A stretch of 59,484 nucleotides of DNA. It comes from Acidobacteriota bacterium. GTDB taxonomy: Bacteria; Acidobacteriota; UBA6911; JACQSX01. The notes under the pieces are model-generated. The model was not told where the DNA came from and searched no databases. It saw nothing but the letters and a program-made list of their open reading frames with translations. This document shows, piece by piece, positions 1-59,484 of this stretch; position 1 is the first letter of the stretch, and every line of letters begins with the position of its first letter. The position numbers and the translations under genes are program-made. Location of the stretch: contig DASXQR010000069.1 of the NCBI GenBank assembly GCA_036507075.1, positions 1 to 59,484 of the forward strand. Reading direction: 5' to 3'.

Positions 1-137
1 CCGCCCAAAAGCGGCGGGCTTTAGGTCGGCCGTACCATGTTTGGATAGGCCTGGACACGGCACGGGGACAAAATCCAACCAGTACCGAGGAAAACATTAA
101 CGTGAGTACAAGAATGCCGGCTAATTTGGACAGCAGT

Positions 138-354
138 GACGGCCACGTGCACGTCAATGTCCACGGAACATGTCCAAGCTGCTTGAGAGATTTAGAGCTT
201 AATCATTTTGGTCAACATCGACAGGATGGGTTCGAGGAGTTGCCTCCTGGCATGCCTCACCGTGCTGCAGGCAAACTTGCGAGTTCTTCTTCGTTAGCGT
301 GGACGTGGCCGTTGACGTCTGTCGTTGACGTGCACGTGCACGTCCTCGGCTTTT
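138..354. repeat. Fold-back element, family A (6-nt CACGTN-type arms)
   Basis: CACGTGCACGTCAA (144-157) is the exact reverse complement of TTGACGTGCACGTG (325-338); right end CGGCTTT is shared with other family A copies. Confidence 0.8.
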
Positions 355-495
355 TTCTTTGGTTGCGGCCTACGGCCGGGCTGTGCCTCTGTGGTGAAGT
401 CCTTGCCCGACGGGTAGACCACTACCCCCTTCTCTAAACCATTGACAAATTCACTCAAACTAAACATCATTTGCAATTTTGCGGACAGTGCAAAC

Positions 496-2040
496 ATGCT
501 GATTGCGCAAAGCCTTCATCGCAGTGGTGCAGGGCACCCGGACAAGATCGCGCTGATGTATCGCGATCAGCGCATCTCCTATTCCCTTCTGCTGAACACG
601 ACACGCTCCTACGCGGGACTGTTTCAGTCACTGGGCATTGGTCGCGGAGATGTTGTCGCCATTTGCTTTGAAAATTCGCCGGAGTTCGTCTACGCCTATT
701 ACGCCCTCTCCTGGCTTGGCGCCACGGTACTTCCGGTCAACCTGTTACTGACGCCAAAGGAAATCGCATACATTCTGGGCGATTGTCAGGCTCGCGCTGT
801 CGTTACACGTACCGAGTACTGGGCAAAGTTTGCCGCGGCGGCCGCCGGCGGAGCGCTCAAGGTTGAAAAGGGTTTTCTGGTGGGCGGCAACCCCGAGCCG
901 TCGACGATTGAAACAATAAACATCTCCGAGAGGCTCGCTTATCAGCAGCCGGTCTCCTCCGACCCGGAACCTGTGCCGCAGGACTCAGCAGCGGTGTTAA
1001 TTTACACTTCAGGCACCACCGGCACCCCCAAGGGCGTGATGTTGAGCCATCACAACCTGATGTCGAACGCGGATGCTGTGGCGCGCGCCACGTCGGCGCT
1101 CGACGAAGACACTTTTTTTCTGCTCCTGCCTGTTTTCCACATTACGTCTCAGACAGTGTGCCTGCTGACCCCTATTTTGATCGGGGCCGCCATTGCCATT
1201 GTGTCGCGAATTGACAGAGCGGAGATGGCCCACGCATTCAAGGAATTTTTGCCCACGGTTTTCATCGCTGTTCCGTCCATCTACAATATGCTGGCCGCCG
1301 CGCCGGCGCCTCCTCCGGACAAGAACCCCGTTCGGCTCTACGTTTCCGGCGGGGCTCCGCTGCCATCTGAGATTCAAAATCGTTTTGAGGCTGCCTACCA
1401 AAAGCCGATCTATGGCGGTTATGGCCTGACTGAGGCGTCGCCGGTCGTCTCATGGAACGTTCCCGGCGCAAACAAGCCGGTGAGCGTTGGAAAGCCTCTC
1501 CATGGAGTGCAGGTAAAAATCACCAACGACAAAATGGAGGACTTGCCGGCCGGCGAGATCGGAGAAATCTGTGTCAAAGGCGAGCTGGTAATGCTCGGTT
1601 ACTACAATCGACCCGAGGAAACATCGCAGACGATCATTGACGGATGGCTGCGCACCGGCGACATGGGCAAGATCGATACAGACGGTTATCTCTACGTCGT
1701 CGACCGGAAGAAAGAGATGCTGATTTATTCCGGTATTAATGTCTATCCGCGAGAAATTGAAGAACTGCTGCACACCATGCCTCTAATCTCCGAAGCCGCT
1801 GTGGTCGGCGTTCCCGATGCCGCGCGCGGCGAAATTCCGGTCGCCTTTGTAACGTCGAAAGCGGAAAAGCCGGTGACAGAAAGGCAAATCAAGGAGTTCT
1901 GCATCGCCAACCTGGCCCGCTACAAAGTCCCGCGTCGATTCTTTGTCATTGATGACTTTCCACGCACCGCCTCGGGAAAGATCAACAAGCTTCAGCTCAA
2001 GGCGGAAGCTGCGCATCGAATGAAGGAAGTCGCGCGGTAG
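496..2040 (+). CDS. Long-chain-fatty-acid--CoA ligase (AMP-binding family)
   Basis: YTSGTTGTPKG, GYGLTEASP, WLRTGDMG and RTASGKI motifs; in-frame ATG at 496 chosen as start. Confidence 0.9.
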   Translation: MLIAQSLHRSGAGHPDKIALMYRDQRISYSLLLNTTRSYAGLFQSLGIGRGDVVAICFENSPEFVYAYYALSWLGATVLPVNLLLTPKEIAYILGDCQARAVVTRTEYWAKFAAAAAGGALKVEKGFLVGGNPEPSTIETINISERLAYQQPVSSDPEPVPQDSAAVLIYTSGTTGTPKGVMLSHHNLMSNADAVARATSALDEDTFFLLLPVFHITSQTVCLLTPILIGAAIAIVSRIDRAEMAHAFKEFLPTVFIAVPSIYNMLAAAPAPPPDKNPVRLYVSGGAPLPSEIQNRFEAAYQKPIYGGYGLTEASPVVSWNVPGANKPVSVGKPLHGVQVKITNDKMEDLPAGEIGEICVKGELVMLGYYNRPEETSQTIIDGWLRTGDMGKIDTDGYLYVVDRKKEMLIYSGINVYPREIEELLHTMPLISEAAVVGVPDAARGEIPVAFVTSKAEKPVTERQIKEFCIANLARYKVPRRFFVIDDFPRTASGKINKLQLKAEAAHRMKEVAR

Positions 2041-2243
2041 TGTCAGTGGTCCGTTGTCAGTGGTCCGTTGTCAGTTGTCAGTTGCAATTTCAGAATTATC
2101 CGTCTTTCCGGTTATCTGCATTATTGTTTGGAAACTACCTGCCAAGCGCCCACTAGCAACAGCCACTGACAACTAAAAACGGACCACGGACAACTGACTA
2201 CTGACGACGGACTACTGACAACGGACCACTGACAACGGACCAC
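2041..2243. repeat. Fold-back element, family B (7-nt TTGTCAG/TGGTCCG arms)
   Basis: Left arm TGTCAGTGGTCCGTTGTCAGTGGTCCGTTGTCAG starts right after the TAG; right arm ...CTGACAACGGACCACTGACAACGGACCAC ends at 2243. Confidence 0.9.
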
Positions 2244-2262
2244 GCAGTATAATAATTAGTTT

Positions 2263-4311
2263 ATGGCTTCCGAGGATTTGTCGTATTCCGACATCCAATA
2301 TGGTCGCGCGTCCCGCCTTTCCGGGCGCTTCAAGATCGGTCAGGATCTGTCTCCAAGCGACGACCAGCAGCATGCCATCCGGCAACTGGTAAAGGGCCTG
2401 CAGGAAGGCCGTCGCGACCAGGTACTGCTGGGTGTGACCGGTTCGGGTAAAACCTACACCATGGCAAAGGTGATCGAGGCTGTGAACCGACCGGCTCTCG
2501 TTCTGGCTCCCAACAAGACTCTGGCGGCGCAGCTCTATCAGGAGTTTAAAAACTTCTTTCCGGAAAACGCAAGCGAGTACTTCGTCAGCTATTACGATTA
2601 CTACCAGCCGGAAGCGTACATCCCCTCTACCGATACCTATATTGAAAAGGAAGTTCTGATCAACGACGAGATCGATCGCCTTCGCCACAGCGCCACCCGG
2701 TCGCTCTTCGAGCGCCGCGATTGCATCGTTGTGGCCAGCGTGTCGTGCATCTACGGGCTGGGATCCCCGGAAGCCTACTACGGGATGCTGCTTTTCCTGC
2801 AAAGAGGAACCAGAATCGACCGCCGGGACCTGCTTCGCCGGCTGGTGGAAATCCAGTACGAGCGCAACGATCAGAGCTTCAGCCGCGGTACTTTCCGAGT
2901 ACGCGGCGACAGCATCGAAGTCTTCCCCACCTATGAAGATCTGGCCATCCGCATTGAGCTTTTCGGCAACGAGGTGGACGATCTGGCGCAGATTGATCCT
3001 CTCACCGGCGACACAGTCAAAAAGCACGAGCGTATCCCGATCTATCCCAAGTCCCATTACGTGATCCCTACCTGGCGCTGGAAATCGGCGATTCAGAGCA
3101 TCAAAGACGAATTGCAGGAATTCCGCAGTCTGCTGGAGAAAGAAGGGCGCGTGGTCGAGGCGCAACGCATCCACCAGCGCACCATGTTTGATCTGGAAAT
3201 GATCCAGCAGCTCGGTTATTGCCGCGGCATCGAAAATTATTCACGGCACCTGACTGGAAGAAGACCGGGCGAAGCGCCGCCCACCCTGCTGGATTATCTG
3301 CCGCCGGACCACATCCTTTTCGTGGACGAAAGCCACGTGACCATCCCGCAGGTCCGCGGAATGTACGGAGGCGATCGCTCGCGCAAATTAAGCCTGGTGG
3401 AATACGGGTTTCGTCTTCCTTCCGCCCTGGACAACCGGCCTCTGAACTTTGACGAGTTCGAAAACAGGATCTCACAGACAATCTATGTCTCCGCCACGCC
3501 CGGACCTTACGAGCTGACCCGCACCCAGGGAGAAGTAGTAGAGCAGATTATCCGCCCCACCGGCCTCACCGACCCTGATATTGAAGTCCGTCCTGTAAAG
3601 GGCCAGGTCGACGACCTGCTGGAGGAGATCCGACAGCGTGTGCAGCAAAAGGAGCGCACTCTGGTCACAACGCTCACCAAGCGCATGGCTGAAGAGCTGA
3701 CCGAGTACTACGCGGAATTGGGAGTGAACGTCCGCTATCTGCACTCGGAGGTGGAAACTCTCGAAAGGATAAAGATTCTGCGCGATTTGCGTCGCGGCAT
3801 CTTTGATGTGCTGGTGGGAATCAACCTGCTGCGCGAAGGCCTCGACTTACCGGAAGTTTCACTGGTTGCCATTCTTGACGCAGACAAGGAAGGATTCCTC
3901 AGATCCGAAAGCTCTTTGATCCAAACGTCGGGGCGGGCGGCCCGAAACGTGCACGGAAAAGTGATCATGTACGCGGACAACATCACCGAATCGATGCGAA
4001 AAGCGATCGAAGAGACAGGCCGCAGGCGCGAAATACAACGGAGCTACAACATAGAGCACAACATCACGCCACAAAGCATCGTCAAGCCGGTGGATGCGTC
4101 CCTTGTGGAAAGTTACGATTCCGGTTTTTATCAGACACCCAAAGTAGCGGAGGCCTTGGAGACCTTCCGTACCAGGGATGAAATTGATGACGAAATCGCG
4201 AGGCTGGAAAAACTAATGCGCGAAGCAGCGCAGAATTTCGAATTTGAAAAGGCCGCCGGCTACCGCGATCGCATCAAGTTCCTGCGGGAGCTGGAAATCG
4301 AGGTGGGCTGA
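2263..4311 (+). CDS. uvrB: Excinuclease ABC subunit B
   Basis: [41 protein letters not shown]-terminal UVR domain. Confidence 0.98.
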
Positions 4312-5615
4312 TGTGGGTTCACCCCGCAAACAAGCTGCAGGGAAATCCTGAGCTTCCTGGAGACAAATCCATTTCGCACCGCTATGCGATGCTATCGGCG
4401 CTCTGCCCTGAAGTAACTATCATTGAAAATTACTCACCCAGCGAAGACTGCCGCCATACTCTGGATTGCCTGGCCGCGCTGGGCGCTTATGTGTCATATG
4501 ACTCCGGTGCTGTGCGCGTGCAGGGAAAATCATTGGGGGAACTGCGGGCGCCTGGCACGGAGCTCGATTGCGGCAATTCGGGAACGACTATACGGCTGCT
4601 GAGCGGAATTCTCGCGGCGCAAAAATTTGAATCCGTGCTCACCGGCGACGATTCGCTGCGCTCGCGTCCCATGGGTCGGATTCTGGTCCCGCTCAGAAAG
4701 ATGGGCGCAGCCCTTGCCGTAACCGAATCGGAGTGTGCGCCGATTCGAATCGCCGGGCGACCGCTGCACGGCATCGAATATGTTCTACCGGTGGCCAGCG
4801 CCCAGGTGAAGTCCTGCGTTATCCTGGCCGGGTTGCACGCGCGCGGGTCGACCGAGGTAGTTGAGCCGATTCCAAGCCGCAGTCACACCGAGCGAGCCTT
4901 GCCCTTGTTCGGAGTGGATGTGGAAATTCAGAATGAACGCATCGCCGTCCGCGGCGGCCAGCAACCCCGGTCCCCGGGAAGGCTTCGAGTACCGGCCGAT
5001 CCTTCCGCGGCGGCATTCTTTTGCGTCGCCGCCTGCCTCATTCCAGGCGCCGAGGTGCGAATGAAAGGAATAAATTATAACCCCGCGCGCGTGGAATGGC
5101 TGCGACTGCTGCTCCAGTCAGGCGCGAATATTCGGATTGAGAACCAGAATGAAGTTTTCGGCGAGCCGATCGCGGATTTGACCGCGCGCTACGACCCTGC
5201 GTTTCTGGAAGGTTTCCCTGCAAAGATCGGCGGGAAGATGATCCCTTCGCTGATCGATGAGATTCCGATCCTGTCTGTGCTGGGTGCGCGCCTGCCGCGC
5301 GGGCTGGAAATCCGTGACGCTGCAGAGCTGAGACACAAAGAGACGGATCGTATCCGCACCGTCGCCGAGAACCTCCAGGCACTGGGCGCGAAAGTGGAAG
5401 AATTTCATGACGGCCTGCAAATCCATCCCTGTCGCGTGTTCAGCGGCGGGCGCATCGAATCCCGTGGCGATCACCGCATCGCAATGGCATTTGCCGTTGC
5501 CGGCTTGCTGGCCGACACGGATGTAGAAATTCGCGACAGCGGATGTGCGGCAGTGTCTTTCCCGGGGTTTTTTAAGGAATTGGAAAAATTGTCTGGAACA
5601 AATGGTACCCACTAA
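4311..5615 (+). CDS. aroA: 3-phosphoshikimate 1-carboxyvinyltransferase
   Basis: LPGDKSISHR, DCGNSGTT, SAQVKS, IDEIP, ELRHKETDR, DHRIAM; TGATG overlap with uvrB. Confidence 0.97.
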   Translation: MWVHPANKLQGNPELPGDKSISHRYAMLSALCPEVTIIENYSPSEDCRHTLDCLAALGAYVSYDSGAVRVQGKSLGELRAPGTELDCGNSGTTIRLLSGILAAQKFESVLTGDDSLRSRPMGRILVPLRKMGAALAVTESECAPIRIAGRPLHGIEYVLPVASAQVKSCVILAGLHARGSTEVVEPIPSRSHTERALPLFGVDVEIQNERIAVRGGQQPRSPGRLRVPADPSAAAFFCVAACLIPGAEVRMKGINYNPARVEWLRLLLQSGANIRIENQNEVFGEPIADLTARYDPAFLEGFPAKIGGKMIPSLIDEIPILSVLGARLPRGLEIRDAAELRHKETDRIRTVAENLQALGAKVEEFHDGLQIHPCRVFSGGRIESRGDHRIAMAFAVAGLLADTDVEIRDSGCAAVSFPGFFKELEKLSGTNGTH

Positions 5616-5640
5616 GGCGCAGAGCGGCGGAGCTGAAATA

Positions 5641-5755
5641 GAAAAGCCGACCACGTCCAGATGCACGAGCACGTCAACGACCACGGCTACGGCTACGTCG
5701 ACGTCGTTGACGTAATCGTGGATGTTGACGTGGTCGTGCACGTAGACGGCTTTTC
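5641..5755. repeat. Fold-back element, family A
   Basis: GAAAAGCCG...CACGT repeats facing ACGTG repeats...CGGCTTTTC. Confidence 0.85.
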
Positions 5756-5835
5756 TTTTGGCGGTTGCTTTTAGCTTCTTGTTGTTCTGGCTCGCGCCGG
5801 ACTGTCTTTGTGGCTTTTGCTGTTCAGAAACGACC

Positions 5836-6390
5836 TTGCTGACCTCACTTCGCGAACCTAATTATTATCTCCTCGGTTTCATGGGAGCCGGCAAATCCAC
5901 CGTCGGTCCCCTGCTGGCCGGAAGGCTGGACACGCAGTTCTACGATCTGGATCAGCTCATCGAGGAGACCGAAAAATCCACGATTCGCCAAATCTTCGAA
6001 ACTAGAGGCGAGGCTTTCTTTCGTAAAAAGGAAACGGAACTGCTGTTGCCTCTAACACGATTGCGCAGCGCGGTGATCGCGCTCGGCGGGGGAACCTTTG
6101 TACAAGAGATCAACCGCGAGTTGATCCGCTCTACCGGAATCTCCATCTGGATTAACGTGCCTTTGGAGCGCATCCAGAAGCGCATCCAGAACCCGTTGTC
6201 CAGACCGCTTTTTCGAACGCCGCAGGAAATGGAAGCCCTGTTTCGGCAGCGTGAGGCCTTTTACGCCATGGCGGATCTGGAAGTTCGAGTGGGGGAAGAG
6301 CCTGTCGAAGATGTTGCTGACAAGATTCTGTCGTCGATCACAAATTTTCACGAATTAACACAAATTCCACGAAGTAATGAAGATTCGTGA
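5836..6390 (+). CDS. aroK: Shikimate kinase
   Basis: LLGFMGAGKSTVG, DLD, GEAFFRKKE, ALGGG, RPL; in-frame TTG at 5836 is my start estimate. Confidence 0.93.
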   Translation: MLTSLREPNYYLLGFMGAGKSTVGPLLAGRLDTQFYDLDQLIEETEKSTIRQIFETRGEAFFRKKETELLLPLTRLRSAVIALGGGTFVQEINRELIRSTGISIWINVPLERIQKRIQNPLSRPLFRTPQEMEALFRQREAFYAMADLEVRVGEEPVEDVADKILSSITNFHELTQIPRSNEDS

Positions 6391-6421
6391 AATTCGTGTT
6401 AATTCGTGAGAATTCGTGATC
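6336..6421. repeat. Fold-back element, family C (9-nt CACGAATTN arms), overlapping the aroK 3' end
   Basis: GATCACAAATTTTCACGAATTAACAC pairs with GTGTTAATTCGTGAGAATTCGTGATC; lies between convergent genes. Confidence 0.9.
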
Positions 6422-6423
6422 CA

Positions 6424-7920
6424 CTACGGCAAAAGGAGGACCTGGCCTGCGAAGACCTGTCCTGAGGCGAGGCGCTTGTTTCGCTTCTTTAAGGCGGCGG
6501 GTGACACTTTGAGTTTTTTCGCAATTTGGGTCAATGTTTCGCCTTTACGAACACGGTACTGCTTCGACCCGGCTTTCACGGACTTCGACTTCCTGGAATC
6601 ATGCCGCAGGCTGGCCGTATGGATCGAGCGGCGGCTCCCTTTTCGCACCGAGCGCGCTGCCTTTACAGGCGCAACGCGACTCATCCAGTTTTGTTCTTCA
6701 CGACTCAGGGTGGAGAGCGCTTCGGCGATCTCGCCTGCAGGAACTTTCAACATGTAACCGGAAGGAAGACGCTGATAACCGCGATGGATGTCGATTGAAA
6801 TCGCAGGATTGTAGGCTCGCAAAGTTCCTTCAGAAACGCGATTTAATTCCGCGAGTTGGCTGCTTCGATTTCCTGACTTGACCTTCAACTCCTCGAATTT
6901 CAGAGGCTTCGCCATCTCAGCCAAAGGGAAATACTTGCGACAGTTCTTGGCTACTTCCAGCGCCGCCAGGAATTCAGAATAGAAGTTTTTGGAGGCGAAA
7001 CCGAACGCCTTTCCGTCGTGCTTCTCCAAAATCGCCAGGAAGTCGCCCTGCTGCGCCTCGTTGGCCCGCATCATTCCGTTGGTGCCGTAATTGTAGGCGG
7101 TAATCGCCTGTGGCCAGCTTCTCAGCAGGTTGTAGTTCTTCCACAGAACCTCGGCTGCGGCCTGGGTGGCGCGCAACGGATCCCGCCGCTCATCCATCAC
7201 CGAGTTGATCGTGAGCAGTCCCCGCGATGAACGCCTCATGAATTGCCAGATGCCTGCAGCACCCACCTTCGAATAGCTGGCGTAATTGAAGGAAGACTCC
7301 ACATGCGGCAGGTAAGCCAACTCTTCAGGCAACCCTTTATCGCGAAATACCTTCACTATGTACGGCAGATATAGACCGGAGCGGACCACTCCCTGCTCGA
7401 AACGGTCTTTGACGCCCCGCTGCTCGCGTACCCGGTCCGGGGCATCGCGAAAGTAACCGGCATCGAGAACTTGCCCCGCCTTGACGAGCGCCTCATGCAC
7501 ATGTTTATGAGTGGAGCTGAAACCGGCTGCTTCCAGGCCGAACTTGCTGAAGTCCTCCAGCGCGTTCTGGACCTTCAGCACCTCTGCTTCGATTTCGGAT
7601 TCTTGGTCCCGCCATTCGCCCGGCGATACGTCGGGAAACTTGTCGAATTTCAGTACTTTGTAGATGATGGCAAGATTTTCGCGGTCGTGAATGATGACCT
7701 GGCGACGGTCGTACCTGGAATAAACCGTTCGCCAGAAATCGATCCGGGTCTGCAATCCCTTTTGCGGAAAGAACTCCTCCACCGACGAGAGCTCGAAATC
7801 GGAGGAAGCTGCCGTCTTGGGAGAGTAACCGGCCTTTACGGACAACTTTTCGCTGTTGTCGAGTGCCGGTGATAACAGAAATAAAAGGAGAACTGCCAGA
7901 AGCGTGGCAAAGCTTCGCAT
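6424..7920 (-). CDS. Lytic murein transglycosylase (MltD-like) with C-terminal LysM
   Basis: LPHVESSF, AAGIWQFM, DERRDP, AITAYNYG, YRVRKGETLTQIA; signal peptide from ATG at 7920. Confidence 0.9.
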   Translation of the reverse strand: MRSFATLLAVLLLFLLSPALDNSEKLSVKAGYSPKTAASSDFELSSVEEFFPQKGLQTRIDFWRTVYSRYDRRQVIIHDRENLAIIYKVLKFDKFPDVSPGEWRDQESEIEAEVLKVQNALEDFSKFGLEAAGFSSTHKHVHEALVKAGQVLDAGYFRDAPDRVREQRGVKDRFEQGVVRSGLYLPYIVKVFRDKGLPEELAYLPHVESSFNYASYSKVGAAGIWQFMRRSSRGLLTINSVMDERRDPLRATQAAAEVLWKNYNLLRSWPQAITAYNYGTNGMMRANEAQQGDFLAILEKHDGKAFGFASKNFYSEFLAALEVAKNCRKYFPLAEMAKPLKFEELKVKSGNRSSQLAELNRVSEGTLRAYNPAISIDIHRGYQRLPSGYMLKVPAGEIAEALSTLSREEQNWMSRVAPVKAARSVRKGSRRSIHTASLRHDSRKSKSVKAGSKQYRVRKGETLTQIAKKLKVSPAALKKRNKRLASGQVFAGQVLLLP

Positions 7921-8000
7921 CTCGACCGAGTATATTCGTAATAATTTCTCTGTCAACAATGTACCGTCCCTAAGCCGGATTATCCGGCTACTTCGCAGCC

Positions 8001-8056
8001 CGTAGAGACGCGACATGTCGCGTCTGAGCTCTGACGCGGCATGCCGCGTCTCTACG
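8001..8056. repeat. GTAG-type REP doublet in inverted orientation (REPIN-like)
   Basis: CGTAGAGACGCGACATGTCGCGTCT ... GACGCGGCATGCCGCGTCTCTACG; each half is itself palindromic. Confidence 0.8.
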
Positions 8057-8311
8057 CCTAAAATGTCCGGCGGGGCCGACCACCGGCCGTCGCATCTTTA
8101 AGATGCAAAATCTGCCTGGAGGTTTTACCGCGGCCTCCGCGTCGGGACAAAGGGCTCTCGTTTGCATCGTTTTTGCGCCCGACCGGTATTTAATCCAGCC
8201 TTATTGACAAGCGGCGCTAACGGTCATATTACTGCTGTTGAAGGGTTTAGAATGTGAGAGGGATTTCTTTTTTTGTAGAACCGATCTCCACATCGGGAAG
8301 GCTGCGGGCTT

Positions 8312-10924
8312 ATGAGAATGGACAAATTTACCATCAAAGGGCAGGAAGCCGTCGAAGCGGCGGTAAATCTTGCCAATGACTCCGGCCACCAGCAGATCGA
8401 GCCGGAACACCTCCTTCTGGCGCTGCTGCAGCAAAAGGAAGGGACTGTCAAACCGGTGCTGGACCAGCTCGAGGTGGATTCCCGCAAGCTGCAGGCAGAA
8501 ACGGAACAGTTATTGAGCTCTTTGCCCAAGGTTTCTGGCGGTGGGCAAAACTACATTTCTCCCCAATTGACCGAACTTTTCGGCAAAGCTCAGAAGGAAG
8601 CGGACGCGTTCCGCGACCAGTATGTCAGCACCGAGCACCTGCTGTTGTCTCTGGCAGAATTCAAGGGCCGCGCCGGCGAACTCCTGCGCCGGAATGGCGT
8701 GAGGCGCGACCAGATTCTTCGAGTTCTGCAAAATATTCGAGGCAGTCAGACAATCACCGATCAGAACCCTGAAGACAAGTACCAGGCGCTGGCGCGCTAT
8801 GCCAAGGACTACACCGATCTGGCTCGGAAGGGAAAGCTGGATCCCGTCATCGGCCGGGATGACGAGATCCGGCGAGTCGTCCAGGTGCTGTCCAGACGTA
8901 CTAAGAACAATCCGGTGCTGATCGGCGAGCCCGGCGTGGGCAAGACGGCAATCGTGGAGGGACTGGCCCAGAGAATCACCTCGGGGGATGTCCCGGAAGG
9001 CCTGCGCAGCAAACGCATTGTGGGACTCGATCTCGGATCGATGCTGGCCGGGGCCAAATATCGAGGTGAGTTCGAAGAAAGACTGAAGGCTGTGCTGAAG
9101 GAGATCGAACAGGCCCAGGGGGAGATCATTCTTTTTATCGACGAGCTTCATACTCTGGTTGGAGCGGGCGCCGCCGAAGGCGCCATTGACGCATCCAACA
9201 TGCTCAAACCGGCGCTTGCTCGCGGCGAGCTTCGCTGCATCGGCGCCACCACGCTGGCCGAATACAAGAAGCACGTTGAAAAAGATGCAGCCCTGGAGCG
9301 TCGTTTCCAGCCTGTTTTTGTGGCGCCTCCGTCGGTAGCCGACACGATCGCCATATTGCGCGGCCTGAAGGAGCGCTACGAGGTACATCACGGAGTCCGG
9401 ATTACGGACGACGCGCTGGTAGCGGCGGCGCGCCTGTCGGATCGTTACATCAGCGACCGGTTTCTTCCCGACAAGGCAATCGATCTGGTGGATGAGGCTG
9501 CCTCTCGGCTGCGCATTGAAATTGACAGCATGCCGACAGAAATCGACGAAGTGGAGCGCCGGATCCGGCAATTGGAGATCGAACGGCAGGCTCTTGCGCG
9601 CGACAAAACCTCCAGTTCGCTGGATCGCCTGGCGATTATCGAGCGCGAGCTGAGCGACCTGCGTGAAAGAAGCAATCAGATGAAGCTCCACTGGAAGAAG
9701 GAAAAGGAGATCATCGATCAGATCCGGCGCTACAAGGAAGAATTGGAGCAGGTCAAGGCCGAAGAGCAGAAGGCGGAGCGCGAGGGGAACCTTGGAAAGG
9801 TGGCGGAGCTGCGCTACGGGCGCGCCGTGGAGATAAAGAGCGCCCTGGACCGCGCCAATTCCGAGCTGGTTGCGCTGCAGAAGGATCAGAAGATGCTCAA
9901 AGAGGAAGTGGATGCGGAAGACATCGCCGAAGTTGTTTCCAAGTGGACCGGCATCCCCGTTTCGCGCATGCTGGAAACTGAAAAGCAGAAACTTCTTCAC
10001 ATGGAAGAGCGCCTGCGGCAGCGTGTCGTGGGTCAGGACCAGGCGCTGCAGGCTGTGGCCAACGCGGTACGCCGCTCACGCGCCGGCTTCCAGGATGAAG
10101 GAAGACCGATCGGTTCGTTCATCTTCCTAGGACCTACCGGCGTGGGAAAAACGGAAACAGCTCGAGCGCTGGCGGAGTTTCTGTTTGATGATGAGAAGGC
10201 GATGATCCGCATCGACATGTCCGAGTATATGGAAAAACATGCGGTCGCAAGAATGATCGGCGCCCCTCCGGGTTACGTAGGCTATGAGGAAGGCGGATAT
10301 TTGACGGAAGCCGTGCGCCGGAGACCTTACTCGGTCGTGCTGTTTGATGAAATCGAGAAGGCGCACCCGGAAGTTTTTAATGTTTTGCTGCAGATTCTCG
10401 ACGACGGCCGGCTGACCGACGCCAAGGGCCGCACTGTGGACTTCAAAAATACCGTGATTCTGATGACGTCGAACATCGGAAGCCAGTGGATCTCTGAAAT
10501 TCATACGATGACCGAGCTGGAAATAGAGCGCCGCGTCCAGGAGGCGCTGCGCGCCCATTTCAAACCCGAGTTCCTGAACCGGATTGACGACATCATCATC
10601 TTCAAGCGGCTGGACGGCCGGCAGTTGCGCGAAATTGTGCGCATCCAGATCCAACGCCTTTCCCGGCTTTTCTCGGCACGGAACATCCAATTGGAGGTGA
10701 GCGACGCGGCCATGGATCATCTGGCGCGTGAAGGCTATGATCCGGTATACGGCGCGCGCCCGTTGAAGCGACTATTGCAGAAGGAGATTCTGGACCGCCT
10801 TTCGGTCAAATTGCTCGAAGGGGAGATTCAGGACGGCAGCCACGTAGTGGTCGACTATGATCCGGCACTCAACCAGTTGCTGTTCACCACACCGGAACTG
10901 GTTTCGCAGGAAAAAATTCATTAA
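8312..10924 (+). CDS. clpB: ATP-dependent chaperone ClpB
   Basis: Two AAA+ modules ([16 protein letters not shown]), coiled-coil M domain, [13 protein letters not shown], 870 aa. Confidence 0.98.
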
Positions 10925-10944
10925 GAATTTATGCAGGAGGAAAG

Positions 10945-11379
10945 ATGAGGGATTTCAGAGATTTGATTGGATTGCAGGAGAGGATGAACCGTCTGTTTGA
11001 TGACAGCATCTCCCGTTCGCGCGGCCAGGAAGACTTGAGCAACGGCAGCTGGAGTCCCGCGGTGGATATTTACGAAACGGAAGATCAAATCGTTATCAAA
11101 GCGGAGCTGCCCGAAGTAAACAAGGACAGCATTGATTTGCGAATAGAGAACAACACCTTGTCAATCAGAGGCGAGAGAAAGCTGAGCGACGAGGCGAAAC
11201 GCGAGAATTATCACCGCATCGAGCGCGCCTATGGCCCTTTCTATCGCATCTTCAGCCTCCCCAATGTCGTAGATCCGGAAAACGTGATCGCCAGCTACAA
11301 GGATGGCGTTTTGAAGCTGGCGCTCAACAAAAGAGCGGAATCGCGGCCGCGATCCATCAAGATTGATACTGCGGATTAA
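10945..11379 (+). CDS. Hsp20/alpha-crystallin small heat-shock protein
   Basis: WSPAVDIYE, LSIRGERK, IERAYG, YKDGVL; RBS AGGAGG. Confidence 0.95.
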   Translation: MRDFRDLIGLQERMNRLFDDSISRSRGQEDLSNGSWSPAVDIYETEDQIVIKAELPEVNKDSIDLRIENNTLSIRGERKLSDEAKRENYHRIERAYGPFYRIFSLPNVVDPENVIASYKDGVLKLALNKRAESRPRSIKIDTAD

Positions 11380-11456
11380 AGTTTTGCGGAAGGGACGGGA
11401 GCTTTGTGTAACAAGTTGGAAAGTTCTTGGTTTTTCGACAGGATTTTGGAAAAGAC

Positions 11457-11525
11457 AAAAGCCGATCACGTCAACGTCTACGTTTAAGGTCTACGTCCAC
11501 GTGCACGCCAATGTCCACCAGCACC
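11457..11525. repeat. Solo left arm of family A
   Basis: AAAAGCCGATCACGTCAACGTCTACG...CACGTGCACG with no matching right arm. Confidence 0.7.
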
Positions 11526-11608
11526 AAGCCAAACGCCTTCACAGGGAGCAACAACCGCGCTGAAAACCCATCCGAAGAGATATAATCGGATTGGAGGAAT
11601 TCGAAGAG

Positions 11609-12469
11609 ATGAGTAACTATTTGAAGACCGCAATGCTTCTGGGTCTGATGACCGGGTTGATTCTGGTCATCGGCGGTTACCTGGGCGGATCCAACGGTAT
11701 GCTGTTTGCCCTGGTTTTTGCAGGGATCATGAACTTTGCGTCGTACTTCTATTCCGACAAGATCGCCTTGGCTGCCTATGGCGCCCGGGAGGTTTCGGCC
11801 CAGGAGGCGCCCGAAGTTTACCGGATTGTCCAGAACCTGACGCAGCGCGCCGGCCTTCCCATGCCCCGCGTTTACATCATTCCCAGCGCGGCAGCCAACG
11901 CTTTCGCCACCGGGCGTAACCCACAGCACGCGGCAGTGGCGGTGACGGAAGGGATCCTGCGGCTGTTGAATTATGAGGAACTGGAAGGAGTGATTGCTCA
12001 CGAACTGGCTCACGTGAAGAACCGCGACATCCTGATTAGCTCGATTGCCGCCACGCTGGCCGGAGCGATCATGTGGATCGCCCATATGGCGCGTTTTGCC
12101 GCGCTGTTTGGCGGCTATGGCGGCCGGGACGAGCGCGAAAACGGCGGCGTTTTGGGCTACCTGTTCACCATCATCCTGGCTCCCATCGCCGCCATGCTGA
12201 TCCAGTTGGCTGTTTCACGTTCTCGCGAGTATGGGGCCGACGCCACGGGAGCTCATTTTGCCGGCAATCCTTACGGCCTGGCGCGCGCGCTGGAGAAGCT
12301 TGAAGCCAACTCCAAGTTACGACCTTTGCAGGCTTCCGAATCCACCGCCCACATGTTCATTGTCAAGCCATTCACCGGCAGCGCAATACTCCAACTCTTT
12401 TCCACGCACCCGCCCATGGAAAAACGGATTGAGCGCCTTATCGGGCGGAAGGGGACTTTGTCGTATTAG
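11609..12469 (+). CDS. htpX: Zinc metalloprotease HtpX
   Basis: [35 protein letters not shown] at 11581 and GGAGG upstream. Confidence 0.96.
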
Positions 12470-12537
12470 TACATACGCGCAAAACTCGAGTCAGAAGGCC
12501 GCAACCCGATAACTCGTAACTTCGAAAGGGAGCAATC

Positions 12538-13341
12538 GTGATCCGTCCACCCGCCGTTGCCGGAGCCTTCTACCCTGCAGCGCCGAATGAGCTGCTGGCA
12601 ATGCTGCGGAGCCTCACTCCTTTGTCACGTTCAAAGCAGAAAGCCATCGCTCTGATTTGCCCGCACGCCGGTTATGTTTATTCGGGCAGAGTTGCGGGCG
12701 AGAGTTATGCCCGCGCCGCGCTGCCTGATCGGTTCATCATTCTTTGCCCGAATCATCGCGGATTGGGATCGCCTCTGGCCGTTATGAGCGAAGGAAAATG
12801 GCGTACCCCACTCGGCGACGTTCCGATTGACTCGGATCTGGCGGCCCGATTGCGCCGGACCTCTTCTCTCTTCGAAGAAGATGCCGGCGCCCATTCCCAG
12901 GAGCATTCCCTGGAAGTGCACCTTCCCTTTCTTCAGTATCTGAAAGAGGATTTCCGTTTTGTCCCCGTAAGCGTGGGCAGCCTTCCGCTGGGTGAATTGC
13001 AGCAGGTGGGGTCGGCCATTGCACGGGTCATAGTGGAATCCGGTGAAGACGTGATGATCATTTCCAGCACCGACATGACCCACTACGAGCCCGCGAATGC
13101 GGCCCGTGAGAAGGATGAAAAAGCCATCTCGGCCATTCTCAGACTGGATGCCGCAGGTCTTTATGAAACAGTTCAGAAGAACAGGATCAGCATGTGCGGC
13201 GTTGCGCCCACCACCGTCGCTCTGGCCGCGGCCCGGGAACTAGGAGGAACGAGGGCCGAGCTTGTGCTCTACAGCACTTCGGGAGATGTAACGGGCGACT
13301 ATGGCAGCGTTGTGGGATACGCCGGGTTCTTGGTTTATTAG
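12538..13341 (+). CDS. amrB: AmmeMemoRadiSam system protein B (MEMO1 family)
   Basis: RPPAVAGAFYP, PHAGYVYSG, EHSLEV, SSTDMTHY, SMCG, VVGYA. Confidence 0.93.
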   Translation: MIRPPAVAGAFYPAAPNELLAMLRSLTPLSRSKQKAIALICPHAGYVYSGRVAGESYARAALPDRFIILCPNHRGLGSPLAVMSEGKWRTPLGDVPIDSDLAARLRRTSSLFEEDAGAHSQEHSLEVHLPFLQYLKEDFRFVPVSVGSLPLGELQQVGSAIARVIVESGEDVMIISSTDMTHYEPANAAREKDEKAISAILRLDAAGLYETVQKNRISMCGVAPTTVALAAARELGGTRAELVLYSTSGDVTGDYGSVVGYAGFLVY

Positions 13342-13344
13342 CGA

Positions 13345-13599
13345 GTTATGAAGGGGAAGGAAGGGTTATGAAGGGGGATGGAGGGAAAGGACAAGGGATG
13401 ATAAGTGGAACAAAACGAAATAAGCCATCAGCCGAACCGCGCGCGTAAGCAAGCGGACCCTCGATGTAGCAGTTCTAATTAATTTGGTGCTTAGCGTTTG
13501 CTGCGTGGGTCCGCTTGTTTACGCGCGCGGTTCGGTTGGTAACCGCTTCCCTTCATCCCCCTTCATCCCCCTTCATAACCCTTCCTCCCCTTCCATAAC
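13345..13599. repeat. Fold-back element, family D (10-nt TGAAGGGGGA-type arms), enclosing a REP pair
   Basis: GGAAGGGTTATGAAGGGGGATG pairs with CATCCCCCTTCATAACCCTTCC. Confidence 0.88.
13429..13538. repeat. Inverted REP-like pair (family R2) nested in family D
   Basis: CAGCCGAACCGCGCGCGTAAGCAAGCGGACCC / GGGTCCGCTTGTTTACGCGCGCGGTTCGGTTG; same motif at 59388. Confidence 0.85.
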
Positions 13600-13687
13600 C
13601 CCGGAGCCAGAGCATCGCAGAAACCTTGGTGCCTTGGTGGCTTTGTGGCAGAATTAACACTGGCGGTTCTCACCAGGAGACAATTCG

Positions 13688-14434
13688 ATGTCAGGACATT
13701 CAAAATGGCACTCCATCAAGCATAAAAAAGCTGCAGTGGATGCAAAGCGGGGCCGCGAGTTCACACGGCTGATCAAGGAAATGACTGTGGCTGCAAGAAT
13801 CGGAGGCGGCGACCCGGATGCGAATCCGCGGCTTCGAACGGCCGTCGCGGCGGCAAAGGCAGTCAACATGCCGGCCGACAACATCAAGCGCGCCATCATG
13901 AAAGGCACCGGCGAACTCCCCGGTCAAACTTATGAAGAAGTCAATTACGAGGGGTATGGACCGGGTGGAGTGGCCATGATTATTGCAGCGGTCACTGACA
14001 ACAAGAACCGGACGGTGGCCGAGATTCGCCATCTTCTAGCCAAGTATGGCGGCAACCTGGGTGAAACGCACTCAGTTTCGTGGATGTTTCACAAGAAAGG
14101 CTATCTGGCCGTGGAAAGCGGCGCGGGTTCAGAGGAAGAGCTGCTGGAAATCGCGCTCGACGCCGGCGCCGACGACGTCAAGTCGGAAGGAAACACATTT
14201 GAGATCATTTCCTCGCCCGAGAAATTCGAAGAGGTGAAAAAAGCACTCGAGGACCGGGGAAAGAAAATCGAAAACGCCGAGGTCACCCTTCTTCCTCAAA
14301 GCTATGTCCATCTGGAGGGAAAGAAGGCCGAGCAGATTATAAAACTGATGGAAGCTCTCGAGGAACATGACGACGTCCAGAACGTCTATGCCAATTTTGA
14401 CATCGATGCCGCCGAGCTGGAGGCCGCCAGCTGA
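13688..14434 (+). CDS. yebC: YebC/PmpR family protein
   Basis: [40 protein letters not shown]. Confidence 0.97.
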
Positions 14435-14440
14435 AGCCGA

Positions 14441-14953
14441 ATGATTGTATTAGGTGTTGACCCCGGCAGCCGCGCTACAGGGTACGGCGTCGTCCGCAGC
14501 AACGGACAGCAGCATCAGTGTCTTACTTATGGCTGCATTCGCCGGCCGGCCGACAGTGACCTTCCGCAGGCGCTCCGAAAAATCTACGAACAACTTAATT
14601 CTATCGTTTCGTCATATCAGCCTGAAGCCATCGCGGTGGAAAGCCTGTTTCACGCCGCAAACGTGAAAAGCGCCCTTACTTTGGGACACGCCCGTGGGAT
14701 TGTCCTGCTTTGCGCCGCCGTCCATAATCTTGCGCTCCACGAGTACAGCCCGCTGGAAATAAAAAAATCACTGGCAGGTTACGGCCGCGCCGAAAAATCG
14801 CAACTGCAGGAAATGGCAAAGCTCTTGCTTAACCTGAGAAGTGTTCCCGAGCCAAACGATGCTTCCGACGCGCTGGCGGTCGCCATCTGTCATATCCATC
14901 AGCAAGCATTCCGGGCAAGATTGGCTGCGCCGCCAATGCGAACCGTCAGATAA
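14441..14953 (+). CDS. ruvC: Holliday junction resolvase RuvC
   Basis: LGVDPG, AVE, LGHARG, GYGRAEK, DASDALAVAICH. Confidence 0.97.
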   Translation: MIVLGVDPGSRATGYGVVRSNGQQHQCLTYGCIRRPADSDLPQALRKIYEQLNSIVSSYQPEAIAVESLFHAANVKSALTLGHARGIVLLCAAVHNLALHEYSPLEIKKSLAGYGRAEKSQLQEMAKLLLNLRSVPEPNDASDALAVAICHIHQQAFRARLAAPPMRTVR

Positions 14954-14990
14954 GCACACTATCAAGCTGTAATAGGAGCGGTAGTACCGG

Positions 14991-15020
14991 CCATCAGCTT
15001 TCAGCCTTCAGCAATCAGCT
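14991..15020. repeat. 7-nt TCAGCNN tandem arm (family N) with degenerate partner
   Basis: ATCAGCTTTCAGCCTTCAGCAATCAGCT; weak GCTG-rich counterpart near 15044-15075. Confidence 0.55.
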
Positions 15021-15132
15021 TTTTCACACATTAACGGCTTTTTGCTGGCGACCGGCAGCTGAAGCCCTGTTGGTCCCGGCAAGCACAGTGCAGCCAAGGA
15101 ACTGCGGCCGTCAAGCCCCGGATCGCGCTGAA

Positions 15133-15867
15133 ATGCACAACTACAAAGCAACAATCCAGTACGATGGCACAGAGTATCATGGCTGGCAGACTCAGAAAGG
15201 CCAGCCCACCATCCAGGAGATGCTGCGGCGTGCAATTTCAAAAATCACTTCCGAACGTCCCGTCGTAATCGGTTCCGGCCGTACCGACGCTGGAGTTCAT
15301 GCGGAAGGGCAGGTAGCAAATTTCAAGCTGGAAAAGCGCTTCGACTCACTGAAGCTCAAGCGCGCCATGAATGCCGTTTTGCCCGACACAATCCGAATCC
15401 TTAGACTTTCGCCCGTCCGGCAGGACTTTCACGCCCAATTCGCCGCCCAGGAGAAAACGTACTGGTACCGCATCTGGAACGCTCCGGTAATGAATCCTCT
15501 TTGGCGGCGCCATGCTCTTCACGTGCCACAACCACTGGACGTGCCCGCCATGCAGCGGGGAGCAGCTTATCTTCTGGGTCGGCATGACTTTCATGCATTT
15601 GCAGCCGCCGGCGCCACGGTGGAATCCTTCAAACGCCGCGTTACCACTTCAAAGATCTCGCGGCGCGGCACTGTCGTTGTTTACCAGATCTCGGCCAACG
15701 GCTTCCTGCATCACATGGTGCGAAATATCACAGGCACGCTGCTGCTTGTCGGAAAAGGCAGGTTACCGGCCTCCGGAATACGGCAAATCCTGCGATCCGG
15801 GAATCGCAATCTCGCAGGCCCCACCGCTCCCGCACACGGACTGACGCTGAGGCGGGTCCGCTATTAG
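15133..15867 (+). CDS. truA: tRNA pseudouridine(38-40) synthase
   Basis: YDGTEYHGWQ, GRTDAGVHA, GFLHHMVR, TAPAHGLTL. Confidence 0.97.
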   Translation: MHNYKATIQYDGTEYHGWQTQKGQPTIQEMLRRAISKITSERPVVIGSGRTDAGVHAEGQVANFKLEKRFDSLKLKRAMNAVLPDTIRILRLSPVRQDFHAQFAAQEKTYWYRIWNAPVMNPLWRRHALHVPQPLDVPAMQRGAAYLLGRHDFHAFAAAGATVESFKRRVTTSKISRRGTVVVYQISANGFLHHMVRNITGTLLLVGKGRLPASGIRQILRSGNRNLAGPTAPAHGLTLRRVRY

Positions 15868-15956
15868 CTGGTTGCCCGTAACAGGGAAACTCGCGAGGCC
15901 TGTACAACATCTGCGCAGCAAGCTGGCCACTTCTTGTTTTTTTGGCACCGTTTTTC

Positions 15957-16222
15957 AAAGCCGTTCAAGTCAACGACACGTCTCACGTTCACGTTCACGA
16001 GCTCGTCAACGTCCACGTCAACCGGGCATGACCACGTCTACGATTGCGTCTACGATCTTGCCCAGTGCGGCGCAGGCTGCAGAGAATTGAAACTGATCAT
16101 TTTGTCGTAATCGTAGACCTGGGACGTGAACGTTGGCGTGCTCGTGAACGTAGGACGTCGAGGTTGACGTGATCGTGCTCGTGGTCGTTGGCGTTAGACG
16201 TGGTCATTGACATGGACGGCTT
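15957..16222. repeat. Fold-back element, family A
   Basis: AAAGCCGTTCAAGTCAACGACACG...CACGTTCACG facing CGTGAACG...TTGACATGGACGGCTT. Confidence 0.85.
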
Positions 16223-16432
16223 CCGCTGGCAGAAACTTTCGACACCACCAAACCATCATGGGATTCACTTTTTGCCCACTTCTTGATATAAAGTACTTTT
16301 GTATGCAGAGTTCTGAGCTTACGGCTCCTGCCCGGCCAATATTGCAGCAAATTCTAATTGCCCGATGACTCGTCAGTCTAAAGCCGGCAACTCGCAACGC
16401 GTGGAGTTGTGCTAGCATTAGGTCAGTTCGCG

Positions 16433-17227
16433 ATGGCCACGGAAGCGCTGAATTTTAAAGGGATTGTAAGGGAGGGGTCCCGGGAGGCGGACTTGCTCGC
16501 CCAGTTGGATCCACAGCGATTTCCCCGGCACATCGCCGTCATTATGGACGGGAATGGCCGCTGGGCTGCACAGCGACATCTTCCCCGTGTCTCCGGTCAC
16601 AAAGCAGGCATCGACTCGGTCCGTGAGATCGTTGAAACTTCAGCGCGGCTCGGAATTGACGCGCTCACCCTTTATGCCTTCTCCACGGAAAACTGGAAAC
16701 GTCCCAGGCCGGAGATCAACACTCTGATGGCTTTGTTGAAGGAATACCTTCAGCGCGAAGTGTCACGGCTGAACGAAAACAACATCCGGCTTTTGAGCAT
16801 GGGTCGCACCGAAGATCTGGCGGCCTCGGTGCAGGAAGAATTGCGGATTGCGGGGCGGCGAACGGCGCAGAATACCGGCATGAAATTGATTATTGCCCTC
16901 AACTACAGCGGACGGACGGAGTTAGTGGATGCCTTTCGAAAAATAATCCATCAACATCCGGGAATAAATCCCGCTTCGATAACCGAGTCGATGGTGGAAT
17001 CTCACCTCTACATGGAGGCCTTGCCCGAACCGGACCTGCTGATTCGAACCAGCGGCGAGATGCGAATCAGTAATTTTATGCTCTGGCAAATCGCTTATTC
17101 CGAAATCTACGTCACCGATACACTGTGGCCCGACTTTCGGCGCCGACATCTGTTCGAGGCAATCCTGGATTTTCAAAAGCGCGAACGCCGCTACGGCGGA
17201 ATTACCGTCAGTCCGACCTTCGAGTAG
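16433..17227 (+). CDS. uppS: Undecaprenyl diphosphate synthase (isoprenyl transferase)
   Basis: HIAVIMDGNGRWA, YAFSTENWKRP, DLLIRTSGEMRISNFMLWQ, ERRYGG. Confidence 0.97.
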   Translation: MATEALNFKGIVREGSREADLLAQLDPQRFPRHIAVIMDGNGRWAAQRHLPRVSGHKAGIDSVREIVETSARLGIDALTLYAFSTENWKRPRPEINTLMALLKEYLQREVSRLNENNIRLLSMGRTEDLAASVQEELRIAGRRTAQNTGMKLIIALNYSGRTELVDAFRKIIHQHPGINPASITESMVESHLYMEALPEPDLLIRTSGEMRISNFMLWQIAYSEIYVTDTLWPDFRRRHLFEAILDFQKRERRYGGITVSPTFE

Positions 17228-17424
17228 CAAACTTTTCACCAGAAAGGCTCAGATTTGCCACGAAGCCACGAAGGCACGAAGGACTGTTGTTCACTTTGAA
17301 GTGACACTTCTCATCACTCGATCGCAGGTATCGCAGAAGTGGGACGTCTAACTAAGTCATTGGGCTTTGTGTCTTCGTGCCTTCGTGGCAAACCCGTGCC
17401 TTTGTGGTGAAAAGTTTGCTACTC
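17222..17424. repeat. Outer fold-back (family I type) with perfect 20-bp terminal inverted repeat containing the uppS stop
   Basis: GAGTAGCAAACTTTTCACCA (17222-17241) / TGGTGAAAAGTTTGCTACTC (17405-17424). Confidence 0.9.
17252..17392 (-). mobile_element. MITE-like ~136-bp element, family E, copy 1 (inverted, more diverged)
   Basis: Reverse complement aligns over its whole length, including the non-repetitive core, with the copies at 18314 and 19718; mobility is inferred. Confidence 0.8.
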
Positions 17425-17434
17425 TGACCTCGGA

Positions 17435-18262
17435 ATGCTGACCCGGACCATTGCTGCTCTCAGTCTCGCACCGATAGTTCTCGGAATTCTGTTCTGGGCC
17501 CCGCCGTGGGCGTTCATCCTGTTCATACTTTTCGTTTCTGAGCTCACACTGTCCGAGTACCTGCGCCTGGTTCCCGGCCTGATCGATGCCGCCGCACGCG
17601 GCCTGCTTATGGTGCTTGCCGCCCTTCTGGTAGTCGGATCCGCCCTTGGGCCCGGACAGTTTGCGCCTCTAAGATCGCTGCTAATCCTGCTGGCAAGTTT
17701 TCTGGCTGTCACCATGTACACCGTGCTGACCAACTCGGACAATGCCCGCACTTTTTCCATCGTGGCCGGGTCTCTCTTCGGTCTGATCTATATCCCGTTA
17801 TCTCTGGCGCTGCTGATTCCAGTCCGTTTCGGCTATGATTTCCAGCTTACGGCCGGTGGCCAGACTTACGGTCGAAGCTCGATTCTCTTCTTGCTTCTGG
17901 TGACTTGGGCGGGCGATACGGGCGCGTACCTGGCAGGACGCAGTTTTGGGAAGCGGAAACTGGCCCCGAGAATCAGTCCCGGCAAGACAGTTGAAGGCGC
18001 GATCGCCGGGCTTATCTGCAGCGTGATTGTAGGAGTATTCTTTTTTTTTCTGGTCAGTCGCAGCCCTCTGTGGGTAGCCGGAGCCGCGCTGCTGAGCATT
18101 ATCGGACAATTCGGGGATTTGTTTGAATCGATGTTAAAGCGCGGGGCCGGTGTAAAGGATTCGTCGCAGTTGATCCCGGGACATGGAGGAATGCTGGATC
18201 GAGTCGACAGCCTTCTGCTTTGCTGCCCGGTACTTTTTGTGATGGAAGTGGGACGGTTTTGA
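17435..18262 (+). CDS. cdsA: Phosphatidate cytidylyltransferase
   Basis: DTGAY, ISPGKTVEG, GDLFESMLKR, VKDSSQLIPGHGGMLDRVDS. Confidence 0.97.
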   Translation: MLTRTIAALSLAPIVLGILFWAPPWAFILFILFVSELTLSEYLRLVPGLIDAAARGLLMVLAALLVVGSALGPGQFAPLRSLLILLASFLAVTMYTVLTNSDNARTFSIVAGSLFGLIYIPLSLALLIPVRFGYDFQLTAGGQTYGRSSILFLLLVTWAGDTGAYLAGRSFGKRKLAPRISPGKTVEGAIAGLICSVIVGVFFFFLVSRSPLWVAGAALLSIIGQFGDLFESMLKRGAGVKDSSQLIPGHGGMLDRVDSLLLCCPVLFVMEVGRF

Positions 18263-18270
18263 TTCCCGGT

Positions 18271-18506
18271 CGAAGTTTGAAATCGAAAGTGACACTCACA
18301 GACGTTGCCACACGGATTTGCCACGAAGGCACGAAGACACGAAGCTCAATGATTTAATTAGAAGTGCCACTTCTGCGACACCAGCGATTGAGTGATGAGA
18401 AGTGTCACTTCAAAGTGAAACAACAGTCCTTCGTGCCTTCGTGGCTTCGTGGCAAATCCTGGTCGCAGCTATCGGTGCCACTTTCGGCTTTCGACTTTCA
18501 GACTTG
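18271..18506. repeat. Outer fold-back, family F (7-nt GAAAGTC/GACTTTC arms)
   Basis: CGAAGTTTGAAATCGAAAGTGACAC / GTGCCACTTTCGGCTTTCGACTTTCAGACTT. Confidence 0.7.
18314..18459 (+). mobile_element. MITE-like element, family E, copy 2
   Basis: 8-nt CACGAAGG arms around a unique core; 18319-18454 differs from 19719-19854 at only 2 positions. Confidence 0.85.
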
Positions 18507-18508
18507 AA

Positions 18509-19693
18509 ATGAAGATGAATAAGAAAATCGCGATCCTCGGTTCGACCGGCTCAATCGGGCAAAGCACGCTGGATGTGGTGCGGCAGTCGCGGGGCAGATT
18601 CGAAGTCGTCGCCCTTGTCGGCGGTACAAATACTGAGGCCCTGTGTGACCAGATACGCGAATTTGCGCCTCGCATCGCCAGCGTTGTCGACAGCCGGCAC
18701 GCAGATGTGCTTCACAGGCAATTGACAAATCGAGGGATCGCAGCGCCACAGATCCTTTGTGGCGACGAAGGAGCCATTGCCGCCGCCACGCAGCAAGATG
18801 TGGAACTAGTGGTGGGCGCGATCAGCGGCGCGGCCGGCTTAATCCCCACATATCATGCCATCGAGCAGGGCAAACGGCTGGCTCTCGCCAACAAGGAAAC
18901 ACTGGTGATGGCCGGAGATTTGATCATGCCTCTGGCGCGCAAAAATGGCTGCTCCATCCTTCCTGTCGACAGCGAACACAATGCGCTGCACCAATGTCTC
19001 CAGGCAGTGCAACCCGATCAAGTCGACGAGCTTTTGCTTACCGCCAGCGGTGGGCCCTTCTTAAATCTGCCGCTGCACTGCATGGCCACCGTGTCGGTGC
19101 GCGAGGCCCTTCGCCATCCAACATGGCGCATGGGAAAGAAGATCACGATCGATTCGGCCACGCTCATGAACAAGGGGCTTGAAATCATTGAGGCACACCA
19201 TCTTTTCAATTTTCCACCCGATAAAATCCGGGTGCTGATTCATCCAAAGTCGGTCATTCACTCCCTGGTGAGAACAACCGACGGTTCCCTGATCGCGCAG
19301 ATGGGTATTACCGACATGCGCCTTCCAATTCTTTACGCGCTGAATTATCCCGAGCGGCTTCCATCGCCTTTCCCGGCCCTGGATCTCACCGCGGTGGGGC
19401 CCCTGGAATTCTTCAGCCCAGACCTCGCCAGATTTCCATGCTTGAAACTGGCTTATGAAGCCTTGCGAACGGGCGGAACACTGCCCACGGTCATGAATGC
19501 CGCAAATGAAGTGGCAGTATCGCAATTCCTCGGCGAGGAGATACCTTTTTCGGCGATTCCCGTCATCATCGAGCATGCCATGTCCGAACATAAAGCCGAA
19601 GCTGTGCGGGATCTCGATCAGATTCTGCAGATCGACCGTGAAGCGCGCACCCGAGCTCAACGAATCATTAAAGGCATGCTCCGTAGTCCGTAG
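18509..19693 (+). CDS. dxr: 1-deoxy-D-xylulose-5-phosphate reductoisomerase
   Basis: ILGSTGSIG, LANKE, PVDSEH, TASGGPF, HPTWRMGKKITIDSATLMNKGLE; start 18509 or 18515. Confidence 0.98.
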   Translation: MKMNKKIAILGSTGSIGQSTLDVVRQSRGRFEVVALVGGTNTEALCDQIREFAPRIASVVDSRHADVLHRQLTNRGIAAPQILCGDEGAIAAATQQDVELVVGAISGAAGLIPTYHAIEQGKRLALANKETLVMAGDLIMPLARKNGCSILPVDSEHNALHQCLQAVQPDQVDELLLTASGGPFLNLPLHCMATVSVREALRHPTWRMGKKITIDSATLMNKGLEIIEAHHLFNFPPDKIRVLIHPKSVIHSLVRTTDGSLIAQMGITDMRLPILYALNYPERLPSPFPALDLTAVGPLEFFSPDLARFPCLKLAYEALRTGGTLPTVMNAANEVAVSQFLGEEIPFSAIPVIIEHAMSEHKAEAVRDLDQILQIDREARTRAQRIIKGMLRSP

Positions 19694-19924
19694 TCCGTGG
19701 TCCGTAGAAAGTCCGAAATGCCACGAAGGCACGAAGACACGAAGCTCAATGATTTAATTAGAAGAGCCACTTCTGCGACACCAGCGATTGAGTCATGAGA
19801 AGTGTCACTTCAAAGTGAAACAACAGTCCTTCGTGCCTTCGTGGCTTCGTGGCATCTTCGGGCTTTCGACTTTCAGACTTTCAACAGACGACGAACCATT
19901 GACAACGGACCACGGACCAACGAC
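19681..19924. repeat. Outer fold-back, family B, enclosing family F and family E layers; contains the dxr stop
   Basis: CCGTAGTCCGTAGTCCGTGGTCCGT / ACGGACCACGGACCAACG; inner GAAAGTCCGAA / TTCGGGCTTTC. Confidence 0.8.
19718..19855 (+). mobile_element. MITE-like element, family E, copy 3
   Basis: Near-identical direct repeat of copy 2, exactly 1400 bp downstream. Confidence 0.85.
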
Positions 19925-19978
19925 TGGGTTATAATCAGCCCAGGGCACCTGTCGGCCTAAAACTAGAGGCGTTTAGTC

Positions 19979-21304
19979 ATGGCTCATATAATCGGTACCA
20001 ATATTCTTGCTCTTATATTTGTTCTGGGCGTGATGATCTTCGTTCATGAGTTCGGGCATTATGTCGTGGCCAAACTGCTGAAGATCCGCGTCGACGTTTT
20101 CTCGCTGGGTTTTGGTCCCCGTTTGTTCGGTTTTCGAAAAGGGGACACGGATTATCGAGTGAGCGCGCTTCCCCTGGGCGGCTACGTCAAGATGGCGGGC
20201 GAAAACTTTGACGAGGAATTGACCGGGGCTGAGGACGAATTCCTTTCCCGCCCGAAATCACACCGTATGGCCGTCGCCATCGCGGGCCCGCTGATGAACT
20301 TTCTGCTGGCCATTGGTTTGCTGGCGGGAAACCTCATCCTGGGAGTGCAGATTCCCGCCTACCTTTACGAACCACCCATAATCGGAGCAATTGATCCCCA
20401 TTCTCCCGCCGAAAGAGCAGGCCTGAGGGTCGGAGATCGAATTCTATCCATCGGGAATTCGAAGACTCAAAACTGGGAGGATGTAACCTTTGCCACCGGC
20501 GCATCGGCGCGCAGGCCGCTGCCCTTCCGGATTCAGCGCGACGGAAAACAGCTTACCGGCTCGATCACTCCCGAACCGGCGCCCGACACGCAACTGGGAT
20601 GGATCGGCGTGGGGCCGCTCTTCCCGTCCATTGTAGGCAGCGTGGAACCCGGAAGCCCTGCGGATCGCGCAGGCCTGAAGCCGCGTGACGAGATCATAAA
20701 AGTGAAATCTCCAACCCGAGAGGTATTCACTTTTTCACAGGCACGCGCCTTGATCGCCGAGAATGAAGGAAAACCGCTTGAATTTACCATCCGCCGGGGA
20801 AAGGAGACTCTGCAGAAAACCATCATTCCGCAGAAGATCGCTGGAGACGTTCGTATCGGATACGTTCCCGAGCCGCCACCGTTGATGACCAAGAAATTCG
20901 GCGCGCTGGACGCCATCCGTGAATCGATACAACGCAATTACCGGCTCACACTGTTGACGTTTAACATCGTGGGAAAAATTCTGACCGGTGACGCCAGCAT
21001 TCGCACCATTTCCGGCCCGATTGAGATCGCGCGGTATTCCGGAGAAGCTGCGCGGCGGGGCGCCAGCATCATGATGGAATTCATGGCGATGATTTCTCTT
21101 CAGCTTGGAATCTTCAACCTGTTCCCGATACCGATCCTGGACGGGGGAGTAATCTTCCTGCTGCTGGTTGAAAGCCTGATCCGCCGGGACCTCAGCCTTC
21201 AGGTAAAAGAGCGCATCTTCCAAATCGGTTTTATCTTCATCATCCTGCTGATGGGGATTGTGCTCTTCAACGACCTGAACAAGAGCTTGACGCTGTTTAA
21301 ATAA
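19979..21304 (+). CDS. rseP: RIP metalloprotease RseP
   Basis: HEFGH, PLGGYVKM, two PDZ domains, NLFPIPILDGG; follows dxr. Confidence 0.97.
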   Translation: MAHIIGTNILALIFVLGVMIFVHEFGHYVVAKLLKIRVDVFSLGFGPRLFGFRKGDTDYRVSALPLGGYVKMAGENFDEELTGAEDEFLSRPKSHRMAVAIAGPLMNFLLAIGLLAGNLILGVQIPAYLYEPPIIGAIDPHSPAERAGLRVGDRILSIGNSKTQNWEDVTFATGASARRPLPFRIQRDGKQLTGSITPEPAPDTQLGWIGVGPLFPSIVGSVEPGSPADRAGLKPRDEIIKVKSPTREVFTFSQARALIAENEGKPLEFTIRRGKETLQKTIIPQKIAGDVRIGYVPEPPPLMTKKFGALDAIRESIQRNYRLTLLTFNIVGKILTGDASIRTISGPIEIARYSGEAARRGASIMMEFMAMISLQLGIFNLFPIPILDGGVIFLLLVESLIRRDLSLQVKERIFQIGFIFIILLMGIVLFNDLNKSLTLFK

Positions 21305-21329
21305 AAGCCGGCCTAAGTCAGGCTGGCTT
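21305..21329. terminator. Hairpin between convergent genes, possible intrinsic terminator
   Basis: AAGCCGGCCT-AAGTC-AGGCTGGCTT, preceded by an A-run (U-tract on the minus strand). Confidence 0.5.
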
Positions 21330-21351
21330 CACTCACTTCTCCCTCAGCAAT

Positions 21352-22533
21352 CTATGCTTCGCGGCTAAAGCTGGCGGGTTCGATGATTTTGAACTTCTGC
21401 TTCAGCGTATTGGTGATCAGGGCGAGGATGGAAAGCACGCTTTCCTCAAAGTTGATGTTCTCGATGATGTGAATTCCATACCGCTCGGACATCTCGATGA
21501 TGTAATCCTGAATTTCAAGAATGGCATCGAAATTCGCCAGATATCGATCCGCCTGGCGGCTTTGCGCTTCGGCTTGCCGCTGCACAAAACGCTCCCGGTA
21601 CTTGGAGCGGTTCAAAGTCGTGATGGTCAACGGTATGACGTAAGCGACCTCGGAATACACGTCGTAGTCGATCAGACCCGGAACCAGGTGGACCCCATCC
21701 ACCACCAGGCTGATGTTCTCTTCGACCGAGCGTTCGATCATGGCCTTGACGCCGGCGCAAACTTTTGAAGCCTGTTCCTCGAACGCTTCTACAACACGCG
21801 ACTTGGAAGGATGGAGGAATTTCTGATCTTTCCAGGCTTCGTAAGAAGAATGATGGATGGACGGGAGCAGTTCCAGGCTGAACATCATGCGCATGATCTG
21901 GCGCACCGTGTCGGTGCTGAGCAGCTTTCTAATTGCCAGGCGATGCGCCACTTCTGTGGCCAGAGACGACTTCCCCGTTCCGGTGGCGCCTCCAAAAAGA
22001 ATGATGATCGGCTTGTCCGGCGATCGAAAGCGACGCCACAGAAGGTAGCGCTCTGCGTATTGGCGTCCTTGCGCCTTGAGAATGGTCTGACAGATTAACT
22101 CGCGGAGCTCTTCGCGGTTGATGTAGGGTCGATTGGCGCGCAGCAGGCCCAATTCTATGTCGCGGGCCACATCGTATGAAATAGCCGGATCGAGGCCTGA
22201 GGCCTGCAGCGACTGCGAAAGAAGTCCTTTTGAAAATGGGCTCTCGCCTCTTTTGTCGCGTACCTGGATCGTGTGGTCCTGCGACAGCACGGCGTCGGGC
22301 TCGTGCAGCGAAACATCGCCCAGGCGCTCATGTACAACCTTCTGGATGAGCTTGGAGAGATCCTCCTTGCTGATTTCCTTCTGGGGCCCAATCTGCTTGC
22401 GGACCAGCGTGGAAATCTCATAGGCCTGATCGAAGTTCAGGCCGCGCTTCACCAGCGAATGGGTGACCATTCCCCGCAAAAAGGGGATCCGATGGTCCCC
22501 CTCAATTACGTAGATATCATGGGCTTTACCCAT
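21352..22533 (-). CDS. 2-phosphoglycerate kinase-like P-loop protein with two ATP-cone domains
   Basis: PFLRGMVTHSL and PFSKGLLSQSL cone repeats, GGATGTGKS, STDTVRQIMR, VDGVHLVPG. Confidence 0.85.
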   Translation of the reverse strand: MGKAHDIYVIEGDHRIPFLRGMVTHSLVKRGLNFDQAYEISTLVRKQIGPQKEISKEDLSKLIQKVVHERLGDVSLHEPDAVLSQDHTIQVRDKRGESPFSKGLLSQSLQASGLDPAISYDVARDIELGLLRANRPYINREELRELICQTILKAQGRQYAERYLLWRRFRSPDKPIIILFGGATGTGKSSLATEVAHRLAIRKLLSTDTVRQIMRMMFSLELLPSIHHSSYEAWKDQKFLHPSKSRVVEAFEEQASKVCAGVKAMIERSVEENISLVVDGVHLVPGLIDYDVYSEVAYVIPLTITTLNRSKYRERFVQRQAEAQSRQADRYLANFDAILEIQDYIIEMSERYGIHIIENINFEESVLSILALITNTLKQKFKIIEPASFSREA

Positions 22534-22646
22534 GAACTTATTTTAGACGATTTGGTAATGGAAGGTTAACAAAAGACACCGCGACTGGCGGGTCCCTCGC
22601 TGCATCCGGGCTCTGACATGGCGGGTGACCGACCGCTATGGGAGAC

Positions 22647-22988
22647 TCACTTGCGGAAGCTCTGAAGGGCCTGGGCCTCATTCTCGTAGCTTTCAAAGAC
22701 GGTAAGCAGTTTGGTGATTGCGAGCAGTTCGTGCAGCTTTTTGGTGAGGTTTAAGAGCTTTAACTGGCCGCCCTGATTGGTCACATTGGTATACGCGCTT
22801 ACAAGCTCACCGATTCCCGAGCTGTCCATGTAGCTGACGTCGCCCATGTTCAACAGAATATTCTTTTGCCCTGACTTCACCAACTCTCGAATTTTGTTGC
22901 GGAGGTCGACGCTGCTTTCACCGATCGTAATCTTTCCGCTGAGATCCAGGATGGTGACGCCATCAGTATTTCTCGTTTCGATATTCAT
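22647..22988 (-). CDS. STAS-domain anti-sigma factor antagonist (RsbV/SpoIIAA-like)
   Basis: [13 protein letters not shown] phosphorylation motif. Confidence 0.93.
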
Positions 22989-23011
22989 TTTTGATCTCCT
23001 TCCAAGTCGAT

Positions 23012-23437
23012 TTAAGTCGGTGCTCTTTTCATCATGCGGAGCCGGGTTCCCCCTGCGGGGCTGCGGAGGAAATTAACCTGGTCCATAAATGATTTCACGA
23101 AAAATATCCCTCTTCCAGAGGGTTTCAAAAGATTCTCCGGAGCAAGCGGGTCGGGAAGACTTTCCGGATCGAATCCCCTCCCCTCGTCGTCAATACTGAT
23201 CACCAGCCGATCCACGTAGATCTCAAAGGTGACATCCACCTTCTTTCCTTCCTGGTACTGGTTGCCGTGACGTATCGCATTGATCATTGATTCGCGAACG
23301 GACATTCCTATCCAGTGCGCCGAGTCCTCATCGAAACGCATCATCTTTGTGATGTTGTCCGTCAAAGCCTGTACAAGCTCGACTGAATTGAGACTGCTCT
23401 CCACTCTGATTTCGACCAGACTGGCGCGCGAACTCAT
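23012..23437 (-). CDS. Anti-sigma factor Ser/Thr kinase (RsbW-like, HATPase_c_2)
   Basis: [29 protein letters not shown]. Confidence 0.92.
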
Positions 23438-23530
23438 AAAGTTCGTGGAATCTTATATTAAAGCAGAGTGCGCCACTATACCGGCTGCGCTGCGCACTGT
23501 CAATTATCAGTTAGACATATATTGCGGCCA

Positions 23531-23790
23531 CGAGTTCCGGGTTCCGGGTTCCGAGTTGCCAGCGCGGATTATTCGTAAATCTTCACCGCCAAGAACGCTA
23601 AGAGCGCTGAGAGAAGCGCCAAGGACGGGGGCTGAAACTTGAAGCATGAAGGCCATCAACGCTTTTTTCCGTCTGCGTAGTGTCTTCATGCTTCAAGTTT
23701 CAGCCCCCGTCCTTGGCGCTCTCCTGGCGGTCTTGGCGGTCTTCGCGGTTAAGCTTTTGCGAATAATCCAGGCTGGCAACTCGAAACTCG
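23531..23790. repeat. Composite ~260-bp fold-back (family G outer, family H inner, perfect 37-bp core inverted repeat)
   Basis: 23615-23651 is the exact reverse complement of 23684-23720; outer CGAGTTGCCAGC..GGATTATTCG / CGAATAATCC..GCTGGCAACTCG. Confidence 0.93.
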
Positions 23791-23870
23791 CGCAACGCTG
23801 CGCAAGGCGGCAAAATGCCCCCATGCTAGAATTACCCTCGAGCTAAGTTATTTAGAACATTACTCTTCAC

Positions 23871-26800
23871 ATGGCACGCTCGACCCGGCTATTAAAGATT
23901 GCATTGCTGCTGGCAGCAGCGCTGGTGCTGGCGATCGTCTTGATCGGCCTTTACCTGTGGCGCGGCGGTACGGTGGATCGCTTTGCCCGAGGCCGCATCA
24001 TCGAGTACCTGGAGAGTCAATACCACGTCAAAGTCGACATTGACTCCGTGCATGTGGATTTGAAACGAAACCGTCTCGTGCTGAAAGGCATCAAAATAAA
24101 CAACCAGCGATACCCCTCCGATCCTCCCCCGATACACATCCGGGAATTAGAAGTTGAATTCATGTACAGCTTGTGGAGTCGAAACTACCGGCTGGGGGAT
24201 ATTTTTGTCCGCTACCCGACCGTGCGGGTCCTGGAAGATCCCAATGGACTTCTTAATCTCACCAACATGTTCGAGCCGCACCGAAAAACTGAAGTGAAGT
24301 TTTCGCTGGCCAATGTGGGGACGATCTCCATTGAAAACGGCAACGTTTTTTACGTGAACCAATGGATTCCACTGGAAACCCGCGGTGGGGGTCTGCAGTC
24401 CAAGTTTTTCTACAGCCCGGTGGACGACATTTACCGGCTGGAGCTGAGGCTGGGCGAGCTGGCGCTCACAAAAGCGCAACAGCGATTGCGAGCGATCAAG
24501 CTTCAGGCCGACTTCCGTTTGAAGAATGAAGTGTTCTCCTTTCGCAAGCTGGATTTTCAAAGCGACCTTGGCGAGCTGCATTCCAGCGAGGCTTCATTTA
24601 ATTACCACACGCTGCAGTACCGATTCCGCGGCAACAGCCGCATTAACCTGAACCGGTTGACCTATGCCGGTTTTCGCAAAGCCGCGATGCATGGGGTGGT
24701 CGACTTCTCGGGCACCGTGCTGGGCGTCAAATCCAGATTTGAATTTGCCGGGAAGTTTAACAGCAGCCGGCTCCTGGTGCGCGAATACACCTTTGACCGG
24801 CTGTCCGGTGATCTTCGCGCGGACTCATCAAAGCTGCGAAGCGATAACCTTCAAGGACAGATCTTTGGCGCGCCGTTCAACGCAAAACTCCTGCTGGTCT
24901 TCAGCAACCGCGGCATGTCGGAGGCAGAGGGTTCGGTGCGTGGCGCCAGGATTGAAACCTTCCTGGCGAAACTGAACTTCCCGTTTTCAAACATCTCCGG
25001 AAGCGCCGACGCCCGATTTCTACTTCGTTGGCCCGGTTTGAATTTCGAAGATTCCACCGGCAGCGGCGTGGTGAATTACTCAGGAAGAATCACCGCCGCC
25101 TCGGATGTCCGCAAGTACTTCCCGGGATCTTTGACAGAATCCCTTCCGTACCAGGGATCGGCGTCGTTTACAAAAGGCGGCGCGGCTCTGAACGTACAGA
25201 AGGGAGTGGTCACAACGCCAGGCAGCCGAATTGATTACAGCGGCAGTGTCACTCTGGCCGGCGCTTATGACCTGAGAGTGAAACTGCACTCTGCCAATAC
25301 GGATGAGCTGATTCGTGCCGCCGGACTTTTTGACGCGGAAGCCAGGCGCCAGTTGGAGCAACGCGCAGTCAGATCCGGTGCGGCCTTTGATTTCGAGGGC
25401 ACTCTTTCCGGTGTGAAGTCACAGTACCGCCTTGCCGGAAACGTCATTTCGCCGTTTCTCCAGGTAAAGCAGGTCCGGCTTTCCAACATCAGCGCCGCTC
25501 TGGAGCTGACACCGCGCTTTGTGCATCTTGAAAATGCCAGCGTGCAGTTCGGACGCAGCCGCATTACGGGATCTATCCGCTATCCATTCATCACTAGAGG
25601 GGAAAGGATTCAGGTTGACGCCACCGTCCAGAACGCGCAACTGGAGGACCTGCTGGCGCTGGCCAACTCCAGGCTGCCGTTAGGGGGTCTGGTAAACGCG
25701 CGCATACAGGTAAGCGGCCCGGATCTGCAGCACATGGACGGAAAGGCTCCCCTAGTGGTGGATCATCCCACGTTTTTCGGCGAGCCCTTTGACCGGCTGA
25801 CCGCAGATTTGATTTTCCGGGAATCGGTGTACGAGGTGCAGAATTTTCGACTGGTTAAAGGGAGAGGCCTGGTTACAGGGACAATCGCCGGGAATGTCGA
25901 CGGCAGCAGTTTCAACGTGGATCTGAGCGGTCGTGACATTCTGCTCACTTCCATTCGCGGCGGAAACCTGCAGGGTTACCAGTTGGGTGGTGTGCTCAAT
26001 TTCACCATTCGCGGCAACGGCACGCTGCAGAACTTGAATCATACTCTTCATGCGGAAGTCCGCGCCTTCACCGTTCAGGGAGAGCATCTGCAAAATCTCG
26101 TAGTGGATGCAAAGGCAGAAGGAAAACGCGTCGATTTCACGGCCGTCACCAATTACTTGAATAATCGACTGGAGGCGCGGGGCCATGTGCTTGTGACTGA
26201 CGACTATCCGTTTCAGGCCACGATGGATCTGCGAAACGCTCCTATTCGACCTTATATGGCGCTCTTCGGACAGCGACCAAAGGCCGATCTGTCCGGACTG
26301 GCAACTGGCCGCGTGCAGGCTTCCGGCAAGCTGAAGAGGCTGGAGGATGCCTCGATAGAAGCCCGCCTTTCATCCCTGCAACTGGCCGTCAACCGTTACC
26401 AGCTTCGAAATCAGGGCGAAGTCGTGCTGCGCTTTGAACAGGGGGTGCTTGATATCAAGCCGGTAAAGATGGTCGGGCCGGACACGTCGCTGACGCTCTC
26501 GGGTCAGGTATCCACTCTGGGAACACAGCCGGTCAGTTTGAGAATTTCCGGGAATGCCAACCTGCTGGTGCTGAGCGCCTTCGTTCCGGACTTAAACGCG
26601 CGCGGCAACGTGTCGTTGAATGTCTATGCGAGCGGCAGCATGCGGCAACTCAGGATTCTGGGCAGCGCGAATTTCAACAAGGTCTATCTGGCCCAACCTG
26701 GATGGCCCACTCCGCTGTTTGATACCAGCGGCTCGCTCCGTTTCACCGCCAACCAGGTATCCATCGAGTCGATCACGGCCAAAACACGTTACGGCACTCT

Positions 26801-27818
26801 GCATATTGAAGGAGGCTTGTTCCTGGAAGGACTCGTCCCGTCGCGCGGGAGACTGAACATAACCGGTGAAGGCCTCCGCATCGAATACCCTCAGGACGTC
26901 AAGTCCACCGTCGATATCGATGTCGACTTTTTGAAGAGCTCAACCAACCAGCTCCTGAGCGGAGCAATTTATATTCGAAACTCCGAGTACATTAAAAACA
27001 TCACTCTGGCCGACCTGGTCTTGCAGATTTCAAATTTCCGGGCTCTTCCTCCCGCCCGCGCGTACGGACGGCAGGAGATCAATCTCGATCTGGACGTGGA
27101 AGCTTATAAATCGATCCGAATCAAGAACAGCCTGGCCGACGTTCTTGCCAGCGGTCTTTTCAACGTGCGTGGAACGATTGACGAGCCGGTCATTCTGGGA
27201 AGAATGAATGTCGATCAGGGTAAGCTCGTCCTTCAGGACAGCAAATACCAAATCTCGCGCGGATCCATCACATTTAACAATCCCAGGAAAACCACTCCGG
27301 TGCTGGACTTCGAAGCAGAGACCAGCGTGCGCGACTATACGGTTACAATTAATCTTCGCGGGCCACTGGACCACCTCACTACAACCTTCCGGTCCGATCC
27401 GCCTTTGACGACCTCGGACATTGTAAGCATGCTGGCGATCGGACGCCCCATCCAGGAAGTGGCGCGAGACAGCAGGAATCGCGAGCAGCAGAGCCAGACC
27501 CTGGCTTTTCACGGCGCTACTACTCTGCTCAGCCGCAGCCTGACCGACAAGCTGACGGCGCGCAGCACGCGACTGTTCGGTTTTGATCGCTTTACTATCG
27601 ACCCCTTCCTGTTCACGGGTCAGAATCCGAGTGCCCGCGTAACTCTGGGCAAACAAATCTCGAAAGATGTTGCCGTCATTTTTGCCACCGACCTTTCCTC
27701 CACACAAAGCGAAGTGGTCACCATCGAATACACGATCCGTGAAGGCATTACCCTCGTAGCTACCCGGACAGAGTCGGGAGCGTTCGGCCTGGACGTAAAA
27801 CTGCGAAAAAGATTTTGA
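23871..27818 (+). CDS. Translocation/assembly module TamB-domain protein
   Basis: N-terminal membrane anchor, 1315 aa beta-rich, C-terminal FRSDPPL..SDIVSMLA and RVTLGKQIS; coupled to an Omp85 gene. Confidence 0.88.
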   Translation: MARSTRLLKIALLLAAALVLAIVLIGLYLWRGGTVDRFARGRIIEYLESQYHVKVDIDSVHVDLKRNRLVLKGIKINNQRYPSDPPPIHIRELEVEFMYSLWSRNYRLGDIFVRYPTVRVLEDPNGLLNLTNMFEPHRKTEVKFSLANVGTISIENGNVFYVNQWIPLETRGGGLQSKFFYSPVDDIYRLELRLGELALTKAQQRLRAIKLQADFRLKNEVFSFRKLDFQSDLGELHSSEASFNYHTLQYRFRGNSRINLNRLTYAGFRKAAMHGVVDFSGTVLGVKSRFEFAGKFNSSRLLVREYTFDRLSGDLRADSSKLRSDNLQGQIFGAPFNAKLLLVFSNRGMSEAEGSVRGARIETFLAKLNFPFSNISGSADARFLLRWPGLNFEDSTGSGVVNYSGRITAASDVRKYFPGSLTESLPYQGSASFTKGGAALNVQKGVVTTPGSRIDYSGSVTLAGAYDLRVKLHSANTDELIRAAGLFDAEARRQLEQRAVRSGAAFDFEGTLSGVKSQYRLAGNVISPFLQVKQVRLSNISAALELTPRFVHLENASVQFGRSRITGSIRYPFITRGERIQVDATVQNAQLEDLLALANSRLPLGGLVNARIQVSGPDLQHMDGKAPLVVDHPTFFGEPFDRLTADLIFRESVYEVQNFRLVKGRGLVTGTIAGNVDGSSFNVDLSGRDILLTSIRGGNLQGYQLGGVLNFTIRGNGTLQNLNHTLHAEVRAFTVQGEHLQNLVVDAKAEGKRVDFTAVTNYLNNRLEARGHVLVTDDYPFQATMDLRNAPIRPYMALFGQRPKADLSGLATGRVQASGKLKRLEDASIEARLSSLQLAVNRYQLRNQGEVVLRFEQGVLDIKPVKMVGPDTSLTLSGQVSTLGTQPVSLRISGNANLLVLSAFVPDLNARGNVSLNVYASGSMRQLRILGSANFNKVYLAQPGWPTPLFDTSGSLRFTANQVSIESITAKTRYGTLHIEGGLFLEGLVPSRGRLNITGEGLRIEYPQDVKSTVDIDVDFLKSSTNQLLSGAIYIRNSEYIKNITLADLVLQISNFRALPPARAYGRQEINLDLDVEAYKSIRIKNSLADVLASGLFNVRGTIDEPVILGRMNVDQGKLVLQDSKYQISRGSITFNNPRKTTPVLDFEAETSVRDYTVTINLRGPLDHLTTTFRSDPPLTTSDIVSMLAIGRPIQEVARDSRNREQQSQTLAFHGATTLLSRSLTDKLTARSTRLFGFDRFTIDPFLFTGQNPSARVTLGKQISKDVAVIFATDLSSTQSEVVTIEYTIREGITLVATRTESGAFGLDVKLRKRF

Positions 27819-30634
27819 TGACATTCTTTCGGAAAATCCTCTTTGCCTGTTTGTTTCTGGCTGCCGGCGCGCCGATGATGGCGCAGGTCACCAGCGCCAA
27901 ATATGAGGGCTATATTGTCGATAACATCAGCATTTCCGCAGACGGTCCCATTACCGGCGTCACATTGGAGGACCTGCAGAAATTGATCGTGGTCAAACAG
28001 GGGGACAAATATGAGGCGATCAAAATCAAGCAGTGCATCCAAAGACTTTCCAACGCCCATTTGTTCTTCGATGTCCAGCCGGATGTGAGCGTGACTTCTC
28101 CCGGTCACGTCTCCATTGATTTCAAAATTACGCGCACCGTTATAGTGAGCCGCATCTCCTTCACCGGCGACAAGAAGCTCGACCCTACGTTGCTGCTGCG
28201 CGAGGTCATGTTTCGGGAGACGGAGGCCTTTGACCGTGAAGCGTTTGATGCCACGCTGGCGCGGCTCGGCGTGTTCTACGATAGGAACGGCTATTTCCGG
28301 AAGGAAATCAAGCCTGAACTCACCTACGACAGGAAGCGCAGCCTGGTGCGCGTCGATTTCGAGATCCATGCAGGTCATCGGGCGCGCGTGGACAGCCTGG
28401 CGCTGGACACCGTCCCTCCGGCAAATCCTGCCGGAATTCAAAAGGAGATGAAAACCCGCCAGGCGAAGAAATACTCGGGCGTGGTGCTGGATGAGGATGT
28501 CCAGAATCTTACGCGTCAATACTCACTGTTGGGCTATCTGAACGTTGACCTGTTCGCCCGTAATGTGGATTACCATCCGGAAACGAATTCTGTAGGCGTG
28601 GCTCTGCGAATCAATCCTAAGGATTTTGTAAATGTCGACATCCGGGGAATAAAGCTTAATCCCGACAAAAAGTGGGAATTGATGCCGCTCTATACCGAGC
28701 GGAGCATCGAACCGGTATTTGTGGAAGAGAGCGGTCAAAACATCGCCCGCTACCTTCAGCAGAAAGGTTATTTTTTTGCTACGGTTAGACCGGCGCTTCG
28801 AAGTGATCCGCCGCGGGCGGTGATTCTGGAAGTGGAGAGCGGAAAAAAATACTCGCTGGCCGATATCAAGTTCGAGAATATCGACCCGGTGGATGAAAAC
28901 GATCTGAAGGCGGTGCTGGCGCTGAGAACGCAAACGTTGTTCTCAAGGGGCGTATACGGCACTGACCTGCTCAACGACGATGCTGAGAGAGTCCGGAATG
29001 TGTTTGTCCGAGAAGGCTATACCGACGCTCAGGTGACGGCCCATGTCGAGCCTCACGACGGCGACGCCGACGTGATTTTCAAGGTGGTTCCCGGCCCCGT
29101 GTTTCACGTCAACTCTATCGAAATTGTGGGAAACAGGGTCTTCACCGACGACTCTCTGATGGGAATGATCCGCAGCAAAGTCGGTGGCGTGTATTCTCCC
29201 TACACCGTCGCGCTTGACCGAAGCGTTCTAATCACCGCCTATGAAAATTCCGGATTCTCCAATATCGATTTTCGTTCGGACATTCACCATCCTTTCCCCG
29301 GGCTGGCGGACATCACTTATTACATAACGGAGGGCGACAGCTACTTCATCGAGAACGTAATCCTGACGGGAAATCTCATCACGCGGGAAAACATCATCCG
29401 ACGTGAATTGACATTTCATGTTGGAGAACCGATTTCACTCGAGAAGCTGCTGACCAGCGAAAGTAACCTTTACAACCTGGGCGTTTTCAATCGCGTGGTG
29501 ATCGAACCGGAGCCGACGTTTCGGGATCCGCTTCAAAAGATTCTGGCGGTCCACCTGGAAGAAGCGGAGCGTCATACACTCAGCTATGGCGTCGGTTATG
29601 AAGATGGCGATGCGCGCGCCACAGTGGGTTTGTCGGACAATAACTTCCTCGGGATGGCTCGCTCTCTGGGAACCGCCCTGAGGCTTGGCACCAGGCAGCA
29701 GCGGGGGCAGATCAGTTACACCATTCCGCGGCCTTTTGACCGCCGTCTGCCGACCATCATCAGCTTGTTCGGCCAGCATGAAAGGAAGAAAAAGGGAGAC
29801 CTGCAGCAGGACGTGGGAAAGCCTTTCGACACCAGACGGTTCAGTGCGCTGCTGCAGTCCGAGCGCAGATTGAACGCCCAGACTTCACTGTTCTTCCGCT
29901 ACAACTACGAGAAGGCAAGCGTCAGCAACCTGGAGAATATCGAGCTTCTGTTCCGGGAAAACCGGCCGGTCCGGCTGTCAAAGCTCTCCGCTTCCTTGCT
30001 TAATGATCGGCGCGATGACCCGCTGAACGCTACCAGAGGGACTTTCAGCAGCATCGATCTGCAACTGATTCCCAGGTTCCTGGGATCACAGTCTCAATTC
30101 TATCGGATATTTCTCCAGCAGCAATACTTCAGACCCATTACCAAGTCGACGGTGTTTGCCACTTCGGCGCGATTTGGGTGGCTCAAGCCTTTTGGAAAGA
30201 ATACCGTCGACAAGACCCTGGCGCCGGAGCTCCAGACGCCGATACCGATCAGCGAGCGCTTTTTCGCTGGAGGCTCCACCTCACTGCGCGGTTTTCGCCT
30301 GGATCAGGCAGGCCCGTTGTTCCCAAAACCGGTACCTGGGAGCGACAAGCCTCTCCGTATCCCCATCGGAGGTAATGCTCTGTTCATCTCGAACAACGAG
30401 CTGCGATTTCCCATTATCGGCTTCATTCACGGCGCGCTGTTTTACGACACCGGCAATGTTTTCCGCGACCTGCGCGACATGTCATTCGGCAAGTTTTCCA
30501 ATGCCGTAGGCTTTGGCTTTAGATTGAATACCCCGGTTGGGCCTGTGCGCGCCGACTTTGGATACAATCTGAACCCGCCTTCGGGAATCAAAAAGGAGCT
30601 GCTGAGATTCTTTACCATCGGACAGACTTTTTAG
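27818..30634 (+). CDS. Omp85 family outer-membrane protein (BamA/TamA) with multiple POTRA domains
   Basis: POTRA repeats, ERFFAGGSTSLRGF, TPVGPVRADFG, terminal IGQTF; TGATG overlap. Confidence 0.92.
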   Translation: MTFFRKILFACLFLAAGAPMMAQVTSAKYEGYIVDNISISADGPITGVTLEDLQKLIVVKQGDKYEAIKIKQCIQRLSNAHLFFDVQPDVSVTSPGHVSIDFKITRTVIVSRISFTGDKKLDPTLLLREVMFRETEAFDREAFDATLARLGVFYDRNGYFRKEIKPELTYDRKRSLVRVDFEIHAGHRARVDSLALDTVPPANPAGIQKEMKTRQAKKYSGVVLDEDVQNLTRQYSLLGYLNVDLFARNVDYHPETNSVGVALRINPKDFVNVDIRGIKLNPDKKWELMPLYTERSIEPVFVEESGQNIARYLQQKGYFFATVRPALRSDPPRAVILEVESGKKYSLADIKFENIDPVDENDLKAVLALRTQTLFSRGVYGTDLLNDDAERVRNVFVREGYTDAQVTAHVEPHDGDADVIFKVVPGPVFHVNSIEIVGNRVFTDDSLMGMIRSKVGGVYSPYTVALDRSVLITAYENSGFSNIDFRSDIHHPFPGLADITYYITEGDSYFIENVILTGNLITRENIIRRELTFHVGEPISLEKLLTSESNLYNLGVFNRVVIEPEPTFRDPLQKILAVHLEEAERHTLSYGVGYEDGDARATVGLSDNNFLGMARSLGTALRLGTRQQRGQISYTIPRPFDRRLPTIISLFGQHERKKKGDLQQDVGKPFDTRRFSALLQSERRLNAQTSLFFRYNYEKASVSNLENIELLFRENRPVRLSKLSASLLNDRRDDPLNATRGTFSSIDLQLIPRFLGSQSQFYRIFLQQQYFRPITKSTVFATSARFGWLKPFGKNTVDKTLAPELQTPIPISERFFAGGSTSLRGFRLDQAGPLFPKPVPGSDKPLRIPIGGNALFISNNELRFPIIGFIHGALFYDTGNVFRDLRDMSFGKFSNAVGFGFRLNTPVGPVRADFGYNLNPPSGIKKELLRFFTIGQTF

Positions 30635-30642
30635 AATTCCTT

Positions 30643-31368
30643 ATGCGCTCCCTTCGCGCTCCTCGCGCCTTGGCGGTAAATGTTGCGACGATTTCACTAC
30701 TGGCTGGTTCATTACTGCAAGGTGAAATCGTCGATCGTGTGGCAGCCGTGGTCAACAATCGGGTGATTACTTTAAGTGATGTCGAATGGAGCTTTATCAA
30801 CACCGGCAAATCCGTACCTGCCGACGCAGCAGAGAAAAAAAAAGCATTCGACGAAGCGCTGAGCCTGCTGATCGAGCAGGAATTGATCGCGCAGGAAGTG
30901 GAGAAAGAACCGCTCTTTACTCTGCGAGAGGAGGAAGTTGAAGCGGAATTGGCCAAAATAACCGCCCGGTACGGAAGCGCCGAAAAGTTTCAAACCAGCT
31001 TGAAACAGAGCGGCCTGACTGCAGAACAGCTCCGGGTAATGATCCGTCGCCAGCTGAGCGTGCTGAAATTCATCGATGTTCGATTTCGCCCTTTTATAAT
31101 CATTCTGCCCGATGAAGTATCCGCCTACTATGAGAAGACATTGATTCCCGACTTGAAAAAACAGGGGATCACTGCCCCTCCGCCACTGGAAAAAGTTTAT
31201 GACCAGATTGAGAAACTGCTGATCGAGCAAAAAGTCGACCAGGAGCTGGACAAATGGCTGGCATCCGCGCGGAAGCGCGCCAGGATCGTGATTCTCTTGT
31301 TTCGTGAGCAGTCTCCTAACATGCCGCCTGAGAAATGGATTAAGAAGAAAAAAGAGTTTTTGAATTGA
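30643..31368 (+). CDS. SurA N-terminal-domain periplasmic chaperone
   Basis: Signal peptide then EIVDRVAAVVNNRVITLSDV; C-terminal WLASARKRARI. Confidence 0.85.
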   Translation: MRSLRAPRALAVNVATISLLAGSLLQGEIVDRVAAVVNNRVITLSDVEWSFINTGKSVPADAAEKKKAFDEALSLLIEQELIAQEVEKEPLFTLREEEVEAELAKITARYGSAEKFQTSLKQSGLTAEQLRVMIRRQLSVLKFIDVRFRPFIIILPDEVSAYYEKTLIPDLKKQGITAPPPLEKVYDQIEKLLIEQKVDQELDKWLASARKRARIVILLFREQSPNMPPEKWIKKKKEFLN

Positions 31369-31371
31369 AAG

Positions 31372-31812
31372 ATGAGAGCAGTGATACAGCGCGTCTCGCG
31401 CGCCAAGTGCAGTGTGAACGGAGCGGTCACCGGAGAGATCGGGCTCGGGTTTGTCGTACTGCTGGGGGTGGGTCGCGACGACAGCGATGCTGATGTGGAA
31501 TTTCTCGCCAACAAAATTATCAACCTGCGTGTGTTTGAGGATCTCGCGGGGAAAATGAATCTCAGCTTGAAAGACGCCGGGGGAAGCCTGCTTCTGATTT
31601 CCCAGTTCACCCTCTATGGGGATGCGCGTAAGGGAAACCGCCCGTCGTTTATCGACGCCGCTCCTGCCGAAGTTGCCGAGCGCTACTACGCCAAAATGGC
31701 CAGCCGCCTCGCCGCGGAGGCCCCCGTTCAAACCGGGATTTTTCAAGCCATGATGGACATCGAACTGGTAAATACAGGCCCTGTGACGATCCTGTTGGAC
31801 AGCAAGAGTTGA
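31372..31812 (+). CDS. dtd: D-aminoacyl-tRNA deacylase
   Basis: MRAVIQRV, SQFTL, KGNRPSF, NTGPVT. Confidence 0.97.
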   Translation: MRAVIQRVSRAKCSVNGAVTGEIGLGFVVLLGVGRDDSDADVEFLANKIINLRVFEDLAGKMNLSLKDAGGSLLLISQFTLYGDARKGNRPSFIDAAPAEVAERYYAKMASRLAAEAPVQTGIFQAMMDIELVNTGPVTILLDSKS

Positions 31813-31813
31813 G

Positions 31814-31895
31814 CACGAATTACACGAATTTCACGAATTTCACGAAGTTATTAATTAAAGATTCGTGAAATTCGTGTAATTCGTGAAATTCGTGA
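31814..31895. repeat. Fold-back element, family C, filling the gap between convergent genes
   Basis: Four CACGAATT-type units facing four ATTCGTG units around an AT-rich loop. Confidence 0.92.
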
Positions 31896-33077
31896 TCACA
31901 AGATGCACACCAACTCGCGTTGCACCGGCTGGGTGGTGACGGTCGGACCGTGATCGCGATCCATGTAAACATTGATCTCGGTGCGCACCCCGAATTCGGG
32001 AAGATATATTCCCGGCTCGATCGAAAAGCAAACCCCCGGAATAATCTCTCTTTCATCCCGGGTTTCAAGGTTGTCCATGTTTACACCGTTGCCGTGGTCC
32101 TTCTCCCCGATTGAGTGCCCGGTTCGATGGATAAAGTACTCGGCCAGGCCCGCGTCGGCGATCACATTGCGCACTACGTCATCCACTTCCCACCCATGAG
32201 TCTTTTCTTTCCGGGCCCAGCGGCGCTCGAGAAACTCGACACCCGCGTCGCGAGCGCGTGCATCCAAATCAAAGATCTGTTTCTGCCGTGCTCCCGGCGC
32301 GGCATCCAGAACGCCCATCCAGGTGATGTCTGCGAATACTGCTCCCCGCTCCGATTCCTTGCCCCATAGATCTATCAGCAAAATATCACCGTGCTTTCCG
32401 ACCTTCGAGTTTTCCCGTGACGGAGAGAAATGTGGATTACTTGCGTTCTCATTGAAGGCCACAATCGGCGGGTGATCGAAAACAAGCTCATTCTCCGCGA
32501 AAAGCCTGACCATCTCCTGCTGGATGGAAAACTCATCAACCTTCGCCTCCCAGAACCGTCGGGCCACCCAGGCAAAGGTCTGCTCCACGATGCGGTGAAG
32601 CTTTTGCGCAGACCTGCGGTGCATCTCCAGTTGCGCCGGGGACCAGACCGCCTGGAACTTTTGCACCAGATCGGCGGAAGTCACCACGTTACCTCCGCAT
32701 TTCCGCACCAGGTCCAGGATCCCTCCATCGACGCGCGACACGTAAGGAATTGAGCTGTCCGGAGAATACTGCATCGCCACAGTGGGCGCCGACTGCAGCA
32801 GGGTGCGGAGTTGCTCGTGCAGCTCGCGCCATGCCGAATATTCCATGGTTTCGCCCGGTAAAACGGCAAGCGCTTCTCTTTCCACGCGATTTACCAGCTT
32901 GACCGGTTGTCCTGACGCAGGAATCAGATAAAACCATCGCCGTGAATAGAGCCGGTCTTTGGGTAACTCGAGCACGTCAATTGCGATGGGATCAACATCA
33001 TGGAAACCATAAAAAAGCCAGCCATTGATTCCCGCAGCCGCAACCTCAGATTGGATTTTGGAAATATCGAGTGGCAT
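31896..33077 (-). CDS. M24 family metallopeptidase (Xaa-Pro peptidase-like)
   Basis: ADITW, HRTGHSIG, SIEPGIY, GVRTE; ATG at 33077 with GGGAGG RBS. Confidence 0.92.
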   Translation of the reverse strand: MPLDISKIQSEVAAAGINGWLFYGFHDVDPIAIDVLELPKDRLYSRRWFYLIPASGQPVKLVNRVEREALAVLPGETMEYSAWRELHEQLRTLLQSAPTVAMQYSPDSSIPYVSRVDGGILDLVRKCGGNVVTSADLVQKFQAVWSPAQLEMHRRSAQKLHRIVEQTFAWVARRFWEAKVDEFSIQQEMVRLFAENELVFDHPPIVAFNENASNPHFSPSRENSKVGKHGDILLIDLWGKESERGAVFADITWMGVLDAAPGARQKQIFDLDARARDAGVEFLERRWARKEKTHGWEVDDVVRNVIADAGLAEYFIHRTGHSIGEKDHGNGVNMDNLETRDEREIIPGVCFSIEPGIYLPEFGVRTEINVYMDRDHGPTVTTQPVQRELVCIL

Positions 33078-33110
33078 CAAGTCCTCCCATTGTTGCTCAG
33101 TTTGGGGGAT

Positions 33111-33266
33111 TTCCACCACAAAGACACGAAGAACACAAAGTTAGACGCCGGGCAGGCAGGGGCCGGTCAGCTTCTGAAAGTGAATCGTGACGGCAAGTTT
33201 CTGAAGCTGACCGGCCCCTGCCTGCCCGGCGTCTCGCTTCGTGTCCTTTGTGTCTTTGTGGTGGAA
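33111..33266. repeat. Fold-back element, family I (CACCACAAAGACAC arms) with perfect 32-bp inner inverted repeat
   Basis: 33143-33174 AGACGCCGGGCAGGCAGGGGCCGGTCAGCTTC is the exact reverse complement of 33203-33234. Confidence 0.93.
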
Positions 33267-33296
33267 GTTTTCATGCCCAAACTCCGCAACTTTGGC

Positions 33297-34055
33297 CTAG
33301 TAATTCGTCGCCCAGCGCAGCCTTCCCGGGTTTCCGGACTGCAGCCGGCGATACTGCTCCACGATGCAGGAACGCACCTCTTCCACAAGCCGGTCCTTAT
33401 CTTTCAGAGTAACGTCGGACGGCTCTATCAGGCGTCCTACAGAAAGATCGATTTCACCGGGCGAGATCAGCATTGAACCCTTGGGAAGAACAAAACGGGA
33501 GCCGTAGACGGCTAGTGGCATAACCGGAACGCCCGAGGCCACGGATAATCTCAGGCTTCCTTTTCGAAAGGCGCCGACCTCACCTGTTTCCGACCGGGAG
33601 CCTTCGGGAAAAATGAGCACAGAAGTTCCGCTTCGGACACGCTCGGCGGCCGACTGGAAGCTGGCATAAGCGGCGCGGGCGTTGCTCCTATCCACCGGCA
33701 GATGACCCGCCCGGCGCAGATGCCACCCAAGAAACGGGACGCGGAAAAGAGATTCTTTTGCAAAAAAGCGAAAGGGAACGGGAATGCCGGCAAGAATGGC
33801 GAAGATATCGAAGAAACTCTGATGATTGCAGGCAAAGATATAAGGGCCCGCGCCAATTCTTTCCAGGCCCGCAACTCGAATCGTTACTCCGGAAATCCAC
33901 AGGATAAAACGCGCCCAGATTCTGGCACAACCATGCTGCAGCCTTCCCTCTTTATCAAAGAAAGAAACAATCAGGGAGACGACCGCCATCGCCGCCGTCC
34001 AGAGCAGTATCACCGGCACCAGAATAAACGCGCGCAATAGATAAAGGATTTTCAT
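33297..34055 (-). CDS. plsC: 1-acyl-sn-glycerol-3-phosphate acyltransferase (PlsC family)
   Basis: NHQSFFD, AKESL, IFPEGSRS. Confidence 0.9.
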   Translation of the reverse strand: MKILYLLRAFILVPVILLWTAAMAVVSLIVSFFDKEGRLQHGCARIWARFILWISGVTIRVAGLERIGAGPYIFACNHQSFFDIFAILAGIPVPFRFFAKESLFRVPFLGWHLRRAGHLPVDRSNARAAYASFQSAAERVRSGTSVLIFPEGSRSETGEVGAFRKGSLRLSVASGVPVMPLAVYGSRFVLPKGSMLISPGEIDLSVGRLIEPSDVTLKDKDRLVEEVRSCIVEQYRRLQSGNPGRLRWATNY

Positions 34056-34585
34056 TCCACAATCTGCCCGGACCGTTCGTTGGCAAGCCAGAGCAAGCCA
34101 ATAACCGTTTTGGCGTCCCGAATCTCACCTCGGCTGATCATCCGTATCGCTTCGCTCAAGCTGTAATATTCCACGCGGATCTCCTCATCCCATTCCAATG
34201 ATTGAATGGATGATTCCACCGATACTGCGACGAAAATGTGCAGCACTTCGTCGGAGTATCCCGGCGAGGGAAGAAACTCGCCGATCTTGCGCAAAGCAGA
34301 AGGGCGAAAACCGGTCTCTTCCTCCAACTCCCGCCGTGCGGCCTCCATCGGATCTTCCTGTTCGTCAAGTTTGCCGGCCGGGAGTTCCAGCACTTCCGAA
34401 TCCAGCGGATACCGCAGTTGCCGAACAAACAGGATCCGGCCTTCAATTTCTGCGAGTACCGCCACTCCACCGGGGTGGCGCACGATTTCGCGCGTCTTTT
34501 CTCTTCCATCTCCCGCCTGCACACGCTCAATCTCAAGGTCCAGGATTTTGCCGCTGTAAACCTTCCGGTGCTCAATAATTTTCAT
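34052..34585 (-). CDS. NUDIX hydrolase (ADP-ribose pyrophosphatase-like)
   Basis: ELPAGKLD...AARRELEEETG Nudix box, SPGYSDE, DAKT. Confidence 0.92.
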   Translation of the reverse strand: MKIIEHRKVYSGKILDLEIERVQAGDGREKTREIVRHPGGVAVLAEIEGRILFVRQLRYPLDSEVLELPAGKLDEQEDPMEAARRELEEETGFRPSALRKIGEFLPSPGYSDEVLHIFVAVSVESSIQSLEWDEEIRVEYYSLSEAIRMISRGEIRDAKTVIGLLWLANERSGQIVE

Positions 34586-34766
34586 TCAATATCCTTTGAA
34601 TCAACTCGCTCGACTTTTCCCTCAAGAATACAATACACGTGTCAAGGTGGAAACTCGTTACATTCCCGGTTGGCGACCGCCAAGACACCCAGCCTGCGGC
34701 TACCGGTTGTTGCGCGGACCAACTCCCCTCTGATAACTTGCCACTTCTAACCTGCCACTTGAACGT

Positions 34767-37400
34767 ATGCGTGTTTTTTTCGTGGATGGAATGTCCAATA
34801 TATATCGGGCGTACTACGCCATCCGCGGCTTGTCCAACAAGAAGGGCTTCCCCACTAACGCTATTTACGGCTTCACCACGATGCTCAAGAAGCTCATTCA
34901 AGACGAGAAGCCGGATTACATCGGAGTGGCTGTCGACCTTGAAGGCAGAACAGTACGGCATGACACTTATGGCGGCTACAAGGCGACGCGCAAACCGATG
35001 CCCGACGATCTTGTGGTGCAGGTACCCTACATTCTGAAGGTGTGCGCCGCGCTTCGAATACCGGTTCTTTCCTACGAAAGCTACGAGGCCGATGATGTGA
35101 TTGGCACGCTGGCGCGCAGGGCGTCCGAACAGGGGATGACTGCGGTGATCGCCACCATCGACAAGGACATGATGCAACTGGTCAATGAGCGCGTCCTGGT
35201 TCTCGACACACGAGACTACACTTACGTGGATGCGAAGAAGGTGGAGGAAAAGATGGGAGTTCCGCCGGAAAAGATGGTGGAACTGCTGGGACTCTGGGGT
35301 GACACGTCCGACAACATTCCCGGAGCTCCGGGCATCGGGGAAAAAGGCGCGCAGCAGTTGATTCAACAGTATGGCACCATCGAAAATCTGCTCGATCATG
35401 CAGGCGAAATATCGCGCAAGGCCTATCGCGAGAGCCTGCTGCAGAATCGCGAACTGATTCTCACCAGCAAGAACCTGGTCACAATCCATACCAGTCTGCC
35501 GCTGGAACTGAATCTGGAAGCATTGCGCGTCAAGGATGCGGACAGGGCCGCGGCGATGGAGCTCTTTTCCGAGCTGGAATTCACTGCATTCCTGAAAGAG
35601 TACGCGCAGGCCCCCGCTCCGGCACCGCAGGCCGGCATCGACTACGGGTCTGTCTCCTCTCTTGAGGAACTTCATTCCATATTTGAAGCGGCAAAACAAA
35701 GGGACCGGGCGGCGCTTTCGCTTCTCTATGACGCCGACAATTACCTCGACTCGCAGATCCTTGGCATGGGTATTTCGCTGGAGCCCTACAAAGCGCGCGC
35801 GATTACGGTTTCCCGGCTCGCCGATTGGCGGGACACAATCGGAGAGTTCCTGCGCGATCCTTCCATAACCAAGGTTTTCCACGACGTAAAACCGGTGCTG
35901 CTGGTGCTGGAAAACTCCGGCTTTGAAGCGCCCGAAAACTATTACGACACCATGCTTGCCGCCTACCTCCTCAACCCCAACCAGAGCAACTTCGGCATTG
36001 ACAAACTGTCGCTGGAGTATCTGCAGCATCAAGTCAATGAACCCTGCCTGGATTCGACGGCGTTTCCCACCTACGCGGAGTCATTGTGCGTGCAGGTGGC
36101 CTGTGAGATTGCCGACATCACCGGACAACTGCAGGCCCGCCTGGCGCCTGAAATCCATGCGCGCGGAACGGAAGGGCTGCGCAGGTTATACAACGAGATA
36201 GAACTGCCTCTGGTACCGGTGCTGGCCGCAGTCGAGCGGCACGGTGTGAAGATCGACAGCCAAATGTTTGAGCGCATGTCGGCAGAGATGGACCAGGAAA
36301 TACAGCGGCTGACCGGACGGATCTATGAACTGGCGGGACAGGAATTCAATATCAATTCTCCAAAGCAACTGGGCGAAATCCTCTTCGACAAGCTGAATAT
36401 TCCTTCTCTAAAAAAGACAAAAAAATCGAGGACCTATTCCACCGGAGTGGAAGTACTGGAGCAGCTCGCCGAAGAATACGAAATTCCACGCCTGATCCTG
36501 GATTACCGCGAATTGACGAAGCTAAAGTCCACCTACCTGGACGTTTTGCCCAAACTGGTTCGCCCCCATAGCGGGCGAATCCATACCCGTTACAACCAGA
36601 TGGCGGCGGCCACCGGGCGTCTTTCCAGCAGCGATCCGAACCTTCAGAACGTTCCCATCAAAGGCGAGCGTGGAAAGAAAATCCGTGGAGGCTTCATTGC
36701 CGGCGACGGAAACGTGCTGGTGACGGCTGATTACTCACAGATTGAGCTTCGCGTAATGGCCCATCTTTCCGGGGATCCGGTTCTACTTGATGCATTCCAA
36801 AAAGGGGAAGACATCCACCAGCGGACGGCTGTGGAAGTATTCGGCGAGAAGGCCGGCGAGAATCCCGCCCATTACCGCCGCCTGGCCAAGGTCTTTAATT
36901 TCGGGATCATGTATGGTTTAAGCGCATTCGGTCTGTCGCGCGATTTAAAGATTCCCCGTGGTGAGTCACAGGCTTTCATTCAGAACTATTTCACGCGCTA
37001 TGCCGGAGTAAAGAAGTGGCTTGATGCCACGATTGAGTTTGCGCGCGAGCATGGTTATGTGGAAACGATGTTTGGGCGGGTCCGGCAGATTCCCGAGATC
37101 AACAACCGAAACTGGAATGTGGCGGGGTTTGCAGAACGCACCGCCATCAATGCGCCCATTCAAGGCTCGGCCGCCGATTTGATCAAGATCGCGATGATAC
37201 GAATTCACCGCCGTCTTGAATCGGAGGGCTTTCGCTCGCGCATGATTCTGCAGGTTCACGACGAGTTGGTGTTTGAAGGCCCGGCCGAGGAATCCGAGCG
37301 GCTCTCAAAGCTGGTGCAGCAGGAGATGGAAAATGTCTATCCGCTTGCAGTTCCACTCAAAGCCGAAGCGCACATAGGAAAGGCATGGGTGAAGGATTAG
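34767..37400 (+). CDS. polA: DNA polymerase I
   Basis: 5'-3' exonuclease (YEADDVIGT, GDTSDNIPG), TGRLSSSDPNLQN, DYSQIELR, LQVHDELVFE. Confidence 0.98.
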   Translation: MRVFFVDGMSNIYRAYYAIRGLSNKKGFPTNAIYGFTTMLKKLIQDEKPDYIGVAVDLEGRTVRHDTYGGYKATRKPMPDDLVVQVPYILKVCAALRIPVLSYESYEADDVIGTLARRASEQGMTAVIATIDKDMMQLVNERVLVLDTRDYTYVDAKKVEEKMGVPPEKMVELLGLWGDTSDNIPGAPGIGEKGAQQLIQQYGTIENLLDHAGEISRKAYRESLLQNRELILTSKNLVTIHTSLPLELNLEALRVKDADRAAAMELFSELEFTAFLKEYAQAPAPAPQAGIDYGSVSSLEELHSIFEAAKQRDRAALSLLYDADNYLDSQILGMGISLEPYKARAITVSRLADWRDTIGEFLRDPSITKVFHDVKPVLLVLENSGFEAPENYYDTMLAAYLLNPNQSNFGIDKLSLEYLQHQVNEPCLDSTAFPTYAESLCVQVACEIADITGQLQARLAPEIHARGTEGLRRLYNEIELPLVPVLAAVERHGVKIDSQMFERMSAEMDQEIQRLTGRIYELAGQEFNINSPKQLGEILFDKLNIPSLKKTKKSRTYSTGVEVLEQLAEEYEIPRLILDYRELTKLKSTYLDVLPKLVRPHSGRIHTRYNQMAAATGRLSSSDPNLQNVPIKGERGKKIRGGFIAGDGNVLVTADYSQIELRVMAHLSGDPVLLDAFQKGEDIHQRTAVEVFGEKAGENPAHYRRLAKVFNFGIMYGLSAFGLSRDLKIPRGESQAFIQNYFTRYAGVKKWLDATIEFAREHGYVETMFGRVRQIPEINNRNWNVAGFAERTAINAPIQGSAADLIKIAMIRIHRRLESEGFRSRMILQVHDELVFEGPAEESERLSKLVQQEMENVYPLAVPLKAEAHIGKAWVKD

Positions 37401-37741
37401 ATCGCCTGCAGCTCCTTTTTGTCCATCGGATAATTGGCTTTCTGCCAGGCTTGGAATCCGCCGTGCAGTGGATGTGCCCGGAAGCCTTTCTCCTGGAGGA
37501 TTTGCGCCACACGGGCGCTGGAATGCTCGTTTGGTCAGGTGCAGTAGGTGATGATCGTGCGCCCTTTGGGGATCTCACTCAGGTGGGCCTCTACTTCATC
37601 GGCCGGAACGCGAATCGCGCCGGGTAACTTTTCATCCGATTCCTCCCAATCCTTGGGACTCCTTGAATCCACAAAAACCAACATTTCTCCACGATCCATT
37701 CGCTGTTTGATCTCATCCGCTGTAACTCGCGTGACTTCCAT
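37397..37741 (-). CDS. Rhodanese-domain protein with in-frame UGA, probable selenoprotein (114 aa, Sec69)
   Basis: Reads IITYCT-UGA-PNEHSSARVAQILQEKGFRAHPLHGGFQAWQKANYP to TAA at 37397; the part after UGA completes the rhodanese fold. Confidence 0.85.
37504..37518 (-). promoter_or_regulatory. Putative bacterial SECIS hairpin
   Basis: GCGCC-CGUGU-GGCGC starting 16 nt 3' of the UGA, with GU near the start of the loop. Confidence 0.7.
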
Positions 37742-37787
37742 AGAGCACCTCGCTTCCTTCAATGTATCATCGACTAAAAGCTGCAGC

Positions 37788-37985
37788 ACGCGAAGCACGG
37801 AGCCACGTCCCGAAAGGGCGTGGCAGGACCAAAGAAGTCGGCTGGCACGGATCGCGCCGCCTCTTCACGATGCCGTCCAATCGGAAAAAGTTTCCTTGCC
37901 GACATCTGGCAAATCTTCCAGGTCAGCGAGCCGACTCACATGGATTCCGCCACGCCCTTGCGGGATGTGGCTCTGTGCTTCGCGT
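37788..37985. repeat. Inverted REP-like pair (family R3), copy 1
   Basis: ACGCGAAGCACGGAGCCACGTCCCGAAAGGGCGTGGC / GCCACGCCCTTGCGGGATGTGGCTCTGTGCTTCGCGT. Confidence 0.88.
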
Positions 37986-38172
37986 CTTGCTCCGATAGCC
38001 CATCGAAGGCCACATGATCGCCAAATCGGCAGGACAACCGGCCTGGATGCCTCAAATTTCTGGTTCTGCGTGACTTTCGGTACCGTTTTGAGTCAAAATT
38101 CTGGAACACGGGACCTCCTCTATCGTAGTAAATAGAGCAGGCGAAAAGCTTGTTAAAGACCGGACAGGGCGG

Positions 38173-38877
38173 ATGATCCACGAGCAGGCACTTCCGAGAC
38201 CTTTTGGCCAAAAAGAATCGGTAGCACGGGAGGCGTCTGCGCGCCTCACGGATAATGACCTGATCGTGGAGTTTCTCAACGGGAACCAGGCCGCATTCCC
38301 GCAAATCGTGTCGCGCTACAAAGACCCGATCATCAACTATGTCTATTCGATGATCAACGACTACGACATGGCGGTAGACCTGGCGCAGGAAACATTTATT
38401 CGCGTCTATCAGAACGCCGCCCGTTACGAACGTAAGTACCAGTTTTCTACCTGGATTTACCGGATTGCGACGAATCTGGCGATCGACGAGCTGAGGAATA
38501 GAAAAAGGCGGGGTCGTTTTTTCTTTATGAATATTTTCCCCAACTACGAAAAGGACGATATCCCTCTTGAAATCTCAGACGGCAAACCCGGGCAGCACGA
38601 GGCTCTGGAAGGACGTGAACTGGGTCGGGCCCTGGCGCAGGCGATTTCGTGCCTGCCGCATAAGTACAGAACCGTTTTTGTGCTTAAGGAAGTGCAGGAA
38701 CTTTCGTACCAGGAAATCGCCGCCATTTTGAAATCTTCCGAAGGAACGATCAAATCCCGCCTGCATCGAGCCAAGATGCTGCTGCGGGAAAAGCTCATGC
38801 ATGTAGCCCGCAAACCGGAGAATATCGCCGCTTCGGTAAAACGTGCGAATAATCCATGCAATGAATTCGAATTATGA
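38173..38877 (+). CDS. ECF sigma-70 factor
   Basis: DLAQETFIR, FSTWIYRIATN, LSYQEIA, GTIKSRLHRAK. Confidence 0.95.
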   Translation: MIHEQALPRPFGQKESVAREASARLTDNDLIVEFLNGNQAAFPQIVSRYKDPIINYVYSMINDYDMAVDLAQETFIRVYQNAARYERKYQFSTWIYRIATNLAIDELRNRKRRGRFFFMNIFPNYEKDDIPLEISDGKPGQHEALEGRELGRALAQAISCLPHKYRTVFVLKEVQELSYQEIAAILKSSEGTIKSRLHRAKMLLREKLMHVARKPENIAASVKRANNPCNEFEL

Positions 38878-39380
38878 ATTGCAAAGATTTTGAAGTCAGG
38901 TTGCAGTCATTTCTGGATAAAGATTCCAGCGACAGCGAGCGCGTTCAGATGGAGTTGCACCTTAAAAACTGCCCTGAATGCGCCGCGCTGAAGCGTGACC
39001 TTGAATTGTTGGAAGACCTCGCGCATACCGAGCTGAGGGTGAAGGCTCCGGCTGATTTTGATCATCTGATACAAAAGCGCATCGGCGGCTGCGTGCCGAG
39101 ACGCTGGGTATTGCCGCTGGCCTGGAGCACGGCGGCGGCGCTCGCTTTCACATTGATTTTCTTCTTCAACATGATCCCTGAGTTCCACAGTCAGGAACGC
39201 TCTAATTCACAGCAGGTCCAACCGGCCCCGGTGGTCTTACCCGGGGATCCGGATACCCCTGGCATGCACGTGTTCGTTCCGGGAGAACAAAGAGGCATCC
39301 TGGTGCGGGTTCCGACAACGGTTAGAATCACTCACACTCAGCTGACTCAGGACTTCTTCTTGAGCGAGGTCAGCCATTGA
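38874..39380 (+). CDS. Zinc-finger (zf-HC2) membrane anti-sigma factor
   Basis: HLKNCPEC motif plus one transmembrane helix; ATGA overlap with the sigma gene. Confidence 0.88.
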   Translation: MNCKDFEVRLQSFLDKDSSDSERVQMELHLKNCPECAALKRDLELLEDLAHTELRVKAPADFDHLIQKRIGGCVPRRWVLPLAWSTAAALAFTLIFFFNMIPEFHSQERSNSQQVQPAPVVLPGDPDTPGMHVFVPGEQRGILVRVPTTVRITHTQLTQDFFLSEVSH

Positions 39381-40789
39381 TGCGTTGGTTGTGTTCCACG
39401 GTCTTATGCTGTTGTCTTTGGATCACGGCACAGGCGCAGTCCTTATTCCCTGAAGCGAATCCGGAGCTTGAGAAACTGCTGCAGCGCTCCGTGGTACGTG
39501 TATGGTGGAACTGCGACCTGATGAATCGCGGCCAGTACTTTCGACTGGCCATCAACGGCTCCATCATCGACAATGTCGCTCCCCGTTTCCTTGCCAGCTA
39601 CGAGACGGATGCCTGGGTCTACGATTCAGCCGGACATGTGGTGGCTTACCTGGGACCGGCAGGCGCCTGGATGGATCAGAGCACCCCGCAGCTTGTGGTA
39701 CAGATGACGGATGGCCAGAAGATCAGCGCCAGGCTGATCGGTATCGATGAATCCCAGGGGATTGCAGTGGTCCAGGCAGAGACATCATCGCTGCGGCCGG
39801 TAGCGGTTCAGTTCAAAATTGAGTGGAAACCGTACCAGGAATTCTACGTCGCCACCGTCGATCCGAACTTGAGCCTGGCGCAATGTACGCTGCTGAACGC
39901 CCAGAAACAGCCGGGACTCGATGAATTCAAACTGCAGTTCAAGAAGCTGCGCGTGGGTCGTCCCGGCAATCTGGTTTTCACGCGCGACGGGCAGTTTGCC
40001 GGTATTCTTACTTCTGTAATGCGCGGCGCCAGCGCGGTGCGAAATCTCGCCGTGAACCTCTTGCCCGTGGACCAGATTGTTCCGGCCGTGCAGAAGATCC
40101 TGCGCACGCATTCCAACATAAAAAGCGGCTGGCTTGGCTTGTATCTGGATGAGAAGAGTACGGCGATGGATCAGATCTGGAGCGGCTCGCTATTCGCTTC
40201 CGGAGTGGTGGTCAACAATGTGGTTCCCGGCGGCCCGGCGGCCCGCGCCGGCATTACGGAAAACGATCGCATTCTGAAAGTGAATGACGTGGCCGCCGAA
40301 AACCTGTTCCAGGTGGTGCGAATGATTCAGAAGGCGCCGGTGGGTTCGACATTGAAACTCGAGGTCGCCCGTGGAGACAGAAAGCTGCAGCTTCGCCCGA
40401 TCGTGTCCCGACGCCAGGATTTTGAAAAACCGCCTGAATACATCGTAGAAGTGCTCCGGGATGAAAACGGGACGATCCGGCTGCGACGCGCCGATGATGC
40501 CAAGCTGCAGAGCCGCAATGCGATCTTTCTGGGAATCTACGCAACTGAGACCGTCATGGCGCCTCAGGCCCGCGGGCTGCTGGTGACCGAAGTGCTTCAG
40601 AACACGCCTGCCTTTCAGGCAGGTCTGCAAAAGGGCGACGTCATCGTTCAGGTCAATTCCGTCCCCGTGTCCGACATGAGCCAGTACGCAAAGGCGCTGA
40701 CGCAGATCATGTTCCGTCAGAATCACACCATCACTCTGCGCTGCCTGCGCCAGCAGCGGGAGATCGAAACCAAAATTGTTTTGAAGTAG
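39380..40789 (+). CDS. Exported HtrA/DegP-like protein with two PDZ domains, protease motifs degenerate
   Basis: Signal peptide, GWLGLYL and FLGIY PDZ starts, GPAARAGI and PAFQAGLQKGDVI. Confidence 0.8.
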   Translation: MRWLCSTVLCCCLWITAQAQSLFPEANPELEKLLQRSVVRVWWNCDLMNRGQYFRLAINGSIIDNVAPRFLASYETDAWVYDSAGHVVAYLGPAGAWMDQSTPQLVVQMTDGQKISARLIGIDESQGIAVVQAETSSLRPVAVQFKIEWKPYQEFYVATVDPNLSLAQCTLLNAQKQPGLDEFKLQFKKLRVGRPGNLVFTRDGQFAGILTSVMRGASAVRNLAVNLLPVDQIVPAVQKILRTHSNIKSGWLGLYLDEKSTAMDQIWSGSLFASGVVVNNVVPGGPAARAGITENDRILKVNDVAAENLFQVVRMIQKAPVGSTLKLEVARGDRKLQLRPIVSRRQDFEKPPEYIVEVLRDENGTIRLRRADDAKLQSRNAIFLGIYATETVMAPQARGLLVTEVLQNTPAFQAGLQKGDVIVQVNSVPVSDMSQYAKALTQIMFRQNHTITLRCLRQQREIETKIVLK

Positions 40790-40798
40790 CCCCCATCC

Positions 40799-40897
40799 AA
40801 ATGCGGATTTCGGAATGCGGAATGCGGAATATCTAGCTTAAGTCTTCGAAAGCAGAACCGAGATCGCTTCCTATTCCGCATTCCGAATTCCGCATTT
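40799..40897. repeat. Fold-back element, family J (7-nt ATGCGGA arms), copy 1
   Basis: AATGCGGATTTCGGAATGCGGAAT / ATTCCGCATTCCGAATTCCGCATT. Confidence 0.9.
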
Positions 40898-40975
40898 TCT
40901 GGAGCCGTCCGGTTGTCGACCCTGCCACGCATGCATTACAATTGACTGTTACCCTTTGCTTCCACTGACCTGTCT

Positions 40976-43780
40976 ATGATTGATCGCATTACGGTTCGCG
41001 GGGCCCGCCAGCACAATTTGAAGAATATTGATCTGGAAATCCCTCGCGAAAAACTCACCGTCATCACCGGGTTGAGCGGCTCGGGCAAGTCAAGCCTCGC
41101 TTTTGACACTATTTACGCCGAGGGGCAGCGGCGCTACATAGAGTCGCTCTCTACCTATGCCCGGCAGTTCCTCGAGCAAATGGAAAAGCCCGACGTGGAT
41201 TCTGTGGAGGGGCTGTCTCCCGCCATTTCCATCGAGCAGAAAACCACCAATCGCAGCGCGCGCTCCACGGTTGGAACCATCACCGAGATCTATGATTACC
41301 TGCGGCTCCTTTTCTCTTCTATCGGCGTTCCACACTGTCCCAACTGCGGAAAGCGGATCTCGCGGCAATCGGCTGAGCAGATCGTCGAGAACATCCAGCA
41401 GCTTCCCGCAAACTCGCGCGTGGTGATTTATGCGCCGGTCGTACGGGCGCGCAAGGGCGAGTTCAAAAAGCAACTGGAGAAGTATTTCAAGGCCGGCTAT
41501 CTGAAGGCCCGCATCGATGGCGCAATCCACAATCTGGAAGACGATATCAAGCTGGATAAACGCAAGAATCACACCATCGAAATAGTTGTTGACCGGCTGA
41601 TGGTGAATCGTGAGGTTAAAAAGCGGTTGGAGACTTCTGTTCAGACCGCCATCCGCCTGGCGGAAGGGCTGGTGCTGATTTCCGTGGTCGAGGGCGAGGA
41701 GATTCTCTATTCGGAAAGCATGGCGTGTGTCGACTGCAGGATATCAGTACCCACGCTGGAGCCGAGATCCTTTTCGTTTAACAGCAAGTTCGGCGCATGT
41801 CCCGATTGCGAAGGATTGGGTCGGAGGTTATCGCTCCTTCCCGAACAGATTTTCCCGGACCTCGATCAGCCGATCGACAGCATTGAAGTGAGCATGGAGG
41901 ACCGCGATGCAGTATATTTCCTGCGGGAATCGATCAACGCGATTGCCAGGAAATACGGGATTCCCGTTTCCACCACTTTCCGATCGCTCCCACAGAAAGT
42001 GGTGCGCGAATTCCTGGAAGGCTCTCCGGAGCCGCTCACCTATTTCTACGGAGACTACCGATACAAAGCCGATTTTCCGGGCGCTTCAAACTGGCTGGTG
42101 GACAAATTTCGATGTGAAAGCTCCGATCGGAGAATTGACGAGCTGGAAACGATCTTCTCCTGGAGTACCTGTCCGACCTGCCGCGGATCGCGCCTCAAGA
42201 AGGAAAGCCTGTCGGTAAAAATCAACGGGCTTTCGATCCACGCGTACACGTCAGTTCCGATCGAGCAATCGTTGGATTTGATAACGGCGGTCCGCCTGAC
42301 GGAACGCGAAAGCCGGATCGCCGGGCCCATTTTGAAGGAAATTGCCGAGCGACTGCGGTTTCTCTTGGATGTCGGATTGTCCTATCTGACGTTGGATCGA
42401 CCGGCTTCTTCGCTTTCCGGCGGAGAAGGCCAGCGCATCCGGCTTGCCACACAGATTGGATCCAAAATGCGCGGGGTGTTGTACGTTTTGGATGAGCCCT
42501 CGATCGGACTTCACCCGCGCGACAACAGCAGGCTGATTGAGACGCTGCGGGAGCTTCAGAACCTTGGAAACACCGTGATCGTCGTGGAGCACGATGAGGA
42601 GACAATCCGGAACGCCGACTACATCGTGGATCTGGGTCCGGGCGCCGGTTCTCGCGGAGGCCATGTTGTGGTCGCCGGAGATCTGGATGAAGTTTTGTCC
42701 CATCCTGAATCGCTTACCGGAAAATATCTTTCCGGCCAGTTGACCGTGATTGCCGAGCGCATCCCGCGCGTTCCCGAAGGTCAGCGCCTGCTGCTCAAGA
42801 GAGTGCGCCATCGAAATCTGAAGAACCTGGACGTCGGTTTTCCGCTCTCCTGTCTGATCGCCGTCACCGGGGTGTCAGGCTCGGGGAAGTCTTCGCTGGT
42901 GGATGAAGTGCTGTTTCGCGCGCTTTCAAAGACGCTCTACCGCGCCGCCGCCGAACCCGGCCCGTTCGAGTCGATTCAGGGAATGGAACAGATCGATAAG
43001 GTCATCGAAATCGACCAGTCTCCGCTGGGACGCACTCCGCGCAGCAACCCGGCGACCTATACGGGACTGTTCACACCGATACGGGAACTCTTTGCCATGA
43101 TGCCGGAGTCGCGGCTGCGCGGCTACAAACCCGGGCGTTTCAGCTTCAATGTCAAAGGAGGCCGTTGCGAAGCTTGCCAGGGTGACGGCCTGATCAAGAT
43201 TGAGATGAATTTTCTGCCCGACGTATATGTCACATGCGAAGCGTGCGGCGGCATGCGCTACAATCGTGAAACGCTGTCTGTGAAGTACAAGGGGTATTCC
43301 ATCTCTCAGATACTGGATCTGAATATCCAGGATGCGCTGCCTGTGCTGGAGAACATTCCCGCTATCAAGCAACGGCTGCAGACGCTGGTCGATGTGGGTC
43401 TCGGATATCTCAGGTTAGGGCAATCGGCCACCACTCTTTCGGGAGGTGAAGCTCAGCGCGTCAAACTGGCGCGCGAACTGAGCCGCCGCGCGACCGGGCG
43501 AACTTTATACATACTGGACGAACCGACGACGGGACTGCACTTTGACGACACCAAGAAACTCCTTGACATACTTCATAGCTTGGTAAATCTTGGCAACACC
43601 GTCATTATCATCGAGCATAATCTCGATGTCATCCGGTCCGCAGATTGGATTATTGATCTTGGACCGGAAGGCGGGGATGCAGGCGGCTACATCGTGGCCG
43701 AGGGCCCTCCCGAGAAGATCGCGCAGTGCCAGCGCTCTCACACAGGCGCCGCGCTGCGACAGCACATGCGGGCACAATGA
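40976..43780 (+). CDS. uvrA: Excinuclease ABC subunit A
   Basis: GARQHNLKN, two [10 protein letters not shown] P-loops, zinc fingers, [12 protein letters not shown]. Confidence 0.98.
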
Positions 43781-43815
43781 ATCAAACTCTGGTTGGCACC
43801 CAAGGTGAAAGACTA

Positions 43816-43863
43816 GCTTGGTGCCTTGGTGGTTCATTTTTTTGACCACCAAGACACCAAGCT
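43816..43863. repeat. Short hairpin, family K (8-nt CTTGGTGC/GCACCAAG)
   Basis: AGCTTGGTGCCTTGGTGGT..ACCACCAAGACACCAAGCT. Confidence 0.85.
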
Positions 43864-43918
43864 TCCCCAATTTACATAATGCAAGTTCGAAAACCAGTAC
43901 TTTTGACTTTCCTCGGAC

Positions 43919-44881
43919 ATGACCAGGTTCACTCCTTTTAATTTCACCAAGGCAAAGACGTATCCACTGAAATCCAGAAAAAGCAAGGTGAGTGCTTCGG
44001 ATTTCGCTTCACTGCCTGCAGGCGCCGGTTTCAGCGAATTTCTTACCAGCATTCCTTCCATTCTGGCCGGAAAAGATTTGCGCAGCGCGGCAGAAGCGGT
44101 CGTAAACGCCCGCCGGCGCGGCAAACCTGTTATCTGGGGTCTGGGAGGGCACGTGATCAAGGTCGGTCTGGCCCCTCTGTTGATCGATCTGGCCGCCCGC
44201 GGAGCGCTGTCGCTGGCTGCAATGAACGGGAGCGCCATGATTCACGATTTTGAAGTGGGGCTGTGCGGAGCCACTTCCGAAGATGTGCCTGATCAACTGG
44301 AGCACGGGGAATTCGGAATGGCTGACGAGACCGGAATCTACCTGAATCGAGCAGCCCGCCGCGCCCGGGAGGAAGACACGGGTCTGGGGGAGGCGTTGAT
44401 CCGTGAACTGGCAAACATGGAACTTCCTTTCCGCCAAAACAGCCTGCTGGGCCAGGCGCGGGATTATGGAGTCTCGATCACCGGACACCTGGCGATTGGT
44501 ACGGATATTACGCACATCCATCCCTCGGCGGATGGGGAGTCTCTGGGAAGAGCCACCTTTCGCGACTTCCAGATTTTCACATCTGCCGTAAAGGAACTGA
44601 ACGAAGGCGGCGTTTACATCAATGCCGGCTCAGCCGTGATTCTTCCTGAAATCTTTCTCAAAGCTGTGTCCGTGGTTCGCAATTGCGGGCATGCGTTGAA
44701 GAACTTCACGACCATAAACCTGGATTTCATCCAGCATTACCGACCGACGCAGAATGTGATTCGAAGGCCGGTGATGCAGGGCGGCATCGGGATTGCGCTT
44801 ACTGGACATCACGAAATCCTGATACCGCTGCTGGCCGCGATGCTGCGCGAGAGAATGGACAAGACCGTAACGCCTGGCTAG
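43919..44881 (+). CDS. Conserved protein, deoxyhypusine-synthase-like fold (function unknown)
   Basis: GGHVIKVGL, HDFE, GEFGMADET, IGTDITHIHP, GSAVILPEIFLKA, GHHEI; family recognised from memory. Confidence 0.65.
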   Translation: MTRFTPFNFTKAKTYPLKSRKSKVSASDFASLPAGAGFSEFLTSIPSILAGKDLRSAAEAVVNARRRGKPVIWGLGGHVIKVGLAPLLIDLAARGALSLAAMNGSAMIHDFEVGLCGATSEDVPDQLEHGEFGMADETGIYLNRAARRAREEDTGLGEALIRELANMELPFRQNSLLGQARDYGVSITGHLAIGTDITHIHPSADGESLGRATFRDFQIFTSAVKELNEGGVYINAGSAVILPEIFLKAVSVVRNCGHALKNFTTINLDFIQHYRPTQNVIRRPVMQGGIGIALTGHHEILIPLLAAMLRERMDKTVTPG

Positions 44882-44888
44882 CTGCGAG

Positions 44889-45000
44889 TTGGAATTCCGA
44901 ATGCGGAATGCGGAATGCGGATTATACACAACTTACGTCTGTTAAGCCGAGTCAGAAATCGCTCGCCATTCCGCATTCCACATTCCGAAATCCGAATTTG
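44889..45000. repeat. Fold-back element, family J, copy 2
   Basis: GAATGCGGAATGCGGAATGCGGA / ATTCCGCATTCCACATTCCGAAATCCG. Confidence 0.88.
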
Positions 45001-45071
45001 AGGCCGGCTTAGGTTTCGGCCCGAGGACTGCGTTGCGTTTTGCTGGAAGTGATTGTCTGGGATTACCTACT

Positions 45072-46436
45072 ATGCGCTGTTACAACAACATTACCGAGGT
45101 GATCGGCAATACTCCTTTGATCCGCTTGTCGAAAATTTCCCGCAATCTCAAAGCCACGATACTGGCCAAGGCGGAATATCTGAATCCCGGCGGGAGTGTG
45201 AAGGACAGAATCGCGCTGGCCATCATCGATGATGCGGAAAATTCAGGCAAGCTGAAGCCGGGCGGTACCGTGATTGAAGCCACCGGAGGGAACACGGGGG
45301 CGGCGCTTGCCCTGGTCGCGTCCTACCGCGGATACAAGACCCTGTTCACGATGCCTGACAAAATGAGCCAGGAAAAGGTGCGTATTCTAAAGGCCCTGGG
45401 CGCCGAAGTGATCATTACTCCATCGGCAGTCCCGCCGGATTCGCCGGAATATTACGTAAATGCCGCCAAGCGTATTCATGAAGAAACGCCCAATTCGATT
45501 TTTGCGAACCAGTTCTTCAACCCGGTAAATCCCGAAATTCATTATCACACCACCGGCAAGGAGATCTGGGAACAGACCGACGGAGAAATCGATTTCTTCG
45601 TCGCCGGCATGGGCACCGGCGGCACCGTCAGCGGCGTGGCGCGCTATCTGAAAGAGAAAAAACCTGCCGTGCGCGTAATCGTGGCGGACCCGATCGGGTC
45701 CATCATCAAGGATTACTTTTACACCAAGCGCGTGGTCAAACCAAGTCCATGGAAAGTGGAAGGCATCGGCGAAGACATGATCCCTCCCAACCACCACTAC
45801 CAGTACGTGGATGACGTAATTCAGGTTACCGATAAGGATTCCTTCATATATGGGCGCCGTCTGGCCCGGGAAGAAGGCATTTTTGCCGGCGGCAGCAGCG
45901 GCACGGCACTGGCAGCCGCCGTAAAAATTGCGCGTATGCAGAGCGAGCCCCGAGTGATCGTGATTCTCTTGCCCGATGCAGGGGATCGCTACATCTCCAA
46001 GTTCCACTCAGACGAGTGGATGAAAGAAAACCGGTTTCTGCAGCCGGAACGCGTGGAAGTGGATTACGTCCTGACCCACAAGGCGACGCGCATGCCAGCC
46101 CTGGTGCATGTCAATCCCGAAACCAGGGTTGGCGACGTGGTGACATTGATGGATGAGTACAATATCTCGCAGGTGCCTGTTCTCGAAGGAAATCGATGCG
46201 TGGGAAATGTCACCGACGCGAAGATCACCAAGAGGATTCTGGAAGACCGAAACGTCCTCTCATCACCGGTTAAGGAACTGATGGAGCCTGCGCTGCCGGT
46301 AGTGGAGAGCGATATGAACATGGACGACGCCATGAGGCTGTTGACGCAGCGGAGCGCGGCACTGCTGGTCAAACGGCATGAAGTGATCGTAGGAATCCTT
46401 ACCCGTCATGACTTGATTAGCTACCTGGCAAAATAG
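45072..46436 (+). CDS. Cystathionine beta-synthase (PLP enzyme with CBS pair)
   Basis: NPGGSVKDRIA, GMGTGGT, VEGIGED, C-terminal CBS domains. Confidence 0.92.
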   Translation: MRCYNNITEVIGNTPLIRLSKISRNLKATILAKAEYLNPGGSVKDRIALAIIDDAENSGKLKPGGTVIEATGGNTGAALALVASYRGYKTLFTMPDKMSQEKVRILKALGAEVIITPSAVPPDSPEYYVNAAKRIHEETPNSIFANQFFNPVNPEIHYHTTGKEIWEQTDGEIDFFVAGMGTGGTVSGVARYLKEKKPAVRVIVADPIGSIIKDYFYTKRVVKPSPWKVEGIGEDMIPPNHHYQYVDDVIQVTDKDSFIYGRRLAREEGIFAGGSSGTALAAAVKIARMQSEPRVIVILLPDAGDRYISKFHSDEWMKENRFLQPERVEVDYVLTHKATRMPALVHVNPETRVGDVVTLMDEYNISQVPVLEGNRCVGNVTDAKITKRILEDRNVLSSPVKELMEPALPVVESDMNMDDAMRLLTQRSAALLVKRHEVIVGILTRHDLISYLAK

Positions 46437-46452
46437 GAACAACGCTTGATCT

Positions 46453-46497
46453 TTGGTGCCTTGGTGGTTAACAGTTTTTGCGCACCAAGACACCAAG
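46453..46497. repeat. Short hairpin, family K, between convergent genes
   Basis: TTGGTGCCTTGGTG..CACCAAGACACCAA. Confidence 0.8.
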
Positions 46498-46511
46498 TCA
46501 CAATATCAGTA

Positions 46512-47258
46512 TCAACCTTTTCCTTCTTCAGCATCTCTTTCCCGCTCGTGGGAAAGCGCCTCCACCGCGCATCCCAAGTGCGTGGCAATACTGGTCAGAA
46601 ACTCAATCTGCTCGCGCTGCATTCCGACCAGCTTGCGCCATTGTTCTTCGCGCAGATCATCCATCTTCAGATGAAGCTGCTGAATCTCCAGCTCCGCCTT
46701 CAGATTCACTTCATAATCGTGGCTCGCATCCAGCCGATCCTTCGCTGACTGGCGATTCTGGCTCATCATAATGACGGGAGCTTGAATGGCAGCCAACATG
46801 GAAAGAAACAAGTTCAACAGGATATACGGATAGGGATCGAAGGCGCCCTTGGGCGTTCGTATCAAAATTACCGAATTCAGTGCCACCCAGCCGGCAAGTA
46901 CCCCGGCAAACAGGAACATAAACGTCCAGCTTCCTCCGAATTGCGCCACGCGATCGGCTACCCTTTGTCCAAACGTGAGAGTTTCATCGAAAGCGACGTT
47001 GGTATCGCGAGTAGCCGTCAGGCGCCCGGTTATTCTTCGCACCAGGTCACGCTCAAACCGTGTAAACCGCGACCATTCAGAGGCAAGAGAACGGCTATGA
47101 TACTTTTGAAAACACTCCGGGCATACCGGCGTGTTCACTTGCCATCCGGGGTGGTCCTTGTTTACCAGGGCCACGAATTCCTTATTCAACTGTGACGGCG
47201 CCTGAAAGCCTTCCACGTTGTCTACCCTGCCGCAAAGCGGACATGCACCCTGTTTCAT
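46512..47258 (-). CDS. DUF1003 family membrane protein
   Basis: ADRVAQFGGSW, FDPYPYILLNL, QAPVIMMSQNRQ; ATG at 47258 with GGAGG. Confidence 0.92.
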   Translation of the reverse strand: MKQGACPLCGRVDNVEGFQAPSQLNKEFVALVNKDHPGWQVNTPVCPECFQKYHSRSLASEWSRFTRFERDLVRRITGRLTATRDTNVAFDETLTFGQRVADRVAQFGGSWTFMFLFAGVLAGWVALNSVILIRTPKGAFDPYPYILLNLFLSMLAAIQAPVIMMSQNRQSAKDRLDASHDYEVNLKAELEIQQLHLKMDDLREEQWRKLVGMQREQIEFLTSIATHLGCAVEALSHERERDAEEGKG

Positions 47259-47268
47259 AAAGCCTCCC

Positions 47269-47372
47269 AAAAGGGGACACAAAAAGGGGACAGTCCCCAA
47301 TTTCAAAAAGGGGACAGTCCCCAATTAATTCACTTCCGACCGGTGGAATTAATTGGGGTCTGTCCCCAAATT
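47269..47372. repeat. GGGGACAGTCCCC palindrome cluster (family L) overlapping the coaE 3' end
   Basis: Two AAAAAGGGGACAGTCCCCAATT units plus inverted AATTAATTGGGGTCTGTCCCC. Confidence 0.85.
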
Positions 47373-47990
47373 TGCCAAATCTGCGTGGTCGGCCATTAGA
47401 CTGGCGTAAACCTGACGGATCTGCCGCTGGGTTTCATTGTACTTACCCGAATTCTCGATCAGGTAATCGGCGTATTTGGCCTTTTCCGATATCGGCATTT
47501 GACGGCTAATCCGCAGCGCTGCCTCTTCGGGCGAGATTCCGTCGCGCGCTATCAGGCGGGCGAACTGCAGTTCTGGAAGGCAGAATACAACTATGATTTT
47601 GTCATAACGTTTGTAACTGCCGGTCTCAATCATCAGGGCCGCGTCGATGATCACGATGGGCGACCGTCGGCCCGCTTTGGCCTTGAACGCCTGCAACTCC
47701 CACTCTTCTTCCTCAAAAACTCTGGGATGGATGATGCCGTTGAGCCTTTTCAGCTTTTCTTCATCGGCAAACACGATTTTGCCAAGCGCCTTGCGATCGA
47801 TCTCTCCGTTCACCAGCAGGATCTCGGAACCAAAAACTCTGAGTATTTCTTCGTATGCAGGTCGTCCCCTGGCGATTACCCGGTGCGCGATTTCGTCGGC
47901 ATCAATCGTATGAGCGCCAAGCTTGCGAAATTCCGCCAGAGCATGGCTCTTTCCGGAGGCGATGCCGCCTGTAAGGCCGACTTTCAACAT
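47349..47990 (-). CDS. coaE: Dephospho-CoA kinase
   Basis: VGLTGGIASGKS, IDADEIAH, IDRKALG, IIHPRV. Confidence 0.97.
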   Translation of the reverse strand: MLKVGLTGGIASGKSHALAEFRKLGAHTIDADEIAHRVIARGRPAYEEILRVFGSEILLVNGEIDRKALGKIVFADEEKLKRLNGIIHPRVFEEEEWELQAFKAKAGRRSPIVIIDAALMIETGSYKRYDKIIVVFCLPELQFARLIARDGISPEEAALRISRQMPISEKAKYADYLIENSGKYNETQRQIRQVYASLMADHADLANLGTDPN

Positions 47991-48063
47991 AGAATCGGAT
48001 AACTATATTCTCTCTCTAACGGGCCGGTTGCTTGATGCTGTCCGGCCAAGATACCCTAACGTA

Positions 48064-48181
48064 CAAATGTGGATTTCGGAATGCGGAATGCCGAATATGT
48101 CCGGTTTGAGTCTTCCGGCATGAGAAGAAATCACTCCCATATTCTGCCATTCCGCATTCCGCATTCCGAAATCCGCATTTG
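48064..48181. repeat. Fold-back element, family J, copy 3
   Basis: CAAATGTGGATTTCGGAATGCGGAATG / CATTCCGCATTCCGAAATCCGCATTTG. Confidence 0.9.
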
Positions 48182-48231
48182 AGCGGCCCAACCCTGACGC
48201 CCCCATATCATGATGCCTTTTTATTTGAAAG

Positions 48232-48261
48232 TTGACACCCCTTTACCGCCTCGGCTACCTT
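48232..48261 (+). promoter_or_regulatory. Possible sigma-70 promoter
   Basis: TTGACA-18 nt-TACCTT, 10 nt before the ATG at 48272. Confidence 0.4.
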
Positions 48262-48271
48262 ACAGCTTTTC

Positions 48272-49252
48272 ATGAAAGACAGGCTGATTCTCGGCGCCAA
48301 GATCATGTCCACACTGGCGCTGCTCTATTTTCTCTATTCTAAAATCGACTGGCCCGAATTTAGAAGGACGCTCAGTCATGCGAATGTATTTTGGCTGGCT
48401 GCCGCGCTCGCTTTCCATTACATCTCCTATTTCTGGAGCGTGGAGCGATGGAAGGTGATTCTGGAAAACTTCAGAATACGGGCGCCTTTCGGCAAGCTGG
48501 TGAGATTGACTTTCATCGGAGGCTTCTTTAACTTGTTTCTGCCATCGATGGTGGGTGGGGATTTCTTCCGCGCGTTTTTCCTGGCGCGTGATGAGGGCGA
48601 GCGGCTGACCACTACGTTGACATCCACAATCCTGGATCGCAGTGCGGGATTTGTCGCCCTGCTTACCATCGGGACTATCTCGGCCGGAATGCGCAGCGTG
48701 TCAATCCGCGGCGTGAGCCTTTTTCCCAGTGTGGCTGCCTTGACTGGCGCTTTTTTTCTGGCGAATGTGGCCGTATTCAGTGAAACCGTTCACTTGTGGC
48801 TTGACGGCCTGTTGCGACGCCGCGGAATGGCGCGCTCCGTTGAGCGTCTGGACGCAGTGGCGGATGGTCTTAAGACCCTCAGTCGAAATGGGAGCGCGCT
48901 GTTCAAATCGCTGTTCATATCCTTCGGAGTACAGTTCCTTTCAGTAGTCATTGTCTGGTGTATCGGGAGGGCTCTGCACGTCGACGTTCCCTTTATCTAT
49001 TTCCTGATTTTCGTTCCCATAATTTCCATCATTACCATGATCCCTCTGACTATTAACGGCATTGGTTTGCGGGAAGGATCATTTTACCTGCTCTTTTCGC
49101 AGGTTGGAATGTCACGCGAATCCTGTGTTTCCATGGGCCTGCTCTTTTATCTCGTCATGGTCCTCACCGCATTGCCCGGGGGCTTGCTCTACTCAATGCA
49201 TAAAACGGAAACGCCTCTGGGCAAGACTTTGAAGGAAATGGGGTCGGTGTGA
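48272..49252 (+). CDS. Lysylphosphatidylglycerol-synthase TM / flippase-like membrane protein (UPF0104)
   Basis: FFNLFLPSMVGGD, LDR, PLTINGIGLRE; multi-pass hydrophobic. Confidence 0.88.
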   Translation: MKDRLILGAKIMSTLALLYFLYSKIDWPEFRRTLSHANVFWLAAALAFHYISYFWSVERWKVILENFRIRAPFGKLVRLTFIGGFFNLFLPSMVGGDFFRAFFLARDEGERLTTTLTSTILDRSAGFVALLTIGTISAGMRSVSIRGVSLFPSVAALTGAFFLANVAVFSETVHLWLDGLLRRRGMARSVERLDAVADGLKTLSRNGSALFKSLFISFGVQFLSVVIVWCIGRALHVDVPFIYFLIFVPIISIITMIPLTINGIGLREGSFYLLFSQVGMSRESCVSMGLLFYLVMVLTALPGGLLYSMHKTETPLGKTLKEMGSV

Positions 49253-50229
49253 AGATACTGTTGACCGGAGGAGCAGGCTTTATCGGATCTCACCTGGCAG
49301 AACGCCTGCTGCCCCGAGGCGACCAGCTTGCGATTGTCGATAATCTCAACTCGTTTTACGATCCCGAGATTAAACGCGCTAATCTGAACACCATTCGCTC
49401 CAAACGCAATTTTGAGTTTTACCAGGACGACATTACCGACCAAAAGGCGATGGAGGCCGTGTTCAGCGAAGTTAAGCCGGATAAGGTTGTCCATATGGCC
49501 GCCTACGCCGGCATAAGACCCTCGCTTGAAGATCCGACTCTTTACAGCCATACCAACGTGACCGGAACCGCGCACGTGCTGGAGCTCTCACGGCGCCATC
49601 GAGTCAAGAATCTCATTTTTGCTTCCTCATCCTCAGTCTATGGCGCCAATAGTAAAATCCCTTTCAGCGAGGATGATCCTGCGGAGCAGCCGATTTCGCC
49701 CTATGCGGCCACAAAGCGGGCCGGGGAGTTGCTCTGCCATACCTACCATCACAATTATGGCCTCAGGATCGCGTGTCTTCGGTTTTTCACCGTCTATGGA
49801 CCGCGCCAGAGACCCGAGATGGCTATTCATAAATTTGCCAGCCTGATAGTGCAGCGAAAGATGATCCCCGTCTTCGCCCGGGGCGCCAGCAGCCGCGATT
49901 ACACATACATCGATGATGTTATCGATGGGACAGTGGCTGCGCTGGACGCTGACCTGGACTTTGAGATCATTAATCTGGGTAACAATCACGCCGTTCCCAT
50001 CATGCACCTGATCGCGCTGCTCGAGAAAGCGCTGGGACTGTCGGCGCAGCTTCAGGAAATGCCTGCCCAGCCTGGCGATGTTCCCGTCACCTGCGCGGAT
50101 ATTAGCCGGGCGGGACGGATTCTGAATTACCATCCGGCCGTTTCGATTGAGACCGGAATTCAAAAATTTGTGGATTGGTTTCGGAAAAAGCCGGAGTTGA
50201 AGTTGACGGAATTTCAGTCCGATCGGTAA
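49249..50229 (+). CDS. NAD-dependent epimerase (UDP-glucuronate 4-epimerase-like)
   Basis: TGGAGFIG, ASSSSVYG, YAATK, LRFFTVYGPRQRPEMA. Confidence 0.92.
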   Translation: MKILLTGGAGFIGSHLAERLLPRGDQLAIVDNLNSFYDPEIKRANLNTIRSKRNFEFYQDDITDQKAMEAVFSEVKPDKVVHMAAYAGIRPSLEDPTLYSHTNVTGTAHVLELSRRHRVKNLIFASSSSVYGANSKIPFSEDDPAEQPISPYAATKRAGELLCHTYHHNYGLRIACLRFFTVYGPRQRPEMAIHKFASLIVQRKMIPVFARGASSRDYTYIDDVIDGTVAALDADLDFEIINLGNNHAVPIMHLIALLEKALGLSAQLQEMPAQPGDVPVTCADISRAGRILNYHPAVSIETGIQKFVDWFRKKPELKLTEFQSDR

Positions 50230-50233
50230 ACGT

Positions 50234-50294
50234 TTGGTGCCTTGGTGCCTTGGTGCCTTGGTGGTCGAAAAGATTTAACCACCAAGGCACCAAG
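50234..50294. repeat. Short hairpin, family K, between convergent genes
   Basis: Three TTGGTGCC units then TTGGTGGT..ACCACCAAGGCACCAAG. Confidence 0.88.
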
Positions 50295-50319
50295 CCAAAT
50301 TCCCATCAGGGTGCCTGCA

Positions 50320-51285
50320 TCACACCCAGGCGGCATCTTTGTGCCTTGCGAAGAAATGCTCCAGAGCTGCCTTCGACGGAGCTACCTGGGTGCGCAGCGT
50401 GTCCATCTCCTGGGGCGACATCCTGTTGAAGTTCCTCGCCACGCGCAGATTCTCTTCGATGAACTGGCGTTTGGGCATGCCGATAACAGCAGCCGCGACC
50501 GGAAGACTGAGAGCGTATCGCACCAGCGACACGGCATCCGCTTTTCCCGGCCCGGCGCCCAGAATTTTCTCCTGCGCGGTGGCCTTCATCAGCGTGACGC
50601 CGATCTTCTTTTTGAGCGCCGCCGGCAGAGCCGCCTTTTCAAAATCATTGGCCATCGACGGGTTCATTGCCATTTGAACCGAATCCAGGTCGTTGTGCTC
50701 GATCGCTTTTGCCATTACCCGGCCATCGGTATGACTGGTCATGCCGATGAACCGCGCAGCTTTTTGATCTCTTAGCTCATAGAGGGCCTTGATGCCGCCA
50801 TCGGCTGCTTCAATCTTTGCCAGGTCCGCGTCATCACCCAGGCTGTGCAGGTGCAGCAGATCGACGTGATCGGTTTGGAGCCGTTTGAGGCTCTGTTCAA
50901 ACTCTTTCAGGACCCCGTCGCGTGTCCGGGAGCTGGACATTTTAGTGGCCAGAAAGACATCCTTGCGGCGGTCCTTCATCACCATCCCGACGCGTGTCTC
51001 GCTCAACCCCTTGCCATAACTGGCAGCCGTGTCCAGGTAGGTGATGCCGCTGTCGATCACATGATTCAGAACACTGAGCGCCTCGGCTTCGTCCTCATAC
51101 ATCAGGAAGCGGGTTCCACATCCGAAAGCCAGAATCGGTACTTTCACGCCCGTTCGCCCGAGCGCGCGCTGCGGTAGAGTTTCCCTGGAGGGCCCGGCAT
51201 TCGCCGAAATCAGCGATGGAACAACTACGGAAGATGCAACGGTCAGTTCGATGAATTCACGCCGAGAAATGTCCGACTTTTTCAT
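50320..51285 (-). CDS. Tat-exported aldo/keto reductase
   Basis: SRREF Tat motif, LDTAASYG, SLKRLQTDHVDLLHLH. Confidence 0.9.
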   Translation of the reverse strand: MKKSDISRREFIELTVASSVVVPSLISANAGPSRETLPQRALGRTGVKVPILAFGCGTRFLMYEDEAEALSVLNHVIDSGITYLDTAASYGKGLSETRVGMVMKDRRKDVFLATKMSSSRTRDGVLKEFEQSLKRLQTDHVDLLHLHSLGDDADLAKIEAADGGIKALYELRDQKAARFIGMTSHTDGRVMAKAIEHNDLDSVQMAMNPSMANDFEKAALPAALKKKIGVTLMKATAQEKILGAGPGKADAVSLVRYALSLPVAAAVIGMPKRQFIEENLRVARNFNRMSPQEMDTLRTQVAPSKAALEHFFARHKDAAWV

Positions 51286-51299
51286 ACAGCCTCCTGTGG

Positions 51300-52214
51300 C
51301 TATGATTTCACTCCGGCCTCAGCCAGGTACTCTCTCATTACTTTCGCATAATGAGGGAATGCAATCTCCGGCTCGTCAATATCCGGATGCCAGGCCTTCT
51401 CCCACTCGAAACAATAATAACCCCGGTAGCCGCCTCGGACCAGCACCCTGACAGTTTCTTTTACCGGCACCGTTCCCTGGCCGGTAAGCACGTAGTGATG
51501 GTCTGCGCCCTTCGGCACTGAATCTTTCAGATGCGTGTGCCGCACATACCGCCCCAGACGCTGGAAAGTGTAGGAAGGTTCTTCCTTCCCAGCCACAAAG
51601 GTATGATGGGCATCCCACAGCAGGTCAATCCCGCCGCGCTTCAAAATCTCTTCCAAAATGGCCGAATCGGTAAAATCGCCGTGAGACTCGATAATCACGC
51701 CCACGCCCGAACCCTCTGCATGCTGTCTCAGCTCCCGCAGGCCCTCTGTGACGCGGCGCAGCGTATCTTCCCGGCTTTCGCCTTCGACCCACTTATCGCC
51801 GAATACCCGCACGTAAGGAGAGCGCAGTTTGTGCGCGAGATCAATAAAACTTCTTCCGTCGTCAAGCTGCGCCTTCCTTTTAGCCGGATCCTTCTCATGC
51901 ATGCGTGCCGACGATCCCAGGTCCGAAATCTTCAAGTTCAAAGCGTCCAGATCCCGCAGGCTCTGCTTCAACCTCGCATCTGCGAATTCCGGGCGCTGCG
52001 GCAAATCCATGTCGCCCTCGATACCACGAAGCTCAATGGCTGCGTAGCCGAGCTGCGAAGCCTGTTCCAGTACCGTCTTCCAGGGCCATTTCGGGCAGCC
52101 CAGCGTAGAAAAAGCAAGGGGCAGTTGTCTGGTGCGTCCGCGCCCCCGCACAATGGCGGGAAAGGCTGCCGCAGAGCCCAGAGCCCGAATGAAATTTCGT
52201 CGCGTGTAGTTCAT
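51300..52214 (-). CDS. Tat-exported sugar phosphate isomerase/epimerase (TIM barrel)
   Basis: TRRNF Tat motif, FSTLGCP, IESHGDF, WDAHH, HTHLKD, FEWEK. Confidence 0.88.
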   Translation of the reverse strand: MNYTRRNFIRALGSAAAFPAIVRGRGRTRQLPLAFSTLGCPKWPWKTVLEQASQLGYAAIELRGIEGDMDLPQRPEFADARLKQSLRDLDALNLKISDLGSSARMHEKDPAKRKAQLDDGRSFIDLAHKLRSPYVRVFGDKWVEGESREDTLRRVTEGLRELRQHAEGSGVGVIIESHGDFTDSAILEEILKRGGIDLLWDAHHTFVAGKEEPSYTFQRLGRYVRHTHLKDSVPKGADHHYVLTGQGTVPVKETVRVLVRGGYRGYYCFEWEKAWHPDIDEPEIAFPHYAKVMREYLAEAGVKS

Positions 52215-52239
52215 TCTTTACCTCCAGCAAGCCGGGCCT

Positions 52240-52409
52240 GAAAAGCTTGAACCGCGAAGACCACCAAGAACGCCAAGAATAATTGATTTAGCCATCCCAT
52301 TAAACAGAATGCAAATGAGAATGAGGCTTTCGACTGCTCCTCTCAGGAGCACAGACACTGCTGTCCGTTAAGCTTGTTTTCTTGGCGATCTTGGCGGTTC
52401 AAGTTTTTC
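52240..52409. repeat. Fold-back element, family H (9-nt CGCCAAGAA arms)
   Basis: GAAAAGCTTGAACCGCGAAGACCACCAAGAA / TTCTTGGCGATCTTGGCGGTTCAAGTTTTTC. Confidence 0.88.
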
Positions 52410-52417
52410 CTGATGGT

Positions 52418-53374
52418 TCACTGCAGCCGAATCAATCCGACTTTGTTTTCCTTCTCCAGAGTCACGTAAGCGGTGCTGCCGTCGTGACTGAAGACCACGT
52501 GGTTTGGACTCTTCCCGATCTTGAGGCGCTGCAGTCCGGTCAAGTCGGGAGTCAGAATACTGACAGTCCCGCCTTCTCTGTCGGCGGTGGCCACCCATCC
52601 GTCCGGGTGGATCGCAATGCCGAATGGGCCCTGCCCCACGCTGGCACGCCGGATCTCCTTCATTGTGGCTGTATCGATCAATGCGACAAAGGAAGCGCTG
52701 GCGCCGGTCACATACAGGCGCTTTCCGTCTTGCGACAGGGCCAAGCCATTTGGAGTTTCCACGCAGGGGAATTCTTCCGCTTCGTATTGCGGAAATTTAA
52801 CGCGTGTAATGCTGTCTGAACCGATGTTGGCGACATAAACCACGTCGGCGACAGAATCGAATGCCACAGCCAGCGGGCGCACTCCCATTTTGACAGCCTT
52901 AAGTACTTCGTGTGTCTTGAAGTCAATTACGTCCAGCCGTCCGAATTTTCCCCTACCCCAATTGGCCACAAAAACTCGCGTGGACGTGGGATCCATGGCG
53001 ATGGCAACCGGTTCGCCGCCCATTTTGATGTTGTCAAGAGGACGGAACTCCGAGGTGGACATTATCGTCACCATTCCGGCTCCTTTGTTGACCACCCATA
53101 GTTGATCCTCCGTGGGGCTGAGCGCAAGATCGATCGGCTCTGGGCCGGCATACATCATCTGCATCCTTCCCCTGGTGTCGCCGAGGTTTAGAACGCCCAC
53201 CTCATCGGAAGCGAAATTGGCGACAAACAGCCGATGGTCTCTGCTGACGCGGAGAGCATAAGGAGCTTTACCGGATTTTATCCCGGGAAGAAGTTCCAGA
53301 CTCGGGAGTGAAGCGGGGCTGAACCCGCATAGCAGGAAGGCAAAAAAGCCAATCAGAACGGAACGACTACGCAT
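52418..53374 (-). CDS. YVTN/YncE-type beta-propeller protein
   Basis: Repeated FVAN/WVVN/YVAN/YVT blades; signal peptide from ATG at 53374. Confidence 0.88.
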   Translation of the reverse strand: MRSRSVLIGFFAFLLCGFSPASLPSLELLPGIKSGKAPYALRVSRDHRLFVANFASDEVGVLNLGDTRGRMQMMYAGPEPIDLALSPTEDQLWVVNKGAGMVTIMSTSEFRPLDNIKMGGEPVAIAMDPTSTRVFVANWGRGKFGRLDVIDFKTHEVLKAVKMGVRPLAVAFDSVADVVYVANIGSDSITRVKFPQYEAEEFPCVETPNGLALSQDGKRLYVTGASASFVALIDTATMKEIRRASVGQGPFGIAIHPDGWVATADREGGTVSILTPDLTGLQRLKIGKSPNHVVFSHDGSTAYVTLEKENKVGLIRLQ

Positions 53375-53457
53375 AATTCCACTTTCAATTCGAAGAGCCC
53401 GGCCATCCAATTCTAGAATATCGAGCGGGTGATGTGCACAAGAAGAAAGCACTCCGA

Positions 53458-54369
53458 TCACATCCCTCTTCGAGCCATAGCGGCCTGCACTGTATTGGCC
53501 ATCAGCATCGCTATGGTCAGTGGACCCACACCCCCGGGTACCGGAGTGTAGGCACTGGAAATCTCGAAGGCCTTGGGATGAACGTCTCCCATCAAAAGAG
53601 ACCCTTTCTTGTGAAATGCGTCCATCCTGGAGGAACCGCCAAAGAAGCTCTCCGCCTGATTCGGGTCGGTGACGACATTCTGGCCCACATCGATCAGCAC
53701 TGCGCCCGGCTTCACAAAATCGGGCGTTACAAAACCAGCCCTTCCGATAGCGGCAAACAGCAGATCGGCGCGCCGGCAGACCCCAGCCAGATCGGTTGTC
53801 CTGGAATGGCAGATCGTAACGGTTGCATTTTGATGCAACAACAACAGGGCCAGCGGCTTACCGACAATGTCACTTCGGCCAATCACGACCGCTTGCCGGC
53901 CTTCTATTTCAATCCGGCTGCGCCGCAGCAACTCCATCACCCCCGCCGGCGTGCAGGGACGAAGGCCGGGCAGGTTGGCGCAAAGTTTTCCTACATTGAC
54001 GGGATGGAAACCGTCGACGTCCTTCAGCGGGTCAACGGCGTGCAGAATCATGCGCGCATTGATCCGGGAGGGCAACGGAAGCTGCACCAATATGCCATCA
54101 ATCGCATCATCTATATTGAGGAGCTCAATTTGCCTCAGAAGTTCGGCAGTGGAAAGCGTTCCCGGAAGATCGATTTTTCTGGAATAGAGTCCAAGATCTG
54201 CGCAAGCCTGAACCTTACTTCGGACGTAAATGGCGCTGGCGGGATTGTCTCCGACCAACACGGCCGCCAGCCCAGGCCGAACGCCTGTGTTTCTGAGCCG
54301 GCTGAGGTGCGTCGAGATTTCGGATTTTATGTCGCGCGCCGTGGCGCTTCCATCCAGGATCGTGGGCAT
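53458..54369 (-). CDS. folD: Methylenetetrahydrofolate dehydrogenase/cyclohydrolase
   Basis: GILVQLPLP, KDVDGFHP, PCTP, GRSDIVGKP, TPVPGGVGPLT. Confidence 0.98.
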   Translation of the reverse strand: MPTILDGSATARDIKSEISTHLSRLRNTGVRPGLAAVLVGDNPASAIYVRSKVQACADLGLYSRKIDLPGTLSTAELLRQIELLNIDDAIDGILVQLPLPSRINARMILHAVDPLKDVDGFHPVNVGKLCANLPGLRPCTPAGVMELLRRSRIEIEGRQAVVIGRSDIVGKPLALLLLHQNATVTICHSRTTDLAGVCRRADLLFAAIGRAGFVTPDFVKPGAVLIDVGQNVVTDPNQAESFFGGSSRMDAFHKKGSLLMGDVHPKAFEISSAYTPVPGGVGPLTIAMLMANTVQAAMARRGM

Positions 54370-54405
54370 TGGTCAGAGCAGGGTAATGTTAACAGAAAGT
54401 TCAGG

Positions 54406-54458
54406 GGCTTGGCGTCTTGGTGGCTTAAAAGACTAGTGAACCACAAAGGCACCAAGCC
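54406..54458. repeat. Short hairpin, family K, between divergent genes
   Basis: GGCTTGGCGTCTTGGTGG..CCACAAAGGCACCAAGCC. Confidence 0.8.
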
Positions 54459-54509
54459 AGGCGGTTACCAGGTGCGTCCAGATTGGACTTTTGCAAGGGC
54501 AGTATTAAG

Positions 54510-56834
54510 ATGAAATTGATGCAAGGCATTTTCCTCTTCTGGTCGTTTCTCATTTTCCCGCATATCTCCGGCTCCCTGACGTTAATTCAGACGGCGCCTG
54601 CGGCGACAAGCTGGGAACAGATTATCCAGGAACGGCAGACGGGAAACTGGTCTCTCGTTCTTGAGCATCTTCAGGACCTACAGCGCGCGCAGCCCGAGAG
54701 CTACCGGCTTCGACAGGGCGATTACTTGAAAGCCACTGCCCTGCGGAAGCTGAACCGGCCGCAGGAAGCCTACAATATCTTCAAGAACCTTTCCGACAAG
54801 CGTTCGATCCTCGAGCCGCTTGTTCTGTGGCATCTGTTTGAGTTGTCTAAAGAAAGACAAACCACAAAAGACTCTGAGGGCGCATCGCTCTGGCTGGAGC
54901 GTTACAAGGCCGTTGATTCCCCGCTTGTGGACCGTGAGCGCGCGGACTGGGAACTGGCGATGATGGCCGAGAAGACCGACCCCCAGGCGGCCCAGGCACT
55001 TTACCAGGACTTGATGCGCCGTCGAAGCCGGTATCAGAGGGCGGCAAAACTGCGCTGGAGCGAATTGCAGGAGCCGGCGGCGCGCAGGCAGGCACAGGCT
55101 CAACTGATTGCCGAAAAGCAGACCGATGAAGTTTCCTACGAGGCGGCCAGGAAGCTGGTGACTCGCATCCGGTCGCTGGGCGAGCCGGAGCTTGCAAACC
55201 TGGCGGAAATCTTCATGAACAACCGCGACCTTCCACTGTTACGAAAGACAGCGGAGGAGTTTATCGGGCGCTTCAGCACCAGCTCCCGGCTGCCCTATTT
55301 TCTTTTTGTGCTCGGCCGCGCGTGGATGCTGGAAAACGAGCATGAGAAAGCGGTGCAACAGTTCGAGGCTGCTTATGACAGGTTCTCCCCCGGTAAATGG
55401 GGTGTTCAATCCAAGTACTTCTCCGGACATGTCTATCTGCGCATGGAAAAATATCCGGCCGCCGAAAATGTGTATCGCTTCATCATCGAAAAGCATGCCG
55501 ATTCGGAATGGCTCGGAGGCGCCTATAAGAACCTGGTAGATTCCTTGCTCTGGCAATCCCGGTGGAGCGATGCGGGCGAGGCAGCGCGGCAGGGGGCCGC
55601 GCGTCTCAAATCGGCCGATGCTGCCATGCTGTACTACCAGGCCGGCAAGATCCTGATGCTGGACTCGCCACGCGAGGCAATCGCGCAGTTTCAACAGGCG
55701 CTGCGGGCGGGAGACCGCTACGCAATGCCGCCCAGCCTCGGCAGAGCGGAGATTAATTACTGGATCGGGAGATGCCATGAAAAGCTGGACGATTTCCCTT
55801 CCGCAGCTGCCGCATACCTGGAATCTGCGCGCCAGGATACCAATTACTTCGGCTTTCTGTCTCGCGACGCGCTCAAGACCATGTATGCCAGCCAACCCGG
55901 GATTCGCAACTGGTCGGATGCCTTCGAAGTAGCGGCTCTCGAAGCCAAAACGGGCGGCAACACTCAGCAATATCGCGATCTTCTCCTCAATCGGTATTAT
56001 TCAGCCCCTGGTAAAGAGTCGGCGGCGGCGCGCTCCGAGTTGCTATCGAGTCTGGGAAATGAACCGGGATGGGTCGCAATCGCGCGGCTGCAACTCTGGC
56101 CCAGTGATCGCATCGACGACTCGGTCCTGCGTGGGGTGAGCGGTTCGCTTCAAAAACGTGCGGCCGCAGTTTTAGCCGGACTGGGATTCTATCAGCAGGC
56201 GGCCGACCTGCTCTCCGAGGCGAGAGATTTCGACAGTAAATTGCAGCAGGCCTATACGTCGGCCACATTTTATGGAGACGCCAATCACTGGGGTGAAGCT
56301 CTCACGCAGGCCCAGAAGCTGGCCATGGATTTGCCTTACAATATGCCTGAGTTCATGCCACCGAGGCTCGTTCGGTTCTACCTGCCCCGTCCTTTCTCTA
56401 CTCGAAGCGCCGAAGCGGTGGCAGGGCTGGAACCTGAGCTGGTGTCGTCGCTTATTCTGCGCGAGAGTCGCTTCCAACCCGACGCCAAGAGTCCGGCCGG
56501 CGCGCGTGGTTTGATGCAACTAATGCTATCGACAGCCAGGCCTCTGGCCCGGGAGGCGGGCCTTCCGCCGCCGTCGGCCGACGCGCTTTACGACCCTGCT
56601 CTTTCCGTCAGGCTCGGCACGCTGTACCTGAACAAGCTGTTCCGGGAGTTACAGTATCCCGAAATGGTGGTAGCTGCGTACAACGGCGGCAGCGATAATG
56701 TCTCCCGCTGGGCTAAAAAGAGCCAAACTTTTGAACCCGCGGTTTTCGTCTCCGACATCGGCTTTGCAGAGACGAAGAGTTATGTAATGCGAGTGCTCGG
56801 GAATTATCGGCTGTATAAGGTACTCTATTCGTAA
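54510..56834 (+). CDS. TPR-containing soluble lytic transglycosylase (Slt70-like)
   Basis: TPR helices, LRESRF, GARGLMQLM, AAYNGG, ETKSYV. Confidence 0.9.
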   Translation: MKLMQGIFLFWSFLIFPHISGSLTLIQTAPAATSWEQIIQERQTGNWSLVLEHLQDLQRAQPESYRLRQGDYLKATALRKLNRPQEAYNIFKNLSDKRSILEPLVLWHLFELSKERQTTKDSEGASLWLERYKAVDSPLVDRERADWELAMMAEKTDPQAAQALYQDLMRRRSRYQRAAKLRWSELQEPAARRQAQAQLIAEKQTDEVSYEAARKLVTRIRSLGEPELANLAEIFMNNRDLPLLRKTAEEFIGRFSTSSRLPYFLFVLGRAWMLENEHEKAVQQFEAAYDRFSPGKWGVQSKYFSGHVYLRMEKYPAAENVYRFIIEKHADSEWLGGAYKNLVDSLLWQSRWSDAGEAARQGAARLKSADAAMLYYQAGKILMLDSPREAIAQFQQALRAGDRYAMPPSLGRAEINYWIGRCHEKLDDFPSAAAAYLESARQDTNYFGFLSRDALKTMYASQPGIRNWSDAFEVAALEAKTGGNTQQYRDLLLNRYYSAPGKESAAARSELLSSLGNEPGWVAIARLQLWPSDRIDDSVLRGVSGSLQKRAAAVLAGLGFYQQAADLLSEARDFDSKLQQAYTSATFYGDANHWGEALTQAQKLAMDLPYNMPEFMPPRLVRFYLPRPFSTRSAEAVAGLEPELVSSLILRESRFQPDAKSPAGARGLMQLMLSTARPLAREAGLPPPSADALYDPALSVRLGTLYLNKLFRELQYPEMVVAAYNGGSDNVSRWAKKSQTFEPAVFVSDIGFAETKSYVMRVLGNYRLYKVLYS

Positions 56835-56868
56835 AACTAGAGACGGCGGGGGCTTCACAACCCCGGGC

Positions 56869-57082
56869 ACGCAAAGCACAGAGCCACGTCCCGCAAGGGC
56901 GTGGCGTGCAACCATGCCAGTCGGCTATGACCCGGCGACTGCCCATTTCTTATCGCCCAGCGAGCCCGCAACGGTCTGCCAGACGGTCATAACGGCCCCG
57001 GCACCAGATTCACGTGGGACGGCAAGCCGACTGGCATTTATTTCCGCCACGCCCTTGCGGGACGTGGCTCTGTGCTTCGCAT
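56869..57082. repeat. Inverted REP-like pair (family R3), copy 2
   Basis: AAGCACAGAGCCACGTCCCGCAAGGGCGTGGCG / CGCCACGCCCTTGCGGGACGTGGCTCTGTGCTT; inner ATGCCAGTCGGCT / AGCCGACTGGCAT. Confidence 0.9.
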
Positions 57083-57096
57083 GCCGGCGACGTTTG

Positions 57097-57714
57097 TCAC
57101 TTCTTCGGATTGACGCTCCAATTGAGCGCGCGCAGTTCGGCAGGTCTTTGAAATCGAAAAAGCCGTTTGAAAATTCGGATCAACAGGTAGATTACCAGCC
57201 ACGCAAAAGCGGCCGTGAAGAGCAGCAGCGTCAGCAAGATGACGGGATGGTGCAGAAACAGCCAGTAGGCAAAGGTGATCAGAACGTCCTCGGCAATACT
57301 GACGAACCAGTTGGTGAAAGGTTCCGGCGTTCCGTTCAGTGCCAGCCGTACGGAAGCCTTGGCTCCGTGAGTTCCAAACGCTATCAGTCCTGCAGTCAAG
57401 CCGACGAGAAACAATGACTGCCGTGACATCCCCGAGGCTGCTCCCAAAGCCAGCAGGATTCCGGCCGGAATCCGGATGAAGGTATGGATCGCATCCCAGA
57501 AGCTGTCAACATACGGGATCTTGTCGGCAACAAATTCAATCAGAAACAGGAGCGCGGCGATGAGCAGGGAGATATCGCTGGACAGAAAGTCCAGCTCCGG
57601 CGGCAAGGACATCCACTGCATTCTTCCCACAATTCCAGCAAGAAGAACAGTCAGGTAAAGATCAATCCCGGCGCCCCAACTTAATAATAAGGCCCACAAT
57701 AAGTCTGTGTTCAT
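57097..57714 (-). CDS. DUF4126 family membrane protein
   Basis: EFVADKIPYVDSFWDAIHTFIRIPAG, PEPFTNWFVSIAED. Confidence 0.92.
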   Translation of the reverse strand: MNTDLLWALLLSWGAGIDLYLTVLLAGIVGRMQWMSLPPELDFLSSDISLLIAALLFLIEFVADKIPYVDSFWDAIHTFIRIPAGILLALGAASGMSRQSLFLVGLTAGLIAFGTHGAKASVRLALNGTPEPFTNWFVSIAEDVLITFAYWLFLHHPVILLTLLLFTAAFAWLVIYLLIRIFKRLFRFQRPAELRALNWSVNPKK

Positions 57715-57925
57715 TGTCAGTTGTCAGTTGTCAGTTGTCCGTGGTCCGTGGTCAGTTGTGTCAGTTGTCAGGTGGTTGCAGTTATCGATGCTTAGTCGGT
57801 GGTCGCTTGTCGGCAGTGCTTTGTTGAGATGCTTCAATCTGCCTTCCAAATGCTCGTCCAGATCCCACCGACAACATACCACCTGAGTACTGACAACGGA
57901 CCACGGACCACTGACAACGGACAAA
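57714..57925. repeat. Fold-back element, family B, filling the whole asnS-DUF4126 spacer
   Basis: Three TTGTCAG units then TTGTCCGTGGTCCGTGGTCAG / CTGACAACGGACCACGGACCACTGACAACGGACAA. Confidence 0.92.
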
Positions 57926-59218
57926 CTACGGATAAATCTTATACAACATGCGCGGAAACGGAATCGTTTCGCGCACGTGTTCGATGCCGCAAATCCAGGC
58001 CACCGCCCGCTCGATTCCCATCCCGAATCCTCCGTGAGGCGTGGTACCGAACTTGCGGAGGTCGATATACCACTGAAAAGCTTCCGCGGGCAGATGGTGT
58101 TCGGCAATTCGTTGCCGCAGCAAAGCCTCCTCGTGAATTCGCTGCCCGCCGCCAATGATCTCGCCGTAGCCCTCCGGCGCAAGCACGTCAACACACAAAG
58201 CCACTTCGGGACGCTGCGGATCGGGTTGCATGTAGAATGCTTTCACCGCCGACGGATAGCGATGCACCATGATCGGCTTTTCATGCTCCTCTGAAAGCAG
58301 CGTTTCGTCGGCCGCGCCGAAATCGCCGCCCCATTCGATGGCAGACCCTTTTTGCTTCAGAAATTTTACGGCTTCGTCATAACTTATCCTGGGAAAAGGC
58401 CCGACCGCTTTCTCCAACCTGGTCGTATCGCGCTCAATTACTTTGAGTTCCTCGCGTCTTGTCTCCAGTACGCGACCCACAATGTAGACCAGCATATCCT
58501 CGGCAAGCTGCATGATATCCGGCAGCTCGGCAAAGCAGACCTCCGGCTCGACCATCCAGAACTCCATCAGGTGCCGCCGCGTCTTCGATTTCTCAGCTCG
58601 AAAAGTGGGACCAAAGCAATAAGTCTTTCCAAAGGCCGCCGCGGTTGCTTCGTTGTAAAGCTGGCCACTCTGGGTTAGATATGCCGTCTGATCAAAGTAC
58701 TGAGTCTCAAACAGTGTGGTTGTCCCTTCACACGCGTTGGGCGTGAAGATGGGCGTATCGACCAGCGTGAAGTCTCGGGAGTCAAAGAAGTCACGACAGG
58801 CTTTGATGATTTCGTGACGGATTTTCAGAATCGCGTGCTGGCGCGAAGAGCGAAGCCAGAGATGCCGATGCTCCATCAGGAAAGCAGTGCCGTGTTCTTT
58901 AGGGGTGATGGGGTATTCCTGAGCAACCTGGATTACCTGTAAATCCATCACATCGAGTTCATAGCCTCCGGGAGATCGGTCCTCTTTTTTCACTTTCCCT
59001 GTGATCGACAGGGAAGACTCCTGGGTCACCGAGTCAGTCAAGTTGAACATTTCCTCCGGCACATTTCCTCTGAACACAACGCACTGCACCAGCCCCGTGC
59101 CGTCACGCACGATCAAGAAGCGCAGCTTTCCGCTCGAGCGCTTGTTGTAAAGCCAACCGCGCACAATGACGGTCTCGCCCACATGCTCCTGGAGCCGGTT
59201 TACATAGATTTGAGACAT
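57926..59218 (-). CDS. asnS: Asparagine--tRNA ligase
   Basis: [56 protein letters not shown]. Confidence 0.97.
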
Positions 59219-59253
59219 TCACTTCCCTTCGCGGGCTTGGAACATGTAAAGAA

Positions 59254-59417
59254 TTCACCACAGGGACACAGAGAGTACAGGGAGAGGCAGAAGGCAGGAC
59301 GCAGGAGACAGAAGGCAGGACGCAGGAGGCAGAAGGCAGGACGCAGAAGGCAGCAGGCAGAAGGCAGCAGGCGGCGGATGGGCACGCCAGCCGAACCGCG
59401 CGCGTCAGCAAGCGGAC
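59254..59417. repeat. Three stacked left arms: family I, 7-nt GGCAGAA/CGCAGGA array (family M), REP R2
   Basis: TTCACCACAGGGACACAGAG (59254), array 59285-59372, CAGCCGAACCGCGCGCGTCAGCAAGCGGAC (59388-59417); no partner arms inside the window. Confidence 0.8.
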
Positions 59418-59484
59418 TCTCCGGAATAACGGCACGCAGATAAGCTTTGTAGATTGTGGTCGCCAGGTTATCCTTCACAACGGT

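Follow-up and report, generated by a model that had tools for sequence, protein, structure and literature searches.

In the window, by which we mean the complete 59,484-nt stretch of Acidobacteriota DNA analysed here, spacers between housekeeping genes such as truA, uppS, cdsA and dxr hold fold-back elements whose arms are arrays of short tandem repeats (Table 1). The first-pass annotation had claimed inverted-repeat elements for most sizeable spacers, and this held: among spacers of at least 60 nt, 21 of 30 reached an inverted-pair score of at least 13, compared with 0 of 150 shuffled spacers; the window spacers containing the hairpins at 46453 and 54406 fell slightly below the cut (11.5 and 10.5). 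Folding z-scores against dinucleotide shuffles were -3.5 or lower in 24 of 25 stretches, values that are optimistic in that the stretches were picked around arms. The motifs and positions first listed agree with the sequence, except that the tandem arms at 11457, 14991 and 59285 lack a strong partner (spacer scores of 6.5, 7.0 and 6.0, respectively), and several entries proved to be layers lying inside each other in a single composite (18271/18314, 19681/19707/19718 and 23531/23585). Non-tandem palindromes are also present. As stated earlier, the window is free of transposases (0 of 45 scanned ORFs), and an Rfam scan of it returned zero matches. Logan contigs of the independent runs X1 and X2 (X1 being possibly the source sample) terminate within elements, as expected of repeats.

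Table 1. Fold-back elements and remnants mapped in the window.
Position	Strand	Feature	Basis
138..345	-	element of CACGTC (6-mer) family, derived by deletion from four-helix-bundle cassette	interior matched elsewhere
192..239	-	four-helix-bundle (PF05635) gene remnant, last 15 codons and stop	alignment to intact cassette
252..292	-	degenerate competence-type promoter within element 138	6.7 bits
2041..2244		7-mer GTCAGTT/GTCCGTT element, begins at acyl-CoA ligase stop	same arms around four-helix-bundle gene C88:58558
5641..5757		CACGTC family, arms alone	inverted arms
6330..6427		9-mer CACGAATTT element	motif also flanks GxxExxY at C140
11457..11520		lone CACGTC arm, partner weak or lost	tandem repeat, low pair score
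13345..13601		10-mer GAAGGGTTAT/GAAGGGGGAT element around non-tandem REP-type palindrome (13429-13538)	inverted pairs
14985..15069		weak 7-mer TCAGCNN arm and partner	score below cut
15957..16232		CACGTC family element, truA-uppS spacer	orthologous spacer empty in G001, G002
17209..17437		CACGAAG element (17252-17398) within second inverted layer, uppS-cdsA	inverted pairs
18271..18467		CACGAAG element and GAAAGTC outer layer, cdsA-dxr	inverted pairs
19680..19930		triple nest: GTCCGT 7-mer, GAAAGTC 7-mer, CACGAAG core	core 98.5% identical to 18306 copy
23531..23790		nest: ACGGGTT/GAAACTC 7-mer, CGCCAAGAA 9-mer, perfect 37-bp inner palindrome	inverted pairs
31810..31898		9-mer CACGAATTT element	inverted pair
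33111..33266		CACAAAGA 8-mer arms, long perfect inner stem	inverted pair
37783..37990		non-tandem palindrome of the type at 56866, inside ORF 37548-38135	inverted pair
40799..40897		AATGCGG 7-mer element	tandem arms
43816..43870		short CTTGGTG..CACCAAG hairpin, 3' arm before 5' arm	order as directly after GxxExxY C37:29125
44889..44998		AATGCGG element	tandem arms
46453..46505		short CACCAAG hairpin	below cut
48064..48181		AATGCGG element	inverted tandem arms
50234..50297		short CACCAAG hairpin	tandem arms
52240..52400		CGCCAAGAA 9-mer element	folded
54406..54465		short CACCAAG hairpin	below cut
56866..57085		non-tandem REP-type palindrome, 61-nt arms	inverted pair
57714..57924		7-mer GTCAGTT element	inverted arms
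59284..59417		GGCAGAA 5' arm (12.6 units), then REP-type arm	partners past contig end

Small genes coding for four-helix-bundle (4HB) or GxxExxY proteins had been suggested as gene-carrying versions of these elements, and this was borne out, both by their enclosure in the same arms and by the gene remnant within element 138. The cassettes consist of a tandem-repeat arm, a competence promoter, one small gene and an inverted arm, the cargo being either a 4HB protein, for the most part with 7-mer arms, or a PD-(D/E)XK protein of the GxxExxY type, with 8-10-mer arms. Inverted tandem arms surround 70 of 80 and 21 of 27 4HB genes and 15 of 24 GxxExxY genes, and none of 49 dprA/comM genes; arms of the GGCAGAA kind seen at 59284 also enclose a 4HB gene (C199:13270), and CGCCAAGAA arms a GxxExxY gene (C83:12873). 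Elsewhere, promoterless 4HB cassettes (arm, RBS, gene) are common within operons. Among solved structures, 4HB proteins matched only 2GSC and 2RLD, both uncharacterised, and GxxExxY gave no significant match; we know of no catalytic activity in 4HB proteins. The interior of element 138 recurs near full length at 11 further places (77-95% identity, self excluded), so that the deleted cassette form has itself spread. The gene remnant of element 138 aligns with an intact cassette, G000:C37:4143-4481, at the C-terminus and 3' arm of the latter, and the promoter remnant, which ranks third among minus-strand sites of the window, occupies the position of 18-29-bit sites in the sister copies C149, C167 and C192, yielding a decay series from C37 through C167, C149 and the window copy to C192. 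We conclude that gene-less elements very probably derive from gene cassettes by internal deletion; the promoter is retained in just 8 of 679 elements with loops.

This promoter is bipartite, with a 23-nt spacing fixed in 19 of 19 training sites, and has 64 matches compared with 0 in shuffled sequence. It lies upstream of comEA, comEC, comF, comM, dprA, recA, ssb and radC, and also of recG, recQ, pcrA, XPF and a ComGD-like pilin gene. Scoring with a matrix built from 12 host genes only revealed sites of at least 15 bits at 6 of 7 4HB, 5 of 6 GxxExxY and 10 of 12 Y1 (RAYT) loci (21 of 25 in total), compared with 8 of 1458 random genes. Cassette genes and RAYT genes are thus predicted, with good probability, to be co-regulated with the genes for DNA uptake. 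Known competence regulons, under ComX/SigX or SigH in Firmicutes and CRP-S in Pasteurellaceae, comprise comEA, comEC, comF, comM, dprA, recA, ssb, radC and pilin genes; the gene set here is the same, whereas the promoter is a different, ECF-like one and hairpin cassettes are included. A shared fixed-spacing bipartite promoter precedes comEA, comEC, comF, dprA, comM, recA and ssb in G001, G005 and G013 as well. The link between cassettes and promoter recurs in three further lineages with different motifs, one a Bacteroidota genome. It was repeated in G001; G005 and G013 have their own versions of the motif, and in G190 the motif is an unrelated palindrome, for which the control rate was high (10 bits reached in 10 of 43). 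By eye, no common motif was apparent in G180-G184, G186-G188, G191 or family f6. In its exact form the motif is restricted to one family, occurring in 2 of 151 genomes of the phylum; the unpublished genome G015, on which none of our conclusions depends, counts among the negatives. A candidate sigma gene (C17:71533-72093), in an XRE-sigma-antisigma-CHAT arrangement with a promoter site at its 3' end, has its best homologues in motif-bearing genomes, but these are weak in G005 and G008. Autoregulation of the sigma factor was rejected (a strong upstream site in 0 of 35 sigma-like ORFs), as was a CRP-S palindrome as the source of TCGCA, the TGCGA half being absent.

Genome-wide, about 956 tandem-arm elements in some 18 families, with fixed arm polarity, make up at least 2.7% of the genome (167 kb). 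AATGCGG is the largest family (205 copies), yet no cargo gene with its arms was found in G000. The elements had been proposed to be non-autonomous and mobile, and they do vary in presence between relatives: at orthologous positions the spacers either lack an element or hold one of another family, the same spacers having been filled independently in different lineages. For example, the truA-uppS spacer is element-free and only 79-82 nt long in G001 and G002, and uppS and cdsA overlap in G002 and G003. Joints in runs X1-X4 gave no strain-level empty site, which is not proof of absence, as contigs lose rare variants. Near-identical copies cluster locally, elements hug stop codons, and occupancy is lower in divergent (83 of 485) than in convergent spacers (158 of 508). 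Nineteen of 72 CACGAAG copies lie within another hairpin, compared with 3 controls, an enrichment confined to one or two of the five families tested. In most cases an arm resembles its own partner more closely than the median of other copies; we discounted concerted evolution of arms here, because detection itself demanded a good own partner.

The elements had further been called distinct from classical MITEs and REPs. With regard to MITEs this stands, since in five families direct repeats at the ends were no longer than in swapped controls, i.e. there is no target duplication; MITE-like traits are terminal inverted repeats and dispersed copies with a common interior (48 CACGAAG copies, 72-100% identical, with fixed ends). 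For REPs the separation gives way, as RAYT genes share the promoter and REP-type palindromes nest in these elements. The REP/REPIN unit is a palindrome of 20-40 bp with a GTAG/CGTC tag, whereas the arms here are tandem microsatellites; these flank 4HB and GxxExxY genes rather than that for an HUH transposase, the RAYT (Y1) genes being flanked by non-tandem palindromes. PF05635 proteins are also known from ORF-bearing 23S rRNA intervening sequences (IVS), with the ORF in a long stem, and as bAvd of DGRs; unlike these, the present cassettes sit between protein genes, outside rRNA genes, carry a competence promoter of their own and are accompanied by empty copies in the hundreds. Features described for REP/REPIN/BIME-RAYT systems and found here are the hairpin-gene-hairpin unit, many gene-less copies, the lack of target duplication and ssDNA logic (PMC3686654). 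Nor is the class new in every respect, as single families are in print, although as repeats alone (Geobacter, Xanthomonas, cyanobacteria). In Geobacter metallireducens, pairs of 3-5 tandem hepta- or octanucleotides on opposite strands, at variable distance, form several lineage-specific classes much like ours, but the account of them treats them as regulator sites and, in its relevant sections, mentions neither cargo nor a competence link (Aklujkar 2009, PMC2700814). Xanthomonas GGGAATC repeats (Rehm 2015, PMC4692102), cyanobacterial STRR hairpins (PMC2670836) and Beggiatoa TAACTGA repeats (PMC4679880) are likewise intergenic heptamer arrays of about four units, with a G-rich arm after stops, inverted pairs and avoidance of divergent genes; in the sections describing them each is treated as a single family with a G-quadruplex or RNA-regulatory role, and no cassette origin is given. 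The shared promoter of cassette genes, RAYT transposases and DNA-uptake genes is new: in the main texts of the open-access literature we found no paper that connects a competence promoter with these cassettes or with RAYT.

Together, these patterns suggest natural transformation as the setting in which the hairpin repeats spread or act, and we give spread on transforming ssDNA a probability of roughly 55%. An alternative (ECF-type) sigma factor would turn on uptake, recombination and cassette genes jointly; on incoming single-stranded DNA the arms would fold back whichever strand enters, and cassette proteins would recognise their own arm motif, then cut, protect or paste. Elements could thereby insert at new positions, in many cases within the loop of a pre-existing hairpin, and RecA could carry them into empty orthologous sites, because fold-back joins two conserved flanks and loops the insert out. 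Selection would act on structure plus cognate protein and not on one sequence, which would explain why many unrelated motifs share one architecture among housekeeping genes. SsnA, which is described as cutting hairpin ssDNA and altering transformation, sets a precedent (PMC11893778).

The same promoter evidence would fit a domesticated gate, in which competence-expressed host proteins cut or mark hairpin-bearing incoming DNA, much as SsnA acts at NTS repeats, limiting or shaping recombination, and hairpins serve as self marks. Elements do lie among core genes, and deletion of SsnA is reported to raise transformation with NTS-bearing DNA 5-fold (PMC11893778); however, frameshifts or truncations affect many cargo genes, the corresponding spacers of relatives are empty or hold other families, and ~18 families coexist, which looks like selfish-DNA turnover. 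We consider a gate unlikely as the whole account, although it is compatible with spread on transforming DNA, the two not being exclusive. Less probable still is a role at the RNA level resembling that of 23S rRNA intervening sequences, the 'RNA-structural' option of the first-pass annotation, with long mRNA stems that would be cut by RNase III, stabilise transcripts or terminate transcription. The naming of PF05635 after 23S IVS, the promoterless cassettes inside operons and the proximity to stop codons with avoidance of divergent spacers, as described in Xanthomonas (PMC4692102), would suit such a role, but orthologous sites are not conserved, and the competence promoter and nesting are left unexplained. 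Moreover, G-T and A-C mismatches on transcribed strands of tandem spacers stood at 596:590 in crude alignments; G-U pairs are thus not favoured, which argues against RNA-level selection, though drift would mask a weak effect. A DNA-damage or recombination regulon, with elements spreading inside the chromosome by way of ssDNA gaps in repair or replication, is improbable: it would accommodate recA, recG, recQ, pcrA, ssb, radC and XPF and the local clusters of near-identical copies, but not comEA, comEC, comF, comM, dprA and the minor pilin; the promoter is absent before lexA, dinB, uvrA, uvrB and polA (1.3 to -11.3 bits for the first four, compared with 47 for recA), and the G190 motif is unlike both published Bacteroidetes SOS boxes (PMC8565304). 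The idea that the arms are paired sites bound by global regulators or nucleoid proteins, put forward for Geobacter metallireducens and in keeping with constant-length tandem units on opposite strands (PMC2700814), is very improbable given the cargo-gene remnants, the turnover between relatives and neighbour genes without functional grouping.

If spread on transforming ssDNA is correct, it bears on two long-standing questions, the mode of spread of REP-like and heptamer repeats and the function of RAYT, 4HB and GxxExxY proteins. The shared promoter would tell when these genes are expressed and that incoming ssDNA is the substrate on which to assay their products. It is also a pointer to competence regulons in soil Acidobacteriota that are uncultured and in one lineage of Bacteroidota, and hints at ssDNA enzymes with sequence specificity that would be new. 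More tentatively, there may be a cross-phylum, transformation-coupled fold-back class in which unrelated 4HB, GxxExxY nuclease, RAYT and GIY-YIG genes were each wired to the competence promoter of the host, their products exploiting hairpins in ssDNA during uptake for insertion, nesting and homing into unoccupied sites; REPs, the heptamers of Xanthomonas and Geobacter and cyanobacterial STRRs would then have a single origin, and PF05635 and PF13366 a function. SsnA/NTS of Neisseria resembles the cassettes in that cognate hairpin repeats flank a small single-domain gene whose product is described as acting on ssDNA and affecting natural transformation; it differs in its GIY-YIG fold and 28-nt non-tandem repeat (Chenal 2025, PMC11893778). 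The sole single-domain GIY-YIG gene of G000 lies between tRNA repeats, without the promoter, and in G190 a GIY-YIG-like ORF follows the motif.

All 45 main ORFs of the window are ordinary genes and none encodes a transposase, as the first-pass annotation had stated, and its claim that most sizeable spacers hold an inverted repeat was borne out: 21 of the 30 spacers that are 60 nt or longer contain an inverted pair with a score of at least 13 (0 of 150 shuffles). Tandem Repeats Finder and an inverted-repeat scan of the window recovered the arm motifs listed there; those at 11457, 14991 and 59285 are single or weak arms; an Rfam search of the window gave no match. Across the 6.1-Mb genome (G000), of which the window is contig C69, we found 2728 tandem arms with a period of 5-12; for 1723 of these an inverted partner lies no more than 2.5 kb away, compared with 201 arms when the partner was sought on a random stretch, a control inflated by other copies. 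Arm pairing confirmed that copies occur genome-wide, resolving 956 elements (167 kb in total, median 152 nt; 18 families of at least five copies by rough clustering), a floor, as the strict detector recovers just 10 elements in the window. Element midpoints lie in long ORFs, which make up 76% of the genome, in 85 of the 956 cases, and elements are present in 158 of 508 spacers between convergent genes, 355 of 1312 between tandem genes and 83 of 485 between divergent ones. Because arm order is fixed within each family (203:2, 109:1, 66:1, 64:0 and 46:0; 100:23 in a lumped 8-mer family), they are not chance microsatellite pairs. The elements are real and the repeats partly known already: in Geobacter, pairs of tandem 7/8-mers lying on opposite strands have been reported and read as sites for regulators (PMC2700814), and heptamer families have been described in Xanthomonas (PMC4692102), Beggiatoa (PMC4679880) and cyanobacteria (PMC2670836).

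Comparison of orthologous spacers in relatives (19 shown), a check proposed earlier, shows that the elements are insertions, as seen in three relatives of the same family (G001, G002 and G003) and in G018. The uppS-cdsA spacer measures 207 nt in G000 and 54 nt in G001, the two genes overlap in G002 and G003, and G018 carries yet another 7-mer family there; the truA-uppS spacer measures 541 nt in G000, 79-82 nt in G001 and G002, and 590 nt in G003, filled there by three nested families that are not the set seen in G000. No empty site was seen in contigs from four soil runs and no target duplication in the five families tested, of which CACGAAG (19 of 72, control 3) and CACGTC (4 of 20, control 1) are nested in another inverted repeat, the other three showing no nesting excess. 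In the CACGAAG family, 48 copies are full-length, all with the same ends and a common interior, the three in the window being mutual nearest neighbours (92.6-100%; all others at most 88%).

The suggestion that such arms also enclose 4HB (four-helix bundle, PF05635) and GxxExxY (PF13366) genes proved correct: the seven PF05635 and six PF13366 loci of G000 are bracketed by the window's own motifs, whereas its 12 Y1_Tnp (transposase-type) genes are flanked by plain palindromes. Among fetched loci (L061 left out for its wrong orientation, short loci skipped), inverted tandem arms flank 70 of 80 and 21 of 27 4HB genes in two sets, with period 7 in 88 of 91, and 0 of 49 dprA/comM controls; inverted flanks accompany 15 of 24 GxxExxY genes, with tandem arms detected in seven (period 8-10). 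This hairpin-gene-hairpin layout resembles that of REP/RAYT and the Neisseria Ssn/NTS system. Gene-less elements very probably derive from gene-carrying cassettes, as seen in element 138-345, which consists, on the minus strand, of an arm, a decayed promoter (292-252), the final 15 codons of a 4HB gene and an arm, and aligns to an intact cassette on contig C37. Its sister copies retain a stronger promoter, one of them the promoter alone. The deleted form occurs near full length at 11 further places (77-95% identity); gene-less copies therefore spread in trans.

The cassette promoter is shared with host genes. In G000 an A/T run followed by approximately TTCGCAGA-N15-GTTATGT precedes the cargo genes; the spacing is the same at all 19 sites used, and 64 sites (63 distinct) match at 23 bits, compared with 0 in a shuffled genome. 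The motif leads comEA, recA, ssb, a ComGD-like pilin, comM, comEC, radC and comF, and also recG, recQ, pcrA, dprA, an XPF nuclease, two RAYTs and one anti-sigma; eight of the 24 proteins annotated downstream have no NCBIfam match. It is absent from the scored upstream regions of lexA, dinB, uvrA, uvrB and polA. From its established gene content we take this to be a competence regulon. To avoid circularity, the matrix was rebuilt from 12 host genes only; at 15 bits or more it recovered 6 of 7 4HB, 5 of 6 GxxExxY and 10 of 12 Y1 loci, compared with 8 of 1458 random genes, the missing loci being truncated or at a contig end. We conclude that the cassette and RAYT genes are probably (about 80%) tied to the host competence regulon, which is the surprising and testable part of this work. 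In the main text of open-access literature we found no paper that connects a competence promoter with cassettes of the 4HB, GxxExxY or RAYT kind; PMC3686654 mentions competence just in passing, and Geobacter Table S4 (PMC2700814) might name cargo genes.

The promoter link recurs in other lineages. In G001 the pattern has 29 matches (0 in the control), and the 20 fetched lead recA, comM, RAYTs, one 4HB gene and many promoter-keeping remnants, downstream genes being named from translations. G005 has the version CGTAC-N16-GTAANAGT (13 matches, 0 control) ahead of comEA, comF, yraN, two 4HB genes and RAYT-like genes, and G013 the version GTCAA-N12-GTGCGTTA (five matches, 0 control) ahead of dprA, comEA, recA, one 4HB gene and one tandem-arm site; because both patterns were written from host and cassette sites, they show sharing, not enrichment. 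In the Bacteroidota genome G190 (uncultured Ohtaekwangia sp.) the motif is an unrelated palindrome, TCMGG-N4-CCKKA (31 matches, 8 control), about 45-50 nt ahead of comEC, dprA, a comEA-like gene, radA and also recA. A matrix from these five genes found 14 of 17 4HB and 7 of 7 GxxExxY genes at 10 bits, compared with 10 of 43 neighbouring genes, and nine, seven and five, respectively, at 12 bits, the neighbouring controls including dprA itself and divergent genes. Neither of the Bacteroidetes SOS boxes published in PMC8565304 matches the palindrome. Against generality, many 4HB cassettes (Pyrinomonadaceae and others) leave no room for a promoter, a shared motif was not seen by eye in nine other genomes or in family f6, and the motif in its exact G000 form is present in just 2 of the 151 genomes of the phylum.

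No sigma-like ORF of G000 has a strong upstream promoter site. The best candidate for the regulon's sigma factor lies in an XRE-sigma-antisigma-CHAT cluster on contig C17; a 25-bit site stands at its 3' end, ahead of the anti-sigma gene, and a second on a divergent small ORF. The arrangement is kept in G001 and G002, and the closest homologues occur in genomes with the motif at dprA or comEA, G005 and G008 excepted.

Long ssDNA is present in the cytoplasm during competence, and RAYTs are HUH enzymes acting on ssDNA. GxxExxY is a PD-(D/E)XK protein, and solved structures related to 4HB are of uncharacterised proteins only. Cassette proteins may act on their cognate arms within incoming DNA, and the fold-back would ease the passage of an insert into a site that lacks it. 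The RNA-structural alternative raised by the first-pass annotation was not borne out: transcribed strands show equal shares of G-T and A-C mismatch (596:590), a balance more in keeping with a hairpin that has to form on either strand of DNA than with a stem in RNA. SsnA offers a precedent (PMC11893778): the product of a small hairpin-flanked gene, it is able to cut ssDNA in transformation.

Coordinates of individual features (G000 unless stated; C, contig; L, fetched locus)
Feature	Location	Observation
Candidate sigma factor	C17:71533-72093	ECF sigma
Sigma cluster	L015:8347-12968 (C17:68346-72967)	XRE regulator, ECF sigma, zinc-finger/TPR anti-sigma, TPR-CHAT protease; adjoins recG, rsmD, coaD; divergent 79-aa ORF with competence promoter
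Small sigma region-4-only proteins	C218:3201-3446; C104:6707-7081	TTCGCAGA half-site upstream of the first
Regulon members without Pfam/NCBIfam match	L008:276-659; L008:1698-2069; L005; L007; L010; L013; L019	candidate new competence genes; include two paralogous ~125-aa coiled-coil repeat proteins
Single-domain GIY-YIG gene	C5:~950-1500 (L311)	directly after a tRNA gene, then a repeat of the tRNA 3' half; no competence promoter; a minimal tRNA-integrated element
130-aa ORF, unrelated to 4HB	C57:18379-18768	preceded by CACGTC-family 5' arm and intact promoter; suggests cargo swapping
5' arm inside first codons of GxxExxY gene	C37:29125; C152:81056; L238	in some cassettes
Tyrosine integrase genes	L274; L282 (G190)	competence-type palindrome at ~50 nt
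Non-tandem REP-type palindromes	window 13429-13538; 59380-59417; 37783-37990; 56866-57085	13429 type frequently surrounds CACGAAG elements across the genome
24-nt repeat	window 47280-47326	two perfect copies, GGGGACAGTCCCC palindrome, at DUF1003 gene start
4HB gene between direct hairpins	L058 (G013)	complete hairpin on either side, the two copies in direct orientation; layout like REPIN-gene-REPIN

Follow-up and report, generated by a model that had tools for sequence, protein, structure and literature searches.

Three related hairpin elements in consecutive spacers of an acidobacterial uppS-cdsA-dxr-rseP operon, with a GxxExxY nuclease as candidate driver

Introduction

Three consecutive spacers of the uppS-cdsA-dxr-rseP operon of an Acidobacteriota bacterium each carry a copy of one element of about 136 bp, an arrangement proposed in a sequence-only reading and confirmed here by sequence comparison. 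Local copying of whole elements probably produced this trio. The fuller account, which we favour by a little, is that family members were copied whole from spacer to spacer, with a GxxExxY nuclease of the PD-(D/E)XK type as the predicted driver acting in trans. The window, meaning the whole stretch of DNA analysed, spans 59,484 nucleotides, and no further copy of the element core was found elsewhere in it. Non-autonomous hairpin repeats are already a known kind, and the trio alone is modest news. If it holds, a bias toward copying into the next spacer would narrow the possible mechanisms to local ones, for example at a fork or along a transcript. The near-identical donor-recipient pair is also a ready substrate to test if the large, uncharacterised GxxExxY family moves such hairpins. 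A search of openly accessible literature, main texts only, returned nothing on next-spacer copying of such elements.

The element trio

The operon genes are usually essential, and their proposed identities agree with the Pfam assignments (Table 1). As first described, copies 2 and 3 are near-identical direct repeats, and copy 1 is inverted and more diverged. A pairwise comparison finds 134 of 136 bases the same in copies 2 and 3, and 126 identities, 9 mismatches, and 1 gap between copies 1 and 2 over 136 positions. Copies 2 and 3 differ at 18365/19765 (T/A) and 18394/19794 (G/C), and copy 3 deviates from copies 1 and 2 alike at both positions. Their identity breaks off at the element termini on both sides. 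The right palindromic box has the same sequence in all three copies. All three copies form long hairpins when folded as DNA (z −5.7 to −8.3), and 0 of 200 shuffles folded as well.

Table 1. Genes, element copies, and surrounding repeat arms at the operon (window coordinates).
Feature	Position	Strand	Remarks
uppS	16409..17227	+	PF01255; start codon uncertain
Host hairpin 1, left arm	17222..17250	.	ACCACAAAG heptamer family; contains uppS stop codon
Element copy 1	17256..17390 (135 nt)	-	Inverted; oldest-looking among the trio
Host hairpin 1, right arm	17396..17424	.	Terminates 10 nt ahead of cdsA start
cdsA	17435..18262	+	PF01148; inside inverted pair
Host hairpin 2, left side	18264..18318	.	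GACTTTC heptamer family and inner imperfect layer
Element copy 2	18319..18454 (136 nt)	+	Heptamer arms of three units each; two boxes; fill of variable sequence
Left palindromic box, copy 2	18361..18373	.	GAAGTGNCACTTC
Right palindromic box, copy 2	18399..18411	.	
Host hairpin 2, right side	18455..18510	.	Extends to first ATG of dxr
dxr	18515..19693	+	PF02670/PF08436/PF13288; inside direct pair; start 18509 or 18515
Host 3, left side	19679..19718	.	ACGGACC-family arm and 12-nt GACTTTC-family remnant
Element copy 3	19719..19854 (136 nt)	+	
Host 3, right side	19855..19924	.	GACTTTC-family arm, then ACGGACC-family arm
rseP	19979..21304	+	PF02163, PDZ

The trio is almost certainly real. The genome is a short-read assembly in 233 contigs with no read across the operon, which leaves room for copies 2 and 3 to be an assembly artefact; none of the pieces listed from the sequencing runs spans the operon or holds the copy 1-cdsA junction or the two diagnostic letters of copy 3, and runs X5-X7 gave no piece crossing a spacer junction. 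An artefact is nevertheless hardly credible. A 130-nt unitig that covers copy 2 reaches a depth of 26.8 in X1, the run that is possibly the source, compared with 10.9-15.9 for neighbouring unique unitigs, a doubling that is expected because two copies share the sequence. Unique flanks are joined in X1, X2, and X3. The copy 2-dxr junction is bridged in the second sample, X2, with 36 nt inside the element, and the dxr-copy 3 and copy 3-downstream junctions reach 30 nt inside it, one below the 31-nt rule. The genes are intact and in ancestral order, with order and orientation the same as in relative G002. A 1062-nt contig in X1 and X2 proved not to be the cdsA stretch. cdsA is partly uncovered in X1-X4, which is uninformative.

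Deletion of dxr or inversion of cdsA by recombination between copies is possible in principle. Neither rearrangement is seen at contig level. dxr is single-copy in the genome, and no HMG-CoA reductase was found in the assembly, which is 95.7% complete. Recombination that removes dxr would probably be lethal and hence go unseen, and copies would persist in the operon by sitting between genes.

Host hairpins

Each copy is enclosed by inverted arms of other repeat families, and at site 3 the left ACGGACC-family arm provides the final dxr codons and the stop. The suggestion that each copy lies in a different host hairpin largely holds, but the hosts are partly alike. One heptamer family supplies the same 20-nt arm variant to sites 2 and 3 (18486-18505 and 19861-19880), a variant that 3 of the 23 related sites carry. 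Between sites 1 and 2, 9 nt of left flank and 5 nt of right flank are alike.

The further suggestion, that the element targets existing hairpins, finds no support above background. A test of 40-nt flanks was at first positive, with 22 of 83 copies past the 1% level of random genome points. Strongly pairing flanks occur in 25 of 82 copies, and 14 of these are among the 16 copies inside one REP-like doublet family. Outside this REP-hosted subfamily, flanks pair in 11 of 66 copies (17%) versus 12% of random spacer points, and the signal is gone. A preference for insertion at stop codons was likewise not convincing (22 of 45 within 20 nt, 16.9 expected).

A genome-wide family

The whole genome (G000) contains 132 nhmmer matches to the element, including 85 full-length copies. 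Searching the genome, the check advised in the sequence-only reading, shows an element that reaches well beyond the operon: the family is mostly dispersed, with a small local excess. The common frame of the 85 copies consists of heptamer arms, variable fill, and a pair of palindromic boxes separated by 24-25 nt; the boxes lie 14-18 from the arms at this spacing in 64 of 76 copies. Family matches account for 82 of 97 AAGTGNCACT sites, and 84 of 85 copies lie outside called genes. Like MITEs, the copies have terminal inverted repeats around a non-coding core and measure under ~400 bp; like REPINs, they have two inverted short repeats around a spacer, form a long hairpin, and are intergenic and numerous. 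Target-site duplication was sought at six boundary offsets, and at least 4 duplicated bases were found in only 0-3 of 70 copies, close to the cross-pair control.

In the box region, sequence rather than pairing seems to be kept. Conservation by base pairing was considered and rejected: 17 compensatory changes (6 expected) stand against 209 one-sided ones, and the kin are not independent. The core alone folds weakly (median z −1.2). No Rfam family matched above its gathering score, the one match being MIR2619 at 25.4 bits versus 113. Y1, GxxExxY, and four-helix-bundle genes have a type of promoter upstream, and the idea that the core embeds such a promoter was also rejected, with 1 of 85 copies above the null 95% level.

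Selection could instead have kept the copies as regulatory parts of the operon, acting as RNase III sites, terminators, or operators at the twin boxes. The spacer hairpins reach −110 to −116 kcal/mol as RNA and extend to the stop and start codons, the boxes are conserved across deep subfamilies, and the available text of a review reports that Correia elements are cleaved by RNase III (PMC10969869). Selection of this kind is still very improbable as the origin of the trio. Sigma-70 promoters and terminators occur in the copies at chance level, and there is no bias toward co-directional gaps (40 of 79 versus 1351 of 2325) or in orientation (23 versus 17). Moreover, the left box is decaying, with one base altered in copy 3 and three in copy 1 relative to copy 2, and the operons of relatives lack the element. 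Effects on expression are plausibly a consequence, not the origin.

Close relatives often share flanks: among pairs over 0.9, 73% have a flank score of at least 10. Many copies were therefore carried along inside an outer element instead of moving by themselves. The loop of the REP-like doublet family is home to the largest young subfamily, which 13 of the 57 listed doublets contain (one locus is listed twice).

Relatives and empty sites

The operon was compared with four orthologous stretches from three family relatives, a comparison also advised at the outset, and all are without the element. uppS, cdsA, and dxr abut or overlap in G002, as do uppS and cdsA in G003, and in G001 the hairpins are short or of another kind. 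The core profile had no match in the operon loci of G001, G002, or G003. These relatives belong to other genera, and at that distance an empty site cannot be placed to the exact base. Within the genome, sites 1 and 2 had no empty counterpart and site 3 had only family-level matches; contigs of close strains from the sequencing-run assemblies held no empty site.

The family is lineage-restricted. In exact-match scans, which miss diverged copies, no autonomous element with arm and box was found in 300 other genomes of the phylum, and the arms alone occurred in 2 of 136 other genomes of the class, both from the same family. The same scans found arm and box together at two loci in genome contigs (one a real copy, one chance-like) and at two in metagenome contigs (one a real copy), and viral contigs gave one chance match with the box plus arm-only hairpins.

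Local copying

The three copies are mutual nearest relatives among the 85 and form one clade (support 0.89). Of the 28 copies that could be scored, they are also the only 3 with the arm variant GA|CG. A separate clade with an arm variant of its own points to local copying of whole elements; together with the sharp end of identity at the termini, this upholds the earlier idea of recent local copying of whole units. Copying probably ran from copy 1 to copy 2 and later from copy 2 to copy 3, a direction that we infer.

A local excess is also seen across the family. Seven of the 85 copies have their nearest relative less than 20 kb away (0.82 expected, p 0.0008), as do 4 of 82 when this contig is omitted (0.76 expected, p 0.019). 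Without this contig, the nearest relative is on the same contig in 8 cases (1.5 expected, p 0.0014). Copies less than 3 kb apart number 10, compared with 3.3 expected (p 0.003). Without this contig, close pairs are on average no more similar (p 0.11 and 0.60), most neighbours being unrelated. Sister repeats in neighbouring spacers are in excess genome-wide too: among all spacer repeats, the best relative is within 5 kb for 33 of 1422 (2.2 expected, ~15-fold), a count that rests on rough gene calls and includes a few pairs bracketing a Y1 gene or plain heptamer runs. A single gene separates the two members in 16 of 32 local pairs. Local hopping is real but a minor route, with most copies dispersed (7 of 85).

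Host processes alone might account for this pattern if older, like-armed hairpins were overwritten by a neighbour through gene conversion or replication template switching, with no dedicated enzyme. Such homogenisation is unlikely, although several observations suit it. The flank pieces common to sites 2 and 3 and to sites 1 and 2 extend past the element, and target duplication is absent. Short core-less hairpins with these arms occur in G001, G003, viral contigs, and soil contigs. The local excess also extends to many repeat families. However, homogenisation fits poorly with the halt of copy 2/3 identity at both termini and with an arm variant that travels together with the core. The examined orthologous spacers of relatives are without such arms, so that a run of three earlier insertions would need an explanation of its own.

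A GxxExxY nuclease as candidate driver

Copying of whole elements would call on a GxxExxY nuclease as its candidate driver, an assignment that we hold tentatively, at somewhat under even chances. One contig of the genome (C59) has a 356-nt, internally deleted GxxExxY gene that begins and ends with the termini of the element. Arms were looked for in the flanks of Y1, four-helix-bundle, and GxxExxY genes only. Outside this genome, 30 GxxExxY loci were compared, drawn from further genomes and one viral contig; 26 of them are flanked on either side by inverted arms with the element's unit pattern, as against 0 of 1500 shuffles. The genome has five other GxxExxY genes, and four of these have arm types that each form 20-140 closed hairpins in it, nearly all below 300 nt; the arm type of the C145 gene has no closed gene-less hairpin by the pattern used. 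The element thus resembles the GxxExxY (TIGR04256/PF13366) gene-plus-arms cassettes in its arm unit and terminal CCAC layout, and one deleted cassette has ends identical to its own, but the element is gene-less and its core is unrelated.

Neither the genome nor the 30 loci hold an intact GxxExxY gene with exactly the element's arms, and the only long element found with these arms at its ends is the deleted gene. The core did not come from the cassette, because the exact box is absent from all 30 loci and the core profile has no match in 35 GxxExxY loci, save one weak edge match (E 0.06), and none in the 3' part of C59. We know of no activity for GxxExxY proteins. A PDB sequence search with a GxxExxY protein returned only weak ankyrin-type noise and no informative solved relative.

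Under the proposed mechanism, the nuclease would cut at the heptamer arms of the extruded or single-stranded hairpin. Host repair synthesis would then copy the element to a nearby exposed site, in the same fork or transcription unit, and would sometimes take along a few flank bases. The two boxes are putative protein-binding sites. A bolder proposal, which is possible but doubtful, is that GxxExxY nucleases are undescribed mobilisers of heptamer-armed hairpins, one per arm type as in REPIN/RAYT. The twin-box element would be their parasite, copying without target duplication and preferring the next gap, and the trio would be the fossil record of two successive hops.

The element could also be a REPIN-like substrate of an HUH Y1 transposase (RAYT or IS200/605 TnpA), in which case a single-stranded hairpin would be excised or copied at the fork and reinserted nearby without duplication. 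The missing target duplication, 12 Y1_Tnp matches in the genome, and the young subfamily inside the REP-like doublets all fit a Y1 enzyme, and REPINs are described, in the available text, as inserting into or beside other REPINs (PMC3116915). A Y1 transposase is quite unlikely nonetheless. The arms, the box, and that REP doublet are all missing from the sequence within 900 nt of every one of the 12 Y1 genes, the arms fit GxxExxY cassettes instead, and the trio lies outside the REP host.

Relation to known elements

The element is an ordinary sort of bacterial selfish repeat with a candidate driver only, and it likely spread one gene at a time along the operon. The comparisons below follow the available text of each source. 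Like the REPIN-RAYT system (Bertels and Rainey, 2011; PMC3116915), the element is gene-less, hairpin-forming, intergenic, and present in ~100 copies in subfamilies; both are nested in other repeats and have a candidate partner gene flanked by like repeats. They differ in that the element's arms are tandem heptamer arrays and its candidate partner is a PD-(D/E)XK nuclease, whereas REPINs have REP palindromes and a Y1 transposase. REPIN spacing is random above 200 bp and REPIN clusters are tandem (PMC3116915), whereas sister copies of the element are one gene apart.

Bacterial MITEs (Correia, ERIC, Nezha, and Chunjie; PMC3184786, PMC10969869) share with the element their size, terminal inverted repeats around a core, and a stable hairpin, and Chunjie also shares insertion within an operon (reviewed in PMC3184786 and PMC10969869). 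Unlike these MITEs, the element is without target-site duplication, and no insertion sequence with its ends was found among the Y1, four-helix-bundle, and GxxExxY flanks examined. Intergenic heptamer arrays in operons are also described for the inverted heptamer repeat pairs of Xanthomonas and Nostoc (PMC4692102) and the TAACTGA repeats of Beggiatoaceae (PMC4679880). The accessible text describes no conserved twin-box core and no mobilising gene for either, whereas the element has a core, and reports no association with mobile elements for the Xanthomonas and Nostoc pairs (PMC4692102). The element and both kinds of heptamer repeat often occur as inverted pairs near stop codons (PMC4692102, PMC4679880).

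The element in the uppS-cdsA-dxr-rseP operon

The operon genes were identified as uppS, cdsA, dxr, and rseP, and their successive spacers of 207, 252, and 285 nt each contain one copy of the ~136-bp element. Copies 2 and 3 share an orientation and are identical at 134 of 136 bases. Copy 1 is reversed and more diverged, with 126 identities, 9 mismatches, and one gap to copy 2. No further copy of the core was found within the window. On these three points, the near-identical direct pair, the inverted and diverged copy 1, and a core absent elsewhere in the window, the sequence-only reading was correct. Copy 1 matches copy 2 at both positions where copies 2 and 3 differ, and one of copy 3's two changes disrupts a conserved box, which suggests that copy 3 is derived relative to copy 2.

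Coordinates of the operon copies, their host hairpins, and the deleted GxxExxY gene
Feature	Position	Orientation or strand	Location	Host hairpin
Element copy 1	17256-17390	inverted	uppS-cdsA spacer	ACCACAAAG-family arms on both sides
Element copy 2	18319-18454	direct	cdsA-dxr spacer	GACTTTC-family arms and an inner layer
Element copy 3	19719-19854	direct	dxr-rseP spacer	GACTTTC remnants within an ACGGACC-family hairpin
Deleted GxxExxY gene	contig C59, about 76852-77207 (L020 1421-1776)	-	directly after a gene's stop codon	

An assembly artefact, which the sequence-only reading wanted excluded, is unlikely to lie behind the copies. Read support was judged from Logan contigs. In run X1, possibly the source sample, copy 2 is covered by a 130-nt unitig with a depth of 26.8, about double the 10.9-15.9 of neighbouring unique unitigs; in X2 a piece bridges the junction of copy 2 and dxr, and the operon genes are intact, in the same order as in the family relative G002. 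Copy 3's two distinguishing letters occur in none of the pieces listed, nor does the copy 1-cdsA junction. Pieces over the dxr-copy 3 junction (X1, X2) and the copy 3-downstream junction (X3) reach 30 letters into the element, one short of the bridging rule, and those over the uppS-copy 1 junction (X1) reach 26.

The final codons and stops of uppS and dxr fall within host hairpin arms (window 17212-17227 and 19679-19693), and the uppS product exceeds that of relatives by a few residues. The gene convergent on rseP (window 21352-22533, minus strand) encodes an ATP-cone plus P-loop kinase-like protein.

Structure of the family and comparison with known systems

Searched with a profile, the 6.1-Mb genome yields 132 matches. 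The full-length set comprises 85 copies, which score at least 55 and are covered at both ends; the other 47 matches, partial or foreign, were excluded from family counts. Each arm consists of two or three heptamer units, mostly with TTT outside the termini. A palindromic box, GAAGTGNCACTTC, sits 14-18 nt inward of each arm, the inter-box distance is 24-25 nt in 64 of 76 scoreable copies, and the remaining sequence is variable fill. Family matches contain 82 of the 97 box-core sites in the genome. By rough gene calls, 84 of 85 copies fall outside genes, and neither their gene context nor their orientation is biased. The element has no Rfam match above threshold and no embedded promoter signal. 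A second pair at 98%, inverted and 8 kb apart, lies on contig C16 (2136-2261 and 10148-10267, the latter at the contig end).

The element resembles a REPIN or MITE in how it works. Unlike in a REPIN, its arms flank none of the 12 Y1 transposase matches (none within 900 nt), and unlike in a MITE, no target duplication occurs at its copies. On these two grounds, it appears to be neither. The comparison draws on PMC3116915, PMC4679880, PMC3184786, PMC4692102, PMC10969869, and bioRxiv 2021.01.26.428298; literature searches listed no account of the element itself, of hairpins paired with GxxExxY genes, or of copying into the next spacer.

Probable copying between neighbouring spacers

The operon trio are mutual nearest relatives among the 85 copies and form one clade (support 0.89), and one arm variant is restricted to them (3 of 28 scoreable copies). 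This kinship and the private variant argue that arms and core travelled together, in keeping with the proposal of local copying of whole units. Genome-wide, 7 of the 85 copies have their nearest relative no more than 20 kb away, where 0.82 would be expected. With this contig left out, the excess persists (4 of 82 against 0.76 within 20 kb; 8 against 1.5 on the same contig), but close pairs are then no more similar on average (p 0.11-0.60), which counts against local copying as a main route. The local clustering that a core search was to test is present but concerns a minority: most neighbouring copies are unrelated, and most sister copies sit on other contigs, which may or may not be close by in the chromosome.

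The pattern extends beyond this family. Among the 1422 of 2332 spacers that have a relative, 33 have their best one no more than 5 kb away, where 2.2 would be expected; the set includes a few cases in which arms bracket a Y1 gene or the repeat is a simple run of heptamers. One gene intervenes in 16 of 32 local pairs, and 21 pairs are direct and 11 inverted. A REP-like doublet family forms a second local trio on contig C170 (16871, 18755, and 21181) in ~2-kb steps, with 86-87 of 92 bases identical. Next-spacer copying is thus a route of general but minor importance in this genome.

A candidate nuclease

No element arms occur within 900 nt of seven four-helix-bundle loci. GxxExxY proteins belong to the PD-(D/E)XK fold, a nuclease fold, and have six matches in the genome. 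The match on contig C59 is an internally deleted gene of 356 nt whose start and end are the element's termini. Among 30 GxxExxY loci drawn from other genomes and one viral contig, 26 are flanked left and right by inverted arms built on the same unit pattern, a result that none of 1500 shuffles reproduced. In this genome, the arm types of four of the five other GxxExxY genes each close 20-140 hairpins, almost none of them long enough to hold a gene; the search pattern found no closed hairpins for the fifth. There are four full-length GxxExxY frames. The element core is unrelated to GxxExxY cassettes, and no intact GxxExxY gene with exactly these arms was found. A GxxExxY nuclease might move the element, and nuclease-driven copying into the next spacer is a tentative reading, rather doubtful at present.

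A conserved two-part motif (TTCGCAGATTT, 12 nt, GTTATG) lies a short distance upstream of genes for Y1 transposases, GxxExxY proteins, four-helix-bundle proteins, and others; one pattern finds 15 sites in this genome and a looser pattern 41. The motif looks like an alternative-sigma promoter common to the cassettes.

Distribution in other genomes

In exact-match scans, arm plus box occurs in 0 of 300 other genomes of the phylum. Three-unit arms occur in 2 of 136 other genomes of the class; these two belong to the same family, and their arms enclose short hairpins that lack boxes. Two real copies lie outside the genome, on one genome-bin contig and one metagenome contig. The former, 92.7% to a copy in the genome under study, is the sole copy in a bin titled Pyrinomonadaceae. 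Since its 6-kb contig also has other repeats of the genome under study, misbinning or transfer probably accounts for it. Three shared repeat types on this contig (L049 790-921, 2501-2624, and 4379-4429) adjoin a tRNA gene and an integrase remnant. The same arms recur in the spacers of one 38-kb viral contig (L085, L086, L090, L091), where they form seven or more short hairpins, whole or half.

The element is absent from four orthologous stretches of the family relatives G001-G003. In G002, uppS, cdsA, and dxr abut or overlap, as do the first two of these genes in G003; the hairpins of G001 are small or of a different kind. This absence and the gene overlap suggest that the window spacers are lineage-specific insertions between formerly coupled genes. 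The G001 dxr-rseP spacer (L024) is filled independently by another heptamer hairpin family.

Consequences for the operon

Folded as RNA, each spacer reaches -110 to -116 kcal/mol, with stems extending to the stop codons of uppS and dxr and to the start codons of cdsA and dxr. RNase III processing is reported for Correia elements (PMC10969869), and by analogy it is plausible for these spacers. As dxr is single-copy and HMG-CoA reductase was not found in the genome, recombination that removed the stretch between copies 2 and 3 would probably be lethal. The contigs give no sign of such a deletion or of a cdsA inversion.

Host hairpins

Each copy was thought to lie in a different host hairpin. Repeat-family arms do enclose all three, but one 20-nt arm variant, present at 3 of 23 related sites, is common to sites 2 and 3. 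Identity between copies 2 and 3 first ends at the element termini; sites 1 and 2 have 9 and 5 flank bases in common. The common arm at sites 2 and 3 could mean that the host, too, was copied locally, or that host and element moved together in a single event that involved deletions.

The further idea that copying targets existing hairpins gains no support. Strongly pairing 75-nt flanks surround 25 of 82 copies; outside the subfamily riding in REP-like doublets, the count is 11 of 66, where random points placed in other spacers give 12%. The test is blunt, since sites 2 and 3 themselves fall below its cut-off. Members of the REP-like doublet family lie in the window at 13429-13540 and 59388-59421. 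Genome-wide, 13 among 57 listed doublet pairs enclose the element in their loop, and several doublets have a box-like word beside the arm.
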